From an uncultured bacterium (GTDB taxonomy: Bacteria; Desulfobacterota_D; UBA1144; Nemesobacterales; UBA2774): 64,000 nt of DNA. The DNA lies in assembly GCA_963825135.1 (NCBI GenBank), contig CAWGRW010000009.1, positions 1 to 64,000 of the forward strand. The letters are read 5' to 3'. Made by a program: the position numbers and the translations under genes. Positions 1-64,000 of the stretch are shown here, in pieces. Position 1 is the first letter of the stretch. Each line of letters starts with the position of its first letter. The notes beneath the pieces are model-generated. The model did no database searches and was not told the origin of the DNA. It saw only the letters and a list, made by a program, of their open reading frames with translations.

Positions 1-546
1 GAGGGCAACGAGGTGCTGATTTACAGGATCGGCGGCGGGTTCGCGACCGTTGAATCCGAGGGCACGGTAGAGGTCGAGCTCGACGCGAAGCCCGGGGACG
101 GCAGCGCCCGGCAGAGTCTGCGCGTAACCATAGAGGTCGAAACGCCCGAGCCCGAATACGACGTCGTCTACGCGTTTAAGGACGGCAGGCTAGGCATGGC
201 CGTGCTTCACCTCCGCGATACTGCCCAGGACCCCGCCGAATACATCAGGCTCCTCAGGGAAAAGTCCGCGGAGATTTCGAAGGAGACGGGCACCCCCGCC
301 TCGGGAGTCGCCGAGTACGACGTGAGCGCGCCGAAGGACGACCCCTATTCCGCGCCCCGGGAGATTTGCGAAGGACAGTACTCCCTCAAACACGCCTGGC
401 CCACTTTCAAAAACAGCACCGACATCACCATAGAGGCCGACCAGAAGAAGTTCTCCCACGAGCCCGACGGCAACCTCTCCGTTTTCTACGAGCGTGAAGT
501 ACCCCTATCCACCCTGCCCTCGAACGACTCCCACGAGACACTCTAG
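1..546 (+). CDS. Hypothetical protein, 5' end outside the window; paralog of the next gene
   Basis: Open frame from the window start; shares YDVVYAFKDGRLGMAVLH...EICEGQYSLKHAWPT motifs with the 1474-2136 gene. Confidence 0.75.
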   Translation, partial: EGNEVLIYRIGGGFATVESEGTVEVELDAKPGDGSARQSLRVTIEVETPEPEYDVVYAFKDGRLGMAVLHLRDTAQDPAEYIRLLREKSAEISKETGTPASGVAEYDVSAPKDDPYSAPREICEGQYSLKHAWPTFKNSTDITIEADQKKFSHEPDGNLSVFYEREVPLSTLPSNDSHETL

Positions 547-953
547 CGCAGTGAAACGCAGCGCGGCAATCTCGTCTTTCCTTTCCCCGACATTTCAATT
601 TGCGGCGGCACACACGCACATAGTGCGTTTTTACGATTCTAGTGCGACTCCTCCGCTTCCGCAATGCTCTCGATTGTCAGTGGTGCGGCGCGACGCCCCG
701 TTCACCCTGAGCCCGTCGAAGGGCGGTAATCTTATCTCCCTCCCCCCTTGTAGGGGGAGGGTATGGGTGGGGGGTTTACCTTATCACTCCTATCAATCAG
801 GTAGTTTTCTTCCCACATTACAGAATCTGCGGCGGGTGAGCACCCGCGAGCATATGATCTCTCACATCCCCCCTCGGCACAATCCAATCCGTTCACCCTG
901 AGCCCGTCGAAGGGTGCGAAATTATTTCCCTCTCCCCTCAGATAGGAGGGGGG

Positions 954-1045
954 AACAGTTGCAAGCAAGCGCGCAACTGGTCACTCTCTCAGCGAGTTCA
1001 CCCAAGTACATTAACTTCCGGCTTTACGTTGCCTAGGCCAAAACA
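954..1045 (+). mobile_element. ~92-nt AAC-stem-loop insert within a palindromic repeat
   Basis: Interrupts aggagggggga|gccagggtgggggtgtac; empty site at about 10591-10622. Confidence 0.7.
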
Positions 1046-1108
1046 GCCAGGGTGGGGGTGTACCTAGATATGTAAACCCGTTCGCGCTGAGCTAGTCGAA
1101 GCACGTTA

Positions 1109-1231
1109 CCGACATTACAGAATTTGCGTATGGAAAATCGATTGTACGAGCGTTAAGAATCTTACGCGGGGTGGGGTTGAATTGGAAGATTTAGCGAGTA
1201 CATGAGATTTTCAGCACAATTCTGTAGTCGG
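1109..1231 (+). repeat. ~123-nt long-hairpin repeat (LH), copy 1
   Basis: ccgacattacagaatttgc...gcacaattctgtagtcgg. Confidence 0.9.
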
Positions 1232-1473
1232 ATGATTTTCGTCTTTGTATCCAGACAAAGAAGAAAATCTATTGTCTTTGCTTTTTCTGTGTCTTTTCGA
1301 AAGTTCACACTATGTGTGTTCATCAAGGAAAAGAAGGATAAATCAAATAGCCTTTCGCCTTTCCTTTGTCATTGCGAGCCCTCCCGTTCGACCATCGGCA
1401 CACATCCCCCTCTTGCGTCCCCCGCCCTTCCGGCACGATAATATCCGCAACACCCTGAACGGGAGCGGATACC

Positions 1474-2136
1474 ATTATCAAATCACTTGCCGTAATCGCC
1501 TTATTATTGCTATCCCCGGCGGCCCTGTCCTTCGCGGCGGGCGAAAAGCCCGACCTGAGGGACGTTAAGTGGGGCATGTCGAAAGAAGAGGTCATGAAGC
1601 ACGAAAAGGCCGAGAAAATCAAGGAAACTGACAGCATACTCGTATACTTCGTCAAAGGCGGGCCTACGCGCGAAATTATCCATACGCATCCCGACCTGGA
1701 TGGGAAATCGATGGAGCTATCCATGGATATCGACGTACCCGACTACAACCTCGTCTACCCTTCCGGACGGCAAGCTCGGCATGGCCATACTCCACATGGA
1801 CAACCCCAAGGCGGACGCGAAGGGCTATATCGACGAGTTTGACAGGCAAACGGACAAGATAACCGAGGAGACCGGGAAGGAGCCCGACGGACAGGCGAAA
1901 TACGCCGAGAACGAGAGCGAGGACACCGTCTACGAGCACCCCGCGGAGATATGCACGGGGAGATACGGTTTAAGGTACATCTGGCCCACGATAAACGACA
2001 GGACTAAAATCATGATCGAGTCGACGACAGGAAGTCTGCCGACGACAAGTCCGAATGCACCCTGGCGATCTTCTACGAGAGCGTGAAATTCCCCGTCGAC
2101 CCCGCCTCCTCGGCGAAGATGCACGAAGCGTTGTGA
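1474..2136 (+). CDS. Secreted hypothetical protein with KWGM motif; two apparent frameshifts, start uncertain
   Basis: Signal peptide (KSLAVIALLLLSPAALSFA) and DLRDVKWGMSKEEV; ORF pieces 1507-1842 and 1700-2086 join to match the upstream paralog (DGKLGMAILH, EICTGRYGLRYIWPT); ends HEAL*. Confidence 0.65.
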
Positions 2137-2326
2137 GTCAATAATCAGAAGTTCCAACCGCTGAATATTCCGATATCCTTATTTCATCCGGCGCCGCGGC
2201 ACGGGACATGGTTCACGACGACGGAAATAGCCCCCCATTTCCATACCCCTCCAGCCAAGGTTATAATTGTTTATTATTATATTTTCCTGATAAGCTAAAT
2301 CGCACTCTCTTAACGGAGGATAGTAC

Positions 2327-3974
2327 ATGAAATACCGGAAACCTTTACTCGCGTTCTTATTAGTCCTGACGGCCGTTTTCGGCCTCTACGGGAGGATGCT
2401 CGTCGGGCGGCGGCTCGGGCGTCCCCGCAAACATACGCGCGATATTCGACAAGGCGCTCTACTCGGACGATCCGGGCCTCCGCGTCCTCGACCTCGAAAC
2501 GGGCGAGGTGCTCATCGACTACAAGCCCGATTACGACTTCTATATCGGCTCCGTCAGGAAGATATTCTCCACAGGCGAACTACTGAACGAAATAGGCCCC
2601 GATCACCTGTTCGTAACGCCTGTATATAAGGAAGGCGAGGTCGACGGCTCGGGGGTGCTCAACGGTAGCCTGATTCTCGTCGCGTCGGGCGACATCTCCA
2701 TGGGCGGCAGGACGAAGGCGAACGGGCAGTTCGCGATTACAGACTTCGACCACAACGAGGCAAGCTCGTTCGGCAACGCCGAGCTCACGAAGCCCGACCC
2801 GCTCAAGGGCTATAAGGCCATAGCGGAGCAGATAGCGGCCTCGGGCATCACACAGGTGGACGACGTCGTAATAGACGACAGGCTCTGGAAGCCCTACCCG
2901 TTCAGGGGAGAGTTCGACCTGAGACCGATATTCGTAAACGACGACTGCGTCGATCTGATTATGAACCCGACATCTCCGGGCCTGGACTCATCCGTGGACT
3001 GGCGTCCAAAATCGGCCGCGTTCGGGGTCGTGAACGATCTCGTCACGTCGGGACCGGAGACGGAGTTCATGCTGGAGCTCGACCCCGCAAACCCCGGGTG
3101 CATCGGCGAGCCCGGCTGCACGGCCGCCGTCACCGGACACTCCCGGTGGATTTCTGCCGCCGTTCACGAACGAGTTCCCGCTCGTCCAGACGTTCAGGAT
3201 AACCGAGCCTCAGAACTACGCGCGCACCGTGCTCATCGAGCTTCTCGAGGACGCGGGCGTTACCGTGCTCGCGGACACGGTTGCCCAAAACCCCGTGGCG
3301 AAAATCCCGCCAAGAACTCTTATTCCGGGGACGACCTCGTGACGACGTTCGTCTCTTTCCCGTATAAGGACTACGCGAAGCTGATAAACAAGGTGAGTTA
3401 TAACTTGGGGGCGAACGCGGGCTTCCTCCTCTGGGGCAAAACGCAGGGGGTCGATAACATGGACGCCGCGCTCGCCGCCGAGAGGGAGATGCTGACGAAC
3501 GTATACGGCTTCCCCGGCGACGATTTCCACTTTATCAACGGCGACGGCGGCGGCGAGACCATGGCGAAGAACGAGGTCGTGACGAAATGGCTCGAGATGA
3601 TGACGGAGCAGCCGGCGTTCGAGGCTTTCTTCGACTCTCTCCCGATTCTCGCCGTTGACGGCTCTATGGTGTTCGTTGACGGTTTCCTGTCCGACCCGAC
3701 CCTCGCCGGGGCCAAGGGACAGGTGCACGCGAAGACCGGCACATACGCCGGGGGAGACGAGACGGGCTTCGTCGTAAAGGGCGAGGCGTTCGCGGGTTAC
3801 ATCGACACAAAGAGCGGGAGAGGCCTCGTCTACCAGGTCGTCGTCAATAATGTCAGGTTAAATACGTTGCTCGACATTCTCGAAGTAATCCAGGACGAGG
3901 GCAATAACGGCCATGCTCTGGCGCGACTATCGATTCGCGCGCACGCACAACGGCGTGTGTCTATACGATTCTAG
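2327..3974 (+). CDS. dacB: D-alanyl-D-alanine carboxypeptidase/endopeptidase, peptidase S13 (PBP4-like), copy 1, frameshifted
   Basis: SxxK (GSVRK), SxN (SYN) and KTG (HAKTGT) motifs; signal peptide and GGAGG RBS; several indels, 3' end uncertain (about 3933 by homology). Confidence 0.85.
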
Positions 3975-4373
3975 TGGACTTCCTTATCCCGACCAATAAT
4001 TTCCCTCCCCCCGCAAGGGGGGGGACTAAGGTGGGGGTGTACAATGTGTGCTCATATACGATCCTTCCGAAACTCTTACGCTCAAACCGGCAATCATGAC
4101 GTTTTCGTACGTCAGCGGCGACACGCCGCCCCGTTCACCCTGAGCTTGTCGAAGGGCGGTAATCTTATCTCCCTCCCCCCTTGAGGGGGAGGGTATGGGT
4201 GGGGGGTTTACCTTATCACTACTATCAATCAGGGAGTCTTTTCTTCCCCGACATTACAGAATTTGCGGCGGGTGAGCACCCGCGGGCATATGATCTCAAG
4301 CATCTCCTTTCCCGTTATTGCGAGTGAAGCGAAGCAATCTCGTCTTTTATCTCTATTCCCTCCTTAGAAAAAG

Positions 4374-4465
4374 AACGGATGCGAATAGGTGAGCATTCGG
4401 ACGCCCTACGGTAAAGAGCAAAGAAGGAACTTAACTTCCGGCTCAATGCTTCTGAAGTCCAAGTA
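4374..4465 (+). mobile_element. ~92-nt AAC-stem-loop insert (twin at 7161-7252)
   Basis: Interrupts ccctccttagaaaaag|ggttagggaggattt; empty site at about 17811-17844. Confidence 0.7.
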
Positions 4466-4609
4466 GGTTAGGGAGGATTTAGTTTGTTCTTTCTCTTCCC
4501 GACATTACAGAATTTGCGGCGGGTGAGCACCCGCGGGCATACGATTTCAAGCATCTCCTTTACTGTCATTTCGACCAACGGGAGAAATCTGTCTTTTCTT
4601 TTATCTCCC

Positions 4610-4732
4610 CCGACATTACAGAATTTGCGTTAAGAAAATCGATTGTACGAGCGTTAAGAATCTTACGCGGGGTGGGGTAGAATTGGAAGATTTAGCGAGT
4701 ACATGAGATTTTTAGCACAATTCTGTAGTCGG
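4610..4732 (+). repeat. LH repeat copy 2
   Basis: Same arms and core. Confidence 0.9.
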
Positions 4733-5105
4733 ATGATTTTCTGTTTTTTTTCATCAAGGAAAAGAAGGATAAAAAAAACAGCTTTTCACCTTTTCTAGTC
4801 TTTTCATAATCCACACTATGCGTGTGCTTCTTCTCGTCGAGGAAAAGAAGGATAAAAAAAAACAGCCTATCACCTTTCTTTGTCTTGTCTTTCCGAAAGA
4901 CCACACTGCTTGCGTTAATCAAGGAAAAGAAGAGATAATATATTCGCCTTTTCTTTTTTATTTATCTTCCTCAAAAGAGCAAGCAAGTTCGGCAATCCCG
5001 TATTTTCCTCCCCCCATTTCCCTTTTCCCCCCAACCGAGGCTATAATTGTTTACCGTTATATTTTCTGTTAATCAAAATCACCCTGTCTTGACGGAGGAT
5101 AATGC

Positions 5106-6722
5106 ATGAGATACCGGAAAGCTCTACTCGTGTTTTTACTGGTCCTGATTGCCGTTTTCGTCCTGTACAAGGGCTTCGGCGGCTCGGGCTCGAACATCCC
5201 GGCCGACATACGCGCGACATTCGACAAGGCGCTTTACTCAGGCTCTTCTGGGGCCTCCGCGTGGTGGACCTCGACACGGGCAAGGTGCTCATCAATCTGA
5301 AACCGGACTACAATTTCTTCATCGGCTCCGTCAGGAAGGTATTCTCCGTCGGCGAGCTTCTCAACGAAATAGGCCCCGATCACCTCTTCGTGACCCCGGT
5401 ATATAAGAAAGGCGAAGTGAACGGCTCGGGGGTGCTCAAAGGCAGCCTCATTCTCGTCGCGTCGGGCGACATCTCGATGGGCGGCAGGACGAAGGCGAAC
5501 GGACAGCTCGCGATTACCAACTTCGACCACAACGAGGCCGACTCGCTCGGAAACGCCGTGCTCACGAAGCCAGACCCGCTCAAGGGCTATAAGGCCATCG
5601 CGGAGCAGATAGCGGCCTCGGGCATAACGCAGGTTGACGACGTTGTGATTGACGACAGGTTGTTCCAGCCCTTCCCCTTCAGGAACGAGGGTGCGTTCGC
5701 AATCAGGCCGATATTCGTGAACGACGACTGCGTCGATCTGATTATCAACCCCGCCTCCACCGGCATGGAAGCGTCCGTCGACTGGCGTCCCAAATCGGCC
5801 GCGCTCGGGGTCGTGAACGATCTCGTCACGTCGGGCCCCGGTTCGGAGCTCACCCTCGGGCTCGAGCCCGAATTCCCGGACTGCATAGGCAAGCCCGGCT
5901 GCACTGCGGAGTCAGCGGCCGGCTCCCGGTGGACTTAGTTCCCCCGTTCACGAACGAGTTCCCTCTTATAAGGACATTCAGGATAGTCGAGCCTCAGAAC
6001 TACGCGCGCACGGTGCTCATCGAGCTTCTCGAGGACGCGGGCGTCACGGTGCTCGCGGATCCGTGGCCCAAAACCCCGTGGCGAAGCTCCCGCCCAAGAA
6101 CTCTTATTCGCAGGACGACCTCGTGACGACCTTCGTCTCATTCCCCTACGCCGAATACGCGAAGCTAATATTGAAAGTGAGCTATAACATCGGCGGCGCG
6201 GACACGAGCCTGCTCCTCTGGGGCACCACGCAGGGGGTAGACAACATGGACGCGGCACTCGCGGCCGAGAGGGTTAATCTCACGGAGAATTTCGGCATAC
6301 CGGGCGGCGAGTTCTTCTTCATCGACGGAAGCGGCGGCGGCGGGACCACGGCGACTAACAAAGCAGTCACCGAATGGCTCAGGATAATGACCGGGAAGCC
6401 GGCGTTCGGCGCGTTCTTCGCTGCGCTGCCGATACTCGGAGTGGACGGCTCTCTCGGTTTCGTGACCGATTTCGAGTCGATCGGACGTTAGCCGGGGCGA
6501 AGGGACGGGTGCACGCAAAGACCGGCACGTTCGCGGCCGGTGACGCATCCGGGTCTCGTGATAAAGGGACAGGCGTTCGGCGGTTATATCGACGCGAAGA
6601 GCGGCAGACGCCTCGTCTACCAGACTCGTCGTCAACAATGTCCCGGTTCAGCAGTCAACGACCTTCTCGAAATATTCCAGGACGAGGGCACAATATCCGC
6701 AGTCCTCTGGCGCGACTATTGA
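5106..6722 (+). CDS. dacB: D-alanyl-D-alanine carboxypeptidase/endopeptidase, peptidase S13, copy 2, frameshifted
   Basis: Same GSVRK, SYN, DGSG and HAKTGT motifs spread across ORF pieces 5106-5300, 5102-5938, 5929-6126, 6063-6491, 6374-6889 and 6540-6722. Confidence 0.85.
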
Positions 6723-7590
6723 TTCGCGCGCACGCACACACGGCGTGTGTCTATACGATTCTAGTGGACTTCCTTATCCGACCAATAATTTCCCCTCCCC
6801 CCGCAAGGGGGAGGATTAAGGTGGGGGTGTACAATGTGTGCTCATATACGATCCTGTCGAAACTCCTCAGCTCAAACCGGCAATCGTGACGTTTTCGTAC
6901 GTCAGCGGCGACACGCCGCCCCGTTCACCCTGAGCCTGTCGAAGGACGGTAATCTTATCTCCCTCCCCCCTTGAGGGGGAGGGTATGGGTGGGGGTTTAC
7001 CTTATCACTACTATCAATCAGGGAGTCTTTTCTTCCCGACATTACAGAATTCGCGGCGGGTAGGCACCCGCGGGCTTACGATCTCAAGCATCTCCTTTCC
7101 CGTTATTGCGAGTGAAGCGGAGCAATCTCGTCTTTATCTCTATTCCCTCCTTAAGAAAAGAACGGATGCGAATAGGTGAGCATTCGGACGCCCTACTCTA
7201 AAGAGCAAAGAAGGAACTTAACTTCCGGCTCAATGCTTCTGAAGTCCAAGTAGGTTAGGGAGGATTTAGTTTGTTCTTTCTCTTCCCGACATTACAGAAT
7301 TTGCGGCGGGTGAGCACCCGCGGGCATACGATCTCAAGCATCTCCTTTACTGTCATTTCGACCAACGGGAGAAATCTGTCTTTTCTTTTATCTCCCCCGA
7401 CATTACAGAATTTGCGTATGGAAAATCGATTGTACGAGCGTTAAAAATCTTCCACGGGGTGGGGTTGAATTGGAAGATTTAGCGAGTACATGAGATTTTT
7501 AGCAAATTCTGTAGTCGGATGATTTTTTTGCTTTTTTTCATCAAGGAAAAGAAGGATAAAAAAAACAGCCTATCACCTTTCTTTGTCTTG
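6710..7590 (+). repeat. Second copy of the ~880-bp intergenic mosaic downstream of dacB
   Basis: Near-identical to 3920-4800. Confidence 0.9.
7397..7518 (+). repeat. LH repeat copy 3
   Basis: Same arms and core. Confidence 0.9.
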
Positions 7591-7815
7591 TCTTTTCGAA
7601 AGATCACACTACGCTTGTGTCGCGGCCGGAAGCTGCTCCTACATGAATCTTCCCGTCATTTCTCGCCTGAGGCGAGAAATCTCATCTTTTCTCTTTCCCC
7701 GAACGTTACACAATTTGCGGCAGCGGGCAAAAAAAAGCCCGGAGAATATTCTCCCGGGCCTCGATTATTCTTCAGCTAATTGAAAATTTCACTCCGTCTT
7801 ATTCTTATACCGTCT

Positions 7816-9236
7816 TCATAACCCGAGCGCCGCGCACGTCATGCCGGGACGGAACGTAGAATACAACCATACGGTCCGCGCGGTGGGATTATCGTTTGAA
7901 ACGCTACGTACATCGATCGATGCATTCGCAGCCAGATCAACGCATAACGCACTGGAACAGGTTGTCCCGGACGGCCCGCTCACCGTGCAGGTGATAGGAC
8001 TTGCTATGCCGCCCACCATCACCGTGAATGCATAACTGTTGGGTGCGGCACCTATAGTATTGTCTAATAAGATATTTAGACCCACAAGTGCGCCCGAAAC
8101 GGGCAAGCTATGTTGAACTACAGATTCAGTAGCACTGGAGTTCTCCAAAAACATATCTATGAATGTAGAAGTGGCAGATGCTCCGGTTAGGATATTAATA
8201 CGAGACCCGCCTGACAATATAGTCACGCCGGCAGGTGCGGGATCACCCTTAGGCCCCTGAGGCCCCGTAGCCCCCGTAGCACCGGTAGCTCCGGTCGTTC
8301 CCGTTGGCCCGGCGGGTCCGGCTGGCCCGGCAGGCCCCGTAGCCCCTGTAGAACCGGTAGCTCCGGTCGTTCCCGTTGGCCCGGCTGGCCCGGCAGGGCC
8401 CGTAGCCCCTGTCGTTCCCGTGGGTCCGGCGGGTCCGATAGGCCCGGCTGGCCCTGCTGGTCCCGCAGGTCCGGCAGGCCCTGTTGTCCCCTCGGGCCCG
8501 TTGCATACGTAAGTAGTGCCGGAAACGATATTGTCCTGCCCGGATTCGACCTTTACACCGCCGTCCGCGCAGTTAGCTCCCGCGGGCTCGGGCGTCGTGT
8601 TCACAAATGCGTTGAGCCCGTCCGTACCAGCAGGCCCTGTAGGTCCCGTAGCCCCGGTCGCGCCTGTAGGCCCGATTGGACCGATGGGTCCGACCGCTCC
8701 GGTTGGTCCGGTTAGACACCGTTGCTCCGGTCGCACCTGTTGTCCCTGTCGGGCCGATTGGTCCCTGAGGTCCCTCGGGCCCGTTGCATACGTAAGTAGT
8801 GCTGGAAACGAATATTGTCCTGTCCGGATTCGACCTTTACGCCGCCGTCCGCGCAGTTAGCTCCCGCGGGCTCGGGCGTCGTGTCACAAACGCGTTGAGC
8901 CCGTCCGTCCCCGCCGTCCCCGTAGGTCCCGTAGCCCCGGTCGCTCCCGTAGATCCGATGGGTCCCTGAGGTCCGATTGGTCCGACCGCTCCCTCAGGAC
9001 CGATTGGTCCCTGGGGTCTTCCGGTCCCATAGGTCGGGGGCGGTCCCTGTTCCCCGGCATTTACCTGAATAGGAACCTCCTGTTCGAGACATTCCGTACC
9101 GGGCCCTCTGAAAGTTCACTATTTGAAGAAAATCGTCGAGTACGCAAAAGGTTAATTCTTCTGAATTACTTCTACTTGCAAACAACAAAAAGCATAAAGC
9201 TAAAGATATCCCGATCTCCCTTCTCATCATCTCCAT
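7816..9236 (-). CDS. Secreted collagen-like protein with Gly-X-Y tracts, two [14 protein letters not shown]...YVCNG repeats and a globular C-terminus; frameshifted
   Basis: GPT/GAT/GPA triplets; signal peptide in ORF 8994-9236; internal duplication ~8490-8720 / ~8770-9000. Confidence 0.8.
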
Positions 9237-9570
9237 TCTCCTGTAATGTGAATAAAAAAGGTCTTCTAGTCTATCCTGTCAAATTCTTTCCTACTTTAGT
9301 CAATTGCTGGAGAAAATATATCCTAATATAGATATTCTAATAACACTTGTCAAATTTTATTTTTTGAAGTACCATTTGTAATAGATAATGTTTTCAGTTT
9401 GTACAGGATAATTGCTAAACTCGTTTGTGATGTATTGCTGGTCAATATTAGCATATAGATATATAGTTAATCATTTGTATCGCAGATACAAAGACGGGAT
9501 AAATCAGGGTGCTTCCCGTTCCGACGCTTGGAATCGGTCCCGGCACAAATGTTTGAATATAATGAAGGGG

Positions 9571-10214
9571 ATGATGATGAAATCGAGAAAAATATATGCC
9601 TTTATACTCTTTCCCGTAATTTTAGCCTTAATCTATCGGAGGCTGCGGCGGATCGGGAGGGGACAACCCTCAGCCTACGCCCAAACCCTCGCCCACGCCC
9701 GCGCCTACCTCGAAGCCCACGGCATGTAATTCTCCGTCGTTGAATACGGCTTACGTGAACGTTGACGATACGAATCAGTTCTACGTCTATAACGCCGCGG
9801 GGAGCACGCTCGATACGCACCTCTACTCGGACGGAAAGAACGTGTTTGTGCTGGTGTCCGACGGCCTGACCACGTTCGGGTTCGGCGGAGTCCCCACGGG
9901 CGCGGGCACCGCGTGCGAATTAATCAAAGGCGTCCGCCGATTACAATAACGACGGCGTGTTCGACGAGACGGCGAAGAGTTTCTTCAGCAACTGCCTGAG
10001 GCTCGATGACGGGGGCAGTTCACATACCTCGACGGCCCTGGGCAAGGTCGATGCCTCACAGGAATTCGAGGACAGGCTTCTGTATCTCTACAACCAGGTC
10101 GCATACTACAACGTACTCGACACCCTCGGCTGCGACCAGACCGAGACCGTTCCCGATAGCGGCATTTACGAGCCCCTGCTCCTGCAGCTCCAGACCGAGA
10201 TCAACGCCATCTGA
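9571..10214 (+). CDS. Putative lipoprotein with Pro/Thr linker, frameshifted
   Basis: MMMKSRKIYAFILFPVILAL...GGC lipobox-like start, PQPTPKPSPTP linker; continues in ORFs 9740-9949 and 9957-10214. Confidence 0.6.
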
Positions 10215-10666
10215 ACGGGACCAGACGCACGCGCACACAGTGGGTTTCCACGATTCTACTTGCGCTCCTCCGCCCGACTTACCCGTCATTGCGAGCAACG
10301 CGAAGCAATCTCATCTTTTCTTTCTGTCATTCCCGAAAGCCTTCATCGGGAATCCAGTCTTTGATCTTGTCATTGCGAGCGTAACGAACGAATGCGAGAG
10401 AAGCGCGGCAATCTAGTTTTTTCTTTATCTTCCGACATTACAGAATTCGCGGCGGGCACACACAATGTGTGTCTCTACGATCCTTCCGTAACTCCTCTGC
10501 CATCGCCGGGGAATTTGCCCAATCCTGTTCACCCTGAGCGCACGCGTAGTGTGCTGTCGAAGGGTGCGAATTATTTCCCTCCCCCTCAATAGGAGGGGGG
10601 AGGGTTAGGGTGGGGGTGTACCCAGATATGTAAACCCGTTCGTGCTGAGCTAGTCGAAGCACGTTA

Positions 10667-10788
10667 CCGACATTACAGAATTTGCGTTAAGAAAATCGAT
10701 TGTACGAGCGTTAAAAATCTTACGTGGGATGGGGCGGGATCGGAAGATTTAGCGAGTACATGAGATTTTTAGCAAATTATGTAGTCGG
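10667..10788 (+). repeat. LH repeat copy 4
   Basis: Same arms and core. Confidence 0.9.
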
Positions 10789-10922
10789 ATGATTTTTGCT
10801 TCTTTTCATCAAGGAAAAGAAGGATAAATAAAACAGCCTTTCACCTTTCTAGTCTTTTCATTATCTTTTCATAGACCACTTTAGGTGCACGGTGTTTTCA
10901 TAATCCACACCCGGCAATCCCC

Positions 10923-11375
10923 CTACTTGTCCGGTAGATATATGTCCTTCGCGAGCTCTATGAACCCCCGCCATATCCCGTCGGGCTCCCACACCTCGTC
11001 CATCGGCGCTCTCGCTTCGTCCTCGGTCACCCCGAGGCTCAGGAGCCTGTAGAGGTAAACGAACGCGGACGCCCTCTTGTTGACGACGCAGTGCACCCAG
11101 ACCTTCTTGTTTCGGAGGTCGTCCATGACCGAGAAGAAACGGTCGAGGTCGGACAGCCCGGGCGCTGTCCACACGACGGGTATGTGGTAATAGGTCATGC
11201 CCGAGGCAGACGCGACGTCCCCCTCGTCCGGTATCGCGTCGGGGGACGTGCCCGTCGCGAGGTTCACGACGGCCGCGTAACCCTCTTTCGCGATTTGTGC
11301 GAACTCCTCCCGCCCCGGCTGCCCGGACGTCGCGATGTCGTCGCTCACAATGACGCAGTTTTTGATATTGTTCAT
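10923..11375 (-). CDS. Protein-tyrosine-phosphatase-like (DUF442-like) protein
   Basis: ATSGQP, YYHIPV and HCVVNKRAS (CX5R) motifs. Confidence 0.85.
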   Translation of the reverse strand: MNNIKNCVIVSDDIATSGQPGREEFAQIAKEGYAAVVNLATGTSPDAIPDEGDVASASGMTYYHIPVVWTAPGLSDLDRFFSVMDDLRNKKVWVHCVVNKRASAFVYLYRLLSLGVTEDEARAPMDEVWEPDGIWRGFIELAKDIYLPDK

Positions 11376-11532
11376 ACGGGGAAAATATAGTCGCGATCAT
11401 CCCCCATTCCACAATAAATTCCTTCCCCCTAAAAAGGGGGAAGGTACGGATGGGGGTGTCACATTTCATTTATAAAATCAATCATGCTGAATTAATTTCA
11501 GCATCTCGCTTTTAATATCTTACATATCCCTT

Positions 11533-12279
11533 CTATACTACCTGCGCTCTCTTGCGTTTCACAGCGAAGAACACGCCGACCATCAAGAGCCCCGCAGCGG
11601 CAGCGATCATCCCCCATTCGGAGAGCGTGGGAACGTTCTCGTCGTTACCGCCGAACCACACGTTGAGCACGCCGTTCCCGTGCTCCTGATTCTCCCCGTC
11701 CTGGTGATCGAGCAGGACGCAGCAGATGGGGACGTCGGACGTTATGCCCAGGAAATTATTGAACTTTTCGTTCAAACTTACTGTAGTCTGCCCGATCAGA
11801 TTTTCGTGGGTATCGAGCACAGTGACGTCGGCGCTGCCATTGCAATCCCCCTGTGTATAGCACCCGACCGTCAGACCTATCCGTGTCGCGCCGGGATTCA
11901 CAGTGACGTCGAATGAGTCCTCGCCTGAACTCTCGATTAGTATAGGACCGGGCGGAGCGCCGGGGCCCGCGGCGGCCGTACCCAAAACACGCAGCCCTCC
12001 GACCGGGTTCACCGGCAGGTTATAGAACGCGAGCTCCGGAAGTATGTCGCCGGGAGAAAAACAGTCGTCGTCGCTCTCGGAATTGACCGGCACGTTGCAC
12101 TGCTCCCCGCCTGCGGGCTGCACTTTGGTAGCGGAGAAGTCCTGGAATCGTAAATTCGGATTCTGCGCCAGGAACTGCGCCTGGTCGTTAGTGAACTCCA
12201 CCTGCGCGAGCGCGGGCGAAAGGGAAATCAGAAGCGTTATTATAAATACGAAACCCGCAAGCTTGTGATGATTCTTCAT
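11533..12279 (-). CDS. IPTL-CTERM sorted surface protein
   Basis: Signal peptide; C-terminal VPTLSEWGMIAAAAGLLMVGVFFAVKRKR. Confidence 0.9.
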   Translation of the reverse strand: MKNHHKLAGFVFIITLLISLSPALAQVEFTNDQAQFLAQNPNLRFQDFSATKVQPAGGEQCNVPVNSESDDDCFSPGDILPELAFYNLPVNPVGGLRVLGTAAAGPGAPPGPILIESSGEDSFDVTVNPGATRIGLTVGCYTQGDCNGSADVTVLDTHENLIGQTTVSLNEKFNNFLGITSDVPICCVLLDHQDGENQEHGNGVLNVWFGGNDENVPTLSEWGMIAAAAGLLMVGVFFAVKRKRAQVV

Positions 12280-12365
12280 ATGCGTTCCTCCATGTTCCCC
12301 CGCTCTTTTTTAATTCCCTCCTTTCGTAAAGGAGGGTTAGGGAGGATTTATGTTTTTCTTTCTTT

Positions 12366-12738
12366 TCAGGAATTAAGCGCCCTTCTCTCTCTCTTGACCG
12401 CGAAGAACACTCCGGCGAGCATCAGCCCCGCCGCCGCAGCGATCATCCCCCATTCGGAGAGGGTGGGGATAGGCTGCGTAGAACCTGATATAAAGCCCGT
12501 GCCCCTGAACTGTGTTACGAGCCCGAGGTCGTCAGCATCGCCCGTCGGACTATTTACATCCGGACCGCTCGCCCGTGATGTTATGTCCGGGAACAATTCG
12601 GTGGCATCGAACACCACCGAATTGCCGATCCACGCAATCGTTGATCCTGAAATCCACCAGCAGATTTCCGTTCGCGGGATCGAACTCCAGAAGCGTGATT
12701 ATAAATACGAAACCCGCAAGCTTGTGATGATTCTTCAT
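12366..12738 (-). pseudogene. Internally deleted or chimeric IPTL-CTERM gene
   Basis: Truncated shared signal peptide MKNHHKLAGFVFIITLL fused directly to EFDPANGNLLVD..., then a frameshift into ...QPIPTLSEWG. Confidence 0.7.
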
Positions 12739-12824
12739 ATGCGTTCCTCCATGTTCCCCCGCTCTTTTTTAATTCCCTCCTTTCGTAAAGGAGGGTTAGG
12801 GAGGATTTATGTTTTTCTTTCTTT

Positions 12825-13581
12825 TCAGGAATTAAGCGCCCTTCTCTTTCTCTTGACCGCGAAGAACACGCCGACCATCAAGAGCCCCGCAGCCGCAGCG
12901 ATCATCCCCCATTCGGAGAGGGTCGGAATTTGAGGAGCCGCTCGTGTCCCGAACCATACGTTCAACACGCCCTGAATCACATCGACGTTTTCATCAAGGA
13001 TCCTTATTTCCGTAATCGGCTCCGCAGTATTGATGCCGAGGAACGAATTGAACGCGCTGGTCACCGGTATCACGATAGTCCCAAGCAGCCCGCTCCCGCC
13101 GAAGACAGACACGCGAACGGTCTTTCCGATGATGCACGTGTCGCTCTCTGAAAGGCATCCCGCATTAATCCCCACTGCGTTAATATTCGGCTCGGTAAAA
13201 ATTATATCGAAATCGTCGCCGACACCTCCGACGTTGGACGCCAATACGTTAGGCGGGTTATCGTTCCCAAAAAAATTGCCGTTAAAAAGAACCAGCGCAT
13301 TGGAGGATAGTCCCGGGTCCACCACGAACTCTATATCCGGGAGTATCTGGCCGGGCGAGAAGCAATCGTCGTTAGAGCTCGAGTTCGCGGGATTTGCGCA
13401 TACTTCAGGCATGGCGAGAACTTTACCGAGGAAGTCCTGAAAGCTGGAGATTCGGAATCGCCGAGCCAGGAACTGTACGCCTGGTCGTTAGTGAACGTGC
13501 ACCTGCGCAAACGCGGGCGAAAGGGGAATCAGAAGCGTTATTATAAATACGAAACCCGCAAGCTTGTCGATGATTCTTCAT
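12825..13581 (-). CDS. IPTL-CTERM sorted surface protein, frameshifts in the 5' part
   Basis: IPTLSEWG tail; shared DDCFSPG.ILP and GVLNVWFG motifs; leader copy at 13529-13581. Confidence 0.85.
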
Positions 13582-13749
13582 ATGCGTTTCTCCGTGTTCC
13601 CCCCGCTCTACAATAAATTCCCTCCCACTTGAGGGGGGAGGGATAGGACGGGGGTGAAACTTTCCGTTTTCAATCAGCATATTAAACCGCAGCCCTTCTC
13701 GTTTTGACTTCTATCACTTCGATGCGGCGAGCAGCCAGCTCGCCCGCAA

Positions 13750-14511
13750 TTAGCCAACTGCATCCGACTGCTTGCTTGCTCGCAGTCGCCTCACCGCGAA
13801 GAACACGCCGGCGAGCATCAGCCCCGCCGCGGCCGCGATCATCCCCCACTCCGAGAGCGTGGGGATACTCCGGGTCGCGAGATCGAACCATACCTGCGTT
13901 ACGCCAGGCACGTTCTCCGACGGGGCGGGCACAATAATGCTGACCCTGGCGATAGGCGCAGAGGACTCGATGCCCAGGAACGAGTTGAACAGGCTTCTGC
14001 CCTGTACGACGGTCTGGCCGAGAAACTCGCCGTCCAGCCCGAAGACCTCGACTGTCATAGCCGTATCGCAGCTCCCATTTTCCGACTGCAGACACCCGAG
14101 CAGCACCCCGACGGCGTCTGCGCCCAAGACGGGGAATTTAACGTCCAGGGTCGTGTTGACAATACTCGCCGCGAGCACGTTGGGGGGGCTGCCGCTGCCG
14201 CGGTAATCGGGACCGAACAGCACGAATAAGTCGATCCCATCCTGCAGATTTATTGTGAGGTCAAGTCCCGGGAGTATGAATCCGGGAGTAAAGCACTCGT
14301 CGTTGCTTCTGGAATTGACAGGCGAGTTGCAGTTAGTGAACTCGTCCGCGGGTATTGCGTGACTCCGGAAACCCTGGGAAGCCGCCCCGGGGTTATCCGC
14401 CAGGAACTGCGCCTGGTCGCTGGTGAACGTCACCTGCGCGAGCGCGGGCGAAAGAGAAATCAGAAGCGTTATTATAAATACGAAACCCGCAAGCTTGTGA
14501 TGATTCTTCAT
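13750..14511 (-). CDS. IPTL-CTERM sorted surface protein
   Basis: Same signal peptide as 11533-12279; IPTLSEWG tail. Confidence 0.9.
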   Translation of the reverse strand: MKNHHKLAGFVFIITLLISLSPALAQVTFTSDQAQFLADNPGAASQGFRSHAIPADEFTNCNSPVNSRSNDECFTPGFILPGLDLTINLQDGIDLFVLFGPDYRGSGSPPNVLAASIVNTTLDVKFPVLGADAVGVLLGCLQSENGSCDTAMTVEVFGLDGEFLGQTVVQGRSLFNSFLGIESSAPIARVSIIVPAPSENVPGVTQVWFDLATRSIPTLSEWGMIAAAAGLMLAGVFFAVRRLRASKQSDAVG

Positions 14512-14598
14512 ATGCGTTTCTCCGTGTTCCCCCCGCTCTTTTTTGATTCCCTCCTTTCGTAAAGGAGGGTTAGGGAGGATTTATGTTTTTCTTTCTTT

Positions 14599-15366
14599 TC
14601 AGGAATTAAGCGCCCTTCTCTTTCTTTTGACCGCGAAGAACACACCGACCAATCCTAATCCCGCCGCCGCAGCGATCATCCCCCATTCCGAGAGCGTGGG
14701 GATCTGATTCGGGACCCGCGTCCCGAACCAAACGTTCAGCACTCCTTTCTCCGAGAAGTCGCCGTTGGCGTTCCTGATGCTTATATTGCCTATCTGCGCC
14801 TGGGTCGATATCCCGAGGAATGTGTTGAACCCGCTCGTAACGTGGACAGTGGTCTCCGCAAGGAACTGTGGGGTAGTATCGAATACCACGACCTGCACAT
14901 CCGCATCGCACGACCCCTTGGAAATACAGCCCAGCGTCAGGCCCGCCCTGTTCACCCCCGGGTCGAATACGATTTCGAAATCATTATCAGTAAAGGTGGC
15001 CGTGAGTACCGGCCCCGGCGGCTCGCCAGCGCTGGTAGAACCCTCCCCCACCAAAAACAGTCCCGTGACCGGATCAAGTATAGGGCCGTTCAGGAACTCT
15101 ATCCCCGGCAGTATGGTCCCGGGCGAAAAGCAATCGTTATCACTCGCCGAATCTGCCGGCGCCGGGCAGACAATAGAGCTGACGGGGACGACCTTCGAGC
15201 CCACAAAATCCTGAAAAGCCAGGTCCGGATTCTGCGCCAGGAACTGCGCTTCGTCCGTCGTAAAATTCACCTGCGCGAGCGCGGGTAACGCTGGAAATAA
15301 AATCACTGTGAGAGCAATAAGATACAAGCCTCCCCTTAAAGCTCGCCGAATGGTTTTGGAATCCAT
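14599..15366 (-). CDS. IPTL-CTERM sorted surface protein, first of the array
   Basis: Distinct signal peptide, same AQFLAQNP and GVLNVWFG motifs, IPTLSEWG tail. Confidence 0.9.
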   Translation of the reverse strand: MDSKTIRRALRGGLYLIALTVILFPALPALAQVNFTTDEAQFLAQNPDLAFQDFVGSKVVPVSSIVCPAPADSASDNDCFSPGTILPGIEFLNGPILDPVTGLFLVGEGSTSAGEPPGPVLTATFTDNDFEIVFDPGVNRAGLTLGCISKGSCDADVQVVVFDTTPQFLAETTVHVTSGFNTFLGISTQAQIGNISIRNANGDFSEKGVLNVWFGTRVPNQIPTLSEWGMIAAAAGLGLVGVFFAVKRKRRALNS

Positions 15367-15529
15367 GCATCCTCCTCGAGAAGCGTAATCTACCCATTTT
15401 ACCGTATATATTTACATTATTCCAGTTGTTTATATTCAGATAACGGTACGGCAGGGGCCGCCCTCCCCCGCATCGTTTATCTCCCCACTCTCAGGTAAAA
15501 TGTAGGAAACCCGCCCGCAGGAGTGAGAG

Positions 15530-16234
15530 ATGAGTGGAGATATATTCGAAGAGACGGAATCAGGAAGGAGAAGAATCGCGGTCGTATTCGCCGCCGGCGT
15601 CGCAGCGGGAATAGTAATCACGCTGATAATACTATCGCTCTCGGGCTCCCCCGACCGGTACGAGCTCGTGTCCTCGCAGGACGGCGCGGTCGTACACAAG
15701 ATAGACAGGGAGACCGGCAGGGTGTGGTGGAAGAATTCCTACGTCCAGATGGACCCGCAGGGACAGCCGGTGACCATATGGTACTGGGAGGAGCTAACCC
15801 TCGACAGGCCCGGCGCAACGAAGCTCGCGAAGGAAGTTAAGACGAGCACCGACGACGCGATGAAAGCCGAGGAGGAGGCCAGGCTCTCTGAAGAGAAGGA
15901 GAAGGACTCGATCAGGCAGAAGAGGCTCGACGAGATATACAGCATCTGCGGCGACGACGTCGATTGCGTAAAGAAGAAATGCTCGGTCGGGTACAAGGGT
16001 TCGAAAGACCCGGACTGGACGTCTTTCTGCACGGACAGTCTCAAGGCCCACATATCGGACGTGATAATAGGGCAGTGCGGAGGGGACGCGGGGTGCATCA
16101 AGAGCTACTGCGTGAATAAATACAACAATACGTACCCGGCCGTGAGCGACTGCGTGAGCGCCATCAATCTCCGGAAGGTCACGAACGAAAACCTGAAGTC
16201 CCCCGAAGGAGCGGAGGATAAGGAAGAGCAGTAG
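15530..16234 (+). CDS. Membrane-anchored hypothetical protein with Cys-rich C-terminus
   Basis: One N-terminal TM helix, charged linker, 8 Cys in CGDDVDCVKKKC and CGGDAGCIKSYC repeats. Confidence 0.75.
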   Translation: MSGDIFEETESGRRRIAVVFAAGVAAGIVITLIILSLSGSPDRYELVSSQDGAVVHKIDRETGRVWWKNSYVQMDPQGQPVTIWYWEELTLDRPGATKLAKEVKTSTDDAMKAEEEARLSEEKEKDSIRQKRLDEIYSICGDDVDCVKKKCSVGYKGSKDPDWTSFCTDSLKAHISDVIIGQCGGDAGCIKSYCVNKYNNTYPAVSDCVSAINLRKVTNENLKSPEGAEDKEEQ

Positions 16235-16330
16235 GCGCTTGACCCTTTCCCGGGCATTGGTGTATCATTGTTGAAGAAAGTACTGGGAAGAGCCGGATAA
16301 CCCTGTCCCGACCGGGATGAAAGAAGGAGG

Positions 16331-17431
16331 ATGATGATGGCAAGACTTCTGCCAGTTCCCTTATTATTGTTCGTTATATTTACGGTTTACTCCGCCCACG
16401 CCCAGCCGGTTGCATACATCGGCAGCAATAACAATAACTTTGTCTCCGTAGTCGACGTGCCGACGAACAGCGTGGCTTATCTCTTCCATCTCAACAGCGG
16501 CGCGAGTGCGGACACCTCCGACGTCTCTACCGACAACAGGTTTATATATTACGGCGGGAACGTAGTAACGGCCGTCGATACTTCAAACGCCGCTATCGCG
16601 GGCAAGGTCGAAGTCGGGAACGCGGGCTCGAACGGTATCGCGGTCTCGCCCGACGGGACCACGCTCTACGTGACGAGCTCCATTACGGATACGCTCACGG
16701 TGATAAGGACTTCGGACTTCACCGTAACCGGCGCGATACCCATGGGCCTCGGGCCCGACAACCTGGACTTCACCCCAGACGGGACGAAGGCTTACGTCGC
16801 CGACCAGGTCGAGGACGCGGTATATGTGATAGACACGGCTTCCGTCACGGTGACGGACGTGATCCCGGTCCCCGGGGGCTCTCTCGTCAGAAACGTCTCC
16901 GTCGCGCCTAACGGCAAATTCGCATACGCCTCCTCAACGGGGAGCAACATAGTAACGGTCATAGACACCCAGACGGATACGGTCATAGACACCGTCACGG
17001 CCGGGGACAGCCCGAGGAACATCGCGTTTACGCCCGACAGCGCTTTCGCGTACGTCCCCAACGGGACGAGCAACGACGTGTCCGTCATAAGGACTTCCGA
17101 CCATACGACCGTCTTTACGATTCCGACCGGCCAGGACGACCCGAACGGCGTGGACATCACGCCTGACGGCGGGTTCGTCTATGTAACCGCCGTATTCAGC
17201 GACGACGTGGCTGTTATAAGGACGTCCGACAACGCCGTGATAGACACGATATCGGGCGGGCAGCTCGACGGCCTGGTCGATAACGGGAGATTCATAGTGA
17301 ACGCTCCGGCCCCGGTCAGGGCCATACCGGCTCTCGGAGAATGGGGAATGATCGCGATGGCAGCAGTAATAGGCATAGCGGCCTTACTCGTGCTCAGAAA
17401 GCGCCTCGCTTCCGCGTCTTCGGGCAGATAA
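16331..17431 (+). CDS. YVTN/YncE beta-propeller protein with IPTL-CTERM-like tail
   Basis: Repeated (F/I)TPDG..(A/V)YV...V.VI(D/R)T blades; IPALGEWGMIAMAA tail. Confidence 0.9.
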   Translation: MMMARLLPVPLLLFVIFTVYSAHAQPVAYIGSNNNNFVSVVDVPTNSVAYLFHLNSGASADTSDVSTDNRFIYYGGNVVTAVDTSNAAIAGKVEVGNAGSNGIAVSPDGTTLYVTSSITDTLTVIRTSDFTVTGAIPMGLGPDNLDFTPDGTKAYVADQVEDAVYVIDTASVTVTDVIPVPGGSLVRNVSVAPNGKFAYASSTGSNIVTVIDTQTDTVIDTVTAGDSPRNIAFTPDSAFAYVPNGTSNDVSVIRTSDHTTVFTIPTGQDDPNGVDITPDGGFVYVTAVFSDDVAVIRTSDNAVIDTISGGQLDGLVDNGRFIVNAPAPVRAIPALGEWGMIAMAAVIGIAALLVLRKRLASASSGR

Positions 17432-17688
17432 AGAAGAAGAGTTGTGCCTTTTCTTTGTCATTCCCGAAGGTTTTAATCGGGAATCTTGTCCTTTCGCCTT
17501 TCTCTTTCTTTCCACATTACAGAATTCGCGGCACACACGTAGGGATTATACGATCCTTCCGAAACTCTTACGCTCTAGCCAGCAACGTAGCCCACCCGTT
17601 CATCCTGAGCGCAACCAATTCTGTCGAAGGGTCTTCCAATTCCCTCCCCCTTGAGGGGGAGGGGTCGGATGGGGGTGTCATTTCGAGC

Positions 17689-17777
17689 AACAGTTGCAAG
17701 CGTGCGCGCAACTGGTCGCCGTTGGTTGATTGCAAGTAACTCAAATTGACACCGTACACGATCTGCACAATCCAAAA
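17689..17777 (+). mobile_element. ~89-nt AAC-stem-loop insert
   Basis: Interrupts gtcatttcgagc|gagaaatct. Confidence 0.7.
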
Positions 17778-17887
17778 CGAGAAATCTATCTTTTGCCTTT
17801 GGTATTAATTCCCTCCTTAGAAAAAGGAGGGCTAGGGAGGATTTAGTTTTACCCCGTTCACCCTGAGCCCGTCGAAGGGCGTTATTT

Positions 17888-18010
17888 CCGACATTACAGA
17901 ATTTGCGTATAGAAAATCGATTGTACGAGCATTAAGAATCTTACGCGGGGTGGGGTAGAATCGGAAGATTTAGCGAGCACATGAGATTTTTGGCACAATT
18001 ATGTAGAGTC
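17888..18010 (+). repeat. LH repeat copy 5
   Basis: Same core, degenerate right end. Confidence 0.85.
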
Positions 18011-18270
18011 TTTTCGGAAACCACACTACGTGTGTGATTTTTGCTTCTTTTCATCGAGGAAAAGAAGGATAAAAAAACATCCTTTCACCTTATCTGTGTC
18101 TTTGCTTTTTCCTTTGTCTTTTCGAAAGAGCACACTACGTGTGTTCATCAAGGAAAAGAAGAAATAATAAATACCTTTTTCCTTCGGCACACATAGTATG
18201 TTTTTACGATTGCCGCAGGCTACAGCCCGAGACTTCGCTGGGACGAACGGATTTATCACCCCCACCCATA

Positions 18271-18363
18271 TTATTTTGTATTAACCAGCATCGAGCCGGA
18301 AGTTAAGGTGCTTCAGTGAATTTGTCGGGAGCGCGACCAGTTGCGCGCTCGCTTGCAACTGTT
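18271..18363 (-). mobile_element. ~93-nt AAC-stem-loop insert
   Basis: Interrupts cccccttgaggggg|tatgggtgggggt on the - strand. Confidence 0.7.
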
Positions 18364-18519
18364 CCCCCTCAAGGGGGAGGGATTTAAATATGTAAGGTGA
18401 GATCGCCGCAACTATAAGGACGAAGCAGGCCCCTATCCCCGCGAAAGAGCCTTATAATTAGGCGGACAGGGACGCCCTTCGGAGTCGTCCGTACATTGCG
18501 AAATAAAGGAGAACAATAA

Positions 18520-19623
18520 ATGAGAACGATGTCGTTATTCATACTCGCTCTAGCGGCGGTATTCACAACCCTCCCGCAGCCGTCCCGCGCCTGCACCGAG
18601 GCGAGGATTAAGGCGGAAGACGGCGCGGTCGTAATCGGGCGGAGCATGGAATTCGCGCAGCCCCTCGATTCGAACATAGTCGTCCAGCCCCGCGGGCAGG
18701 TGAACGTCTCCACGCTCCCCGACGGCAGGGACGGAATAAAATGGACGTCGAAGTACGGGGTCATGTATCTGGACGGCTTCGGCATCGACGTGGCCGTTGA
18801 CGGCATGAACGAGGCGGGCCTGTCGCTGGGCTCCCTGTTCTTCCCGGGCGCGGCCCGGTACCAGGACATGAAGGGGGCGAAGAGGTCCCGGACGATGGTC
18901 GTCAACGACCTGCCCCTCTACATACTCCAGAACTTCGCGACGGTGGACGAGGTGAAGGAGGCCCTGCCGAAGCTGACAGTGGTGGGCATAAACACCCCGG
19001 CCCTTCAGAACATCGTAGTCCCCGCGCACTTCTCCGTTTACGAGCCCGACGGCACGGGCATTATCGTCGAGTACACGAAGGACGGCCTCAATATCTACGA
19101 CAGCGTAGGCATAATGACGAACTCCCCGGCGTACCCCTGGCACGTCACGAACCTCAATAACTACGTGGGCCTTAACAGCGTGAACGCCGAGCCCATAGTC
19201 GTCGACGGCGTGAGCTTCGCCGCGACCGGGCAGGGCAGCGGACTGAACGGCATACCGGGCGACCCGACGCCGCCCGCGCGTTTCGTAAGGGCGGCGGCCA
19301 TGGCGTACCTGGCCGCAAAGACCCCGAACGCGGACGGGGCCGTGAACCTTGCCGTGCACATCCTGAACACGGTGGACATACCGCTCGGGACCGTGCGGGA
19401 CTTCTCAGACAAGGAATCCTTCGGCGACTACACGCAGTGGATAGTGGTGAAGGACCTCGCGAACAGGGTGCTCTATTTCCGTACTTACGGGAACACGGCG
19501 CTGAGGTCGGTCGATATGAAGAAGTTCGACATGTCCCCTGGCGCGGAGAGGTTCACGATGCCCGTGGACGGCGGCGCGGGCGCGGTGACGGACGTGACGT
19601 CGGAGCTCAATGCTGCGAATTAG
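18520..19623 (+). CDS. Choloylglycine hydrolase / penicillin V acylase family Ntn hydrolase, exported
   Basis: Signal peptide followed by N-terminal Cys (CTEARI), GRSMEF, DGMNEAGL, MTNSP, PGD.TPPARFVRA. Confidence 0.9.
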   Translation: MRTMSLFILALAAVFTTLPQPSRACTEARIKAEDGAVVIGRSMEFAQPLDSNIVVQPRGQVNVSTLPDGRDGIKWTSKYGVMYLDGFGIDVAVDGMNEAGLSLGSLFFPGAARYQDMKGAKRSRTMVVNDLPLYILQNFATVDEVKEALPKLTVVGINTPALQNIVVPAHFSVYEPDGTGIIVEYTKDGLNIYDSVGIMTNSPAYPWHVTNLNNYVGLNSVNAEPIVVDGVSFAATGQGSGLNGIPGDPTPPARFVRAAAMAYLAAKTPNADGAVNLAVHILNTVDIPLGTVRDFSDKESFGDYTQWIVVKDLANRVLYFRTYGNTALRSVDMKKFDMSPGAERFTMPVDGGAGAVTDVTSELNAAN

Positions 19624-19783
19624 ATTATTTTCTCCAATCACTTAATCCCCTCCCCTTTCCGGGGGGAGGGTTAAGGGTGGGGGTGCACACAATGTGTGCT
19701 CATATACGATTCTCCCGTAACTCCTCCGCTATCGCCTGGGAATTAGCCAAACCCGTTCGTGCTGAGCTAGTCGAAGCACGTTA

Positions 19784-19905
19784 CCGACATTACAGAATTT
19801 GCGTCAAGAAAATCGATTGTACGAGCGTTAAGAATCTTACGCGGGATGGGGTGGAATTGGAAGATTTAGCGAGTACATGAGATTTTTAGCAAATTATGTA
19901 GTCGG
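19784..19905 (+). repeat. LH repeat copy 6
   Basis: Same arms and core. Confidence 0.9.
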
Positions 19906-20015
19906 ATGATTTTTGCTTCTTTTCATCAAGGAAAAGAAGGATAAATAAATGGCCTTTCACCTTTCTTTTGTCTTTTCGAAAGACCACACTATGTGCGTTC
20001 ATGCACGCTCCTCCC

Positions 20016-20597
20016 CTACTCCCCCGGAGCGCACTCCCCGTCGTGGTCCTTCCGCTCTCCGGCCGACATCCTCCCGCACTCGTTCCCGTAGGTCTTCCCG
20101 TCGCACCCGCACACCGGGACGTAGTCCTGCGTGCACATCTCGGGCTTCGCCATGCACTCGCCTATCTCGTTTAGCCCGCCGCAGTGCCCGAACTGTGTCT
20201 CGCAGAAATAACCCTCGGGGCATTTGAGATTATCGAGCCCGCCGCAGGCCTGCCCCGTTTCCCCGCTCGAGCTTTTGAGGTCCCCGCACTCCCCGTCGTG
20301 GTCTTTCCTCGCGCCCGCCGACATCCTCTCGCAGTCGTTCCCGTAGGTCTTGCGGTCACACCCGCAGACGGGCTTGTAATCCTTCGCGCACATCATGGGC
20401 TTCTCCTTGCAGAGCCCCTCGACCGCGGGCACGGAGCACTTCCCCGCCGGGGTCTCGCAGAACTGCCCTCCGGGGCAGGCGACGTCTTTCCAGCCGCCGC
20501 ACACGAGCGGGGCATCCTCCCCCGCATGGCTCACGCACCCCGCCGATATAACGACCGCCGTAACGCAGAATACGATGAGGGATACGATTTTAAGCAT
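20016..20597 (-). CDS. Kazal-type protease inhibitor domain protein (two domains), probable lipoprotein
   Basis: Two C...Y.PVCGCD.KTYGN.C repeats; SAGC after a hydrophobic leader. Confidence 0.9.
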   Translation of the reverse strand: MLKIVSLIVFCVTAVVISAGCVSHAGEDAPLVCGGWKDVACPGGQFCETPAGKCSVPAVEGLCKEKPMMCAKDYKPVCGCDRKTYGNDCERMSAGARKDHDGECGDLKSSSGETGQACGGLDNLKCPEGYFCETQFGHCGGLNEIGECMAKPEMCTQDYVPVCGCDGKTYGNECGRMSAGERKDHDGECAPGE

Positions 20598-20771
20598 GGC
20601 TCTTTTCCTCCGTGTCGTTGAGGGGGGATTCAAGCGTAAGTCCCGACGGATTTCGCCCCATACCAAGAGTGTAAAGTGAGGAGAAGCGGACTGCAATGGA
20701 TATATTGAAGCGGCTCTAAAAAGGTATGCGGGTACGAGCGAGGGTCGGCGAGTACGCGCCCGCCCGGCGTG

Positions 20772-22370
20772 TCACTCCCTCCGGGTCACCCTCACGGGGG
20801 TTTCCCCGCCGCTGATCGTGGCAAATCCCACGGCCGCCGCGATGAGCGACATAAGGGCGGCGATATACAGCACTATCTCGAAACCGCCGATGAAGGAGCC
20901 GTTCACTATGCCTTCCAACCCGGCCTTTAACTTTTCTCCGAGCGCGGCCGGTATCTCGGCCCCCGCGAGCTTAATCCTCTGCCCGTCCATCTGAGCCCTG
21001 ACCTCGGCCGGAATACCCGCCTTGTCCATGCCCCTGTCTAGGTACGCGCCGAACGCGTGGATTATCACTATCCCCAAAACAGCTATCGTTACGAGGCCCG
21101 CGAGCCTGGCCATGGCGTTATTTATGCCCGACGCCGTGCCGGAATACTCGACGTGCACCGCGTTCATGACCGCGGTCGTCAGGGGCGCGATGCTGAGCGC
21201 GAGCCCGACGCCGATCAGCGTTATGCCGGGGAAGAACGTGCTCAGGAAGCTCCCCGGCCCGTTGAAGAGCGCGAGCGACAGGTAACCCGCCGCGCCTATG
21301 ACGGTGCCTGCGACGAACGGGAGCCTCGCGCCGTATTTATCGGTGAGCACGCCCGCCCACCGCGAGAGCACGAATATTATCAATATAATCGGCAGAAGCG
21401 TCGCCCCCGCCTGGGTAGCCGTGTATCCGTACACCTGGATGAGAGCGAAGGGCAGGAAGAAGAACACCCCGCCCAGAGCGCCGTACATGAAGAGCGTCGC
21501 CACGTTCGCGCCCGTGAACGTCGCGGAGCGGAAGAGCGACGGGGGCATCATGGGCGAGTCTTCCCTCCCCTCGACCATGACGAACGCGAGGAGCGCGAGC
21601 GCGCCGAATACCAGGGACGCTATGACGAGCCTGTTCGAGAACCCCAGGTTCGAGCTCTCGATGAGCCCGAACAGTATGCCGCCCAGGCCGAGCGTGGCGA
21701 GAAGACCGCCCGCCCAGTCCACCCTGCCGTCGGAGACGCCGCTCCTGCTCTCGGGAATGCGGAGGAAGAGTATCGTAAGCACCGCGGCCGCTATCGGGAC
21801 GTTGATGAAGAATATCCATCTCCAGGAAACGTTCTCCACGAGCCACCCCCCGAGCACGGGGCCGAGCGCCGTGGTTATCGCCGAGAACGCGGACCACGTG
21901 CCGATGGCCCTCCCTCTCTCCTCCGGGCCGAAGAAGACAGTGATTATCGCGAGGCTCCCCGGTATGAGGAGAGCGCCGCCCACGCCCTGGAGCGCGCGGA
22001 ACGCTATCAGCTGGTATATGGAATGCGAGAGCCCGCAGAGAACCGACGAGACGGCGAAGAGCCCGACGCCGAGCGCGTACACGCGCCTCCTTCCGAACCT
22101 GTCCCCGAGCGCGCCGCCCACGAGTATGAGCGCCGCGAGGAAGAGGGTGTACGCCTCGATGACCCACTGCGCGTTCGTTATGGACGCGCCCAGCTTTGCC
22201 TGGAGCGCGGGCAGAGCCACGTTGACCGCGGTGCCGTCTATGGACGCGATGCTCGACCCGAGTATGGTCGCGGCGAGCACCCAGCGCCCTTCGGTCAATC
22301 TTCTGGTAGCAGATTCTTCCCCCGCCCCCGCCGGGGGGGCGATCACGGGAGGTTTTCCGATTAAAGCCAT
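20772..22370 (-). CDS. MFS transporter, DHA2 family
   Basis: DGTAVNVALP, GALGDRFGRRR, GPVLGGWL..WRWIFFINVP. Confidence 0.95.
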   Translation of the reverse strand: MALIGKPPVIAPPAGAGEESATRRLTEGRWVLAATILGSSIASIDGTAVNVALPALQAKLGASITNAQWVIEAYTLFLAALILVGGALGDRFGRRRVYALGVGLFAVSSVLCGLSHSIYQLIAFRALQGVGGALLIPGSLAIITVFFGPEERGRAIGTWSAFSAITTALGPVLGGWLVENVSWRWIFFINVPIAAAVLTILFLRIPESRSGVSDGRVDWAGGLLATLGLGGILFGLIESSNLGFSNRLVIASLVFGALALLAFVMVEGREDSPMMPPSLFRSATFTGANVATLFMYGALGGVFFFLPFALIQVYGYTATQAGATLLPIILIIFVLSRWAGVLTDKYGARLPFVAGTVIGAAGYLSLALFNGPGSFLSTFFPGITLIGVGLALSIAPLTTAVMNAVHVEYSGTASGINNAMARLAGLVTIAVLGIVIIHAFGAYLDRGMDKAGIPAEVRAQMDGQRIKLAGAEIPAALGEKLKAGLEGIVNGSFIGGFEIVLYIAALMSLIAAAVGFATISGGETPVRVTRRE

Positions 22371-22518
22371 GAAGCGGTTAATTAAACACAATGAACCGTT
22401 AAATGTAAACGGGGACACGCAGACACATAGCGTCGTTCCAAGGTTCCCTCCGGCCTCCCGGGCCTTACCGGCGTTCCGGACGTCCGCGGCGGCCCGCCGC
22501 ACAGTTGTCATTTCGACC

Positions 22519-22689
22519 ACCGCTTCGAGCAAGCAACGGTTTCGAGCGTGCGAGGAACCGGTCGCCCCAGGCTAATTCCTGTAAGTTGCCATCTACCGCG
22601 ATATGTACAGAAAACAAAATAAGTAGGACGCCCCGGGCTAATTCAAAGTTCACTACCTGCTCACCGAATATCAGCATATGAAAACTAAA
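22519..22689 (+). mobile_element. Two nested AAC-stem-loop inserts (inner 22535-22619)
   Basis: Within gtcatttcgacc|gggagaaatct; inner element sits in the loop of the outer one. Confidence 0.6.
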
Positions 22690-23060
22690 CGGGAGAAATC
22701 TATCTTCGTCTGATAATTCCCTCCTTAGGAAAAGGAGGGTTAGGGAGGATTTTCCGTTTGTCCTTTTCGTTAATCCCTAAACGGCCATTATCAAAAACTA
22801 AATCCCCCTGAATCCCCCTTTTTCTAAGGGGGAAAATGATTTTGTCATTCCCGACTCGATCGGGAATCCGGTCTTTTCGATTCAATTCAATCGCGGCTAG
22901 AAGCCGCTCCTACAATTGCGACTGTCATTCGGAGCAGAGCGAGAAATCTATCTTCGTCTGATAATTCCCTCCTCCCTTATAAAAACTTCCATTCTCCAAT
23001 GGTATAATTCTATCGCGCATGCGGCCGTTACGAAGATACCGGCCCCGGGCGCGCGTCCTC

Positions 23061-24125
23061 ATGAGCTCAAGACCGAAATTCAACATCCACCCGCTACTCG
23101 CGGGCGCATCTATCGTCGTAATACTCGCAGGAGTCCGCGAGATCGCTCCCGTGCTCAACATCTTCTTAGTCGCCCTGCTGCTGGCCGTAGCCGTCTCTCC
23201 GCTCCTTACGTGGCAGCTCCGCAAGGGCTGGCCCAAATCGCTATCCCTCGCCCTCACGATACTCATCGTCATAGTCATTATGGGGTCCGTGTCGACGATC
23301 CTCGGGGTGGCGATAAATAATATCGTGGGCAAGGCGCCGTTCTATCAGGAGAAGATAGCCGAGCTCTACCACTCGGGCCTGACCGCCCTTACCGCGAGGG
23401 GGTTCGACGTGAGCGACGTGCAGCAGCTCGACGTATTCAGCCCCGACAAGATAGTCGGCTACATGACCTCCTTCCTCCAGAGCATATTCTCGACCTTCGG
23501 CAACTTCTTCTTCGTCGTGCTGCTGATGGTATTCATACTCATAGAGTTCGCCGACCTCACGATAAAGGCGGACAGGGGCGAGTTCGCGGAGGACTCCTGG
23601 CAGAACAGGTTCGGCGACATAACGAACGACCTCAAGAAGTACGTATCCATAAACGCCATAGCCGGTCTGATGGCCGCGCTTGCGGACTTCATACTGCTCC
23701 TGGCGCTGGGCGTGGATTTCGCGGTGCTCTGGGGGTTCCTCGCATTCCTGTTCAGCTTCATACCGAACATCGGGTTCGTGCTCTCGGTCCTGCCCCCGGC
23801 GCTCCTGGCGCTTCTGGAGTTCGGGTGGGGGCGATGCATACTGGTCGTCGTCGGCTACATAATTTTCAACTCGATCATAGACAACGTCGTCAAGCCGAAG
23901 TTCCTGGGCAAGGAATTCAAGATGTCCATACTCGTCGTCTTCCTGTCGCTGCTCTTCTGGGGCTGGCTCATGGGGGCGATAGGCGCGATATTGGGCGTCC
24001 CGCTCACGATGTCCGTCAAGCGGATCGTCGATTTCATGAACAAGGACATGGAGGCCGACGGACGGGACGTAGAGGGACCGGCCATCCCGCTGCCCGAATC
24101 AAAACCGGGCGGCGCGGACGCGTAG
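23061..24125 (+). CDS. AI-2E family transporter
   Basis: FIPNIG, LSLLFWGWLMGAIGAILGVPL motifs. Confidence 0.9.
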   Translation: MSSRPKFNIHPLLAGASIVVILAGVREIAPVLNIFLVALLLAVAVSPLLTWQLRKGWPKSLSLALTILIVIVIMGSVSTILGVAINNIVGKAPFYQEKIAELYHSGLTALTARGFDVSDVQQLDVFSPDKIVGYMTSFLQSIFSTFGNFFFVVLLMVFILIEFADLTIKADRGEFAEDSWQNRFGDITNDLKKYVSINAIAGLMAALADFILLLALGVDFAVLWGFLAFLFSFIPNIGFVLSVLPPALLALLEFGWGRCILVVVGYIIFNSIIDNVVKPKFLGKEFKMSILVVFLSLLFWGWLMGAIGAILGVPLTMSVKRIVDFMNKDMEADGRDVEGPAIPLPESKPGGADA

Positions 24126-24247
24126 CGTCGCGCAGAAGCCGCGGCGGGTGAGCACCCGCACATTAATTTCCCTCCCCCTTTTCAAAGTGGGGGAGGGTTC
24201 GGGTGGGGGGTTTACTTGGCAGTCCTATCCATCCAGAAGGTTTTTCC

Positions 24248-24476
24248 CCGACATTACAGAATTTGCGGCGGGTGAGCACCCGCGGGCATACGATCTCTAA
24301 CCTCCGCCTCTGCTCAACCTGGCGTGTCATTGCGAGGAGCGAAGCGACGCGGCAATCTCATGAATAAAGCGAGATCGCCACGACCACAGTACGGTCTCGC
24401 GATGACAGAAAAAGGGCTGGGGTAGAATTGGAAGATTTAGCGAGTACATGAGATTTTTAGCAAATTATGTAGTCGG
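24248..24476 (+). repeat. LH repeat copy 7, split (left arm, other modules, then right half)
   Basis: Left arm at 24248; right half gggtagaattggaagatt...gtagtcgg at about 24420-24476. Confidence 0.75.
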
Positions 24477-24857
24477 ATGATTTTTGCTTCTTTGTATCCA
24501 GACAAAGAAGAAAACAATATTGTCTTTGCTTTTTCCGAGTCTTTTCATGAATCACATTCTGGGTGTGATTTTTGCTTCTTTTCATCAAGGAAAAGAAGGA
24601 TAAAACAAACAGTCTTTCACCTTTCTAGTCTGTTCACTATCTTTTCATAGACCATCTAGATGCACGGTGTTTTCATAATCCATACAACGTGTGTTCATCA
24701 AGGAAAGGAAGAAAAATAAAATAGCCTTTCTTTTTTCATTTCCTTTTCAACGGCGCGCAGCACCCCCTCCCCCCGAACAACCGCCGGAATTTACTAATGC
24801 CGGAAACCCCTGTATCTTAATTGCTGAACATGAAACCAGACAACAGGACCCGGAACC

Positions 24858-25064
24858 ATGGCTGATCAGGAAATGCAGGACATTTACGGGATGAAGCTCC
24901 ACGACCGTATCGTGTTTCAGAACTTCACAGTCGACAGAGTACCCGGCGGCTGGCTCTACACCTTCATAATCGAGCATACGTACCCCAGCCATTCCGGACG
25001 CGAGACCGGGAGCATCTCGGCCACGACCACGTTCGTCCCCTACAGCGAAGAATTCAGGAAATAA
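24858..25064 (+). CDS. Small hypothetical protein with RVPGGWLY motif
   Basis: 68-aa ORF with genome-like codon usage, ending TTFVPYSEEF. Confidence 0.7.
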   Translation: MADQEMQDIYGMKLHDRIVFQNFTVDRVPGGWLYTFIIEHTYPSHSGRETGSISATTTFVPYSEEFRK

Positions 25065-25086
25065 TCAAGGTACATCCGGCTCCGCA

Positions 25087-25893
25087 TCAGACAATCAGTC
25101 TATGGCCTATCATCCACAGGCCGTACGCGGCGAGCAGCACCCCCGCGACCCTCGCCACCCACTGCCCCGAAGGCGCGAGCTTCTCAATCAAAACGAACGC
25201 GGCGATCAGGGCTACCCAGAGGAGGTTCATGACTCCGGTAACGAAGAGGACCGTCATCAGGAGCCAGCAGCACCCGACGCAGTAGGTCCCGTGCCTGAGC
25301 CCCATCACGAACGCCCCCGCGCCCCCTTCCCGCCACTCCGACATCAGGAACCCGAGCGGCGAGCGGCAGTGCCTGAGGCATGCGTGCTTGAGCGGCGTCC
25401 ATTGGAACACCCCGGCGGCGATCAATATCGCCCCGCCGAGCACGGGGCTCGTGCTCACCATCATCGGCGACAGGAGAGCGGCTTCGTGCAGGCCCCATTG
25501 AGCGAGCGCGGCTACAAGGCTGAACCCCGTCCATGAAGCCATGTATCCGAGCAGAAACATCCCCGCGAGCCCGAGGACGCTGCTCTCGCGCCCGTTTCGC
25601 CTGATAGCGTTCGCATAGAGCAGCACCATTTGCGAGACGGAGGGGATCATCATGGCCGCCATCATCACGGTCCACATGAGAAACAAAAGGGTAAGGTCGA
25701 CCGGACCCCACGTCGCCATATTCGGCATGTCCATGTCCATGCTCATGTCCATGCTCTTCATTTCCCATGCCGAATGTATGGTATAGATCCAGGCGAGTAT
25801 AGCGATGCCCGCGAGTCCGAGCAATATGATAATACGGTCCCGCCTGAGCGCGGCCTCTATAATGGAAGTGTTTTGTCCGGCGTTCGCGCTCAT
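25087..25893 (-). CDS. DUF2182 predicted metal-binding membrane protein
   Basis: MW.VMM.AMM.P, FQWTPLK.ACL.HCRSP, G.YCVGCCW.LM. Confidence 0.92.
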   Translation of the reverse strand: MSANAGQNTSIIEAALRRDRIIILLGLAGIAILAWIYTIHSAWEMKSMDMSMDMDMPNMATWGPVDLTLLFLMWTVMMAAMMIPSVSQMVLLYANAIRRNGRESSVLGLAGMFLLGYMASWTGFSLVAALAQWGLHEAALLSPMMVSTSPVLGGAILIAAGVFQWTPLKHACLRHCRSPLGFLMSEWREGGAGAFVMGLRHGTYCVGCCWLLMTVLFVTGVMNLLWVALIAAFVLIEKLAPSGQWVARVAGVLLAAYGLWMIGHRLIV

Positions 25894-26498
25894 GAAGCCG
25901 AGTAAGAAAACGGCGAGTAAAATCCGTTCTTATTCGTGATGTGCCAGTTAAACCCGAAGTCTTTGAGTGTGAGCTGGTTAGATTTCGCCACTACGGCCGG
26001 ATATCCGGGCGCGACGCAGAACGGCATGTTCGTCACAGTAACGTCCGCGCCGCCCTGACCGGGCATGGCCTCTATCTCCATATCGGCGACGTCCCCCAGA
26101 CGGAGACTCCGCGTCTTGCCCTCGGCGCGGTAATCGATCGCGACGCTCTTCACGCCGAGAATGGTCCCGACAAAAGAAGCGATTCCCGCGGGATGCCCTC
26201 CGGCCAGCCCCGAGAATATCGTGATCAGAGCCTGCGTCTGTTCTTTGCTCGCCCTGTCGTCAACATATACCACGGTCGTCCACTTCACTTCCAGCATGTG
26301 CCCCGGCGCGTGCACGGCGAGCGCGATGTTGATGCCGTCGAGATTAACGTCCTGGTAATGTCCCTTGTCGATGTGCCATGCCACAAGAGCCTTGCATTCC
26401 CCCTCCGAAGGCGCGCTCATGAACACGCACGGGCACGCGGCATCGCAGTTGCACGCTTCGAAATAAGACCCGTTCAGCTTCCAATCAGTTACGGCCAT
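25890..26498 (-). CDS. DUF1326 domain protein
   Basis: G.YFEACNC...CPC motif; overlaps DUF2182 gene by 4 nt. Confidence 0.92.
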   Translation of the reverse strand: MAVTDWKLNGSYFEACNCDAACPCVFMSAPSEGECKALVAWHIDKGHYQDVNLDGINIALAVHAPGHMLEVKWTTVVYVDDRASKEQTQALITIFSGLAGGHPAGIASFVGTILGVKSVAIDYRAEGKTRSLRLGDVADMEIEAMPGQGGADVTVTNMPFCVAPGYPAVVAKSNQLTLKDFGFNWHITNKNGFYSPFSYSAS

Positions 26499-26670
26499 AT
26501 CTACCCCCTGAATGCGGATTTTGTAACCAAAACGACACTTCGTTAATATTTTGACACATTTATTCATCATTGTTAAGTGATTTTGTATATTGAAATACGT
26601 CCAAGTATAAATTCTTCCCCCTCCTTCCTCTTAATTCCTTCCTTCCTCTTAATTCCCTCCTTTAGCAAAG

Positions 26671-26762
26671 AACGGTTCTGAGCAAGCGTAAGAACCGGAC
26701 GCCCTGCACCAAGAGCACCGAAGGATATTAACTTTCGGCTGAATGTTGCTGAAGTCCAAATC
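26671..26762 (+). mobile_element. ~92-nt AAC-stem-loop insert
   Basis: Follows ccctcctttagcaaag; head aacggttctgagcaagcgtaagaaccggacg. Confidence 0.65.
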
Positions 26763-27160
26763 GATGATTGCCTTAGCTAAAATAGAAACGTGATGGAGTA
26801 CAACATAATCCTTATATTCCCGAAGCCTTAATCGGGAATCCAGTTCGTGAACAACGTAGGAGAGGATTATGTTTTTATCCATTAACTCTGTGCCTGTCGA
26901 AGGATGAGCCTGTCCTGAGCGAAGTCGAAGGATCGAAGAGGTGTCATTTCGAACGCACGTGAGAAATCTGTCTTAGCCCTCATCCCCCCCTCCCCCCTCT
27001 ACCCTCCCGGCCGAATCGGCACTATTATTAGTAAGCCTGTCTGCGAGAAGGGGTAACCGTGCGGTAATTTCTGTCTTTTTCATCCGTTCCAAGCCCTTCA
27101 TACGTACCTGTTATTATAGGTATTTAACGCGGCGGCATACTGTTTAAAGGAGGATTCGCC

Positions 27161-29197
27161 ATGCGATTCACTGAAATCACAAGGTTGGGCTCGGCGATAA
27201 TTATCGCGTTTTTGACGACTCTCATAATGACCGGAGACGGCCAAAAGGCGCTCGCCCAGTCGTCCGCGACGATAACGATCAACAACTACTGCTCGGAGAC
27301 CGTCTGGGTAGCCGCCGTACCGGGCATCACGTCAGGCACGATAACGGGCGGAAGCGACCCAGGCTCGATCAGCACGCTCGGCGGCTGGGAGCTCGACTCG
27401 AACGCCGTGGCTACCGTCACCGTGCCCGACAACTGGTCGGGCAGGTTCTGGGGGCGTACGGGCTGCAGCTTCGATCCCTCGACCAGCGTCTGCGACCCGC
27501 AGAACGTAACTGTAAACAACAACCAATACGTCATAGCCAACTGCTGCGACACGGGCGGGTGTATGAACGGGAGCAACTTCGCGCTCGACTGCGCGCAGAC
27601 GGGCCTTCCCCCGGCGACCCTCGCCGAGTTCACTCTCGCGGCGGGCGGACTCGACAACTACGACATCAGCATGGTGGACGGCGGCAACATAGCGGTCGAA
27701 ATAATCCCGAACTCCTCGGACTACAGCTGCACCGGGAACAACAACTGCATATTCACGGGCAATCTTCCGGGCACGAACTCGCCCACGTGCGCCCAGGACT
27801 CGGACTGCTACCCGCTCTTCGGCTTCGGCTACAAGTGGAAATGCGATACTAATCTAAACGAATGCGTGAACCCGTTTTTCTGCGGGAGCCCGGGATGCAC
27901 CGACACGGGCGGGTGCGCTCCGAGCGGCCTCGTGCAGTCGGACCTCCCCTCGTCCCCGTGGACTGGTGCTTCCGGTTTCGCCGTCTCGCAGACGGACTGC
28001 CCTTCGGAGCTTCAGCTAAATAACGATCAGAACCAGGGCACGAGCTACGTAGGCTGCTTCGCGCCCCAGAAATTCTGCAGGCAGACGTGCACCGTGGACG
28101 GCGACTGCGGCCCGCCTTACACGTTTAACTGCGGGGCCTCCGGGTACTGCGAGCAGTCGCAGGCCGAACAGGTCATACTCGGGGCCGACTGCGACACCAC
28201 CGTAGCGGATACGACCAACGGGAACCTCTGGGCATGCTCCGGAGTCAACGCGGGCTCGTGCTTCACAGCCGGGACGAACGCCGATTGCTGCGGATGCCCG
28301 AGCTGGGCGCCGGGATACCCGAGCGGGGCGTGCCAGGCCGGGAATAACGCGAACTGGCAGTCCGTTGCCCAGCCCATAGCGCTCGTGTTCGACACCTCGA
28401 GCCCGACCACGTACGCCTTTCCCTACGACGACGCGATCAAGCTTTTTAACTGCCAGACGTCGACAGCTGGTCAGGCCGTCAATTACACGGTCAACTTCTG
28501 CCCCAACAACTCGGACGGCGACGCCGCGCAGAACCCGGACGACGCGGACATCGACGACGACGGCGTTATGAACGGCGTCGAGACGGCTAACGCGGCTGAC
28601 GCAACGAATGCGGAGGGGAGAATAATATTCCCGGAGGATGACCCGGATGAAGACGGGGTACTTAACCAGAAGGACCTCGACTCCGACCAGGACGGCCTTA
28701 CGGACCACTACGAATGCGGGGGTACCGACGACGCCGACAAGGACGGCAGGGTCGATTCGGATACCGACGAGAACAAGAACGGGGTCGCGGACGAATACGA
28801 CCCGAGCCAGGGCGGCAATATGCTCAAGTGCGCGGACACGGACGGTGACGGCAGACCTGATTTCATAGATATAGACTCCGATAACGACGGCGGCACAGAT
28901 TACGAAGAGAGCGGAGGTACTGACGCGGACGGCGACGGACTGCCCGACACGACCGTGGATGCGAACAGGGACGGGCTCCTCGACGTATTCGACTCCGGGC
29001 GGGGCGGCGCTCCCCTCGAGCTCAGGGACTCGGACGGCGACGGCATACCCGACCAGCTCGACGCGGATAGCGGCGGGAACGGCGGATGCGCGCTCGCTCC
29101 CGCAAGCACCGGGACACCCGCGGCCCTTCTCCCGCTCCTCTTTATACCGGCATTAATCCTTTTCAGGAGGTCCTTACGTATATATAGTAAGGACTGA
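27161..29197 (+). CDS. Thaumatin-family protein with Asp-rich Ca-binding (TSP3-like) repeats and a GGC-type C-terminal sorting tail
   Basis: N.CSETVW, WSGRFWGRTGC, PPATLAEFT, YDISMVDG.N, YAFPYDD; DSD.DG..D repeats; GGNGGCALAP-TM-RR tail. Confidence 0.9.
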   Translation: MRFTEITRLGSAIIIAFLTTLIMTGDGQKALAQSSATITINNYCSETVWVAAVPGITSGTITGGSDPGSISTLGGWELDSNAVATVTVPDNWSGRFWGRTGCSFDPSTSVCDPQNVTVNNNQYVIANCCDTGGCMNGSNFALDCAQTGLPPATLAEFTLAAGGLDNYDISMVDGGNIAVEIIPNSSDYSCTGNNNCIFTGNLPGTNSPTCAQDSDCYPLFGFGYKWKCDTNLNECVNPFFCGSPGCTDTGGCAPSGLVQSDLPSSPWTGASGFAVSQTDCPSELQLNNDQNQGTSYVGCFAPQKFCRQTCTVDGDCGPPYTFNCGASGYCEQSQAEQVILGADCDTTVADTTNGNLWACSGVNAGSCFTAGTNADCCGCPSWAPGYPSGACQAGNNANWQSVAQPIALVFDTSSPTTYAFPYDDAIKLFNCQTSTAGQAVNYTVNFCPNNSDGDAAQNPDDADIDDDGVMNGVETANAADATNAEGRIIFPEDDPDEDGVLNQKDLDSDQDGLTDHYECGGTDDADKDGRVDSDTDENKNGVADEYDPSQGGNMLKCADTDGDGRPDFIDIDSDNDGGTDYEESGGTDADGDGLPDTTVDANRDGLLDVFDSGRGGAPLELRDSDGDGIPDQLDADSGGNGGCALAPASTGTPAALLPLLFIPALILFRRSLRIYSKD

Positions 29198-29216
29198 CGA
29201 CAGTCCGCCAACACAG

Positions 29217-29253
29217 GTGTCAGGGGTTCTCTCTCCGTAAAAACCCCTGACAC
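29217..29253 (+). terminator. Hairpin after the thaumatin gene
   Basis: gtgtcagggg...cccctgacac inverted repeat. Confidence 0.55.
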
Positions 29254-29418
29254 TCCCTAGCATCACAATGTGCGCTCATCATACGTTCTAGTGTGACTCC
29301 CCTGCCCGTCCTGACCCTGTCTTGCGAGCAAAGCTGACGAGAGTCAGCAAAGCGCGGCAATCTCATCCCTACACCGTCATTTCGAGCAAGCGCGGGAAAT
29401 CTACTTTTGCTTTCTCTT

Positions 29419-29546
29419 CGCGACATTACAGAATTTGCGATGTATAGAAACATCGATTGTACGAGCGTTAAAAATCTTACGCGGGACGGGGTTGAATCGG
29501 AAGATTTAGCGAGTACATGAGATTTTTAGCAAATTATGTAGTCGCG
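29419..29546 (+). repeat. LH repeat copy 8
   Basis: cgcgac...gtcgcg terminal variant. Confidence 0.9.
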
Positions 29547-29753
29547 CATGATTTTCGCTTCTCTTCATCAAGGAAAAGAAGGATAAAGAAAACCGAGTCT
29601 TTCTCCCTAAGTCTTTTCGAAAGACCACACTACGTGTGTCGGCTGGTAGCCGCTCCTACAATTAGGGGAGGAAAAGAAGAAATAATATTTGCCATTGCTT
29701 TGTCTTTGCATGTTCAACGCCCTAGCCGCAGCCGGGAAGCTCCCAGCGTGCCC

Positions 29754-30548
29754 CTACTCCCCTATCCTCTTCCCGCAGTGAGGACAGACCTTGACTTCGG
29801 AATCTTTCTTCCGCATCTCCTCGACGAACCCCGAAGCGATAATACCGGCGGGTATCGCGAATAGCGCTATGCCCATGACGGACACGCACGCGGCGACGAG
29901 CTTGCCTAAGGGAGAGAGCGGGAGCACGTCCCCGTATCCCACGGTGCTGAGCGTCACCACGGCCCACCACATCGCGGCGGGGATGCTCGAGAACGCCCTG
30001 GGCTGCTTGTCGTGCTCGATGTAGTACATGAGGCTCGACGACAGTATGATGAGTATCAGCACGAGCATGGCGGAAATGACTATCTCCCTCTTCTTCGCCC
30101 TGAACACGTTCCCGAACAGCTTGAACTCCTCCGCGTACCGGGTCATCTTGAGGAGCGTCAGGAGGCGGAGCACCCGGAGGAAGCGGAGGTCGACCGTCGT
30201 AACGAACGGCAGGTAGAAAGGCAGTATCGCTATAAGGTCGACCAGGGCGAACGTCGAGAATATGTACCTTATCCGGCCCGCGACCGGGCCCTTGTATCTC
30301 TCATCGACGGTGCACGTCCACACGCGCAGCAGATACTCTATCGTGAACAGTATGATGGAGACTACGTTGAATACGTCGAAGAATTTCCCGTACCTGGCGT
30401 CTATGCTGTCGACCGTCTCCAGTATGACGGCGGCGACGTTCAGCACGATGAGCGCCATGATGAAGAGCATGAACACCTGCTCGGCCGCGGGGCTCGTGTC
30501 GTCGGGCTCCATTACGTCGTGGATTCTGTACTTCAGCTTTTCATACAT
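29754..30548 (-). CDS. Voltage-gated potassium channel (6TM ion transporter)
   Basis: TVGYGD selectivity filter, S4-like LRFLRVLRLL, C-terminal CPHC. Confidence 0.95.
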   Translation of the reverse strand: MYEKLKYRIHDVMEPDDTSPAAEQVFMLFIMALIVLNVAAVILETVDSIDARYGKFFDVFNVVSIILFTIEYLLRVWTCTVDERYKGPVAGRIRYIFSTFALVDLIAILPFYLPFVTTVDLRFLRVLRLLTLLKMTRYAEEFKLFGNVFRAKKREIVISAMLVLILIILSSSLMYYIEHDKQPRAFSSIPAAMWWAVVTLSTVGYGDVLPLSPLGKLVAACVSVMGIALFAIPAGIIASGFVEEMRKKDSEVKVCPHCGKRIGE

Positions 30549-30668
30549 AGGCGTCCAATAATTCTAAGAACTTACGCCCGGCATTGCAAGATGTACATTA
30601 AAAGAGACCGAATCGCTCAGGCCCCCCTTGCCTCCCCCGCGCTCTCATATATCCTTACTATCCGGTAT

Positions 30669-31139
30669 ATGAAAATACGGCTCGCGCACGTAAGCATCAC
30701 CGCAAAGGACCTGACGGGGCTGAGGGAGTTCTACGAAAAGGCGCTCGGCTTCGTCGAGGCGCGCCCGGAGAGGGGCTTCTCCGGCGGCTGGCTCGGGAAG
30801 GGCACGGGCGTCCCCGGCGCCGAGATCAGGAGGGTACACCTCCGCCTGCCTGATTCAAGGGGGGACGGCGCGCACCTGGAATTGATCGAATACGCGAGCA
30901 CGGCCGGAGAAGCCGCGCCCCCGGCCGCAGACCGCGCGGGGCTGAGGCACATCGCCTTCGAGACCGGGAGCGCCCGGGAGATTACGAGGCTCCGCGACAC
31001 GATCATCGAAAACGGCGGCGGAGAGCTCGGGGAAATTTCCGTGAAGGAAATAGACGGCCTCGGCACTGTCACGTTCGTTTACATGACCGACCCCGAGGGG
31101 AATATCATAGAGCTGCTTAACTGGCGGGCCTCACAGTGA
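30669..31139 (+). CDS. VOC/glyoxalase family protein
   Basis: HVSI...FY..LGF, LELIEY, GLRHIAF, DPEGNIIEL. Confidence 0.92.
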   Translation: MKIRLAHVSITAKDLTGLREFYEKALGFVEARPERGFSGGWLGKGTGVPGAEIRRVHLRLPDSRGDGAHLELIEYASTAGEAAPPAADRAGLRHIAFETGSAREITRLRDTIIENGGGELGEISVKEIDGLGTVTFVYMTDPEGNIIELLNWRASQ

Positions 31140-31249
31140 GCCTTCGAGCTTACGATCTCGAACTTCCTCCTCTGCCCCATCAATTTATGAAGTTCAACCC
31201 GTTCGTCCTGAGCTTGTCGAAGGATGGAAATATTAAATCCCCCTGAATC

Positions 31250-31335
31250 TGGTTTAACAAAAGTGTCACTTCAATTAAGAAAGTCCCTTTGCATTTAATC
31301 ATCTCCGACCAATTCCTCACTTGTTCGAAATTGTT
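31250..31335 (-). mobile_element. ~86-nt AAC-stem-loop insert (relative at 51893-51979)
   Basis: Interrupts ccccctgaatc|cccctttttctaagggggaa; empty site at about 22801-22835. Confidence 0.7.
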
Positions 31336-31455
31336 CCCCTTTTTCTAAGGGGGAAATTGTTATCTCTTCGCTTCTATGCCTTAATTCCCTCCTTTGGAAA
31401 AGGAGGGCTAGGGAGGATTTAGTTTTTTGTCATCCCCGAACGCCTTCCGGGCTTA

Positions 31456-31983
31456 TTACTTCGAGCGCGCTTTTTTATACACGATCGGGGTGCGGAGCCT
31501 CCCGCCGTTCATCTCGTACTTATCGGTGGTCAGCATCTTGAGCTTGTATTTAGGGTCGTAGCCCTTCGTGCAGTCGTTACAGGAATAACTCCTGCTCACC
31601 TTCCTGTAAAAATGCACCGCCTTCCTGCACACGGGGCACACGCCCACGTACTTCCCCCTCGGCATGTTGAGCCCTTCGACCGGGGCGCACCTGTCGGGCC
31701 TGCACCCTACCCTCTTCGCCGTCTCTCTCCAGCCGTTGTCGTGGTTCGACTTCCCGGTCTCGATGTAGTGTATCGCGTGCGCGATTTCGTGGAGCAGCGT
31801 GTCCTTCATCACCGGGTAAGGGTTAGTGTTCATGAACGCGAGCGAGAGCGAGATTATCTTCCTCCGGGGCTTGCAGTACCCCAGGTGCCTTTTCTGGTTG
31901 GAAAAGACCAATTTCCAGCCTTCGAGGCTCCATTTCTCCTGCTCCCTCTCCCACACCCTTCTTATCTTTTCACGGGAAGTCAT
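31456..31983 (-). CDS. SprT-like zinc metalloprotease
   Basis: TLLHEIAH...H..W plus CPVC/CNDC zinc ribbon. Confidence 0.9.
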   Translation of the reverse strand: MTSREKIRRVWEREQEKWSLEGWKLVFSNQKRHLGYCKPRRKIISLSLAFMNTNPYPVMKDTLLHEIAHAIHYIETGKSNHDNGWRETAKRVGCRPDRCAPVEGLNMPRGKYVGVCPVCRKAVHFYRKVSRSYSCNDCTKGYDPKYKLKMLTTDKYEMNGGRLRTPIVYKKARSK

Positions 31984-32039
31984 ATTCGGACAGGTTATTA
32001 TTATACCGTGTATAATGAATATGGAAGGGGCAATCTTGC

Positions 32040-32363
32040 ATGGCCGAAAAAATATATTATTTCATCCTCTCGATACCCCGGGAGGAGCTGCTGGCGTACT
32101 CCACAAAGCTGAGCTCCTACATCTCCAAGTTCTTCCCCGGAAAGATCAACCCTTTCACCCTTAAACCCCTGGCAATACTGGAAAATGAGACCGTAACCAA
32201 GATCTCGATAGAGTGCTCGGAGGATGAGATCAGGGCGTTCGCCGGGCGGTTTTTCGACGGCGGGTACGAGCTCGTCGAGCAGGAGGGCGGCGAGGTGGAA
32301 ATAGTGCGCACTATGAGCGGCGAGCAGCCCGCGGCCTCCCCCGGCGGCATCACCAAACACTAG
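32040..32363 (+). CDS. Hypothetical protein
   Basis: 107-aa ORF with RBS-like GAAGGGG; no recognised motif. Confidence 0.65.
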   Translation: MAEKIYYFILSIPREELLAYSTKLSSYISKFFPGKINPFTLKPLAILENETVTKISIECSEDEIRAFAGRFFDGGYELVEQEGGEVEIVRTMSGEQPAASPGGITKH

Positions 32364-32669
32364 CACACAATGTGTGCTCATGTACGATTCCTTCCAATCC
32401 CTCCGATGACGGGGGTTACCCGTGAACTTTCTTAACACTCGTTTGCCTGCGGATGCTATCCGCCGCGGAACCTGCGCTCGTAAACGAGCGCTTCGATTCT
32501 TCTCAGCCCTGACCAACCACGCCGGCAATTCCGACCACCACGGCAGCACCCGGCCATAAAACACACACATTGTGTTTCTACGATTCTCATGCAGCTCCTC
32601 TGCCCATTGAGCAACGACAATAAACCCGTTCGTCCTCTAATTTAATTCCCTCCCCCTCTAGGGAGGGGG

Positions 32670-32761
32670 AACAGTTGCAAGCAAGCGCGCAACCGGTCAC
32701 TCTCTCGGCGAAGTCACCGAAGTACATTAACTTCCGGCTTTACGTTGCCTAAGCCAAAACA
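32670..32761 (+). mobile_element. ~92-nt AAC-stem-loop insert, close to the 954-1045 copy
   Basis: Same target and very similar sequence. Confidence 0.7.
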
Positions 32762-32939
32762 GCCAGGGTGGGGGTGTACCTTAATCTTCCTGTCATTCCC
32801 GATGCATCGGGAATCCACACAAATATGTCGCGGTTCTACCGTTCCGCCTGCACCCCGTCCAACTGTTTATTTTGACACGGCACATTAACAACTGCTGTAT
32901 AATTGCTGTATTGACGTCGGGAATCGAGTGATACAGAGT

Positions 32940-33914
32940 ATGACGAAACGGAATCGCAGTACCTTAATTCTATTGATGATTTTGTTCATATCCGCGTTCC
33001 TGACCCTCAATTCTCCCCAAGGGGCTTCCGCGAGAAACGACCCCGGGACCGGGGAACGGGCACTGTCGGAGAAACAGGAAAAAGCGAAACCACGGATAGA
33101 AATCAGCCTGTACCTTAAAAATGTCAGGTCATTCGATCTCGACAACGGTGATTTCACCGCCGATTTCTGGCTTATCCAGGAATGTGACCGTCCCTGCGCC
33201 ATAAATGACGACTTTGTGATTCAAAACGGATGGGCGGACAGCGTTGAGCTCGTGGACCGGCACGAAAACCGTCAAACCTACAATATAAGGGCAAGCCTCA
33301 TCTCGGACCACGATGTGCGGCATTACCCTTTCGATAGCCATAAATTACCCGTCGTTATCAGATTCAGTGAAGATTACGCCGCCGAGTATGCGCCCGGCAT
33401 GAAAAGCGGATTCGGCCCGGATTTGTTTATACCGGGATTCGAGCTCAGCCCGTTTACGGAAACCGAGATCGTCAAATCACGCAACCAGGCAATGGATGAA
33501 ATGCAGAGTCTCTTCCGGTTCTCCGTAGAGGGCCACAGGATATTACAGGCATCGTTGATGCGGCTGCTCCCTCCCCTCCTCTTTGTGCTGGTCGGCCTTG
33601 CGTGCGTGATGATAAGACCCGATATCAGTCTCCTCTCCGGAGTCCTGCTGGGGTCGGTCTTTTATCAGATATTCCTTAACGAGCATGTTCCCCCGATAAG
33701 CAGGCTTACGTTCGCCGAGATCTTTATGAGTATCAATTATCTGACCCTGGCCCTCTGCATTATACTCTCACTGGGACTTGGCAGATATGTCACCGGGGAG
33801 ACACATAAGCGGTTGCTCTTCATCTCCACGCGGGCGCTGCCCCTCGGATGGTTCCTCCTGCAGGGGGTTAACGTCGTCTTTCTTCTACACTCATTATACG
33901 TGGAGCACGCGTAA
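32940..33914 (+). CDS. Pentameric ligand-gated ion channel-like protein (GLIC/ELIC type)
   Basis: Signal peptide, F.ADFWL, D.RHYPFD.H.L Pro-loop, four C-terminal hydrophobic helices with PPISRLTFAE. Confidence 0.75.
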   Translation: MTKRNRSTLILLMILFISAFLTLNSPQGASARNDPGTGERALSEKQEKAKPRIEISLYLKNVRSFDLDNGDFTADFWLIQECDRPCAINDDFVIQNGWADSVELVDRHENRQTYNIRASLISDHDVRHYPFDSHKLPVVIRFSEDYAAEYAPGMKSGFGPDLFIPGFELSPFTETEIVKSRNQAMDEMQSLFRFSVEGHRILQASLMRLLPPLLFVLVGLACVMIRPDISLLSGVLLGSVFYQIFLNEHVPPISRLTFAEIFMSINYLTLALCIILSLGLGRYVTGETHKRLLFISTRALPLGWFLLQGVNVVFLLHSLYVEHA

Positions 33915-34153
33915 GCCCCGGCTGTATGTCCTTCAACCGGCCCGGTTACCTCGATCGCACACGCACGTAGTGTGTTTTATGATTCTTGCGACTCCTCCGC
34001 ACACCCAGCATCATCGACCACAGCAACCGTAGGAGCGGCTTCCAGCCGCGATACACACATAGTGTGTTTCTACGATTCTCTTCAGCGCTCTGCATGCTCA
34101 AGCAACCGGAGTCCAACCCGTTCGCCCCTGAGCTCGTCGAAGGGTGATTATTT

Positions 34154-34278
34154 CCGACATTACAGAATTTGCGTGAAGAAAATCGATTGTTTACAGCGTA
34201 AAGAAATCTTACGCGGGTGGGCGTCCAATTGAAAGATTTTAGCGAGAACATGAGATTTTTAGCAAATTATGTAGTCGG
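34154..34278 (+). repeat. LH repeat copy 9 (variant)
   Basis: Same arms, tgtt/aaca internal variant. Confidence 0.9.
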
Positions 34279-34452
34279 ATGATTTTTGCTTCTTTTCATC
34301 AAGGAAAAGAAGGATAAATAAAACAGCCTTTCACCTTTCTTTGTCTTTTCATAAAACCACAGTAAGCGTGTTTCGCGGCGGAAGCCGCTCCTACGATAGC
34401 GCAGTTCAGGGGATGCGGAGAATTTACATATGAACACACACCCCTCGCCCCC

Positions 34453-34734
34453 TCAATCCCCCACCGCCTCCATCCCCGGTTCCGGGGCCGCCGTGCAGCA
34501 GTAGAATACGCCGTTTAGAGTGTAGCAGTTCTCGTCGGGGTCGGCGCAGGGCTTGGCGGGGTTGCAGTCGGACAGCGTGCAGACGTCGGATATATCCGGG
34601 TCGTTCGGCGCGAGCGGCAGCTTCTGAACGTCACCCCCGCTTCCGTCGTCGTCCGCGATCGCAAAAGTAACGCCGAGAAATAAAATCAGCGTGATTATAA
34701 GGAAGGCTTTTTTAAGATTACTTATCGCAGGCAT
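34453..34734 (-). CDS. Small secreted Cys-rich protein
   Basis: Signal peptide plus six Cys (CTLSDCNPAKPCADPDENC...YCC). Confidence 0.65.
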   Translation of the reverse strand: MPAISNLKKAFLIITLILFLGVTFAIADDDGSGGDVQKLPLAPNDPDISDVCTLSDCNPAKPCADPDENCYTLNGVFYCCTAAPEPGMEAVGD

Positions 34735-34812
34735 GGTCTTTCGCTCCTTTCGGGGATGCGGTCCCGCTCCCCTCGGCAAAATTCTAATGCCTGTCTCAAT
34801 CAAATACAATGA

Positions 34813-35661
34813 TCATTGACTCGCTATGTCTATCTCGTAGTCGATGATCGAGCGAGCGCCCGAGCCCCGGTACGATCCGGTGAGCGGAGCGGCTTCTTCC
34901 GGAATGACACCGGCCGACACCGTGACGTGCTGGTCTGCGACGGCGAGCCCGGAGGACGGGTCGTATCCCCTCCACCCCCCGCCCGGTATGTACACCTCGG
35001 CCCAAGCATGGAGCTGCCTCTCCTCGCCCATCATCTCGTTCTCCCTGTACCCGCTAATGAACCGCGCAGCGATGCCCACGGCCCTGCACGCCTCCATGAA
35101 GAGGACAGTGACGTCCCTGCACGCCCCCCTCTTCGAGCCGAGGGTAATCTCCGCCGGGTAAGGCGGCCCCTCGTGCCTTATGAGCTGCTCGAAGTCGTTG
35201 TATATGCGCTGAGTGAGCGCCAGGATGAAAGGCATGGTCTCGACGCCCGACTCGTATATCACGTCCGTGACGAACTTGTCCACCTGCCCCTCGGGCTCGG
35301 TGTTGCGCATGAAATAGGGCCTCAGCGACGGGACGTAGTATTTAGGGTAGAACACGGGGAGCTTCAGCACCGAAGGCTCCGTGATGATGTAGTCGAACGG
35401 GTTCGTCCGCAGCGTCTCGACCTCCGAGCGGGTCGTGATGGTCAGGTGGTCGTGCTTCCCGGAGAACCAGGCGCACGCGCTGTCGTTCCCCGCGACGTCC
35501 ACAATGTCGGCGACGCCGTCGGGTTTCGGATCGATGTCCATCTCGAAGCTTACGAGACGCTGCGACCCGTCGCTCTTGGGTCTGAGCCTTATCGTCTGCG
35601 GGTCGAGAAACACGCCCTCGGTATATTTGTATCTCGTCGTGTGCCTGATCTTTATATTCAT
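34813..35661 (-). CDS. Transglutaminase family protein (Anbu operon)
   Basis: H.TRY.Y N-domain, GACRD, ARFISGY, HAWAEVY.PG.GW..DP. Confidence 0.95.
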   Translation of the reverse strand: MNIKIRHTTRYKYTEGVFLDPQTIRLRPKSDGSQRLVSFEMDIDPKPDGVADIVDVAGNDSACAWFSGKHDHLTITTRSEVETLRTNPFDYIITEPSVLKLPVFYPKYYVPSLRPYFMRNTEPEGQVDKFVTDVIYESGVETMPFILALTQRIYNDFEQLIRHEGPPYPAEITLGSKRGACRDVTVLFMEACRAVGIAARFISGYRENEMMGEERQLHAWAEVYIPGGGWRGYDPSSGLAVADQHVTVSAGVIPEEAAPLTGSYRGSGARSIIDYEIDIASQ

Positions 35662-35681
35662 AGTCTCACTCCCTTCGTATG

Positions 35682-36419
35682 TCATTTCACGCCGTCGCCG
35701 AGCTTCGAGAAAGCCGCCATCACCCAGTCGTGCGGCAGCTCCCTTATCGCCTCTCTTATCCTCTTCTGCCACCACTCGGATATCTGTATCAGCTCCGCCC
35801 TCTCGTACCTGTGCTCCACGATGTCGTACGTATCCGCCCTGTAGAGCACCACGTCGATGGGGAAGTCCACGTCTATCGCGCTCGTCCGGGTCGCGTCGAA
35901 CGCGAGGTAGCCTATCTTGAGCGCGGTCTCCATGTTGAGCTCGTAGGAGAGCGCCCTGTCCATGATGGGCTTCCCGTAGCTCGACTCCCCTATCAGGTAA
36001 TACGGAGTCCCCTGCCCCACCTCCACCCAGTTCCCCTGCGGGTACAGCATGTAGAGCTTATGCTCGGTGTCGTTCTCGAGCTGGCCGCCGATGATGGTCA
36101 GGAGGTCGAAATGGAGCCCCCCCTCTTCGAGCGCCTTCTTGTCCTCTTCCGCGACGCGCCTCACCTGGGCTGCGAACGCGTTCACCGCCTTGTAGAGCTT
36201 GTCGAAGGTGTTGTCGTCCTGCTCCAGCACCTCGCTGAAATACGTGAGCGCCTTGTCCCTCACCGAGCGGAGCCCCGAGGTCATGAGGAAGAGCGAGTGC
36301 CTGCCGTACTGATGGATGGTCACCTTCCTCGCGGTAATGCTCTCGGAGCCCGTCGTTACGAGCGTGTCCGCTATGCCGACGAGACCCTTTCTCACCTTCA
36401 TGCCTACGCAGAACGTCAC
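35682..36419 (-). CDS. Proteasome-type protease Anbu
   Basis: MT start (Thr nucleophile), LY.LYPQGNW.E, IGE..YGKPI.DR. Confidence 0.92.
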   Translation of the reverse strand: MTFCVGMKVRKGLVGIADTLVTTGSESITARKVTIHQYGRHSLFLMTSGLRSVRDKALTYFSEVLEQDDNTFDKLYKAVNAFAAQVRRVAEEDKKALEEGGLHFDLLTIIGGQLENDTEHKLYMLYPQGNWVEVGQGTPYYLIGESSYGKPIMDRALSYELNMETALKIGYLAFDATRTSAIDVDFPIDVVLYRADTYDIVEHRYERAELIQISEWWQKRIREAIRELPHDWVMAAFSKLGDGVK

Positions 36420-37396
36420 TCTTCCATGCCTCCTACCGCATCGGGCGCGGCGGCGGGGCCGAACGCGAAGAACGTATCCCTTATCGAGTCGTCCGCGTTG
36501 TTGATCTCGGTCTGGAACCTGTCCAGGTAATCGTGGAGCCCTTCATTTATGATGTCGTCTATCCTCGCGTAGGTGAGCTCGGCGTGGAGCCTGCCCATGC
36601 GCCTCTCGGCTTCGTTCCGGAACATGCCCGCGGGCGTGCCGGTTATCGAATGGAGCGACGCCTCGGCCATTATCACGCAGTAGAGTATCGCGCGCGGGAA
36701 GTGCCTGTCGAGCAGCAGGAACTGCACGACGGATTCGGGCGTTATCTGCTCGTACTTCCTCCTGTACATGTCGAGCGCGCTCGCCGATTTCAGGAGCGCC
36801 GCCCACTGAATGTTGTCTATCGGCGTGCCCACGTCCTCGGGCTTGGGAAGGAGTATGAAATATTTCACGTCTATGATACGGGACGTCTTGTCGGCCCGCT
36901 CGAGGAGTTTGCCCATGCGGGCGAAGTGCCAGTCCTCGCCGCGGTTCATGGTCGAGTCCGCTATGCCGGCGTAGAGGTGGCTCTCGGTCTTCACCCTCTG
37001 GTAAAAGTCCTGCGGGGTCTCGGCCGCGACGCCGCTCAACGCGGAGTCCCTGACGAAGTAATAGAACTTGTTTATCTGCTCCCACATCTCGGAGGAGATT
37101 ATCTCCCTTATCGACCTCGCGTTCTCCCTCACCATCGTGAGCGTGGAGAGTATGGAGTTAGGGTTCTCCCTGTCGAACGTCAGGAAATCGAGCACGCTCT
37201 CGCGGGTCGCTTCCCCGTAACGCTCCTTGAAAATCTCGAGGTCGCCCGTGGTGCTGACGAGCGGCCCCCACTGCCCCTGCTCGGTCTGCATGTCGAGCAT
37301 GAGGTGGAGGTTCACCTCTATGAACCTCGCCACGTTCTCGGCGCGCTCCATGTATCTCGACATCCAGTATATGGAACTCGCTACCCTGCTAAGCAT
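36416..37396 (-). CDS. Alpha-E domain protein (DUF403)
   Basis: MLSRVA...W..RY.ERAEN.AR and ERADKTSR motifs. Confidence 0.95.
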   Translation of the reverse strand: MLSRVASSIYWMSRYMERAENVARFIEVNLHLMLDMQTEQGQWGPLVSTTGDLEIFKERYGEATRESVLDFLTFDRENPNSILSTLTMVRENARSIREIISSEMWEQINKFYYFVRDSALSGVAAETPQDFYQRVKTESHLYAGIADSTMNRGEDWHFARMGKLLERADKTSRIIDVKYFILLPKPEDVGTPIDNIQWAALLKSASALDMYRRKYEQITPESVVQFLLLDRHFPRAILYCVIMAEASLHSITGTPAGMFRNEAERRMGRLHAELTYARIDDIINEGLHDYLDRFQTEINNADDSIRDTFFAFGPAAAPDAVGGMEE

Positions 37397-37455
37397 ATCG
37401 GTTAACGCCTGTATTCAAATTTTTAGATTACGGGAGAAAGAGGTCCTCCGCGGTC

Positions 37456-38901
37456 TCAGGGCGTGTCCCTGAGCACCCACGTGTCCTTGCTCCCGCCCCC
37501 CTGAGACGAGTTTACCACCAGTGATCCTTTCTTGAGCGCGACCCTCGTGAGCCCCCCCGGCATCACGTATATGTCCTCTCCGTAAAGCGTGTAGGGCCTG
37601 AAGTCCACGTGCCTGCCCTCGAAGCGGTCTCCCGCGAGTATCGGGACCCTCGAGAGGGACACGGTCGGCTGGGCGATGTAGTTCCTCGGGTCCTCCAGTA
37701 TCTTCCCCCGGAACTCCTCCCTGACGCTGGCGCTCGCCTTGGGCCCTATCATTATCCCGTATCCGCCCGATTCGTTGGCGGGCTTCACGACGAGGCTTTC
37801 CAGGTTCTCGAGCACGTATTTCCTGTCGAGCTCCTCCCAGCACACGTAAGTCGGCACGTTCGGGAGGATCGGGTCCTCCCCGGTGTAGTATTTTATTATC
37901 TCCGGCACGTACGCGTAAATTATCTTGTCGTCCGCTATCCCCGTCCCTATGGCGTTCACGAGCGCCACGTGACCGGACTTGTACACGTCCATTATCCCCG
38001 GCACTCCCAGGAGCGAGTCCTCCCTGAATGCGAGCGGGTCGATGAAATCGTCGTCTATGCGCCTGTAAATGACGTCCACCTTCTGGAGCCCCTTGGTCGT
38101 CTTCATGTAGACGTATCCGTCGGTCACGGCGAGGTCCCCGCCCTCGACGAGCTCTATGCCCATCTGCTGCGCGAGGAACGAGTGCTCGAAGTAAGCCGAG
38201 TTGAATATGCCGGGAGTGAGGAGGACGATTGTCGGAGACTGCGCCCCGCCCGGCGCCATGTACTGGAGCATCTCGCGGAGCCTGTAGGGGTAATCGTCCA
38301 CGGGCCTTATCTTGAGGTCCTCGAATATCCTCGGGAACGTGCGCTTCAGCACCTCCCTGTTCTCGAGCACGTACGACACCCCGGAAGGGCATCTGAGGTT
38401 GTCCTCGAGCACGTAATAAACGCCGTCCCCTCCCCTCACGAGGTCCGTTCCCGAAATGTGGCACCATATGCCGCGGGGAGGCCTGAACCCCTCGCACTGG
38501 GGCCTGTAGCACTTGCTCGTCCTGAGAAGCTCCTCGGGAACTATTCCGTCTTTCAGTATTTTCTTGCCGTTGTATATGTCGTCTATGAAGAGGTTAAGGG
38601 CGTATATCCTCTGCTTGAGCCCCCTTTCGAGCGCTTCCCACTCGCGCCCCTCTATGACACGCGGGATTATGTCGAACGGGAAGATCCTCTCGGTCCCCTC
38701 CTCCTCGCCGTAGACCGTGAACGTCACGCCCATCTGGAAGAGCCTCGCCTCGGTCGCCTTCTGACGCCTCAGGAGCTCTCCCCCGGGGAGCTGTTCCAGC
38801 CGCCGGAGAAGCACGGACGCGCCCTCCCTCGGACTTCCGTCCGCGTGGAAGTACTCGTCGAAAAAACCCTCCGTATCGTAATCCTTGTAATACATGACCA
38901 T
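37456..38901 (-). CDS. Circularly permuted type 2 ATP-grasp protein
   Basis: [51 protein letters not shown]. Confidence 0.95.
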
Positions 38902-39080
38902 CCCTCTAGTCTAACATTTTATTTTTATTCCTCTCATTTTTCTCTCGCCTTCCCCCCCCTTTTTTTAGTTCCCCGGGCCAAGAGAGACAGGGGGGATGGC
39001 CCGGGGATAGGCTAAAGGTGTTTTTAGTTCATCGTTTCCGGAAGCCCGGGATTCTGTCATCCCGCGCCGGCATAAAATAG

Positions 39081-39116
39081 CCGGAGACGGGAACACCCGT
39101 ATATTCCCGTCTCCGG
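39081..39116 (-). terminator. Hairpin downstream of the 39163-39555 gene
   Basis: ccggagacggga...tcccgtctccgg inverted repeat, followed by a T tract on the - strand. Confidence 0.6.
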
Positions 39117-39162
39117 CCACATAAGGAGGTTTGAAGATATGAGATTGTATTCGTGTTTGACA

Positions 39163-39555
39163 TCAGTTCATGCCCACTGCCTTGGGTTTCGCGTAATATT
39201 CCCCTTCCTCTTTCTCTTCGACCGTACCGTCGTAATCGCCCGGCCGGTCGATGTAGCTCTGGCTCACGAGCTTCTTTTCTATGAGGTACGGTATCCTGTC
39301 CTTTATTTCAGGGTCGTAGGAGCATACGCCCGACATGACGAAGGCGAGGAGGGCTATTTCCGTGAGGTAGCTCACGTTCGCCTCCACGACGTCCTTCGGG
39401 TATTGCCCTTCCTCCGGCTGGCGGAGGTTCAGGTAGATCGTTTCCCTGAGCGAGTGCCCGGCGTCGAAGACGTTCTTTCCGGGTTCGTTCTGCCTCAACC
39501 ACACTCCCAGGTTGAATGCCGCCTTTATCGAGTTTACCGCGCTGTCGTTATTCAT
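39163..39555 (-). CDS. Hypothetical protein
   Basis: 130-aa ORF with AGGAGG RBS. Confidence 0.75.
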   Translation of the reverse strand: MNNDSAVNSIKAAFNLGVWLRQNEPGKNVFDAGHSLRETIYLNLRQPEEGQYPKDVVEANVSYLTEIALLAFVMSGVCSYDPEIKDRIPYLIEKKLVSQSYIDRPGDYDGTVEEKEEGEYYAKPKAVGMN

Positions 39556-39682
39556 CGTCCTTCCTCCTTTAAAGAGTATTTTCAGATGCTCCGACCCGTT
39601 TCCCCCTTAAACCCGCTGCTGCTTCTCTTAACTGTACGCACTTGCGTATGTTTCAACCCGAATGCATACGAGGATATATATG

Positions 39683-39697
39683 GCAAAATTCGTGCCA
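39683..39697 (-). promoter_or_regulatory. sigma54 -24/-12 promoter
   Basis: TGGCACGAATTTTGC on the - strand, a consensus match with GG-N10-GC spacing. Confidence 0.7.
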
Positions 39698-40146
39698 ATC
39701 CCGTAAATAAAGGGGAATTGATGGATTTTAATTGGATTTCAAGCCTTTAGAACTATTAGCAGTTGCAAAAGAATTGTGAAGAAACCGTAATTTTGCCTAT
39801 ATTCTGTACATAGCGGGCTATTTTATAGGCAATCCGGCCGGAATTTAAGCCGCGGACTTGAGAAATTACTTTACCTGCGCTGATTAATTTCCCCTCCCCC
39901 TTCACAGGAGGGGGGAGGGCCGGGGTGGGGGTGTACCTTTCATCAATCAAATCAGTCATCCTGAATTTATTTCAGGATCTCATCTTTTATCTTTTTCGTC
40001 ATTTCAATGAACTCGATATTATCTCACTAAAAACACGTTCGGGAGCGCAGCAGGGTGGGAGGATGTACCGAATTGAATATTGTCCATCACCCCCATCCTA
40101 ACCTTCCCCCCTCAAGGGGGAAGGAAGTAATGCCGCCCCTCCCTTA

Positions 40147-41198
40147 TCAGGGACTGTCTTCCCCGCCGCACCCGATCGCCCTCTCCGCACAGGTCGAGGG
40201 ATCCGGGCCCTCCGCGCAGAGCGTCGTGAAATAGGTGCACATCTTGTGGTCCTCGCTAATGCCGTCAATGTTGTCGATACCGTAGGTCACCACCTGCGCG
40301 CCTATAGTTATGAGATTGCAGTTGTCCGCGCTGAAATCGGGGAGCGCCGGAAGCGCGACGCCGAAAGCTAACTGAAGCACGTTGCTCACGTGCTGGTACA
40401 TGAAATCCGGACAGTCGAGCCCCGTGGGGGGGAGCTTCGGAACGAGGTCGTTCTCGTTCACGACCCTCCAGCTCACGCGGTCAGGTCCGTATTCCGCCTG
40501 GTACATGCTCACGAAATCGCTGTCCCCTACGGCCGGCCCTGCGAAGCTGTACATAAACACGTTCGCGGCGGACGAGTTCTGAGAGAGGTCGGGGAATGCA
40601 AGCGCGGCAATCGCCGCCCCGAGGCTGTGCCCGGTGATATATAGATTGTCATAGTCGCCCGTCATGAGAAGCTGGTCGAGATCGCTCAGTATGTCGGACT
40701 CCACCGGGAAGTCGCCCGAGCCCTCGTACATGCCGAGGAATCCGCCAGAGACCATGCCTCCGTCGGGCACGAGGTCGTAGTCGACCTGTATCGCGAGGGC
40801 GTCGGATATAGCGTCTGCGACGTTGGACGTTCCCCTGAAGGCGAGATAAATGCTGTTGCCCTCCGTGGCGATGAATGCTAGAGGCACGACGCCCTTGTCA
40901 TCGAGGCACGTATCGTTAAATGTGGGGTCGACGGATTCGTAAATTACGTCCTCAAGCGTCCAGGGGGCAGGGACCGTGATCGCGTCCTTTCCGGAGGCTA
41001 CGCACTGCTTAAGCTGCTCGTAAGCGACAAGGCTCAGCTCGCCGAGGTCGATCGCCGCCTCGAGATCGAGTACGGGATCCACCGGCGGGGGCTCCTCGCC
41101 GACGCCTCCGCCCTCCGCCGCCGTTACTGCATCCGCCCGCGAGTCCGAACGATACGGCCAGCAGGAGCGCAGTCGCAATTAAATTCCCTCTTTCTCAT
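40147..41198 (-). CDS. Lipase class 3 family lipoprotein, 5' frameshifts
   Basis: AFRGT, TGHSLG, Y.FAGP.VG, RVVN..D.VP..P; upstream LAGGC lipobox in another frame with GGAGG RBS. Confidence 0.85.
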
Positions 41199-41336
41199 TT
41201 TATCCTCCGGGTTTCTGGTCTGCAGTAAATATTATAACCAATCGAAATCGCATCCCGCTCATCCCGGATAAGAATAAAAAAAAGCCCCTCCGTCCGCCTT
41301 ACCTCCCCCGCTCCCCTCTGGTATGATGTTCGGGCG

Positions 41337-41990
41337 ATGAAGACACTCAGGTTCGGCATATACGCGGGGATAATATGGGCGCTCGTCTCGCTCATACTCA
41401 TCGCGGCGTCGGTATTAGCGGGTCTCAGGCTCGCGTGGGTGGAGCTCGACTTCAGAATCCTCTCGGGCTCGTTCCTCCTCGCGGCCAAGGCGCTCGGCTT
41501 CGGGGACGCCGTGAGCGGCCTCGCGTCCTACGCAGACACCGGGCTGCCCATGACGACTCTCCGCGTAACGGCGTGCGCGGCGCTCACGTTCGCGGACGGA
41601 TTCACGAGCGGCGTGATCATCGCGCTCATATATAACCTCCTCGCCGGGGGCAAGGGAGGGAGCACCCTCGGGAAGACGCTTTCGTTCGGCATAGCGTCGG
41701 GGATAACTCTTGGAATAGCGTCGGGTCTTCTCGCGCTCGCGAGCATGGCGTACGGCCTCAATATCGTGTCGTTCGATTTCACCGTGAGGCCCGTGTGGGT
41801 GACTTTCTATCTGCTGTCCAAAACCGGAATGCCCGGGTTTCTCTTTCCGCTCATGAATTCATACATGTACTTCCCGAACGGCCCCGCGGGGGCGCTCGCG
41901 TGGGCGGCGTGGGGCTTTATCGACGGGCTCGTCGAAGGCGCGGTGCTCGCTTACCTGTTTTTAACGTTTCGCGGAGTTGTTAAAACCTGA
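41337..41990 (+). CDS. Integral membrane hypothetical protein with two internal repeats
   Basis: KTL.FGI..GI...L and F.DG...G duplicated motifs. Confidence 0.75.
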   Translation: MKTLRFGIYAGIIWALVSLILIAASVLAGLRLAWVELDFRILSGSFLLAAKALGFGDAVSGLASYADTGLPMTTLRVTACAALTFADGFTSGVIIALIYNLLAGGKGGSTLGKTLSFGIASGITLGIASGLLALASMAYGLNIVSFDFTVRPVWVTFYLLSKTGMPGFLFPLMNSYMYFPNGPAGALAWAAWGFIDGLVEGAVLAYLFLTFRGVVKT

Positions 41991-42080
41991 GCCGAGGTCG
42001 CGCGCACAGTGTGTGTTTGATATGAAAAGAAAATATTAACGTATTTCTTCTTTTCCTTGATGAAAAGAAGCAAAAATCAT

Positions 42081-42291
42081 CCGACTACATAATTTGCTAA
42101 AAATCTCATGTACTCGCTAAATCTTCCGATTCTACCCCATCGGAGCAATAGTTTAGCGATGTCCGTGGCTAACTAACGTCGTGCGGATAGGAGAGGGCGT
42201 CCGAATGCGCGCTCGCTTGCATTCGTTCCACGTAAGATTCTTAACGCTCGTACAATCGATTTTCTTAACGCAAATTCTGTAGAGTTGTCGG
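42081..42291 (-). repeat. LH repeat copy 10, inverted, with an 86-nt insertion in the loop
   Basis: Reverse complement of the consensus interrupted at 42142-42227. Confidence 0.85.
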
Positions 42292-42434
42292 AAAGCAAAC
42301 TATGTGTGTGATTTAGCTTCTTTGTATCCGACCAAGCCCAGCACATATGGAATGTTATATCTTAAATCCTCATATCCCCTTTTCAAGGGGAAATCATTAC
42401 ATACCTGCTATGCGCGCGGCGGCTCGCCGCCCTC

Positions 42435-42821
42435 TCAGCAGTCGGGCAGGACGCCCATTTTCTTCTTCATGAGCTCGGCTATAGAGACAGAGCGCTCCTT
42501 AGCCTTCACGGCGGTCGGGCCCTCGAAGAGCTCGTCGATCGATCCGTGGAAGAGGTACAGCCACCTGTCGAAGTGCTGGCTCTTGAAAGGTATTTTTTTA
42601 TTCAGGTCCAGGTGCACGTTCATGGCCTGCGCCCCGCCCTGATAAACGGGGTTCTGGAACAGCACCGTTTCCCAGAAATCGCTTATCGCCGGAAGATGGC
42701 TCTTTAGGTCGATCCTGGCGTAAAAGGTGAAGATATAGCCGATGATCGGGTCATCCATCATGCGCTCGTAAAACGTCTCGACGAGCGTCTCTATGTCCTC
42801 TCTGTTCGTAATATCCTTCAT
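42435..42821 (-). CDS. Group III truncated haemoglobin
   Basis: DI..LV..FY, HLP.I.DFW, HFDRWL.LF..IDELF.G. Confidence 0.92.
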   Translation of the reverse strand: MKDITNREDIETLVETFYERMMDDPIIGYIFTFYARIDLKSHLPAISDFWETVLFQNPVYQGGAQAMNVHLDLNKKIPFKSQHFDRWLYLFHGSIDELFEGPTAVKAKERSVSIAELMKKKMGVLPDC

Positions 42822-43103
42822 GGCGGACTTAATCCTTCCCGGATGAATTGTACCAGATTCGCACCGCCCTGCACACACACACACATAGTGTGCTCTTACG
42901 ATTCTACCGAACCTTCTCAGTCCTGCCGGCATATCGTTTGTCCCAGGCGGCGCGCCGACTGTTCGCCCCGTATACCGGCTCCCGCATAGTCCCCCCCTCC
43001 CCCTAAAATCACCCTTTATTTCCAATGATCGTTTGTGTTAGACTTTAATCACGGGCTGTTTGGATTAATTGCCCCGTCCGGGCAATGGGGGGCTGGTAAT
43101 TTT

Positions 43104-45044
43104 ATGAGCGAGACATGTCTGGTCAGCATGCGGGAGATAGACGAAGAGTCCGTGCTCCGGAACCTTATGGAATGCACGGCCTCGGCGACGGGCGAGAGGT
43201 TCTTCTACTCGATCGTTGAAGGTCTCAGCAAGGCGCTCGGCACGGAAGGCGCCTGGTGCACCGTCCTCAACAAGGAAAAACACACGCTGCGCGCTCTCGC
43301 CTTCCTGATGCAGGGCGAGTGGTACGAGGACTACGAGTACGACTTCACCGGCAGCATATGCGAGGAAGTGATACTCGCGGACAAGCTCGTCCACCACCCG
43401 GACAACGTGATGGACATCTATCACGAGAGCGAAAAGCTCAAGTCCTTCAAGGCCGTGAGTTTCATGGGAGCGCCGCTCAAGGACAAGGACGGCGTCACGC
43501 TCGGCTATCTTTCGGTGCTCGATACCCGTCCCATCCCTCAGGAAAAGGGTCTCATAGGCATATTCAACATATTCGCCGACAGGGCCGCCGCCGAGCTCGC
43601 GCGGATACGCGCGGAAGCGACGATAAGAGAGCGCGAGGGGAAGCTCTCGAGCCTGTTCGAGTCCGCGATGGACTCGATTATAGAGCTCGACTCCGGCCTC
43701 GGGATAAACCTCGTCAATTCAGCCGCCGAAAAGCTGTTCGGCTTCGGAGCGGGGAGCCTCGCCGGGAACGACTTCACGCGCTTTCTCTCGAGGGAGAGCC
43801 GCGCAAAGCTCACGGAGATAATCAAGGACCTCCACATGCAGCCCGAGGAGAAAAGGTACCTCTGGATACCGGGCGGCCTCGAAGCAGTCACGTCCGGCGG
43901 GGTACGCTTCTCGGCGGAGGCGACCATATCCACATACGAAGCCGACGGCGGAGTCTTCTACACGCTCATACTCCGGAACGTGAACGAGCGCATCGAGGCC
44001 ACGAAGCGCATCCGCTCGCTCATGGACGCGGCGAAATATCTCGAGGAGGAAATAAAGGAGCTCGGGAACTTCGACGACATCATGGGATCGAGCGCCCCGA
44101 TACTCGATGTCATGCGGGACGTAAGTCAGGTGGCCGGGACGGACAGCACGGTGCTCATCCTGGGCGAGACCGGCACGGGAAAGGAAGTGATAGCGAGGGC
44201 GATACATAAATCGAGCAGGAGGGGCGAGAGGCCGCTCATAAAGGTCAACTGCGCCGCGATCCCGGCGCACCTGATAGAGAGCGAGTTCTTCGGGCACGAG
44301 GAGGGCGCGTTCACGGGCGCGACACGGAAGCGCGACGGCAGGTTCACGCTCGCCGACGGCGGCACCATATTCCTCGACGAGGTGGGCGAGCTCACGCTCG
44401 ACCTCCAGGCGAAGCTCCTGCGCGTGCTCCAGGAAGGGGAGTTCGAGCCCGTCGGCAGCTCGAGCACGAAGAAGGTGGACGTCCGGGTGCTCGCCGCCAC
44501 CAACCGCGACCTCAAAAAAAGCGTCGAGAAAGGCGAATTCCGCGAGGACCTCTACTACAGACTGAACGTATTCCCGATAAAGCTCCCGCCGCTCCGCGAA
44601 AGGGGGGACGACATCGCGCTATTCGCCAGGGCGTTCGCCGAGAAATTCGCCCGTAGGATTGGGCGGGAGTTCCACCCGCTGACGGACGACTGCATAAGGC
44701 TGTTGAAATCATACTCCTGGCCCGGAAACGTGAGGGAGCTACAGAACGTGATCGAGAGGGCGGTCATTACGTCCCAGGGAAAGCGCCTCGAGATTGCACG
44801 CGTATTCCCGGAAACTTCCGCGCGCCTCATCGACAAAGTCCCTTCCGCCGAAAAGCCCGCCGGGTCGATATTGACGATGGAAGAGATGATGAGCTTCGAG
44901 CGTGAGAACATACACAGGGCCCTGGCCGCGGCCTGCGGCAAGATATACGGCGAAGACGGCGCGGCCGCACTCCTGGGTATGAACCCCTCCACGCTCCGCT
45001 CCCGCATCAAGGCCCTGGGGATAAGAAAGGTAGACAACGACTGA
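43104..45044 (+). CDS. sigma54-dependent activator (GAF-PAS-AAA+-HTH, FhlA-like)
   Basis: GETGTGKE, ESEFFGHEEGAFTGA, WPGNVRELQN, C-terminal HTH. Confidence 0.95.
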   Translation: MSETCLVSMREIDEESVLRNLMECTASATGERFFYSIVEGLSKALGTEGAWCTVLNKEKHTLRALAFLMQGEWYEDYEYDFTGSICEEVILADKLVHHPDNVMDIYHESEKLKSFKAVSFMGAPLKDKDGVTLGYLSVLDTRPIPQEKGLIGIFNIFADRAAAELARIRAEATIREREGKLSSLFESAMDSIIELDSGLGINLVNSAAEKLFGFGAGSLAGNDFTRFLSRESRAKLTEIIKDLHMQPEEKRYLWIPGGLEAVTSGGVRFSAEATISTYEADGGVFYTLILRNVNERIEATKRIRSLMDAAKYLEEEIKELGNFDDIMGSSAPILDVMRDVSQVAGTDSTVLILGETGTGKEVIARAIHKSSRRGERPLIKVNCAAIPAHLIESEFFGHEEGAFTGATRKRDGRFTLADGGTIFLDEVGELTLDLQAKLLRVLQEGEFEPVGSSSTKKVDVRVLAATNRDLKKSVEKGEFREDLYYRLNVFPIKLPPLRERGDDIALFARAFAEKFARRIGREFHPLTDDCIRLLKSYSWPGNVRELQNVIERAVITSQGKRLEIARVFPETSARLIDKVPSAEKPAGSILTMEEMMSFERENIHRALAAACGKIYGEDGAAALLGMNPSTLRSRIKALGIRKVDND

Positions 45045-45055
45045 TGACAGCCGCG

Positions 45056-45110
45056 TAATCTCACGCTTATTCACTGTGAAATCTCACGCACCGCTTAATC
45101 TCACGATGTG
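45056..45110 (+). promoter_or_regulatory. Putative activator binding sites (three AATCTCACG, core GTGA-N4-TCAC)
   Basis: Motif block recurs at 47556-47590 at almost the same distance from a sigma54 promoter. Confidence 0.7.
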
Positions 45111-45173
45111 CATATCACACACCGATTCGCCTAATTTCCCGTAACGACTACATAAACTCTACAACCGAACGCG

Positions 45174-45188
45174 TGGCACTTTTTATGC
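45174..45188 (+). promoter_or_regulatory. sigma54 -24/-12 promoter
   Basis: TGGCACTTTTTATGC (GG-N10-GC). Confidence 0.8.
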
Positions 45189-45229
45189 GCCTATAACCTT
45201 CAAAATCTATTTTTGAGGAGGTAGTAGCC

Positions 45230-45580
45230 ATGAAAAGATTTAGCTTGTTCGTATTGTCAGTTTTGATATGCGGGATGGTTTTGACAGGGTTTTCAACGGT
45301 TCCCTCTTTTGCCGCCGGTGAGGATGTAATCGTGCAGGGCAATGTCATATGCCTCGTATACGACAAGAAGGGAAACGTCACGCCGATGATCGCTACGGGG
45401 CCCTGTGACGGCTATCCGCCGCACCAGCACATCCTGGTCACCAAAGATGGGACCGTTTATTCACTCCAGGGACTCGAGGACGGTTTGGTGAAGATAGCCA
45501 AGATGCCCCAGAGAACCGATGTGCAGGTTAAAGGCAAGATTCAGGGGAATCAGTACGGCTGGGTTCTCGTAGTTGACTAA
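45230..45580 (+). CDS. Secreted hypothetical protein
   Basis: Signal peptide, GAGGAGG RBS, G.VICL...C. Confidence 0.8.
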   Translation: MKRFSLFVLSVLICGMVLTGFSTVPSFAAGEDVIVQGNVICLVYDKKGNVTPMIATGPCDGYPPHQHILVTKDGTVYSLQGLEDGLVKIAKMPQRTDVQVKGKIQGNQYGWVLVVD

Positions 45581-45593
45581 ATTAAATTTATAG

Positions 45594-45623
45594 AGGAGAG
45601 ATCACGCATCTCTCCTCTTTTTT
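45594..45623 (+). terminator. Rho-independent terminator-like hairpin inside the operon
   Basis: aggagagat...atctctcct followed by a T tract. Confidence 0.55.
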
Positions 45624-45692
45624 CAGTAATCTCGTTATTAACATTCCGGCCCTGGCCGGAGAAGTAAAAAACTCAAGAGGAGGTATTAAGAA

Positions 45693-46103
45693 ATGAAGAA
45701 AGTCTATCTATACGGTATTTGTTATGTACTTTTGGTCATCGTCCTCTCCGTCCTTTCTATTTCTTTCTACGCGGCAGCCCGGGAAGGCGCGCTCGACGGC
45801 AAAACATTCGCAGGCGATATGGGAGAAAAGGGTAAGGAAACGGGCGATAAGGACGAGCTGGTTTTCAAAGACGGGAAGTTCCACTCAGTCGCGTGCGAGA
45901 AGTACGGTTTCGGAGACGCTCCTTATACGGCCGCGGTCAGCGGTGACGCGACTACATTCGAGGCCGACACCGTAAGCGCGAAGGAAGGCAAGATGCACTG
46001 GACGGGGACGATGAAGGACGGCGAGCTCGCAGGCTCGGCCGTGTGGACAAAAGAAGGCCAGGCTCCCATCGAGTACTGGTTCACGACGCAGTTGAAGAAA
46101 TGA
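45693..46103 (+). CDS. Secreted hypothetical protein
   Basis: Signal peptide; LDGKTF, F.DG.FHS.AC..YGF. Confidence 0.8.
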   Translation: MKKVYLYGICYVLLVIVLSVLSISFYAAAREGALDGKTFAGDMGEKGKETGDKDELVFKDGKFHSVACEKYGFGDAPYTAAVSGDATTFEADTVSAKEGKMHWTGTMKDGELAGSAVWTKEGQAPIEYWFTTQLKK

Positions 46104-46163
46104 ACTTGAAATCAGGTCAAAGTAGCTTTGCTTTAGTCGTAAAAAAACATTAGGAGGTGTGTA

Positions 46164-46832
46164 ATGATGTTAGAACTTAAATCGAAGTACGCAGCTTGCG
46201 TATTATTTCTTTCCGTAGTGGTCTTCCTCGGCTGGACCCCGGCCGGTTATTCGGAATCCGAAGAGGCTCAGACCGCCGTTACAGTCAACGGTTTGAATGC
46301 CACCGCGCTCAACGGTCTTATCGATGCCATGAAGAAGAACCCTGACAAGGGACGGGTCACATTTTATTCCAAATCCCGCTGGCAGGACGGCATGAGGAGC
46401 TTTACCGGCTTTACAGGGTATAAGATTGACGGATCGATGGTTCACGAAAAGACCCGTCAATTCGTGCTTCTCGGAGACGAAGCGGTCGAGCTGAGCGGGA
46501 CCGATGCCGCCCCCGGAGCCGTCGAAGAGCTTATGTATGCCGTGTCCACCTGCGTGATCGCGGCAGCCAATATGAACGCCGCTTTGATGGGGGTTAAATT
46601 GACCCGCCTGGACGTGGACATAGAAAGCGACCTGGATCTGCACGGTCTTTTGGGACTCGATCCGAACGTCAGGGCGGGCGTGACGAACATGCGGATGGGA
46701 ATTACAATAGCGGGCGATGCGGATGAAGCGACGCTCAAAAAGATTGCGACTCTCGGCTACCAGTATTCTCCGGTTTCCGAAACCACCCGGAACGGAATTA
46801 AATTCACCCCCGTAATAACAGTGGCCAAGTAG
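46164..46832 (+). CDS. OsmC family protein with N-terminal signal peptide
   Basis: DE...L.G.D.AP..VE.L..A...C, DLDL.GLLG, SPV. Confidence 0.85.
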   Translation: MMLELKSKYAACVLFLSVVVFLGWTPAGYSESEEAQTAVTVNGLNATALNGLIDAMKKNPDKGRVTFYSKSRWQDGMRSFTGFTGYKIDGSMVHEKTRQFVLLGDEAVELSGTDAAPGAVEELMYAVSTCVIAAANMNAALMGVKLTRLDVDIESDLDLHGLLGLDPNVRAGVTNMRMGITIAGDADEATLKKIATLGYQYSPVSETTRNGIKFTPVITVAK

Positions 46833-46866
46833 TCGGGACGGATCACTCAAGCAACTGGATCGCGGA

Positions 46867-46899
46867 ATTGCACCGGGCCTGTCTCAGGCCCGGTGCAAT
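46867..46899. terminator. Hairpin terminator between convergent genes
   Basis: attgcaccgggcct...aggcccggtgcaat. Confidence 0.75.
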
Positions 46900-47061
46900 C
46901 TATTTTACCGTCATTTCTTTTCCTGTCATTCCCGAGTGCTTAATACGTGTGTGTCTTTTCATCAAGGAAAAGAAGAAAGAATATTCGCCTTTTGCTTAGT
47001 CTTTACGCAATCGGCATATCCGTGTGCGACTATAAAAAAACCCGGAGCGCAGAACCCATAA

Positions 47062-47328
47062 TCACTTCTTCAGAATCTCGGCCATAGTCAGCGAGGAAAC
47101 GGGGGTAATGGACGATGTGCACGTCATCATTCCCGGCTCCAGGAACTTTACGACCTTATCGTAGCTGTCGGTCTCGACGACATAGATAATCGTATGGGAC
47201 CCGTGCTCGACATAGACGTTTTTGAGCGCGAGCCCTTTCACCTTCTCGTTTATCAGCACCTTTCTGAATCCGCCTATGTCCTTGGGACAGTCCTGCGGGT
47301 CGTGCAGCTGTGTAATCATGAATTGCAT
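47062..47328 (-). CDS. Small hypothetical protein
   Basis: 88-aa ORF, GGAGG RBS, H.P..CP motif. Confidence 0.75.
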   Translation of the reverse strand: MQFMITQLHDPQDCPKDIGGFRKVLINEKVKGLALKNVYVEHGSHTIIYVVETDSYDKVVKFLEPGMMTCTSSITPVSSLTMAEILKK

Positions 47329-47555
47329 TCTTAACCTCCCTCGTGCGAGCTTTTAACTGATATTATAGTCTGCATATTTGATGCCATCGAGCTATCCGCC
47401 GCAACTCTCACCGATAATTCATTTTCATCTATATGCACCTAAGCGTAATCGATGAGACTGTCCGCTTCCATGACAATTTTCCGAATGGTATTGCCAGCCC
47501 CTGCCATAATGTTGATACTTGGTAGCCAAAACGTTATATTTCACCGATAAGCGCC

Positions 47556-47669
47556 GTGAAATCTCACGTTCCGCTAAATCTCACGGTGTGCGATATTGCA
47601 CGACAATACTCGTAATCATCCGTCTTCACAGAATAATCTAATGTTCTATTTAACTGGCACGGTTCGTGC
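47556..47669 (+). promoter_or_regulatory. Second activator site block plus sigma54 promoter
   Basis: GTGAAATCTCACG..CCGCT.AATCTCACG.TGTGC at 47556; TGGCACGGTTCGTGC at 47655-47669. Confidence 0.8.
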
Positions 47670-47713
47670 ACTATACAGATTCAAAATCAATCTTCAACCA
47701 GGAGGTAGTTAAG

Positions 47714-48776
47714 ATGTCGATAGATAACGATAAACTGCACGAGCTGCTTAGTGAAGGCAGTAGTGGATTTCGGGGCCACGTTCCACGCGGCCCTGGTGGT
47801 GATAGGCGACAAGCTCGGGCTTTACAAGGCGCTCGCGGCGAGCCGGGTCCGCTCACCCCCGGCCGAGCTCGCGGAAAAGACCGGCACGTCCGAGCGCTAC
47901 GTGAGGGAATGGCTCTCATGCCAGGCGGCGGGCGGATACGTTACTTACGACCCGGAGACGAAGAAGTTCCATCTCTCCGAAGAGCAGGCGTTCATGCTCG
48001 CCGACGAGACGAGCCCGGCGTTCGTCCCCGGCGCGTTTCAGGTCGCGGTATCGTCGGTCAAGTCGCAATCCGAGATCGAAGAGCGGTTCCGCACCGGGAA
48101 AGGGTTCGGATGGCACGAGCACGATCACGGTCTGTTCGAGGGGACGGAGCGTTTCTTCAGGCCGAATTACGCCGCTAACCTGGTGAGCTCCTGGATACCC
48201 GCGTTAAACGGCACCGAGGCGAAGCTCAAAAGCGGCGCGCTCGTCGCCGACGTAGGGTGCGGGCACGGGGCTTCGACGATTCTCATGGCGAAGACCTATC
48301 CCAACTCCAGGTTCATAGGCTACGACTATCACAAGCCCTCGATAGAGTGGGCGAGGAAGGCGGCTGCCGACGCCGGCGTCGCGGGCAATACGTCCTTCGA
48401 GGTCGCTGCCTCTAAAAACTATCCGGGCACCGACTTCGACCTCGTCACGTCCTTCGACTGCCTGCACGACATGGGCGACCCGGTGGGCGCGTCGGCTCAC
48501 GTGCTGAAGTCCCTCTCGAAGGACGGAGCGTGGATGATCGTCGAGCCCTTCGCCAACGACAAGCTCGAGGACAACCTCAACCCGGTCGGCAGGGCGTACT
48601 ACGGGGCGTCTACACTCATCTGCACCCCGGCTTCGCTCTCTCAGGAGGTAGGCGCGGCGTTAGGCGCGCAGGCCGGAGAGACGCGTCTCAGGGAAGTGGT
48701 CACGAAAGGCGGGTTTAAACAGTTCAGAAGGGCGTCCGAAACGCCGTTTAACCTCATATTCGAAGCCAAGCCGTAA
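47714..48776 (+). CDS. Class I SAM methyltransferase with N-terminal wHTH (Rv2258c-like); one frameshift near 47750
   Basis: GDKLGLY, ERYVREWL, VADVGCGHG, FDCLHDMGDP, GAQAGE. Confidence 0.92.
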
Positions 48777-48883
48777 ACATCGAACACGATAAATATCCCA
48801 TCACCCATACATGAAATTCCCTCCCCTCGTCACGGGGGGAGGGCGCGGGTGGGGGGCACCTTTCTTTTCCCGTCATTGCGAGG

Positions 48884-48969
48884 AATGGTTCTGAGCAAGC
48901 GTAAGAACCGGTCGCTAATGGCTGATTGCATATGAGGATGTTATCTCTGCGCCACACCGTACTAAACCG
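48884..48969 (+). mobile_element. ~86-nt stem-loop insert (AAT head variant)
   Basis: Interrupts gtcattgcgagg|cgac.gcggcaatct; empty site at about 24326-24358. Confidence 0.65.
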
Positions 48970-49084
48970 GCGACCGCGGCAATCTCCTCTTTTTTCCTTT
49001 CCCCCGACATTACAGAAAAGGGCCCGTCACAGCCCCCTAAATCCCCTCTTCCCCTCCGTACTTTATCCATTACACTATTACCTT

Positions 49085-49783
49085 ATGCAGGAGAAATTCG
49101 ATCCGGTCAAGCGTTTCAACGAAAGGGCGACCGTATACGACGCGGATATATTGAACATAATCCCCGGATACGAGGCGCTGCACACGAACGCGCTCCATCT
49201 GCTCGAAACCTCGCTGCCCGAGGACGCGTTTCTCCTCGTGGCGGGCGTGGGAACGGGGAACGAGACGGCTGCCGCCGCGCTCCGCAATCCGGAGTGGCGT
49301 ATAACGGGGTTCGACATCGCGGAGAACATGATAAAGACCGCCTCCGATAAGATTAAGAGGCACGGCCTCGAGGACAGGGTCGAGCTCATACACGGCACGC
49401 TCGACGACGTCCTCCAGGAGTCTTTCGACGGGGCGACCGCGCTCCTCATAATGCACTTCATCCCCTACGAGGAGAAGCTCGATTTCCTGAGGGGGATAAA
49501 CCTCAGGCTCAGGCCGGGCGGCATGCTCATAACGGCCGACTTCACGTGCGACAGGGAATCCTACGAGTTCGAAACCTTCGCGACAGCGTGGGAGGCGTTC
49601 ATGCTCACGACGACGGAAAAGAAGGACGTCGAGGAGAGGCTTGGGCACACCCGCCGCGACCTCGACATACTCTCTCACGAAGAGACCCTGGAGCTGCTCG
49701 ACAGGGCCGGGTTCACGGACGCGCGCCTGTTCTGGAAATCCCTCATCTTCAGCGCATATATATCGGAAAAGGCGGATTTATAA
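49085..49783 (+). CDS. Class I SAM-dependent methyltransferase
   Basis: IPGY..LH, LVAGVGTG.E, L.MHF, L.PGG.L. Confidence 0.9.
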   Translation: MQEKFDPVKRFNERATVYDADILNIIPGYEALHTNALHLLETSLPEDAFLLVAGVGTGNETAAAALRNPEWRITGFDIAENMIKTASDKIKRHGLEDRVELIHGTLDDVLQESFDGATALLIMHFIPYEEKLDFLRGINLRLRPGGMLITADFTCDRESYEFETFATAWEAFMLTTTEKKDVEERLGHTRRDLDILSHEETLELLDRAGFTDARLFWKSLIFSAYISEKADL

Positions 49784-49921
49784 AATAATTGCGACCCGTC
49801 ATATCCTTTGCCGCTCCCGTGTGCCTTCATCGGGAATCCGGTTCTTTGTATCGTCATTGCAACTATCGTGAACAAGTGATTAATCGTTTCGGGAACGATA
49901 AGCTCAGGCCAATTCCGCGCC

Positions 49922-50620
49922 TCAGAACTCGTACCCCAGGAGCTCTATCTCCCGGCTGAAGAGCTTCCCGACGGCGTCTCTCCGGGCGGGGGTATAGACC
50001 TCTCTGTAGGGCCTCCGGTCCTGCCTGTAGTGCGATTTCTCGGTCGCCCCGAGCGAGCCCCCGAACGGCACGCCCAGCATGCCGAACACGTCCGCCAGCT
50101 CTTCATTCAGGTTTTCGTACCTGAGCACGCGGTCTACGATTATCCTGCCGTCGAGGTCCGTGTATTTCGTATAGTTATACGGAAGGTCGGCGACTTCGAG
50201 GTATTTCTCGAACGATATATTCTCGTCGTACTTTTTATAACGCTGCCTCACGAAGTGATAGTGGGACAGCGCCTTGTCCCAGGGGTTTCTCTCTACGGTG
50301 AATTTGAAGTAGCTGTCCCAGATTTCGCGGGGGATCCTGTCTCTCACCTCGCGCGCCTTTATGTGCGACTGGAATTTTTTGAGCGTGAAGAAGCGCCCGA
50401 GCGTCCTGAGCGCCTGGGGGAGGTTCTTCCTCTCGGAAAGCTCCGGGAGCGGGTTGAAGAGCCCCCTGTAATTACGGGGCGTGTACGGCTGCTCCGGCCT
50501 GTCTATGGGCGAGAGAATGTCCTTCTCGCCGCAGAGATGGGAGAGGTATATCTGTATGCTCGACCCGGCCGTCTTTCTCGTCTTGATGAATATGAATTTA
50601 TATTTATGGGAAAGTACCAT
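49922..50620 (-). CDS. Sulfotransferase family 2 protein
   Basis: FIFIKT.KTAGSS (PAPS loop), ERNPWD..LS, RYENL. Confidence 0.88.
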   Translation of the reverse strand: MVLSHKYKFIFIKTRKTAGSSIQIYLSHLCGEKDILSPIDRPEQPYTPRNYRGLFNPLPELSERKNLPQALRTLGRFFTLKKFQSHIKAREVRDRIPREIWDSYFKFTVERNPWDKALSHYHFVRQRYKKYDENISFEKYLEVADLPYNYTKYTDLDGRIIVDRVLRYENLNEELADVFGMLGVPFGGSLGATEKSHYRQDRRPYREVYTPARRDAVGKLFSREIELLGYEF

Positions 50621-50819
50621 ATGCCGCCCATCGAAATTCTACCACGAGGAAGAATATTCCGCGACTGCGGCAATCTCGCCTTTTCTTCCCCCGACATTAC
50701 AGAATTTGCGGCGGGCACACACAATGTGTGCTCATATACGATCCTCCCGTAACTCCTCGGCCATCGCCAGGGAATGAGCCCAACCCGTTCGTGCTGAGCT
50801 AGTCGAAGGGTGATTATTT

Positions 50820-50938
50820 CCGACATTACAGAATTTGCGTGAAGAAAATCGCGTGTTTAAGCGTAAAGAAATCTTTGAGCAGTCCAATTGAAAGATTTTA
50901 GCTTAAACATAAGATTTTTAGCACAATTCTGTAGTCGG
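50820..50938 (+). repeat. LH repeat copy 11 (variant)
   Basis: tgtttaagc/gcttaaaca internal variant. Confidence 0.9.
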
Positions 50939-51229
50939 ATGATTTTTGCTTCTTTTCATCAAGGAAAAGAAGGATAAATAAAACAGCCTTTCACCTTTCT
51001 TTGTCTTTTCGAAAGACCACACTATGTGTGTGGTTTTTTGTATCAAAATAATATTCTCCGATGGATGACGGAGATGCGGGAGTTTATCACCCCCACCTAT
51101 ATCCTCCCCCCTCAAGGGGGAGGAAAATAATACGGATCGCGGCTGGAAGCCGCTCCTGCATGTAATGGGGATGGTCGTGTGACGAGCGGCAGCCTTAGAA
51201 TAAACTCAATGCGGCAACCCCGCCCTGCC

Positions 51230-51610
51230 TCAGCTGCTGTAAACCCTGCCCCTGTCCCCTATGATCAGCGGGACGGGCTTCGCTTCGGGGTATGAGGCGA
51301 GCTCCGCCTCGTCGTAGCTCGAGTGGAGGTTAACGAACGAGAGCACATCTCCGGGGCCCCATTCGCTCGAGCACCAGAGCGTGTCGCCCCCCGAGTAGCC
51401 CGATACGTCTTCGGGCTCTATGTGGAGCTTCCTCGGAGACTGGTTCCTGAACGCCTCCGCCTTTTTCCTCTCGAAAAATACGGCGGTGAGGACCCTATTG
51501 GAGAACCTGTCGATATGAAGGACACAGTAAAATGTCGCCGTGCCGCGCCCCTTGCGGGGCTTCTGCGCGGGATCGCCCGCGCTTAACGTGTGTTTTTTTG
51601 TTTCTATCAT
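51230..51610 (-). CDS. Hypothetical protein
   Basis: 126-aa ORF with genome-like codon usage. Confidence 0.6.
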   Translation of the reverse strand: MIETKKHTLSAGDPAQKPRKGRGTATFYCVLHIDRFSNRVLTAVFFERKKAEAFRNQSPRKLHIEPEDVSGYSGGDTLWCSSEWGPGDVLSFVNLHSSYDEAELASYPEAKPVPLIIGDRGRVYSS

Positions 51611-52196
51611 ACGTGAGAGTATAGCCGACGCCTGTTAAGAAAATATTAAGACGGGGTGAGTTTTTGGTCATACCCGTTGCATGCGGATACATCCCTCCCA
51701 GCGGAACATTCATTTCAATTTACTACGCCTTTGAAGGGGAACGAATGTGAGGAATTGGTCGCCCCCTGGTTGATTACAAATTAAGTCACTGTATCGTTGC
51801 GCTTCCGCAACACAAGTCAAAATGAATCGGGAACCCATTTCTCTGTCCCTCTTGCTCTCCTTATCAAAGACAAAGACTAAATCCCCCTGAATTTGGTTTT
51901 AATAACTTTGCCGCTTCAATTAAGCGACTTCTTTGCTATCACCCAACTCCAACCAATTCCTCACACGTTCGGATTTGTTCCCCTTTTTCTAAGGGGGAAA
52001 TTGTAATCTACGCTTTCTCCTTTAATTCCCTCCTTAGGAAAAGGAGGGTTAGGGAGGATTTTATTGATTGTCCTTCTTCGACGCCTTGTCTTTCCCGGCC
52101 TTCCCGGCCCGAACCAGCCTCAGGATGGTTATTTGCGTAAATTCCTGTAAAATATCTGTCTGAAATTCCTGACTAGCGGGTGGCGTAAGACCGGAT

Positions 52197-55100
52197 ATGG
52201 AAGTTAAATCAGCTCAATACGGCCTCTTCAGCTTTTTAAGCCGCAAGGGTAAGGCTGCCCCCACGGCCGAGGACTGGCACATAAAGGGGAACGAGCTCAC
52301 GGTGCACCGTGATTTCCCGGGGGCCCTCGCCGCGTACGAGAAAGCCATAGGGCAGAGGCCCGATTACTTCTCGGCGTGGATCGGGAAAGGGAACGTGCTC
52401 GCGTCGCTCGACAGGCACAACGAGGCGCTCGCCGCATACGACAAGGCTGGGAAGCTCAAGCCCGAGCACCTGAAGGCCGTCGAGGGCAACGGATTCGTCC
52501 CCTATTACATGCGCAAGCGCGCGGAGTACGTCGAAACGTCGGCGAAGTCCCGTATGTTCGAGTTCGATTTCCACATGGCGTGGGTCGGCAGGGGCGTCGT
52601 GCTTACCGCGCTCGGCAGGCACGGGGACGCGGCCCTGGCTTATGAAGAGGCGGTGAAAGTCGATCCCGGATCCCACGCGGCCCGGATAGGCAGGGCGGAC
52701 GCTCTCTACGCCGTGGGCGCGCACGGCGAGGCGGCGGACGCTTACGACCGCGCTAACGCGCTCGTCCCCGACTTCCACCATTCGTGGAGGAGGAAAGGGA
52801 AATCCCTCTCAGAGCTCGGCAACTATTACGCCGCCATAGAGGCCTTCGACCGCGCCATCGGCATTAAACCCGACTACGAAAACGACTGGTACAGCAGGGG
52901 GTGCGCCCTCGCCGGTCTCGGCAAATACGCGGACGCCATAGAGGACTTCGACAGGGCGCTCGGTCTCAACCCCGGTTACGCGGACGCTATGTTCCGGAAA
53001 GCCCTCGCCCTCGCCGCCCTCGGCAGAAACGAGGACGCGCTAAAAGCGTTCGACGAGACCGTAAGATCAAAACCCGGACGCACGAACGCCTACATAGAAA
53101 AGGGCAGGACGCTCGCCCGCCTCTCGAGATTCGACGAGGCATTCGACGCATACGACAAGGCTATAAAGAGCAACCCGTACTCGCACCTCGCGTGGATAGG
53201 CAAGGGGGACGCGCTCGCCGGGGTCGGGAAATTCGAAGACGCCGCGAACGCCTTCGAGCTGGCACTGAAATTAAATCCGGACGATCCCGTCCCGTACGCG
53301 AGGAAAGGGGACGCGCTCTCCGGCATGAGAGAATATGAAGAAGCGGTCAAATCATACGACCGGGCGGAGGCGCTCGCGCCCGACGATGCGGACATACTCA
53401 CGCGGAAGGGAGACGCACTCACGGGTCTCGGAAACCTCGCCGGGGCTCTGACGATATTCGAGAGGGCCATCGCCGTCAGGCCCGGACACCCGGGCGCGTG
53501 GAGGGGCGAAGGGGACGCGCTCGCAAGGCAGGGGAAACACGGGGACGCGCTCGTGTCGTACCGCAGGGCAATCGAGCTCGACCGCGCCGAATACCGCGCG
53601 TGGACCGGCACGGGAGACGCGCTTCGGGCGATGGGGAATTATAGGGACGCCGTAACGGCCTACGACCGCGCGATCGAGGCCAACCCCGGATACGAGCCCG
53701 CCAGGCGCGGGAGAGGGGACGCATTACTAAAATCGGGACACTTCACCGAGGCGCTCGGTTCACTCGACGACGCGGTCGGGCTCGATCCCGCGTCCGAAGG
53801 GGCGTGGCGGGGCAGAGCCGAAGCGCTCGCGGAGCTCGGCGAACACGGCGCGGCCGCCGAGGCATACTCCCGCGCTTCGGGGATAAACCCCGGAAACTCG
53901 GATCATCTCCTCGGCATGGGCGGAGCGCTCAGCTCGGCCGGGAGGTACGGCGAGGCGGCGGGGGCCTTCGACAGGGCGCTCGCCATAGACCCCGCTAACG
54001 CCGCGGCGTGGAGCGGCAGGGGGATCGCGCTCGCATATTCCGGTAAATACGCAGAGGCTTCCGAATCGTTCGACAGGTCGCTCGCGCTCGATCCCGGAGA
54101 CGCCGCCTCCTGGAACGGAAAGGGCGGTGCGCTATTCGGCATGAACAAATACGGGGAGTCGCTCGCGGCGTACGATAAAGCCATAGAGCTCAGTCCCGCG
54201 AACGCGGCCGCCTGGAACAACAAGGCGCACGCGCTGTTCGGGCTCGGGGATTACAGGGCGGCCGAGGCGGCCTTCGTAAGGGCTTCTCACATCGAGGGAT
54301 GGTGGAGCGAGCCGCGCATTGGGAAGGCGAGCATGTACCTCGCTCTCGGCAATACGGCGAACGCATACGGGGCCGCCGAAGAGGCGCTTTCAGAGCTCGG
54401 CAGAAACGCGGAGCTCCTAGCGGCGAGAGGCTTCTCGGAGCTTTCCATGCGGGAGTACGGGAGCGCGGTCGAGTCCTTCCGCGGGGCGTCCGAATCGGAC
54501 CCCGGCAACCCCGCGCTTCTCCTGTGGCGGGCATACGCCTCGTACCTCTCTGCCGAAAAGAATTCCGGCTCCGGCGCGAGCATATACAGGGACAATATAG
54601 CGTCCGTGCTCGAAACGCTCGACAAGGCGCACCGGATGATCGCGCCCGAAGAGAAAGACGGGACGCTTCCTCCCTGGATCCCTCAGGAAAAGAAGAAGCC
54701 CGACGAAAAGGAGCTCGGCATAATGTCGGACATCCTGTATTTCAAAGCGCGCTGCTATTTCAAGCTCGGGGATTACGACAAAACCGTCAAAGCGCTTAAC
54801 GAATGCGCGCGCCTCGGCGCCGGGGACGAGAGAGACGTAAAGCGCGTCCTTAAAATCATATGGAAGAATTATTCGGCGCCTTCTCTCTGGAGGTGGTGGC
54901 TCGCCTCGCCGGTGAACCCATGGCCGAAGAGGATTTTATTCTTCTCCGTATCCCTCCTCGCCTCAGGCCTCCTGCTGGCCCATCCGCTCCTGGTCGAGCT
55001 GATCAAGCCTTACGCCTTAAACACGGCCGTATATATCTCCCTCGTCGCCGTCCTCATAGGGATACTCTTCATGCCGCTCACGGAGAGGACCAGGGAGACG

Positions 55101-55205
55101 GAGTACGAATTCAGCCTCGCGCCCGATCTGAGGAGAGACCCCGTACTCACTCCCGTCACCCTCGACGGCCACATCAAACGGATACGCCGAAAACTCCCGG
55201 CTTAA
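52197..55205 (+). CDS. Large TPR-repeat protein with two C-terminal TM helices
   Basis: About 20 W..KG.AL..LG...A..AY..A...P repeats. Confidence 0.95.
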   Translation: MEVKSAQYGLFSFLSRKGKAAPTAEDWHIKGNELTVHRDFPGALAAYEKAIGQRPDYFSAWIGKGNVLASLDRHNEALAAYDKAGKLKPEHLKAVEGNGFVPYYMRKRAEYVETSAKSRMFEFDFHMAWVGRGVVLTALGRHGDAALAYEEAVKVDPGSHAARIGRADALYAVGAHGEAADAYDRANALVPDFHHSWRRKGKSLSELGNYYAAIEAFDRAIGIKPDYENDWYSRGCALAGLGKYADAIEDFDRALGLNPGYADAMFRKALALAALGRNEDALKAFDETVRSKPGRTNAYIEKGRTLARLSRFDEAFDAYDKAIKSNPYSHLAWIGKGDALAGVGKFEDAANAFELALKLNPDDPVPYARKGDALSGMREYEEAVKSYDRAEALAPDDADILTRKGDALTGLGNLAGALTIFERAIAVRPGHPGAWRGEGDALARQGKHGDALVSYRRAIELDRAEYRAWTGTGDALRAMGNYRDAVTAYDRAIEANPGYEPARRGRGDALLKSGHFTEALGSLDDAVGLDPASEGAWRGRAEALAELGEHGAAAEAYSRASGINPGNSDHLLGMGGALSSAGRYGEAAGAFDRALAIDPANAAAWSGRGIALAYSGKYAEASESFDRSLALDPGDAASWNGKGGALFGMNKYGESLAAYDKAIELSPANAAAWNNKAHALFGLGDYRAAEAAFVRASHIEGWWSEPRIGKASMYLALGNTANAYGAAEEALSELGRNAELLAARGFSELSMREYGSAVESFRGASESDPGNPALLLWRAYASYLSAEKNSGSGASIYRDNIASVLETLDKAHRMIAPEEKDGTLPPWIPQEKKKPDEKELGIMSDILYFKARCYFKLGDYDKTVKALNECARLGAGDERDVKRVLKIIWKNYSAPSLWRWWLASPVNPWPKRILFFSVSLLASGLLLAHPLLVELIKPYALNTAVYISLVAVLIGILFMPLTERTRETEYEFSLAPDLRRDPVLTPVTLDGHIKRIRRKLPA

Positions 55206-55513
55206 ATTCCTTATATTATTTCTCTTTAATCCGTCATCCTGAACTACGTTTCCGAGCGTGCGCAAGAACCGGTCGCCATTGCCAATATAGCACTTCCTCG
55301 ATTAACCCCGGCTACATACTTATTAAAATTCCAGTTGTGAGAAATCTATCTTTACCCGTTCTTCCCGGGCTCGCCCGTCCCGAGCCCGTCGAAGGGTCTG
55401 CATTATTCTTCCCCTCACTGCGAGTGCAGCTAACGAAGTTAGCGGGACGCGGCAATCCCCTTCCCTCTTCTTTCCCTAATATTGCGAGCCGCGCAAGAGG
55501 CGAAGCAATAGTG

Positions 55514-55631
55514 GGGACATTACGGGATTTGCGTTAAGAAAATCGCCGTGTTTAAGCGTGAAAATCTTTCAGCTTCCCATTCGAAAGATTTTAGCTTCAA
55601 CACAAGATTTTTAGCACAATCCCGTAGTCCC
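55514..55631 (+). repeat. LH repeat copy 12 (most diverged)
   Basis: gggacattacgggatt...aatcccgtagtccc. Confidence 0.85.
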
Positions 55632-56005
55632 GAAAGATTTTTGCTACTTTTGATCTCCCAAAAGTAGAGAGAACTCCTGCCATTCGATAATCGCGCGAGC
55701 ATCATGCGCCCGCCCCTATCGCCGCCCCGTTCACCCCGAGCGCACACGTGCATGCAGTCGACGGATCGAAGGACGCATGCAGTAGCGGCTTAGAGCCGCG
55801 ATAATGCGCAATTTCAACTCCCGTCCGTAAATTTCCCGATATCCGTGAACCTTTTTTCTCAATCACCCCGTATTAATAGACGTTAATGGACATTGCTGCG
55901 GGTATTTCGCCGGAATCGTTACATGAAAATATTTCGCGTCCCTGAATCCATCCTCGTTGCAATAACAACTAAATAGACAAATACATTTTTTAAGGAGGCA
56001 GTAAA

Positions 56006-56281
56006 ATGAAGAAGTTAATAGTTGCAGGTACATTAGTAGCGGCCCTCGCGTTCCCGCTCGTCTCGCACGCGGAGGTAAACGCGTTCGGAGTGCAGCTCCC
56101 CGTGGGCGGGTACGAAGCGGGCGGCGGCGCAAAAGGCGGCTACGTGGCAGAGGACCTGAGCGACACGTTCCACGTCCAGACCCTCTCCGGCAAGAGCGAA
56201 ACCGCGCAGCCGGAAGAGACGGCGCGCGAGAACGTCTACACGGTGTCAGGCATTCATCTGAGCGGTGAAGATGCCATATAG
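56006..56281 (+). CDS. Small secreted hypothetical protein
   Basis: AGGAGG RBS, signal peptide ending SHA. Confidence 0.75.
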   Translation: MKKLIVAGTLVAALAFPLVSHAEVNAFGVQLPVGGYEAGGGAKGGYVAEDLSDTFHVQTLSGKSETAQPEETARENVYTVSGIHLSGEDAI

Positions 56282-56385
56282 TCCGTGCGCGGAGCGCGCG
56301 CAGACAGAATACAAATCGAAACGGAAGCCCGGCCCCGACCGGGCTTCTGCTTTTATGATGTGCGGGTGCGCTATCGAGCTTACTG

Positions 56386-59034
56386 TTATTTAGCCTTGTG
56401 GATCCTTACGCGCCCGGCGTTATCGGCGCGGACGACTGAATCCGGACCCTCTCCGGGAGCGCCCCGCCTCCGTCCGAACCCTGACATCAGAAGACCGGCA
56501 GCCGCGAGCACCGCGCCCGCCTTCACTGCGGCCACGTTGGCGACCACGAGGAAATCGAGGTGCGTCGAGAACCCGAGCACGCGCGAGACCATGACGGGCA
56601 TCATCAGTATCTCGTCGTTCAGCCTGCCGAGCGTCCGGTCGAGCCCGAACACGACGAACACGAGCCCGTAGAGCACGGCGAGCGACCCGGTGAGGAAAAG
56701 AATCCTGCCCGTGAGCCTCCTTATGCCGAGCGTCCCGCACGCGAAGGAATAAACGAGGTAAAAGTGCGCGAGCAGCAGTATCACGGCTGAGGACGCGAGC
56801 ACCGTGCGGAAACCGCCGCTCGTCCAGACGTTATACCAGAAGTAATATGGCCCCCTCACCGAAAGCACGGCGAGCACTATGCCTAGGAGCGCGAGCGCAG
56901 GGAGGAGCGAATACGCGAACCCCCCCTGTCCCCGGGAGCCGAACACCGTGAACCTGAGCCCGAGGAAATAAATGAGCGCGGGCACGCCGGTCGTCAGGAC
57001 GAAGAGCGGCGCCCCGAAAGACGTGAACGCCTCCAGCATCCCGAACGTGAACACCGAGAGGAAAAGCGGGGTCCCGATCCCCGAGCCCGCGTCCCTGCCC
57101 TTCAATACTACGAGCGCCGCGAATAGGGCCAGCACCAGGAGTAGCGCCCTCGACGTCCAGACCGTGTAATCGGTCCTCCCGGCCTGCGCCACACCGTTGT
57201 CGGCCATCTCGAAGTTATACGCGGGGAAATCGAGGTTCCCCCGGTACTTTTCCATGTGCTCCGCCTTCGCTTTCTTATATTCCATCGCCGAGGCCTTCCA
57301 TTCCCTCTCCCTCTCGTCTCCCCCCTTGTCGAGCCACTCGTAGAACCCGAGCGTGAACTTCTTGTGCCAGGCGAGCGTCGAGAACAGGTTCTCCTCGTAA
57401 TCGAGCGACGCCTCCATGCCCGGTATCCATTCCCTCCCCTTTTCCATTCCGCCCTCGACGGAGCGGAGTATGTCCCTCATCCTCCTCACCTCGGAGACGG
57501 CGGCGAAGCCGTCCCTGACCGCGTCGCCGAGCTCGCCGCGCGAGGCCTCGTACACGAGGCTCATCACCGAGGTCGAGCTCTCCATGAGGTCCCAGTAGCT
57601 GTATATCACGGGGGGGATCTCCATGCCGACCCCGGTCACCTCTTTCCTCGCGAACTGCGGGATGGTAAGCCCCTTCACGGCGGTGCCGTGGGACATCTCC
57701 AGAAGCTCGGTGAGGCCGTCCTCGACCTCCTTGCCGCCGCCGAACGTATTCCGCACCCACTCCCGCGTCCATTTCTCTACGGGCTCGCCCGGGTGCGCAG
57801 CGATCATCGCGGACGCGTAGACGTTGGCGTCGGTCCAGAGCCAGTGGCCGTGGAACGGGTATATCATCATCGGCCCCTGACGTATCGGCCCCCCCGCCTG
57901 CGTCCACACCCACACGCCGACGATGTTAGGGTTGCGCTCCAGGAACCCGCGCATCGCGTCCCCGTAATCGGGCCCCACGTAGTTGGGTATGACGTTGAAC
58001 GCCTCGAACTCCCTACGCGCCTGAAGCTCGACGATGCGCTTTTGCCTTCCGGAATAGAGCGTGGGGTTATAGGGGACGCTGTTCCAGAAGTCCCCCTTCG
58101 TCAGCTTCGTCGAGATAATAAGATTATCGGAATCAATATCGCCCAGTATGCGCTCGTAAACGGCGGGGTCGGTGTGCATGCTCCCGACCTCGCCCACCCC
58201 TACCGACCATGTGCGGAATATTATGTACTTGCCGTGGGCCTCGGCAGTCTTTGTAAACGACCTGAGCATCTCCTTCACGGATGTGACGCTCCTCACCATG
58301 AGCTCGCTCGTATAGTCCCATCCTATGCGGTTATAGAGCGGCCCCGCCTCGCCTATACGTATCATGAGCCCGTCGACGAGCGGCATGGTCTCGAAGAGCT
58401 CCGAAAGCCCCTCCGAGTAAACGCCCCAGAACCGGGCGCTCTCGACGTCTATACCTCCGGGCAGGCCCGCGAGATAGTGCTTGAGGGCGGGCGTGAGGGC
58501 GACCATGTCGGTGCTCAGTATGACGCGGAGGCCTTTTGCGTGCGCGTAGTCAAAGAACCGCGAGTAGAATTTCCGGAGCGCCTCGTGCCGCTTCCTCTCG
58601 ACGCTCCCTGCGGGATATACGTCCGTGCCGCTCCCGAGCCTGTCGAAGTCGACCAGCTCGAGGAACGCCTGGAACTCTATGGCGTTGAACCCGAGCGCCG
58701 ACATCCTGTCCGCGTATTCGCGGAACTGTGCGAACACGCGGTCGGCCTCCGCCGGGTCGACGAACGGCTCTCCCGAAAGGAATACTTTGTCGAAACGCCT
58801 CGTGTTATGAGAATAGTCCTTGCCCCAGCCCTCCGCGTCCGCCTCTATCCCCACCCCGCCCAGGTCGACCATCCTGAAAGGGAGCGGCGGCAGGTCTTTC
58901 GATGAGGCGGGCGCGGAATCCCCGAGGTCCTTGTCCTTTATGGATATGGCAAGGAATGCGTTTATCCTGCCGCCCAGGAACAGGCCCACTATAAGGGCCG
59001 CCGCCAGAAAGAAGAGCGTACGCGCTCGCATCAT
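56386..59034 (-). CDS. Putative glycoside-hydrolase-like protein fused to a C-terminal multi-TM domain
   Basis: N-terminal anchor, barrel-like soluble domain (RIGEAG, FRTW, ELQARREFE), about 8 TM helices; family assignment tentative. Confidence 0.6.
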   Translation of the reverse strand: MMRARTLFFLAAALIVGLFLGGRINAFLAISIKDKDLGDSAPASSKDLPPLPFRMVDLGGVGIEADAEGWGKDYSHNTRRFDKVFLSGEPFVDPAEADRVFAQFREYADRMSALGFNAIEFQAFLELVDFDRLGSGTDVYPAGSVERKRHEALRKFYSRFFDYAHAKGLRVILSTDMVALTPALKHYLAGLPGGIDVESARFWGVYSEGLSELFETMPLVDGLMIRIGEAGPLYNRIGWDYTSELMVRSVTSVKEMLRSFTKTAEAHGKYIIFRTWSVGVGEVGSMHTDPAVYERILGDIDSDNLIISTKLTKGDFWNSVPYNPTLYSGRQKRIVELQARREFEAFNVIPNYVGPDYGDAMRGFLERNPNIVGVWVWTQAGGPIRQGPMMIYPFHGHWLWTDANVYASAMIAAHPGEPVEKWTREWVRNTFGGGKEVEDGLTELLEMSHGTAVKGLTIPQFARKEVTGVGMEIPPVIYSYWDLMESSTSVMSLVYEASRGELGDAVRDGFAAVSEVRRMRDILRSVEGGMEKGREWIPGMEASLDYEENLFSTLAWHKKFTLGFYEWLDKGGDEREREWKASAMEYKKAKAEHMEKYRGNLDFPAYNFEMADNGVAQAGRTDYTVWTSRALLLVLALFAALVVLKGRDAGSGIGTPLFLSVFTFGMLEAFTSFGAPLFVLTTGVPALIYFLGLRFTVFGSRGQGGFAYSLLPALALLGIVLAVLSVRGPYYFWYNVWTSGGFRTVLASSAVILLLAHFYLVYSFACGTLGIRRLTGRILFLTGSLAVLYGLVFVVFGLDRTLGRLNDEILMMPVMVSRVLGFSTHLDFLVVANVAAVKAGAVLAAAGLLMSGFGRRRGAPGEGPDSVVRADNAGRVRIHKAK

Positions 59035-59293
59035 CAGGTCTCCCCGTCCGAACTTCCCCCCGCGGGACTGCGTATTTATTAAGGCCGGGTTAACCGGCCG
59101 TTAAGCGGAAATGAATTCGGAGCAGGGATTAATTATACAGAGGATTGGAGGGGATGATAAAAATCTTAACAATCGGAGAGTGCCGCACACGCCCTTGGGG
59201 GAGCGGACCATGCTCCGGTCCGCTCCGTTTTCAGGGCCGTGATTTCTTCATTTACGCGTTTCCCGAAATCAGGAGAACGCGGTTCGGAACACT

Positions 59294-59797
59294 TTACTCG
59301 GCGTTTTGATCCTCGGCGCTGCTATCGTCGGAAGCCGGGGGTGCGGCGCTATTATTTTCGGGTTTGCTGCCCGTGTAACTCTCGGGCGGTGCGCCTTTAT
59401 CCTTGAAAGCCTCGGGCGGCGCTTGTTTCTCGCTGACCCTCGGTTTCGGCATGCACGCGAGTATGCCGGTGGTCGTCTTCATGCAGGAGCCCGCTATAAC
59501 CGCGCCGCCTGTTATAGTCACGCTGCAGTCGTCCCCTTTATTGAGACCGTTGCAGGGCTCGGTTATCTCGGGCGGCGGTCCGTGGCTCTTGGTGACCTTG
59601 CTCTCGACGGCCTCCGGCGCCTGATTGGACGAAGGCTCCGCCGGAGTCTTGACCTCGGTTGTCTCCGTTTTCTCGACGGTCTCCTTCTTCTCCCCCTTAT
59701 CGGAGGAGCATGCCCCGAAATACAGTCCGGCGGCGATGAGAAATACCGCTATGGCCGCAGCCGGCACCTTTAAACCGGAAAAATAAGATTTGAACAT
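59294..59797 (-). CDS. Putative lipoprotein
   Basis: FGAC lipobox, low-complexity linkers, four-Cys motif (C...GD.C...GSC...LACMP). Confidence 0.75.
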   Translation of the reverse strand: MFKSYFSGLKVPAAAIAVFLIAAGLYFGACSSDKGEKKETVEKTETTEVKTPAEPSSNQAPEAVESKVTKSHGPPPEITEPCNGLNKGDDCSVTITGGAVIAGSCMKTTTGILACMPKPRVSEKQAPPEAFKDKGAPPESYTGSKPENNSAAPPASDDSSAEDQNAE

Positions 59798-60082
59798 ATT
59801 TAAACCTCCTGTTGCGCTGGTGCTGAAATTTTACCTGTTCGTACGGAATCTATACCGGAGTATTGCAGTATTGCTCGAAACTCACAGGACACGCCAGACA
59901 CAACGCTTATAGTCTATAGGGTTTTATCGCACTTTTCTTCATAAATTTTTTGATCCGGGGGAAAAATTATCCGCCCCGGCGTCACCCGTGCTCATTCGGT
60001 CAGAGGACGTTCCGGGCCCGCGGCATACGCAGGAACCCCGCTAACTTACCGGGATGCCGAGTAATTTTTAGGGCGGCCACCC

Positions 60083-61606
60083 TCACGCGTCTTCGCTCTG
60101 CCTCCCGGTGCGCATGAATACGAGCGCGAGGAAGAAGGCGGCCAGCACGACAGAGCCCGCGAAGTAGTATCCGACGGAAATGCTCCTTGCGACCGCCGAG
60201 TGGAGGTCCTCGACGAGGGCGGGCGATATGGAGGAAAGCTCCCTCAAGGCGTCCCCCTGGCCCTTGAGCGCGCTGTCTATGAGGGGCGCGAGCCTTTCCC
60301 TTACGCCGTCTGAGCCTCCGAACCCGTTAATGATCTTCGAGACCTCGCCCTTTTGAACAGTCGCCACGAGACCGCCTATGGAGGCGAGCCCGACCGTAGC
60401 CCCTATCTGCCTCATCGTCTGGACGACCCCGGAGGCCTGCCCCCTGTACTCGCTCGGGGCGCGGTTGAGCGCGTCCGTGCTCGTCGGGACCATCACGAAC
60501 CCTATACCGAACCCGAGCACTATCATGCCGGGCAGTATCAGGAGGAACTCGCCCCTTTCGAGAAACGGCGCCTGCGAGAAGAAGCCGAGCGCGATGAGGA
60601 AGGCGCCCGTGAGCGCCGGTATCTTCACCCCTACCCTGTCGAAGAGCCTCCCCGAGACCTGGGACATCGCGACCACGGAGAGTATGATGGGCATGATCGC
60701 GAGCCCCGCCTTGAGCGGGCTGAAGCGGAGGTTCGTCTGGAGGTATATCGCCCCGAACACGATGAGGCTTATCATCGCGAACTGGATGCAGAAGAGGAGC
60801 ACGTTGTCCATGGCGAAAGCGGTGTTCCTGAAGAGCCTCAGCTGTATGAGCGGGTCTTCGCTCTTTACCTGTATGAAGCAGAATATTTCGAGCAGCACGA
60901 GCCCCGCCGCGAGAAAGCCGAGCGTGAGCGGCGAGGACCATCCCCATTCGTACCCCTGCTGGAGCCCGAATACGAATGCGAACATGCCCAGCACGAGGAG
61001 GAGGGCGTAGACCGGGCGCACTCTTCCGCCGCCGGGGGCCCTGCCCGCGGGTTTCGAGATATAGGTCATGAGTATGGCAAGCGCCCCTACGGGGAGGTTT
61101 ATCCAGAACACCCACCTCCACGAAAGGTACTCGGTCAGGAACCCTCCCAGGAGCGGGCCCAGCGCGAGGAAGGCCTGCGCGACGCCGACGTATATCGCCA
61201 TCGCCTTGCCCCTCTCCCTTATGTCGAACGACTCTATCACTATGGCGGCCGAGGAGGGGAGCATGAGGGCCGCGCCCAGGCCCTGGAACACGCGCGCGGC
61301 TATGATCACCCCTTGATTGGGGGCGAGCCCGCAGAGAGCTGAGGCGGCTGCGAAGACGACGATGCCGGCGACGAACGCGCGCACCCTCCCGAACATGTCC
61401 CCCAGCTTTCCGCCGAAGGCGACCGTCACGGCGAGCGCGAGCACGTACGCGTTCACTATCCACTGGAGCCCCGCCTGCGACACTGCGAGGTCGGACTGTA
61501 TCCTCGGAAGGGCGACGCTCACGACCGTCTGGTCGACGAATATCATGGAGAGCGACCCCGTCATCGCGATGAGTGTGAGCCACTTGTGGGAATGTTCGCT
61601 TCTCAT
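60083..61606 (-). CDS. MFS transporter, DHA2 family
   Basis: DQTVVSVALP, GKLGDMFGR, GPLLGGFL...WRWVFWINLP. Confidence 0.95.
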   Translation of the reverse strand: MRSEHSHKWLTLIAMTGSLSMIFVDQTVVSVALPRIQSDLAVSQAGLQWIVNAYVLALAVTVAFGGKLGDMFGRVRAFVAGIVVFAAASALCGLAPNQGVIIAARVFQGLGAALMLPSSAAIVIESFDIRERGKAMAIYVGVAQAFLALGPLLGGFLTEYLSWRWVFWINLPVGALAILMTYISKPAGRAPGGGRVRPVYALLLVLGMFAFVFGLQQGYEWGWSSPLTLGFLAAGLVLLEIFCFIQVKSEDPLIQLRLFRNTAFAMDNVLLFCIQFAMISLIVFGAIYLQTNLRFSPLKAGLAIMPIILSVVAMSQVSGRLFDRVGVKIPALTGAFLIALGFFSQAPFLERGEFLLILPGMIVLGFGIGFVMVPTSTDALNRAPSEYRGQASGVVQTMRQIGATVGLASIGGLVATVQKGEVSKIINGFGGSDGVRERLAPLIDSALKGQGDALRELSSISPALVEDLHSAVARSISVGYYFAGSVVLAAFFLALVFMRTGRQSEDA

Positions 61607-61851
61607 GGGACCTGGGGGTAACGAGCCGGGTTTCAGAGGACTTAGGCCCGGTAAATGTAATTACGGCGCGTAAAAAGTCAACACGCACATATGCCCGCCG
61701 CCGGGGCGAAAATGCGGTTGTGCGACGCGCGGACGGGGAGCGATTTTTTTGAAATACCGCCCCGGTTTCTTGAATTTACCGGCGCATTGCTTTATAACTA
61801 GTGAAACATCGGCGGCAATCGCAAGCGGCGCCCGCCGCCGGGAGGTGCGAT

Positions 61852-62616
61852 TTGAAAGCAGTAGTCCTCAGTCTCATCATATTTACGTGCATAATCGGAG
61901 GAGCTGTTATCGGCATATTCCTCCGGGCGATACTGCCCGCGCGTCACCTGACCGACGAATCGAGGAACATGGTCACGCTCGGCATGGGAATAGTCGCGAC
62001 CATGGGGGCGATCGCCGTCGGGCTTATGATCCAGGGAGCGCAGATCTCATTCAGCGCCCAGCGCAGCGATCTCATAGATATGTCGGCCAAGATAGTCTTC
62101 CTCGACAAGCTTCTCGCCGATTACGGACCCGGGGCGGAAGGGGCCCGCGAGACGCTCCGCGGCTCCCTCGAACGCACGATAAACCAGCTCTGGCCGAAGG
62201 GCGGCTCGGGAGGCGCGATGATCGAGCCGCCCGAATCCAAATCCGAAACCCTGTATTATCAAATCCTGTCTCTTAAACCGGATGACGATGCCCGGCACGC
62301 GATACGCGACGAGGCGCTTTCGCTTACATACGACCTCGCGCTGGCGCGAGACTCGCTCGTAATGGGACAGAGCAGGTCTATTCCCGGGGTATTCCTTGTC
62401 GTGCTCGGAGTAATCCTCTTCTGGTTCGTCTCCATATTCTTCAGCTTCGGGCTCTACGCCCCGACGAACGGAACGGTCGTTGCGACGCTCATATTATCCG
62501 CGTTGGCAGTCACGCTTGCGCTCTTTATGATAATGGAGCTCAACAAGCCCTTCGACGGACTGCTGCGCATGCCGAGCGAGCCCCTCGTGGAGGCGCTGCA
62601 GCATATAGGGAAATAA
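61852..62616 (+). CDS. DUF4239 / bestrophin-like membrane protein
   Basis: TTG start after GGAGG; ELNKPF.G C-terminal motif; TM pattern. Confidence 0.8.
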   Translation: MKAVVLSLIIFTCIIGGAVIGIFLRAILPARHLTDESRNMVTLGMGIVATMGAIAVGLMIQGAQISFSAQRSDLIDMSAKIVFLDKLLADYGPGAEGARETLRGSLERTINQLWPKGGSGGAMIEPPESKSETLYYQILSLKPDDDARHAIRDEALSLTYDLALARDSLVMGQSRSIPGVFLVVLGVILFWFVSIFFSFGLYAPTNGTVVATLILSALAVTLALFMIMELNKPFDGLLRMPSEPLVEALQHIGK

Positions 62617-62645
62617 AAATCCCGGAACGGGAACCCCGCGCGGGG

Positions 62646-63227
62646 TTATTCGGAGGACTTTCCGTCCCCGGAGAATATGAGGAGCAGAAGCTCCGTCCCT
62701 TCTATTCTCATGTAGGATAGCTCGATGACGGACGACGGGAACACCCACTTACGCTCGGCCGAGGTGCCGGGGTCGTTCGAGGTCTCCTCCTTATCAGGGT
62801 CCCCGTATCTGGAGGCCAGGTCCTCGTCTACCTTTATAAACGTCTCCGCCCATTCGAACCCCTTGGGCTCCCCCGTCGGAACGAAAACTATCTTCCTCAG
62901 CCTCTTTGTGCCGTTGTCCATCCAGAGGCTCGCCCTGAACCCCTTTCCCCCGATTGTGAGCCCCGTGAGCTCGAGGTCGCTGTACGCCCCCTCGCCCTTG
63001 TCCTCTTTGGGCTTATGCACGACTACGCTCTTTCCGAATGCGGCTTTGATCTCGTCCCCGGTCATGCCCCATTTCAGGTTCTCCCAGCCGTAAACGTCCC
63101 GGGGCTTCTGAGCGGCCCGAAGCCCGCCTGAGGGAATCAACACCGCCATGATCAACAGAATGGAGATTGATATTTTTATCAAGATTGCCTCCGGGTCCGG
63201 TCTTGTAATCGAAACATCCTCGTACAA
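62646..63227 (-). CDS. Secreted hypothetical protein with KWGM motif
   Basis: Signal-like segment then GW.NLKWGMT..EI; start uncertain. Confidence 0.7.
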   Translation of the reverse strand: MYEDVSITRPDPEAILIKISISILLIMAVLIPSGGLRAAQKPRDVYGWENLKWGMTGDEIKAAFGKSVVVHKPKEDKGEGAYSDLELTGLTIGGKGFRASLWMDNGTKRLRKIVFVPTGEPKGFEWAETFIKVDEDLASRYGDPDKEETSNDPGTSAERKWVFPSSVIELSYMRIEGTELLLLIFSGDGKSSE

Positions 63228-63475
63228 GAACTATAAAATAAGGGAGAGGAAAATGGAAACGGTTTTTCTATCCGCCATGCGGGACACGCACACACACAAT
63301 GCGTGCTCATATACGATCCTTCCGAAACTCCTACGCTCAAACCAGCGACGTAGCCAAACCCGTTCGTGCTGAGCTGGTCGAAGGGTGTCACTTCACCCGC
63401 GGGCATACGATCTCTAACATCCCCCTCAGCTCAATCCAACCCGTTCACCCTGAGCTTGTCGAAGGGTGATTATTC

Positions 63476-63598
63476 CCGACATTACAGAATTTGCGTATAG
63501 AAAATCGATTGTACGAGCGTTAAAAATCTTACGGGGGCCGGGGCGGGATCGGAAGATTTAGCGAGTGCATGAGATTTTTAGCACAATTCTGTAGTCGG
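63476..63598 (+). repeat. LH repeat copy 13
   Basis: Same arms and core. Confidence 0.9.
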
Positions 63599-63761
63599 AT
63601 GATTTTTGCTTCTTTTCATCAAGGAAAAGAAGGATAAAAAAAATATCCTTTCACCTTTCTTTGTCTTTTCATAAAACACACTGTCTGTTTCGCGGCTGGA
63701 AGCCGCTCCTGCGCGGGGGTAGATTGGGCCTGATACGTGCGGGTTCCGGCGGCCGCGCCCC

Positions 63762-64000
63762 CTATCCGCAGGACGCGCGCGGACGCTCCCTGCATTCACC
63801 CTCCAGGCACAGGGCGTGCGCACTCGACCTGTGTAGCAGGCCGAAGTCGAACACCCCCCTCTCCCCCATGAGCACGAGCCTTATGACGGAGCGCCCCGTC
63901 ATCCACTCGGTGAGATAGATGAGGGATTGAGCGCTCCGGACCGCGTCCCCGCACCGGCACGCCTTGCCGCAGAGGCCGCACCCGGAGCATATGTCTTCGT
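63762..64000 (-). CDS. 4Fe-4S binding protein, 3' part only
   Basis: Manual translation gives EDICSGCGLCGKAC (CxxCxxCxxxC); reading frame downstream uncertain. Confidence 0.5.
   Translation of the reverse strand, partial: EDICSGCGLCGKACRCGDAVRSAQSLIYLTEWMTGRSVIRLVLMGERGVFDFGLLHRSSAHALCLEGECRERPRASCG

What the first reader, a model, noticed from the sequence alone, without database searches (positions are those of the whole stretch)
954..55330. Family of ~85-93-nt mini-elements that insert inside other palindromic repeats
Seen: about 15 short inserts (954-1045, 4374-4465, 7161-7252, 17689-17777, 18271-18363-, 22519-22689 x2, 26671-26762, 31250-31335-, 32670-32761, 42142-42227-, 48884-48969, 51893-51979-; degenerate at ~51740 and ~55245). 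They share a head AAC-[6-bp stem]-~10-nt loop-[stem]-GG(T/A), usually followed by CG. The stem covaries: AGTTGC/GCAACT, GGTTCT/AGAACC, GGTTTC/GGAACC, GGATGC/GCATTC, GAATGC/GCATTC, AATTTC/GGAATT. The loop is conserved (AAGCAAGCGC, GAGCGTGCGA, GAACAAGTGA). The bodies diverge into subfamilies, yet length is almost constant. They interrupt at least six different repeat types, and empty versions of those targets are present in this window. No terminal inverted repeats or target duplications are visible; 0-3 target bases are lost at the clearest junctions. Established: IS110/IS1111 and HUH (IS200/IS605, RAYT) systems insert without duplication, and some target REP hairpins. Inference: a non-autonomous, structure-targeting mobile element or small RNA family that I do not recognise. 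This is the best candidate here for an undescribed system.
Basis: partly seen in the sequence, partly recalled or inferred. Interest (0 to 1): 0.85.

Follow-up and report, generated by a model that had tools for sequence, protein, structure and literature searches.

The report
Hairpin-headed mini-inserts nested in Dadabacteria repeats
A real family of roughly 90-base non-coding inserts, each starting with a conserved hairpin, sits inside other repeats in this genome and its relatives; how it moves is unknown.

Summary
The same family has 224 distinct copies in 16 public assemblies plus the window, nearly all labelled or related to Candidatus Dadabacteria.

The head is (G/C)AAC, then a 7-bp hairpin with strong covariation, one further covarying pair inside the loop, then GGWCGCC. 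G:U pairs are frequent, so one strand matters.

The body shows no conserved fold but has boxes at fixed spacing. Total length is 86-92 nt.

Filled and empty paralogous sites in the window show clean insertion, without terminal inverted repeats or a fixed target duplication. Zero to six target bases are lost. Copies also sit in the head loops of other copies and in the D-loop and T-loop of a tRNA pseudogene.

Copies keep one orientation relative to host repeats and are co-oriented over kilobases.

No Rfam family, plasmid or phage matches, and no transposase was found nearby.

My best reading is a non-autonomous single-strand insertion module with a REP-like head, moved by an unidentified enzyme and then co-amplified with its host repeats. 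The mechanism is inferred. It is a new variant of the REP/BIME/PATE kind.

The parts
954..1045 (+). Copy (92 nt) in a CCCTCCCCC-type G/C hairpin repeat; stem AGTTGC/GCAACT
   Evidence: CM 53.1 bits
4374..4465 (+). Copy (92 nt) in the CCCTCC-TTAGAAAAAG^GAGG^GYTAGGGAGG repeat; lies in a segmental duplication shared with 7161
   Evidence: CM 47.9 bits
7161..7252 (+). Duplicate of the 4374 copy, within the duplicated block 6750-7490
   Evidence: (D19); CM 45.6 bits
13699..13790 (-). It forms the last codons and the stop of the IPTL-CTERM ORF 13750-14511. Stem GACTGC/GCAGTC.
   Evidence: CM 34.3 bits; sequence; ORF. Same gene-end position in L034, L049, L084, L086.
17689..17777 (+). Copy in the loop of REP-like hairpin GTCATTTCGAGC...CGAGAAATC
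   Evidence: 56.5 bits; empties at 4565 and 7352
18271..18363 (-). Copy in a CCCTCCCCC-TTGA-GGGGG^ repeat; GAGG of the target is missing
   Evidence: 56.5 bits; empty site at 51122 minus strand
22519..22689 (+). Nested pair. The outer copy (22519-22534 plus 22623-22689) is interrupted in its head loop by the inner copy 22535-22622. The whole lies in REP GTCATTTCGACC...CGGGAGAAATC.
   Evidence: (inner 54.7 bits)
26671..26762 (+). Copy with an 11-nt loop (GGTTCT/AGAACC). The left flank is a CCCTCC-type host; the right host arm is absent.
   Evidence: (49.2 bits)
31250..31335 (-). Copy of exactly 86 nt, cleanly inserted in CCCCCTTAGAAAAAGGGG^GATTCAGGGGG
   Evidence: empty site at 22830 minus strand; CM 51.3 bits
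32670..32761 (+). Copy close to the one at 954, in the same host type
   Evidence: 51.4 bits
42142..42227 (-). Copy of exactly 86 nt, cleanly inserted in the long D2 repeat at AATCTTACGYGG^GRTGGGG, which is not a hairpin loop
   Evidence: 7 empties: 1154, 4655, 10712, 17933, 19829, 29469, 63521; CM 52.5 bits
48884..48969 (+). Copy (AAT head, 11-nt loop) in REP GTCATTGCGAGG...GCGACCGCGGCAATC
   Evidence: 51.8 bits; empty site at 24322
51893..51979 (-). Copy in the CCCCC-type host; 0-1 nt of target lost
   Evidence: (47.0 bits)
51736..51826 (+). Degenerate copy; part of the head loop is deleted
   Evidence: 19.2 bits, E 7e-4
55241..55330 (+). Degenerate copy in REP GTCATCCTGAAC^; the head starts with TAC
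   Evidence: (25.8 bits, E 3e-6)

Best explanation
This is a lineage-specific family (Candidatus Dadabacteria and close relatives) of 86-92-nt non-coding insertion modules.

Anatomy. Each module has four parts:
1. A REP-like head: a 5' (G/C)AAC tetranucleotide, a 7-bp covarying stem, and the loop GA-G-CRWG-C-GA.
2. The box GGWCGCC directly after the head.
3. A central box at a fixed 45-46 nt from the start.
4. An A-rich 3' end (CAAAAYA).

Proposed mechanism. The module is recognised as a single strand through its head hairpin by a trans-acting enzyme that has not been identified. A Y1 HUH transposase of the RAYT or IS200/IS605 kind is the most likely type. The module is placed without terminal inverted repeats or a fixed duplication into DNA that is itself hairpin-prone. 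Such targets include loops and arms of REP-like and G/C-rich repeats, its own head loop, and tRNA-gene loops. After insertion, insert and host repeat multiply together as one composite unit and exchange parts by recombination.

Shown: the family, the hairpin constraint, the strand specificity, the insertion junctions, the nesting, the fixed orientation and the regional polarity.

Inferred: the single-strand DNA intermediate and the class of enzyme.
For: - Family and hairpin constraint. G:U pairs are common (for example U:G in 58 of 143 sequences at one pair) while non-pairs are rare, so only one strand is constrained.
- Clean insertions: 86 nt with 0 nt lost at two host types; 7 empties against 1 filled site in the D2 repeat.
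- Exact placement between 8-bp host arms, with the 3' arm starting at +91 in 15 copies.
- Nesting after loop base 8 of another head (window 22535; L001, L015, L117, L033, L064).
- A disrupted tRNA-Arg copy carries inserts in its D-loop and T-loop, beside an intact duplicate.
- Of 224 copies, 142 have a GTCAT-type REP arm upstream on the same strand and 0 have it reversed.
- Regional polarity. Outside the window, pairs of copies at least 1 kb apart are 96 same-strand to 11 opposite; at least 2 kb apart, 51 to 6. The copy-bearing strand is the C-rich one in 44 of 57 loci.
- The head resembles the local REP hairpins. GTCATTGCGAG-TGAAGCGAA-GCAATC can be compared with AACGATTGC-GAGCAAGCGA-GCAATC. 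Head-only forms make up 20 of 224 copies.
- REPs resemble IS200/IS605 end hairpins, and a Y1 enzyme cleaves and rejoins BIMEs (abstract of PMC3333891).
- Composite spread: body subfamily follows host type, left/right chimeras exist (L020, L016), and one orthologous site is filled in three species.
Against: - No transposase was seen. The sets examined were 31 window ORFs, 23 ORFs flanked by REPs or heads in the loci, 15 unassigned ORFs, and 368 locus ORFs tested for multicopy families. In total only about 0.56 Mb was available.
- There is no second hairpin at the 3' end.
- There is no conserved target tetranucleotide at the left junction.
- No complementarity between flanks and body that could act as a guide.
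- Junctions vary: 0-6 nt lost; a 12-nt direct repeat at a tRNA 3' end; a 24-nt direct repeat in L074.
- The constrained strand lies on the C-rich strand. That is the opposite of what I recall for IS608, if GC skew marks the leading strand here.
- No orthologous filled/empty pair was found.
- One insertion site (D2) is not an obvious hairpin.
Confidence: 0.42

Rival explanations
1. The module is essentially immobile today. A few ancient insertions, or one ancestral composite, were carried along as the host repeats (REP-like hairpins, G/C hairpin repeats, the D2 repeat) multiplied. Recombination or gene conversion between composites then produced the mosaic.
For: - Body subfamily follows host type.
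- Orientation relative to the host is invariant, 142 to 0.
- One orthologous site is filled in three species with 91-96% identical flanks, and near-identical assemblies are filled-filled.
- Copies 4374 and 7161 arose by segmental duplication.
- Chimeras have the left host of one type and the right host of another.
Against: - At least ten unrelated sequence contexts carry the insert at sharply defined junctions.
- Repeated self-nesting occurs at the same loop position.
- Two inserts sit in the loops of one tRNA pseudogene.
- The head stays under structural selection across 32 stem variants, which passive DNA would not explain.
Confidence: 0.25
2. It is an RNA-mediated (retro)element. A short transcript with a 5' hairpin and an A-rich 3' end is reverse-transcribed into nicked or single-stranded targets. 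It would be a bacterial SINE-like parasite of an unidentified reverse transcriptase.
For: - The 3' end is A-rich (CAAAAYA).
- G:U-tolerant, strand-specific pairing.
- Junction outcomes vary from small deletions to 12- and 24-nt direct repeats.
Against: - The 3' end is a fixed motif, not a tail of variable length.
- No 5'-truncated copies: 110 of 111 tails have a head 44-48 nt upstream.
- No reverse transcriptase appears among the ORFs scanned.
- No promoter evidence, and orientation relative to genes is neutral.
- No such element is known in bacteria (recalled).
Confidence: 0.07
3. It is a family of functional small RNAs or cis-acting RNA or DNA sites, such as protein-binding or processing signals. 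It would be kept by the host rather than being a selfish insert.
For: - The head hairpin, GGWCGCC and the central box are conserved at fixed spacing.
- The structure is strand-specific.
- Copies persist at orthologous sites.
Against: - No Rfam match.
- No conserved fold beyond the head, and no excess stability of whole units.
- No orientation preference relative to neighbouring genes, 32 to 25.
- Copies disrupt gene ends and a tRNA copy.
- Bodies diverge quickly.
Confidence: 0.1
4. It is mobilised by a DEDD (IS110/IS1111-type) transposase that targets REP sequences. It would be a small passenger module, like ssr9 of ISPpu9.
For: - IS110-family elements insert into REPs (abstract of PMC1525189).
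- A small ssr9 module forms circles and spreads on its own using the ISPpu9 transposase (abstract of PMC12288879).
- Here too there is no duplication and there are no inverted repeats.
Against: - No IS110-type ORF was seen in the DNA examined.
- Targets are many unrelated sequences, not one REP site.
- Strand-specific hairpin covariation and regional strand polarity point to single-strand recognition.
Confidence: 0.08

Closest known systems
REP/BIME sequences with their Y1 transposases (RAYT, TnpA-REP); REPINs
   Same: - A short intergenic hairpin with a conserved tetranucleotide at its 5' foot.
- Very high copy number and mosaic clustering with other motifs.
- Resemblance to IS200/IS605 end hairpins (abstract of PMC3333891; PMC3116915 seen only in the search listing).
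- The head looks like the GTCAT-type REP hairpins of the same genome.
   Different: - The unit is not just a palindrome. It carries a 55-60-nt non-palindromic tail with its own conserved boxes and a fixed total length.
- It is not a pair of inverted REPs.
- It sits inside other REPs.
- No RAYT gene was found.
PATEs: ends-only derivatives of IS200/IS605
   Same: - Short, non-coding and hairpin-bearing; moved in trans; no inverted repeats (definition read in passages of PMC7290912). The absence of a target duplication in PATEs is recalled.
- Strand-polarised distribution.
   Different: - Only one terminal hairpin, starting 2-3 nt from the end.
- No 3' hairpin.
- No conserved target tetra- or pentanucleotide.
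- No parent IS with the same ends: 110 of 111 tails are 44-48 nt from a head.
ssr9 module of ISPpu9 (IS110 family) in Pseudomonas putida
   Same: A small non-autonomous module that spreads alone into REP sequences using a transposase supplied in trans (abstract of PMC12288879).
   Different: That module depends on a known IS present in the same genome and targets one REP type. Here there are many target types and no IS was found.
Small dispersed repeats of heterocyst-forming cyanobacteria (Elhai et al. 2008) and ERIC elements with internal inserts (Sharp 1997); both recalled, not read
   Same: Very small repeats found inserted inside other repeats, without obvious transposon ends.
   Different: I could not check the details. 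The 2008 paper is not held. The sequences, the host phylum, the length (about 90 nt against 21-27 nt as I recall) and the covarying head differ.

Membership tests
Classical MITE | Terminal inverted repeats | tested here: not met
   The ends are AAC... and ...CAAAAYA or ...CTCC. The only flanking inverted repeats belong to the host hairpins, which also exist empty.
Classical MITE | Target-site duplication of fixed length | tested here: not met
   Zero to six nt are lost at six host types. Direct repeats of 12 and 24 nt occur in isolated cases only.
REP/BIME (RAYT-associated) | Short palindromic unit with a conserved tetranucleotide at the hairpin foot | tested here: inconclusive
   The head meets this. 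NAAC precedes the stem: CAAC 103, GAAC 61, CTAC 16 of 224 copies. The whole unit, however, is about 90 nt and mostly non-palindromic.
REP/BIME (RAYT-associated) | A RAYT gene flanked by the repeats (REPtron) | not testable with these tools
   None was found among the ORFs scanned.
REPIN | Two REPs in inverted orientation forming one long hairpin | tested here: not met
   There is one head hairpin only, and no consensus pairing elsewhere.
PATE / IS200-IS605 derivative | Subterminal hairpins at both ends | tested here: not met
   Only the 5' hairpin is present.
PATE / IS200-IS605 derivative | Insertion 3' of a conserved tetra- or pentanucleotide | tested here: not met
   Left flanks differ: ACGTGG, AAGGGG, AAAAAG, GCGAGG, CTGAAC, CCTGC, CCGGAG.
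PATE / IS200-IS605 derivative | Strand bias linked to replication | tested here: inconclusive
   Regional co-orientation is strong (96 to 11), and the copy strand is C-rich in 44 of 57 loci. Replication direction is not known for any locus.
IS110-dependent module | An IS110/IS1111 transposase in the same genome | not testable with these tools
   Not seen in the DNA held.
Any Rfam RNA family | Match at the gathering score | tested here: not met
   Zero hits in the window. Four copy-rich loci give only four sub-threshold hits to unrelated families.
SINE-like retroelement | Variable A tail, 5' truncations, partner reverse transcriptase | tested here: not met
   The 3' motif is fixed. Of 111 tails, 110 have heads. 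No reverse transcriptase appeared among the scanned ORFs.

The most novel reading that the evidence does not exclude
A previously unknown way of moving DNA. A REP-like hairpin acts as the sole handle that lets a host or selfish single-strand enzyme carry a fixed-length cargo into the loops of other hairpins, including tRNA-gene loops and its own head. There would be no inverted repeats, no second end hairpin and no fixed target sequence. If so, these copies are the footprints of a hairpin-loop-targeting transposition or template-switch system that has no described autonomous member.
Probability: 0.2. Interest if true: 0.85.

Novelty: new variant of a known kind. Interest (0 to 1): 0.62.

Why it matters
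Small repeats shape bacterial genomes, but for most families the way they spread is unknown. This family has sharply defined junctions. It has a structurally constrained single-strand handle. Its targets range from repeat hairpins to tRNA-gene loops, and copies show strong strand polarity. Together these make the mechanism directly testable. The family could point to a new partner enzyme, or a new activity of RAYT-like enzymes, in an uncultivated phylum. In practice, these nested repeats explain why such genomes assemble badly. They also create false small ORFs and altered gene ends, as at 13699-13790.

Tried and rejected
- Rfam. The gathering-threshold search of the window gave 0 hits. The permissive search of L077, L044, L062 and L065 gave only sub-threshold hits to FtrB, CRISPR-DR9 and whalefall-1.
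- A consensus fold for the body. RNAalifold found none on 14 window copies or on 85 copies from the loci. Single-sequence DNA folds of 8 whole elements gave z -1.42 to +1.19.
- Long versions with an ORF between the same ends. None: 110 of 111 tails lie 44-48 nt from a head.
- Guide-like complementarity between flanks and interior. The best signal was 46 of 220 copies, against a permutation maximum of 26-31. It is only the REP arm pairing with the head's 3' arm.
- Orthologous filled/empty pairs among loci of different assemblies. I found only filled-filled pairs or rearranged regions.
- Transposases. Pfam on 31 window ORFs and on 23 REP-flanked ORFs, NCBIfam on 15 unassigned ORFs, and an all-against-all blastp of 368 locus ORFs for multicopy genes found none. 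I did not scan all 368 locus ORFs against Pfam.
- Plasmid and phage collections gave no match.
- A suspected synteny between window 2508-3974 and L047 was checked and rejected.
- The Kaiserbacteria locus L048 matched the pattern but not the model. I treat it as a chance match; by my own rough estimate, about two chance matches were expected from the pattern's information content.
- The Elhai 2008 paper was not held.

Full report
**What is there.**
The window is a repeat-dense chromosomal segment with ordinary genes and no transposase (Pfam on 31 ORFs).

I built a covariance model from 11 heads and ran it over the window without filters.
- It finds 12 hits of 45.6-56.5 bits.
- It recovers the two degenerate copies: 55241-55287 at 25.8 bits and 51736-51773 at 19.2 bits.
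- Everything else scores 12.2 bits or less.

The missed copy supplies the last codons and the stop of an IPTL-CTERM gene. A degenerate head pattern occurs 6 times in the window and never in 100 shuffles.

**The family elsewhere.**
The loci come from assemblies labelled Candidatus Dadabacteria, Thermodesulfobacteriota, 'delta proteobacterium', and some evidently mislabelled or mis-binned ones. The 'Spirochaetia' assemblies share 82-90% identical syntenic genes with Dadabacteria assemblies. The 'Thermoanaerobaculia' contig is about 99% identical to a Dadabacteria assembly.

The window's own genome is not among the loci. It shares repeats at up to about 95% identity and genes at 71-78% identity with them. 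I therefore infer that it comes from a relative.

The head model finds 169 matches (E up to 1e-3) in 72 loci totalling 428,517 bases. An nhmmer profile over all loci plus the window gives 224 distinct copies with full context, in 16 assemblies plus the window.

**Anatomy.**
The head is NAAC followed by a hairpin. The tetranucleotide is CAAC in 103, GAAC in 61 and CTAC in 16 of 224 copies. There are 32 different 5' arms.

The stem is 7 bp. On 143 distinct sequences:
- 98.3% of cells pair, against 84.2% in shuffles.
- 124 cells carry changes on both sides, against 28.6 expected.
- Sliding the partner by 1-3 columns lowers pairing to 11-49%.

That alignment was fitted to the model, which favours the structure. 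The slid controls and the independent RNAalifold runs agree with it.

Inside the loop (GA-G-CRWG-C-GA) one further pair covaries: GC 65, AU 10, GU 8 of 85. G:U pairs are frequent; U:G is the commonest state at one pair, in 58 of 143 sequences. Non-pairs are rare. The constraint therefore acts on one strand, either RNA or single-stranded DNA.

Downstream of the hairpin:
- GGWCGCC follows directly (GGACGCC in 95 and GGTCGCC in 28 of 224 copies).
- In 86 copies a central box ATCCAGTAC.GCTC begins at a fixed distance. Of 111 tails found, 110 have a head 44-48 nt upstream (45 nt in 25, 46 nt in 79).
- The 3' end is A-rich (CAAAAYA).

No other helix is conserved. Eight whole elements fold no better than their shuffles, with z from -1.42 to +1.19. 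Length is 86 nt at the two junctions that can be read exactly. It is about 91 nt between the arms of host hairpins.

**Insertion evidence.**
Paralogous filled and empty sites in the window define the junctions.

| Host repeat | Empty sites in window | Filled copy | Target bases lost |
|---|---|---|---|
| D2 repeat, AATCTTACGYGG^GRTGGGG | 7 | 42142-42227 | 0 |
| CCCCC type | 22830 (minus) | 31250-31335 | 0 |
| CCCCC type | 22830 (minus) | 51893-51979 | 0-1 |
| CCCTCC type | at least 6 | 4374, 7161 | GAG(G) |
| CCCTCCCCC type | 51122 (minus) | 18271-18363 | GAGG |
| GTCATTGCGAGG hairpin | 24322 | 48884 | about 6 |
| GTCATTTCGACC hairpin | 4565, 7352 | 17689, 22519 | 0-2 |

There are no terminal inverted repeats and no fixed duplication.

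In the loci the insert lies exactly between 8-bp arms of REP-like hairpins. Examples are ATTCCTGC|...|GCAGGAAT and ATCCTGAA(C)|...|TTCAGGAT.

Copies also sit in the head loop of other copies, usually after loop base 8. Examples are window 22535 and copies in L001, L015, L117, L033 and L064.

In L033 a duplicated tRNA-Arg copy is broken by one insert replacing its D-loop and another placed after the 5' T-stem. An intact tRNA lies beside it.

Direct repeats flank some copies. A 12-nt repeat (a tRNA 3' end) separates tandem units in L001 and L033. A 24-nt repeat flanks a truncated copy in L074. Junction outcomes are therefore variable.

**Evidence that insert and host spread together.**
- Body subfamily follows host type.
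- Of 224 copies, 142 have a GTCAT-type REP arm upstream on the same strand and none has it reversed.
- Chimeras join the left host and head of one composite to the body and right host of another (L020, L016).
- One orthologous site is filled in three species whose flanks are 91-96% identical. The bodies diverge faster than the flanks, and the stem has decayed in two of the three.
- Near-identical assemblies are filled-filled.
- At about 80% flank identity the head is shared but the rest has been replaced by other repeat modules.
- I found no clean orthologous filled/empty pair.
- Copies 4374 and 7161 lie in one segmental duplication.

**Polarity.**
Orientation is neutral relative to neighbouring genes. 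In co-directional intergenic regions there are 32 sense and 25 antisense copies. Sixty copies near locus edges could not be scored.

Copies in one locus nevertheless point the same way. Outside the window, pairs at least 1 kb apart are 96 same-strand to 11 opposite, and pairs at least 2 kb apart are 51 to 6. These pairs are not independent. The copy-bearing strand is the C-rich strand in 44 of 57 loci of at least 4 kb.

In the window the ratio is weaker: 9 to 5 among the 14 copies found by nhmmer. By my reading, 17 of 18 clear GTCAT-type REP hairpins in the window lie on the plus strand.

I read this as a link to replication direction. That is an inference, because no origin is known for any locus.

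**Search for a mover.**
- No ORF lies between heads and tails.
- No multicopy ORF appears among 368 locus ORFs.
- No transposase, recombinase or reverse transcriptase appears among 23 ORFs flanked by REPs or heads or among 15 unassigned ORFs.
- No flank-to-body complementarity suggests a guide.

The DNA available was only about 0.56 Mb, mostly short MAG contigs, so absence here is weak evidence.

**Interpretation.**
The head is a REP-like hairpin of the same architecture as the GTCAT-type REPs around it. REPs resemble the end hairpins of IS200/IS605, and a Y1 enzyme cleaves and rejoins BIMEs (abstract of PMC3333891). REPs are known insertion targets (abstract of PMC1525189). A small module can spread alone into REPs using an IS110 transposase (abstract of PMC12288879). 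PATEs are ends-only IS200/IS605 derivatives moved in trans (passages of PMC7290912).

The most economical reading is a non-autonomous single-strand module handled through its head by an unidentified enzyme, most likely of the HUH type, and then co-amplified with its hosts.

Several findings argue against simple membership in the PATE or REP families. There is no 3' hairpin and no conserved target tetranucleotide. Junctions vary. The constrained strand lies on the C-rich strand.

The rivals are passive composite spread, an RNA-mediated element, a functional RNA or binding site, and IS110-type mobilisation. They are weighed in their own sections.

**Novelty.**
No Rfam family matches. Neither plasmids nor phages give a match. 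No paper among those found by four searches describes the family. The library lacks most subscription journals, and the closest paper I recall, Elhai 2008, was not held.

I rate it a new variant of a known kind: small nested intergenic repeats of the REP/BIME/PATE world.

**Left open.**
- Whole-genome copy numbers.
- The closed metagenome and viral collections.

Noticed in passing
window 3960-4700 and 6750-7490: A segmental duplication of about 700 nt of mosaic repeats (D19: 300 nt at 97%). It follows two ORFs (2508-3974 and 5102-5938) that match different parts of the Peptidase_S13 profile (positions 261-425 and 10-126).
   Followed up: partly
window 4314-48872 (list): REP-like hairpins starting with GTCAT (arms ATTCCCGA, ATTGCGAG, ATTTCGA and others). 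By my reading, 17 of 18 clear examples are on the plus strand, a strong polarity independent of gene direction.
   Followed up: partly
window 1074-1274, 4575-4775, 7362-7562, 10632-10832, 19749-19949, 63441-63641 and related: Long composite intergenic repeats (families D1-D9, D13, D15, D16, D20). They are built from recurring modules such as CCGACATTACAGAATTTGCG (19 copies) and CCCGTTCACCCTGAGC..GTCGAAGGG (12 copies).
   Followed up: no
window 10861-14703: A cluster of paralogous small ORFs with IPTL-CTERM-type C-termini. Their 3' ends are near-identical DNA repeats (D10, D18). One of them ends inside a mini-element.
   Followed up: partly
window 52197-55205: A 1002-aa TPR protein whose DNA keeps a 102-nt periodicity (13 copies of family D8).
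   Followed up: no
window 56386-59034 (minus strand): An 882-aa ORF with no Pfam or NCBIfam match. ORFs 32928-33914, 39139-39750 and 15530-16234 are also unassigned.
   Followed up: partly
L033 4064-4580 (minus strand): A tandem duplication of a tRNA-Arg(acg) gene with its upstream region. The upstream copy is broken by two inserts, in the D-loop and the T-loop. The downstream copy is intact and is followed by an inverted mini-element flanked by a 12-nt repeat of the tRNA 3' end.
   Followed up: partly
L001 3860-4230 (minus strand): A tandem array of three to four mini-elements. Each is preceded by the same 12-mer GCGCGCCCGGAG, which matches the reverse complement of a tRNA-like 3' end. One unit carries a further copy nested in its head loop.
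   Followed up: partly
L074 3975-4085: A truncated copy (head plus about 30 nt) flanked by a 24-nt direct repeat, GGAAACTGATGGGACGGATAGAGC, in otherwise non-repeat DNA.
   Followed up: partly
L107 301-430, L041 255 (minus strand), L028 2718-2834 and others: A second kind of small module (..TGCCGCGGCG.AGCC....GAAGCCGG..) appears inside the 3' part of mini-elements or of REP arms. At least two insert families are therefore nested in one another.
   Followed up: no
window 41337-41990: A weak, below-cut-off NCBIfam match to a phage holin family (35.2 bits, cut-off 70).
   Followed up: no
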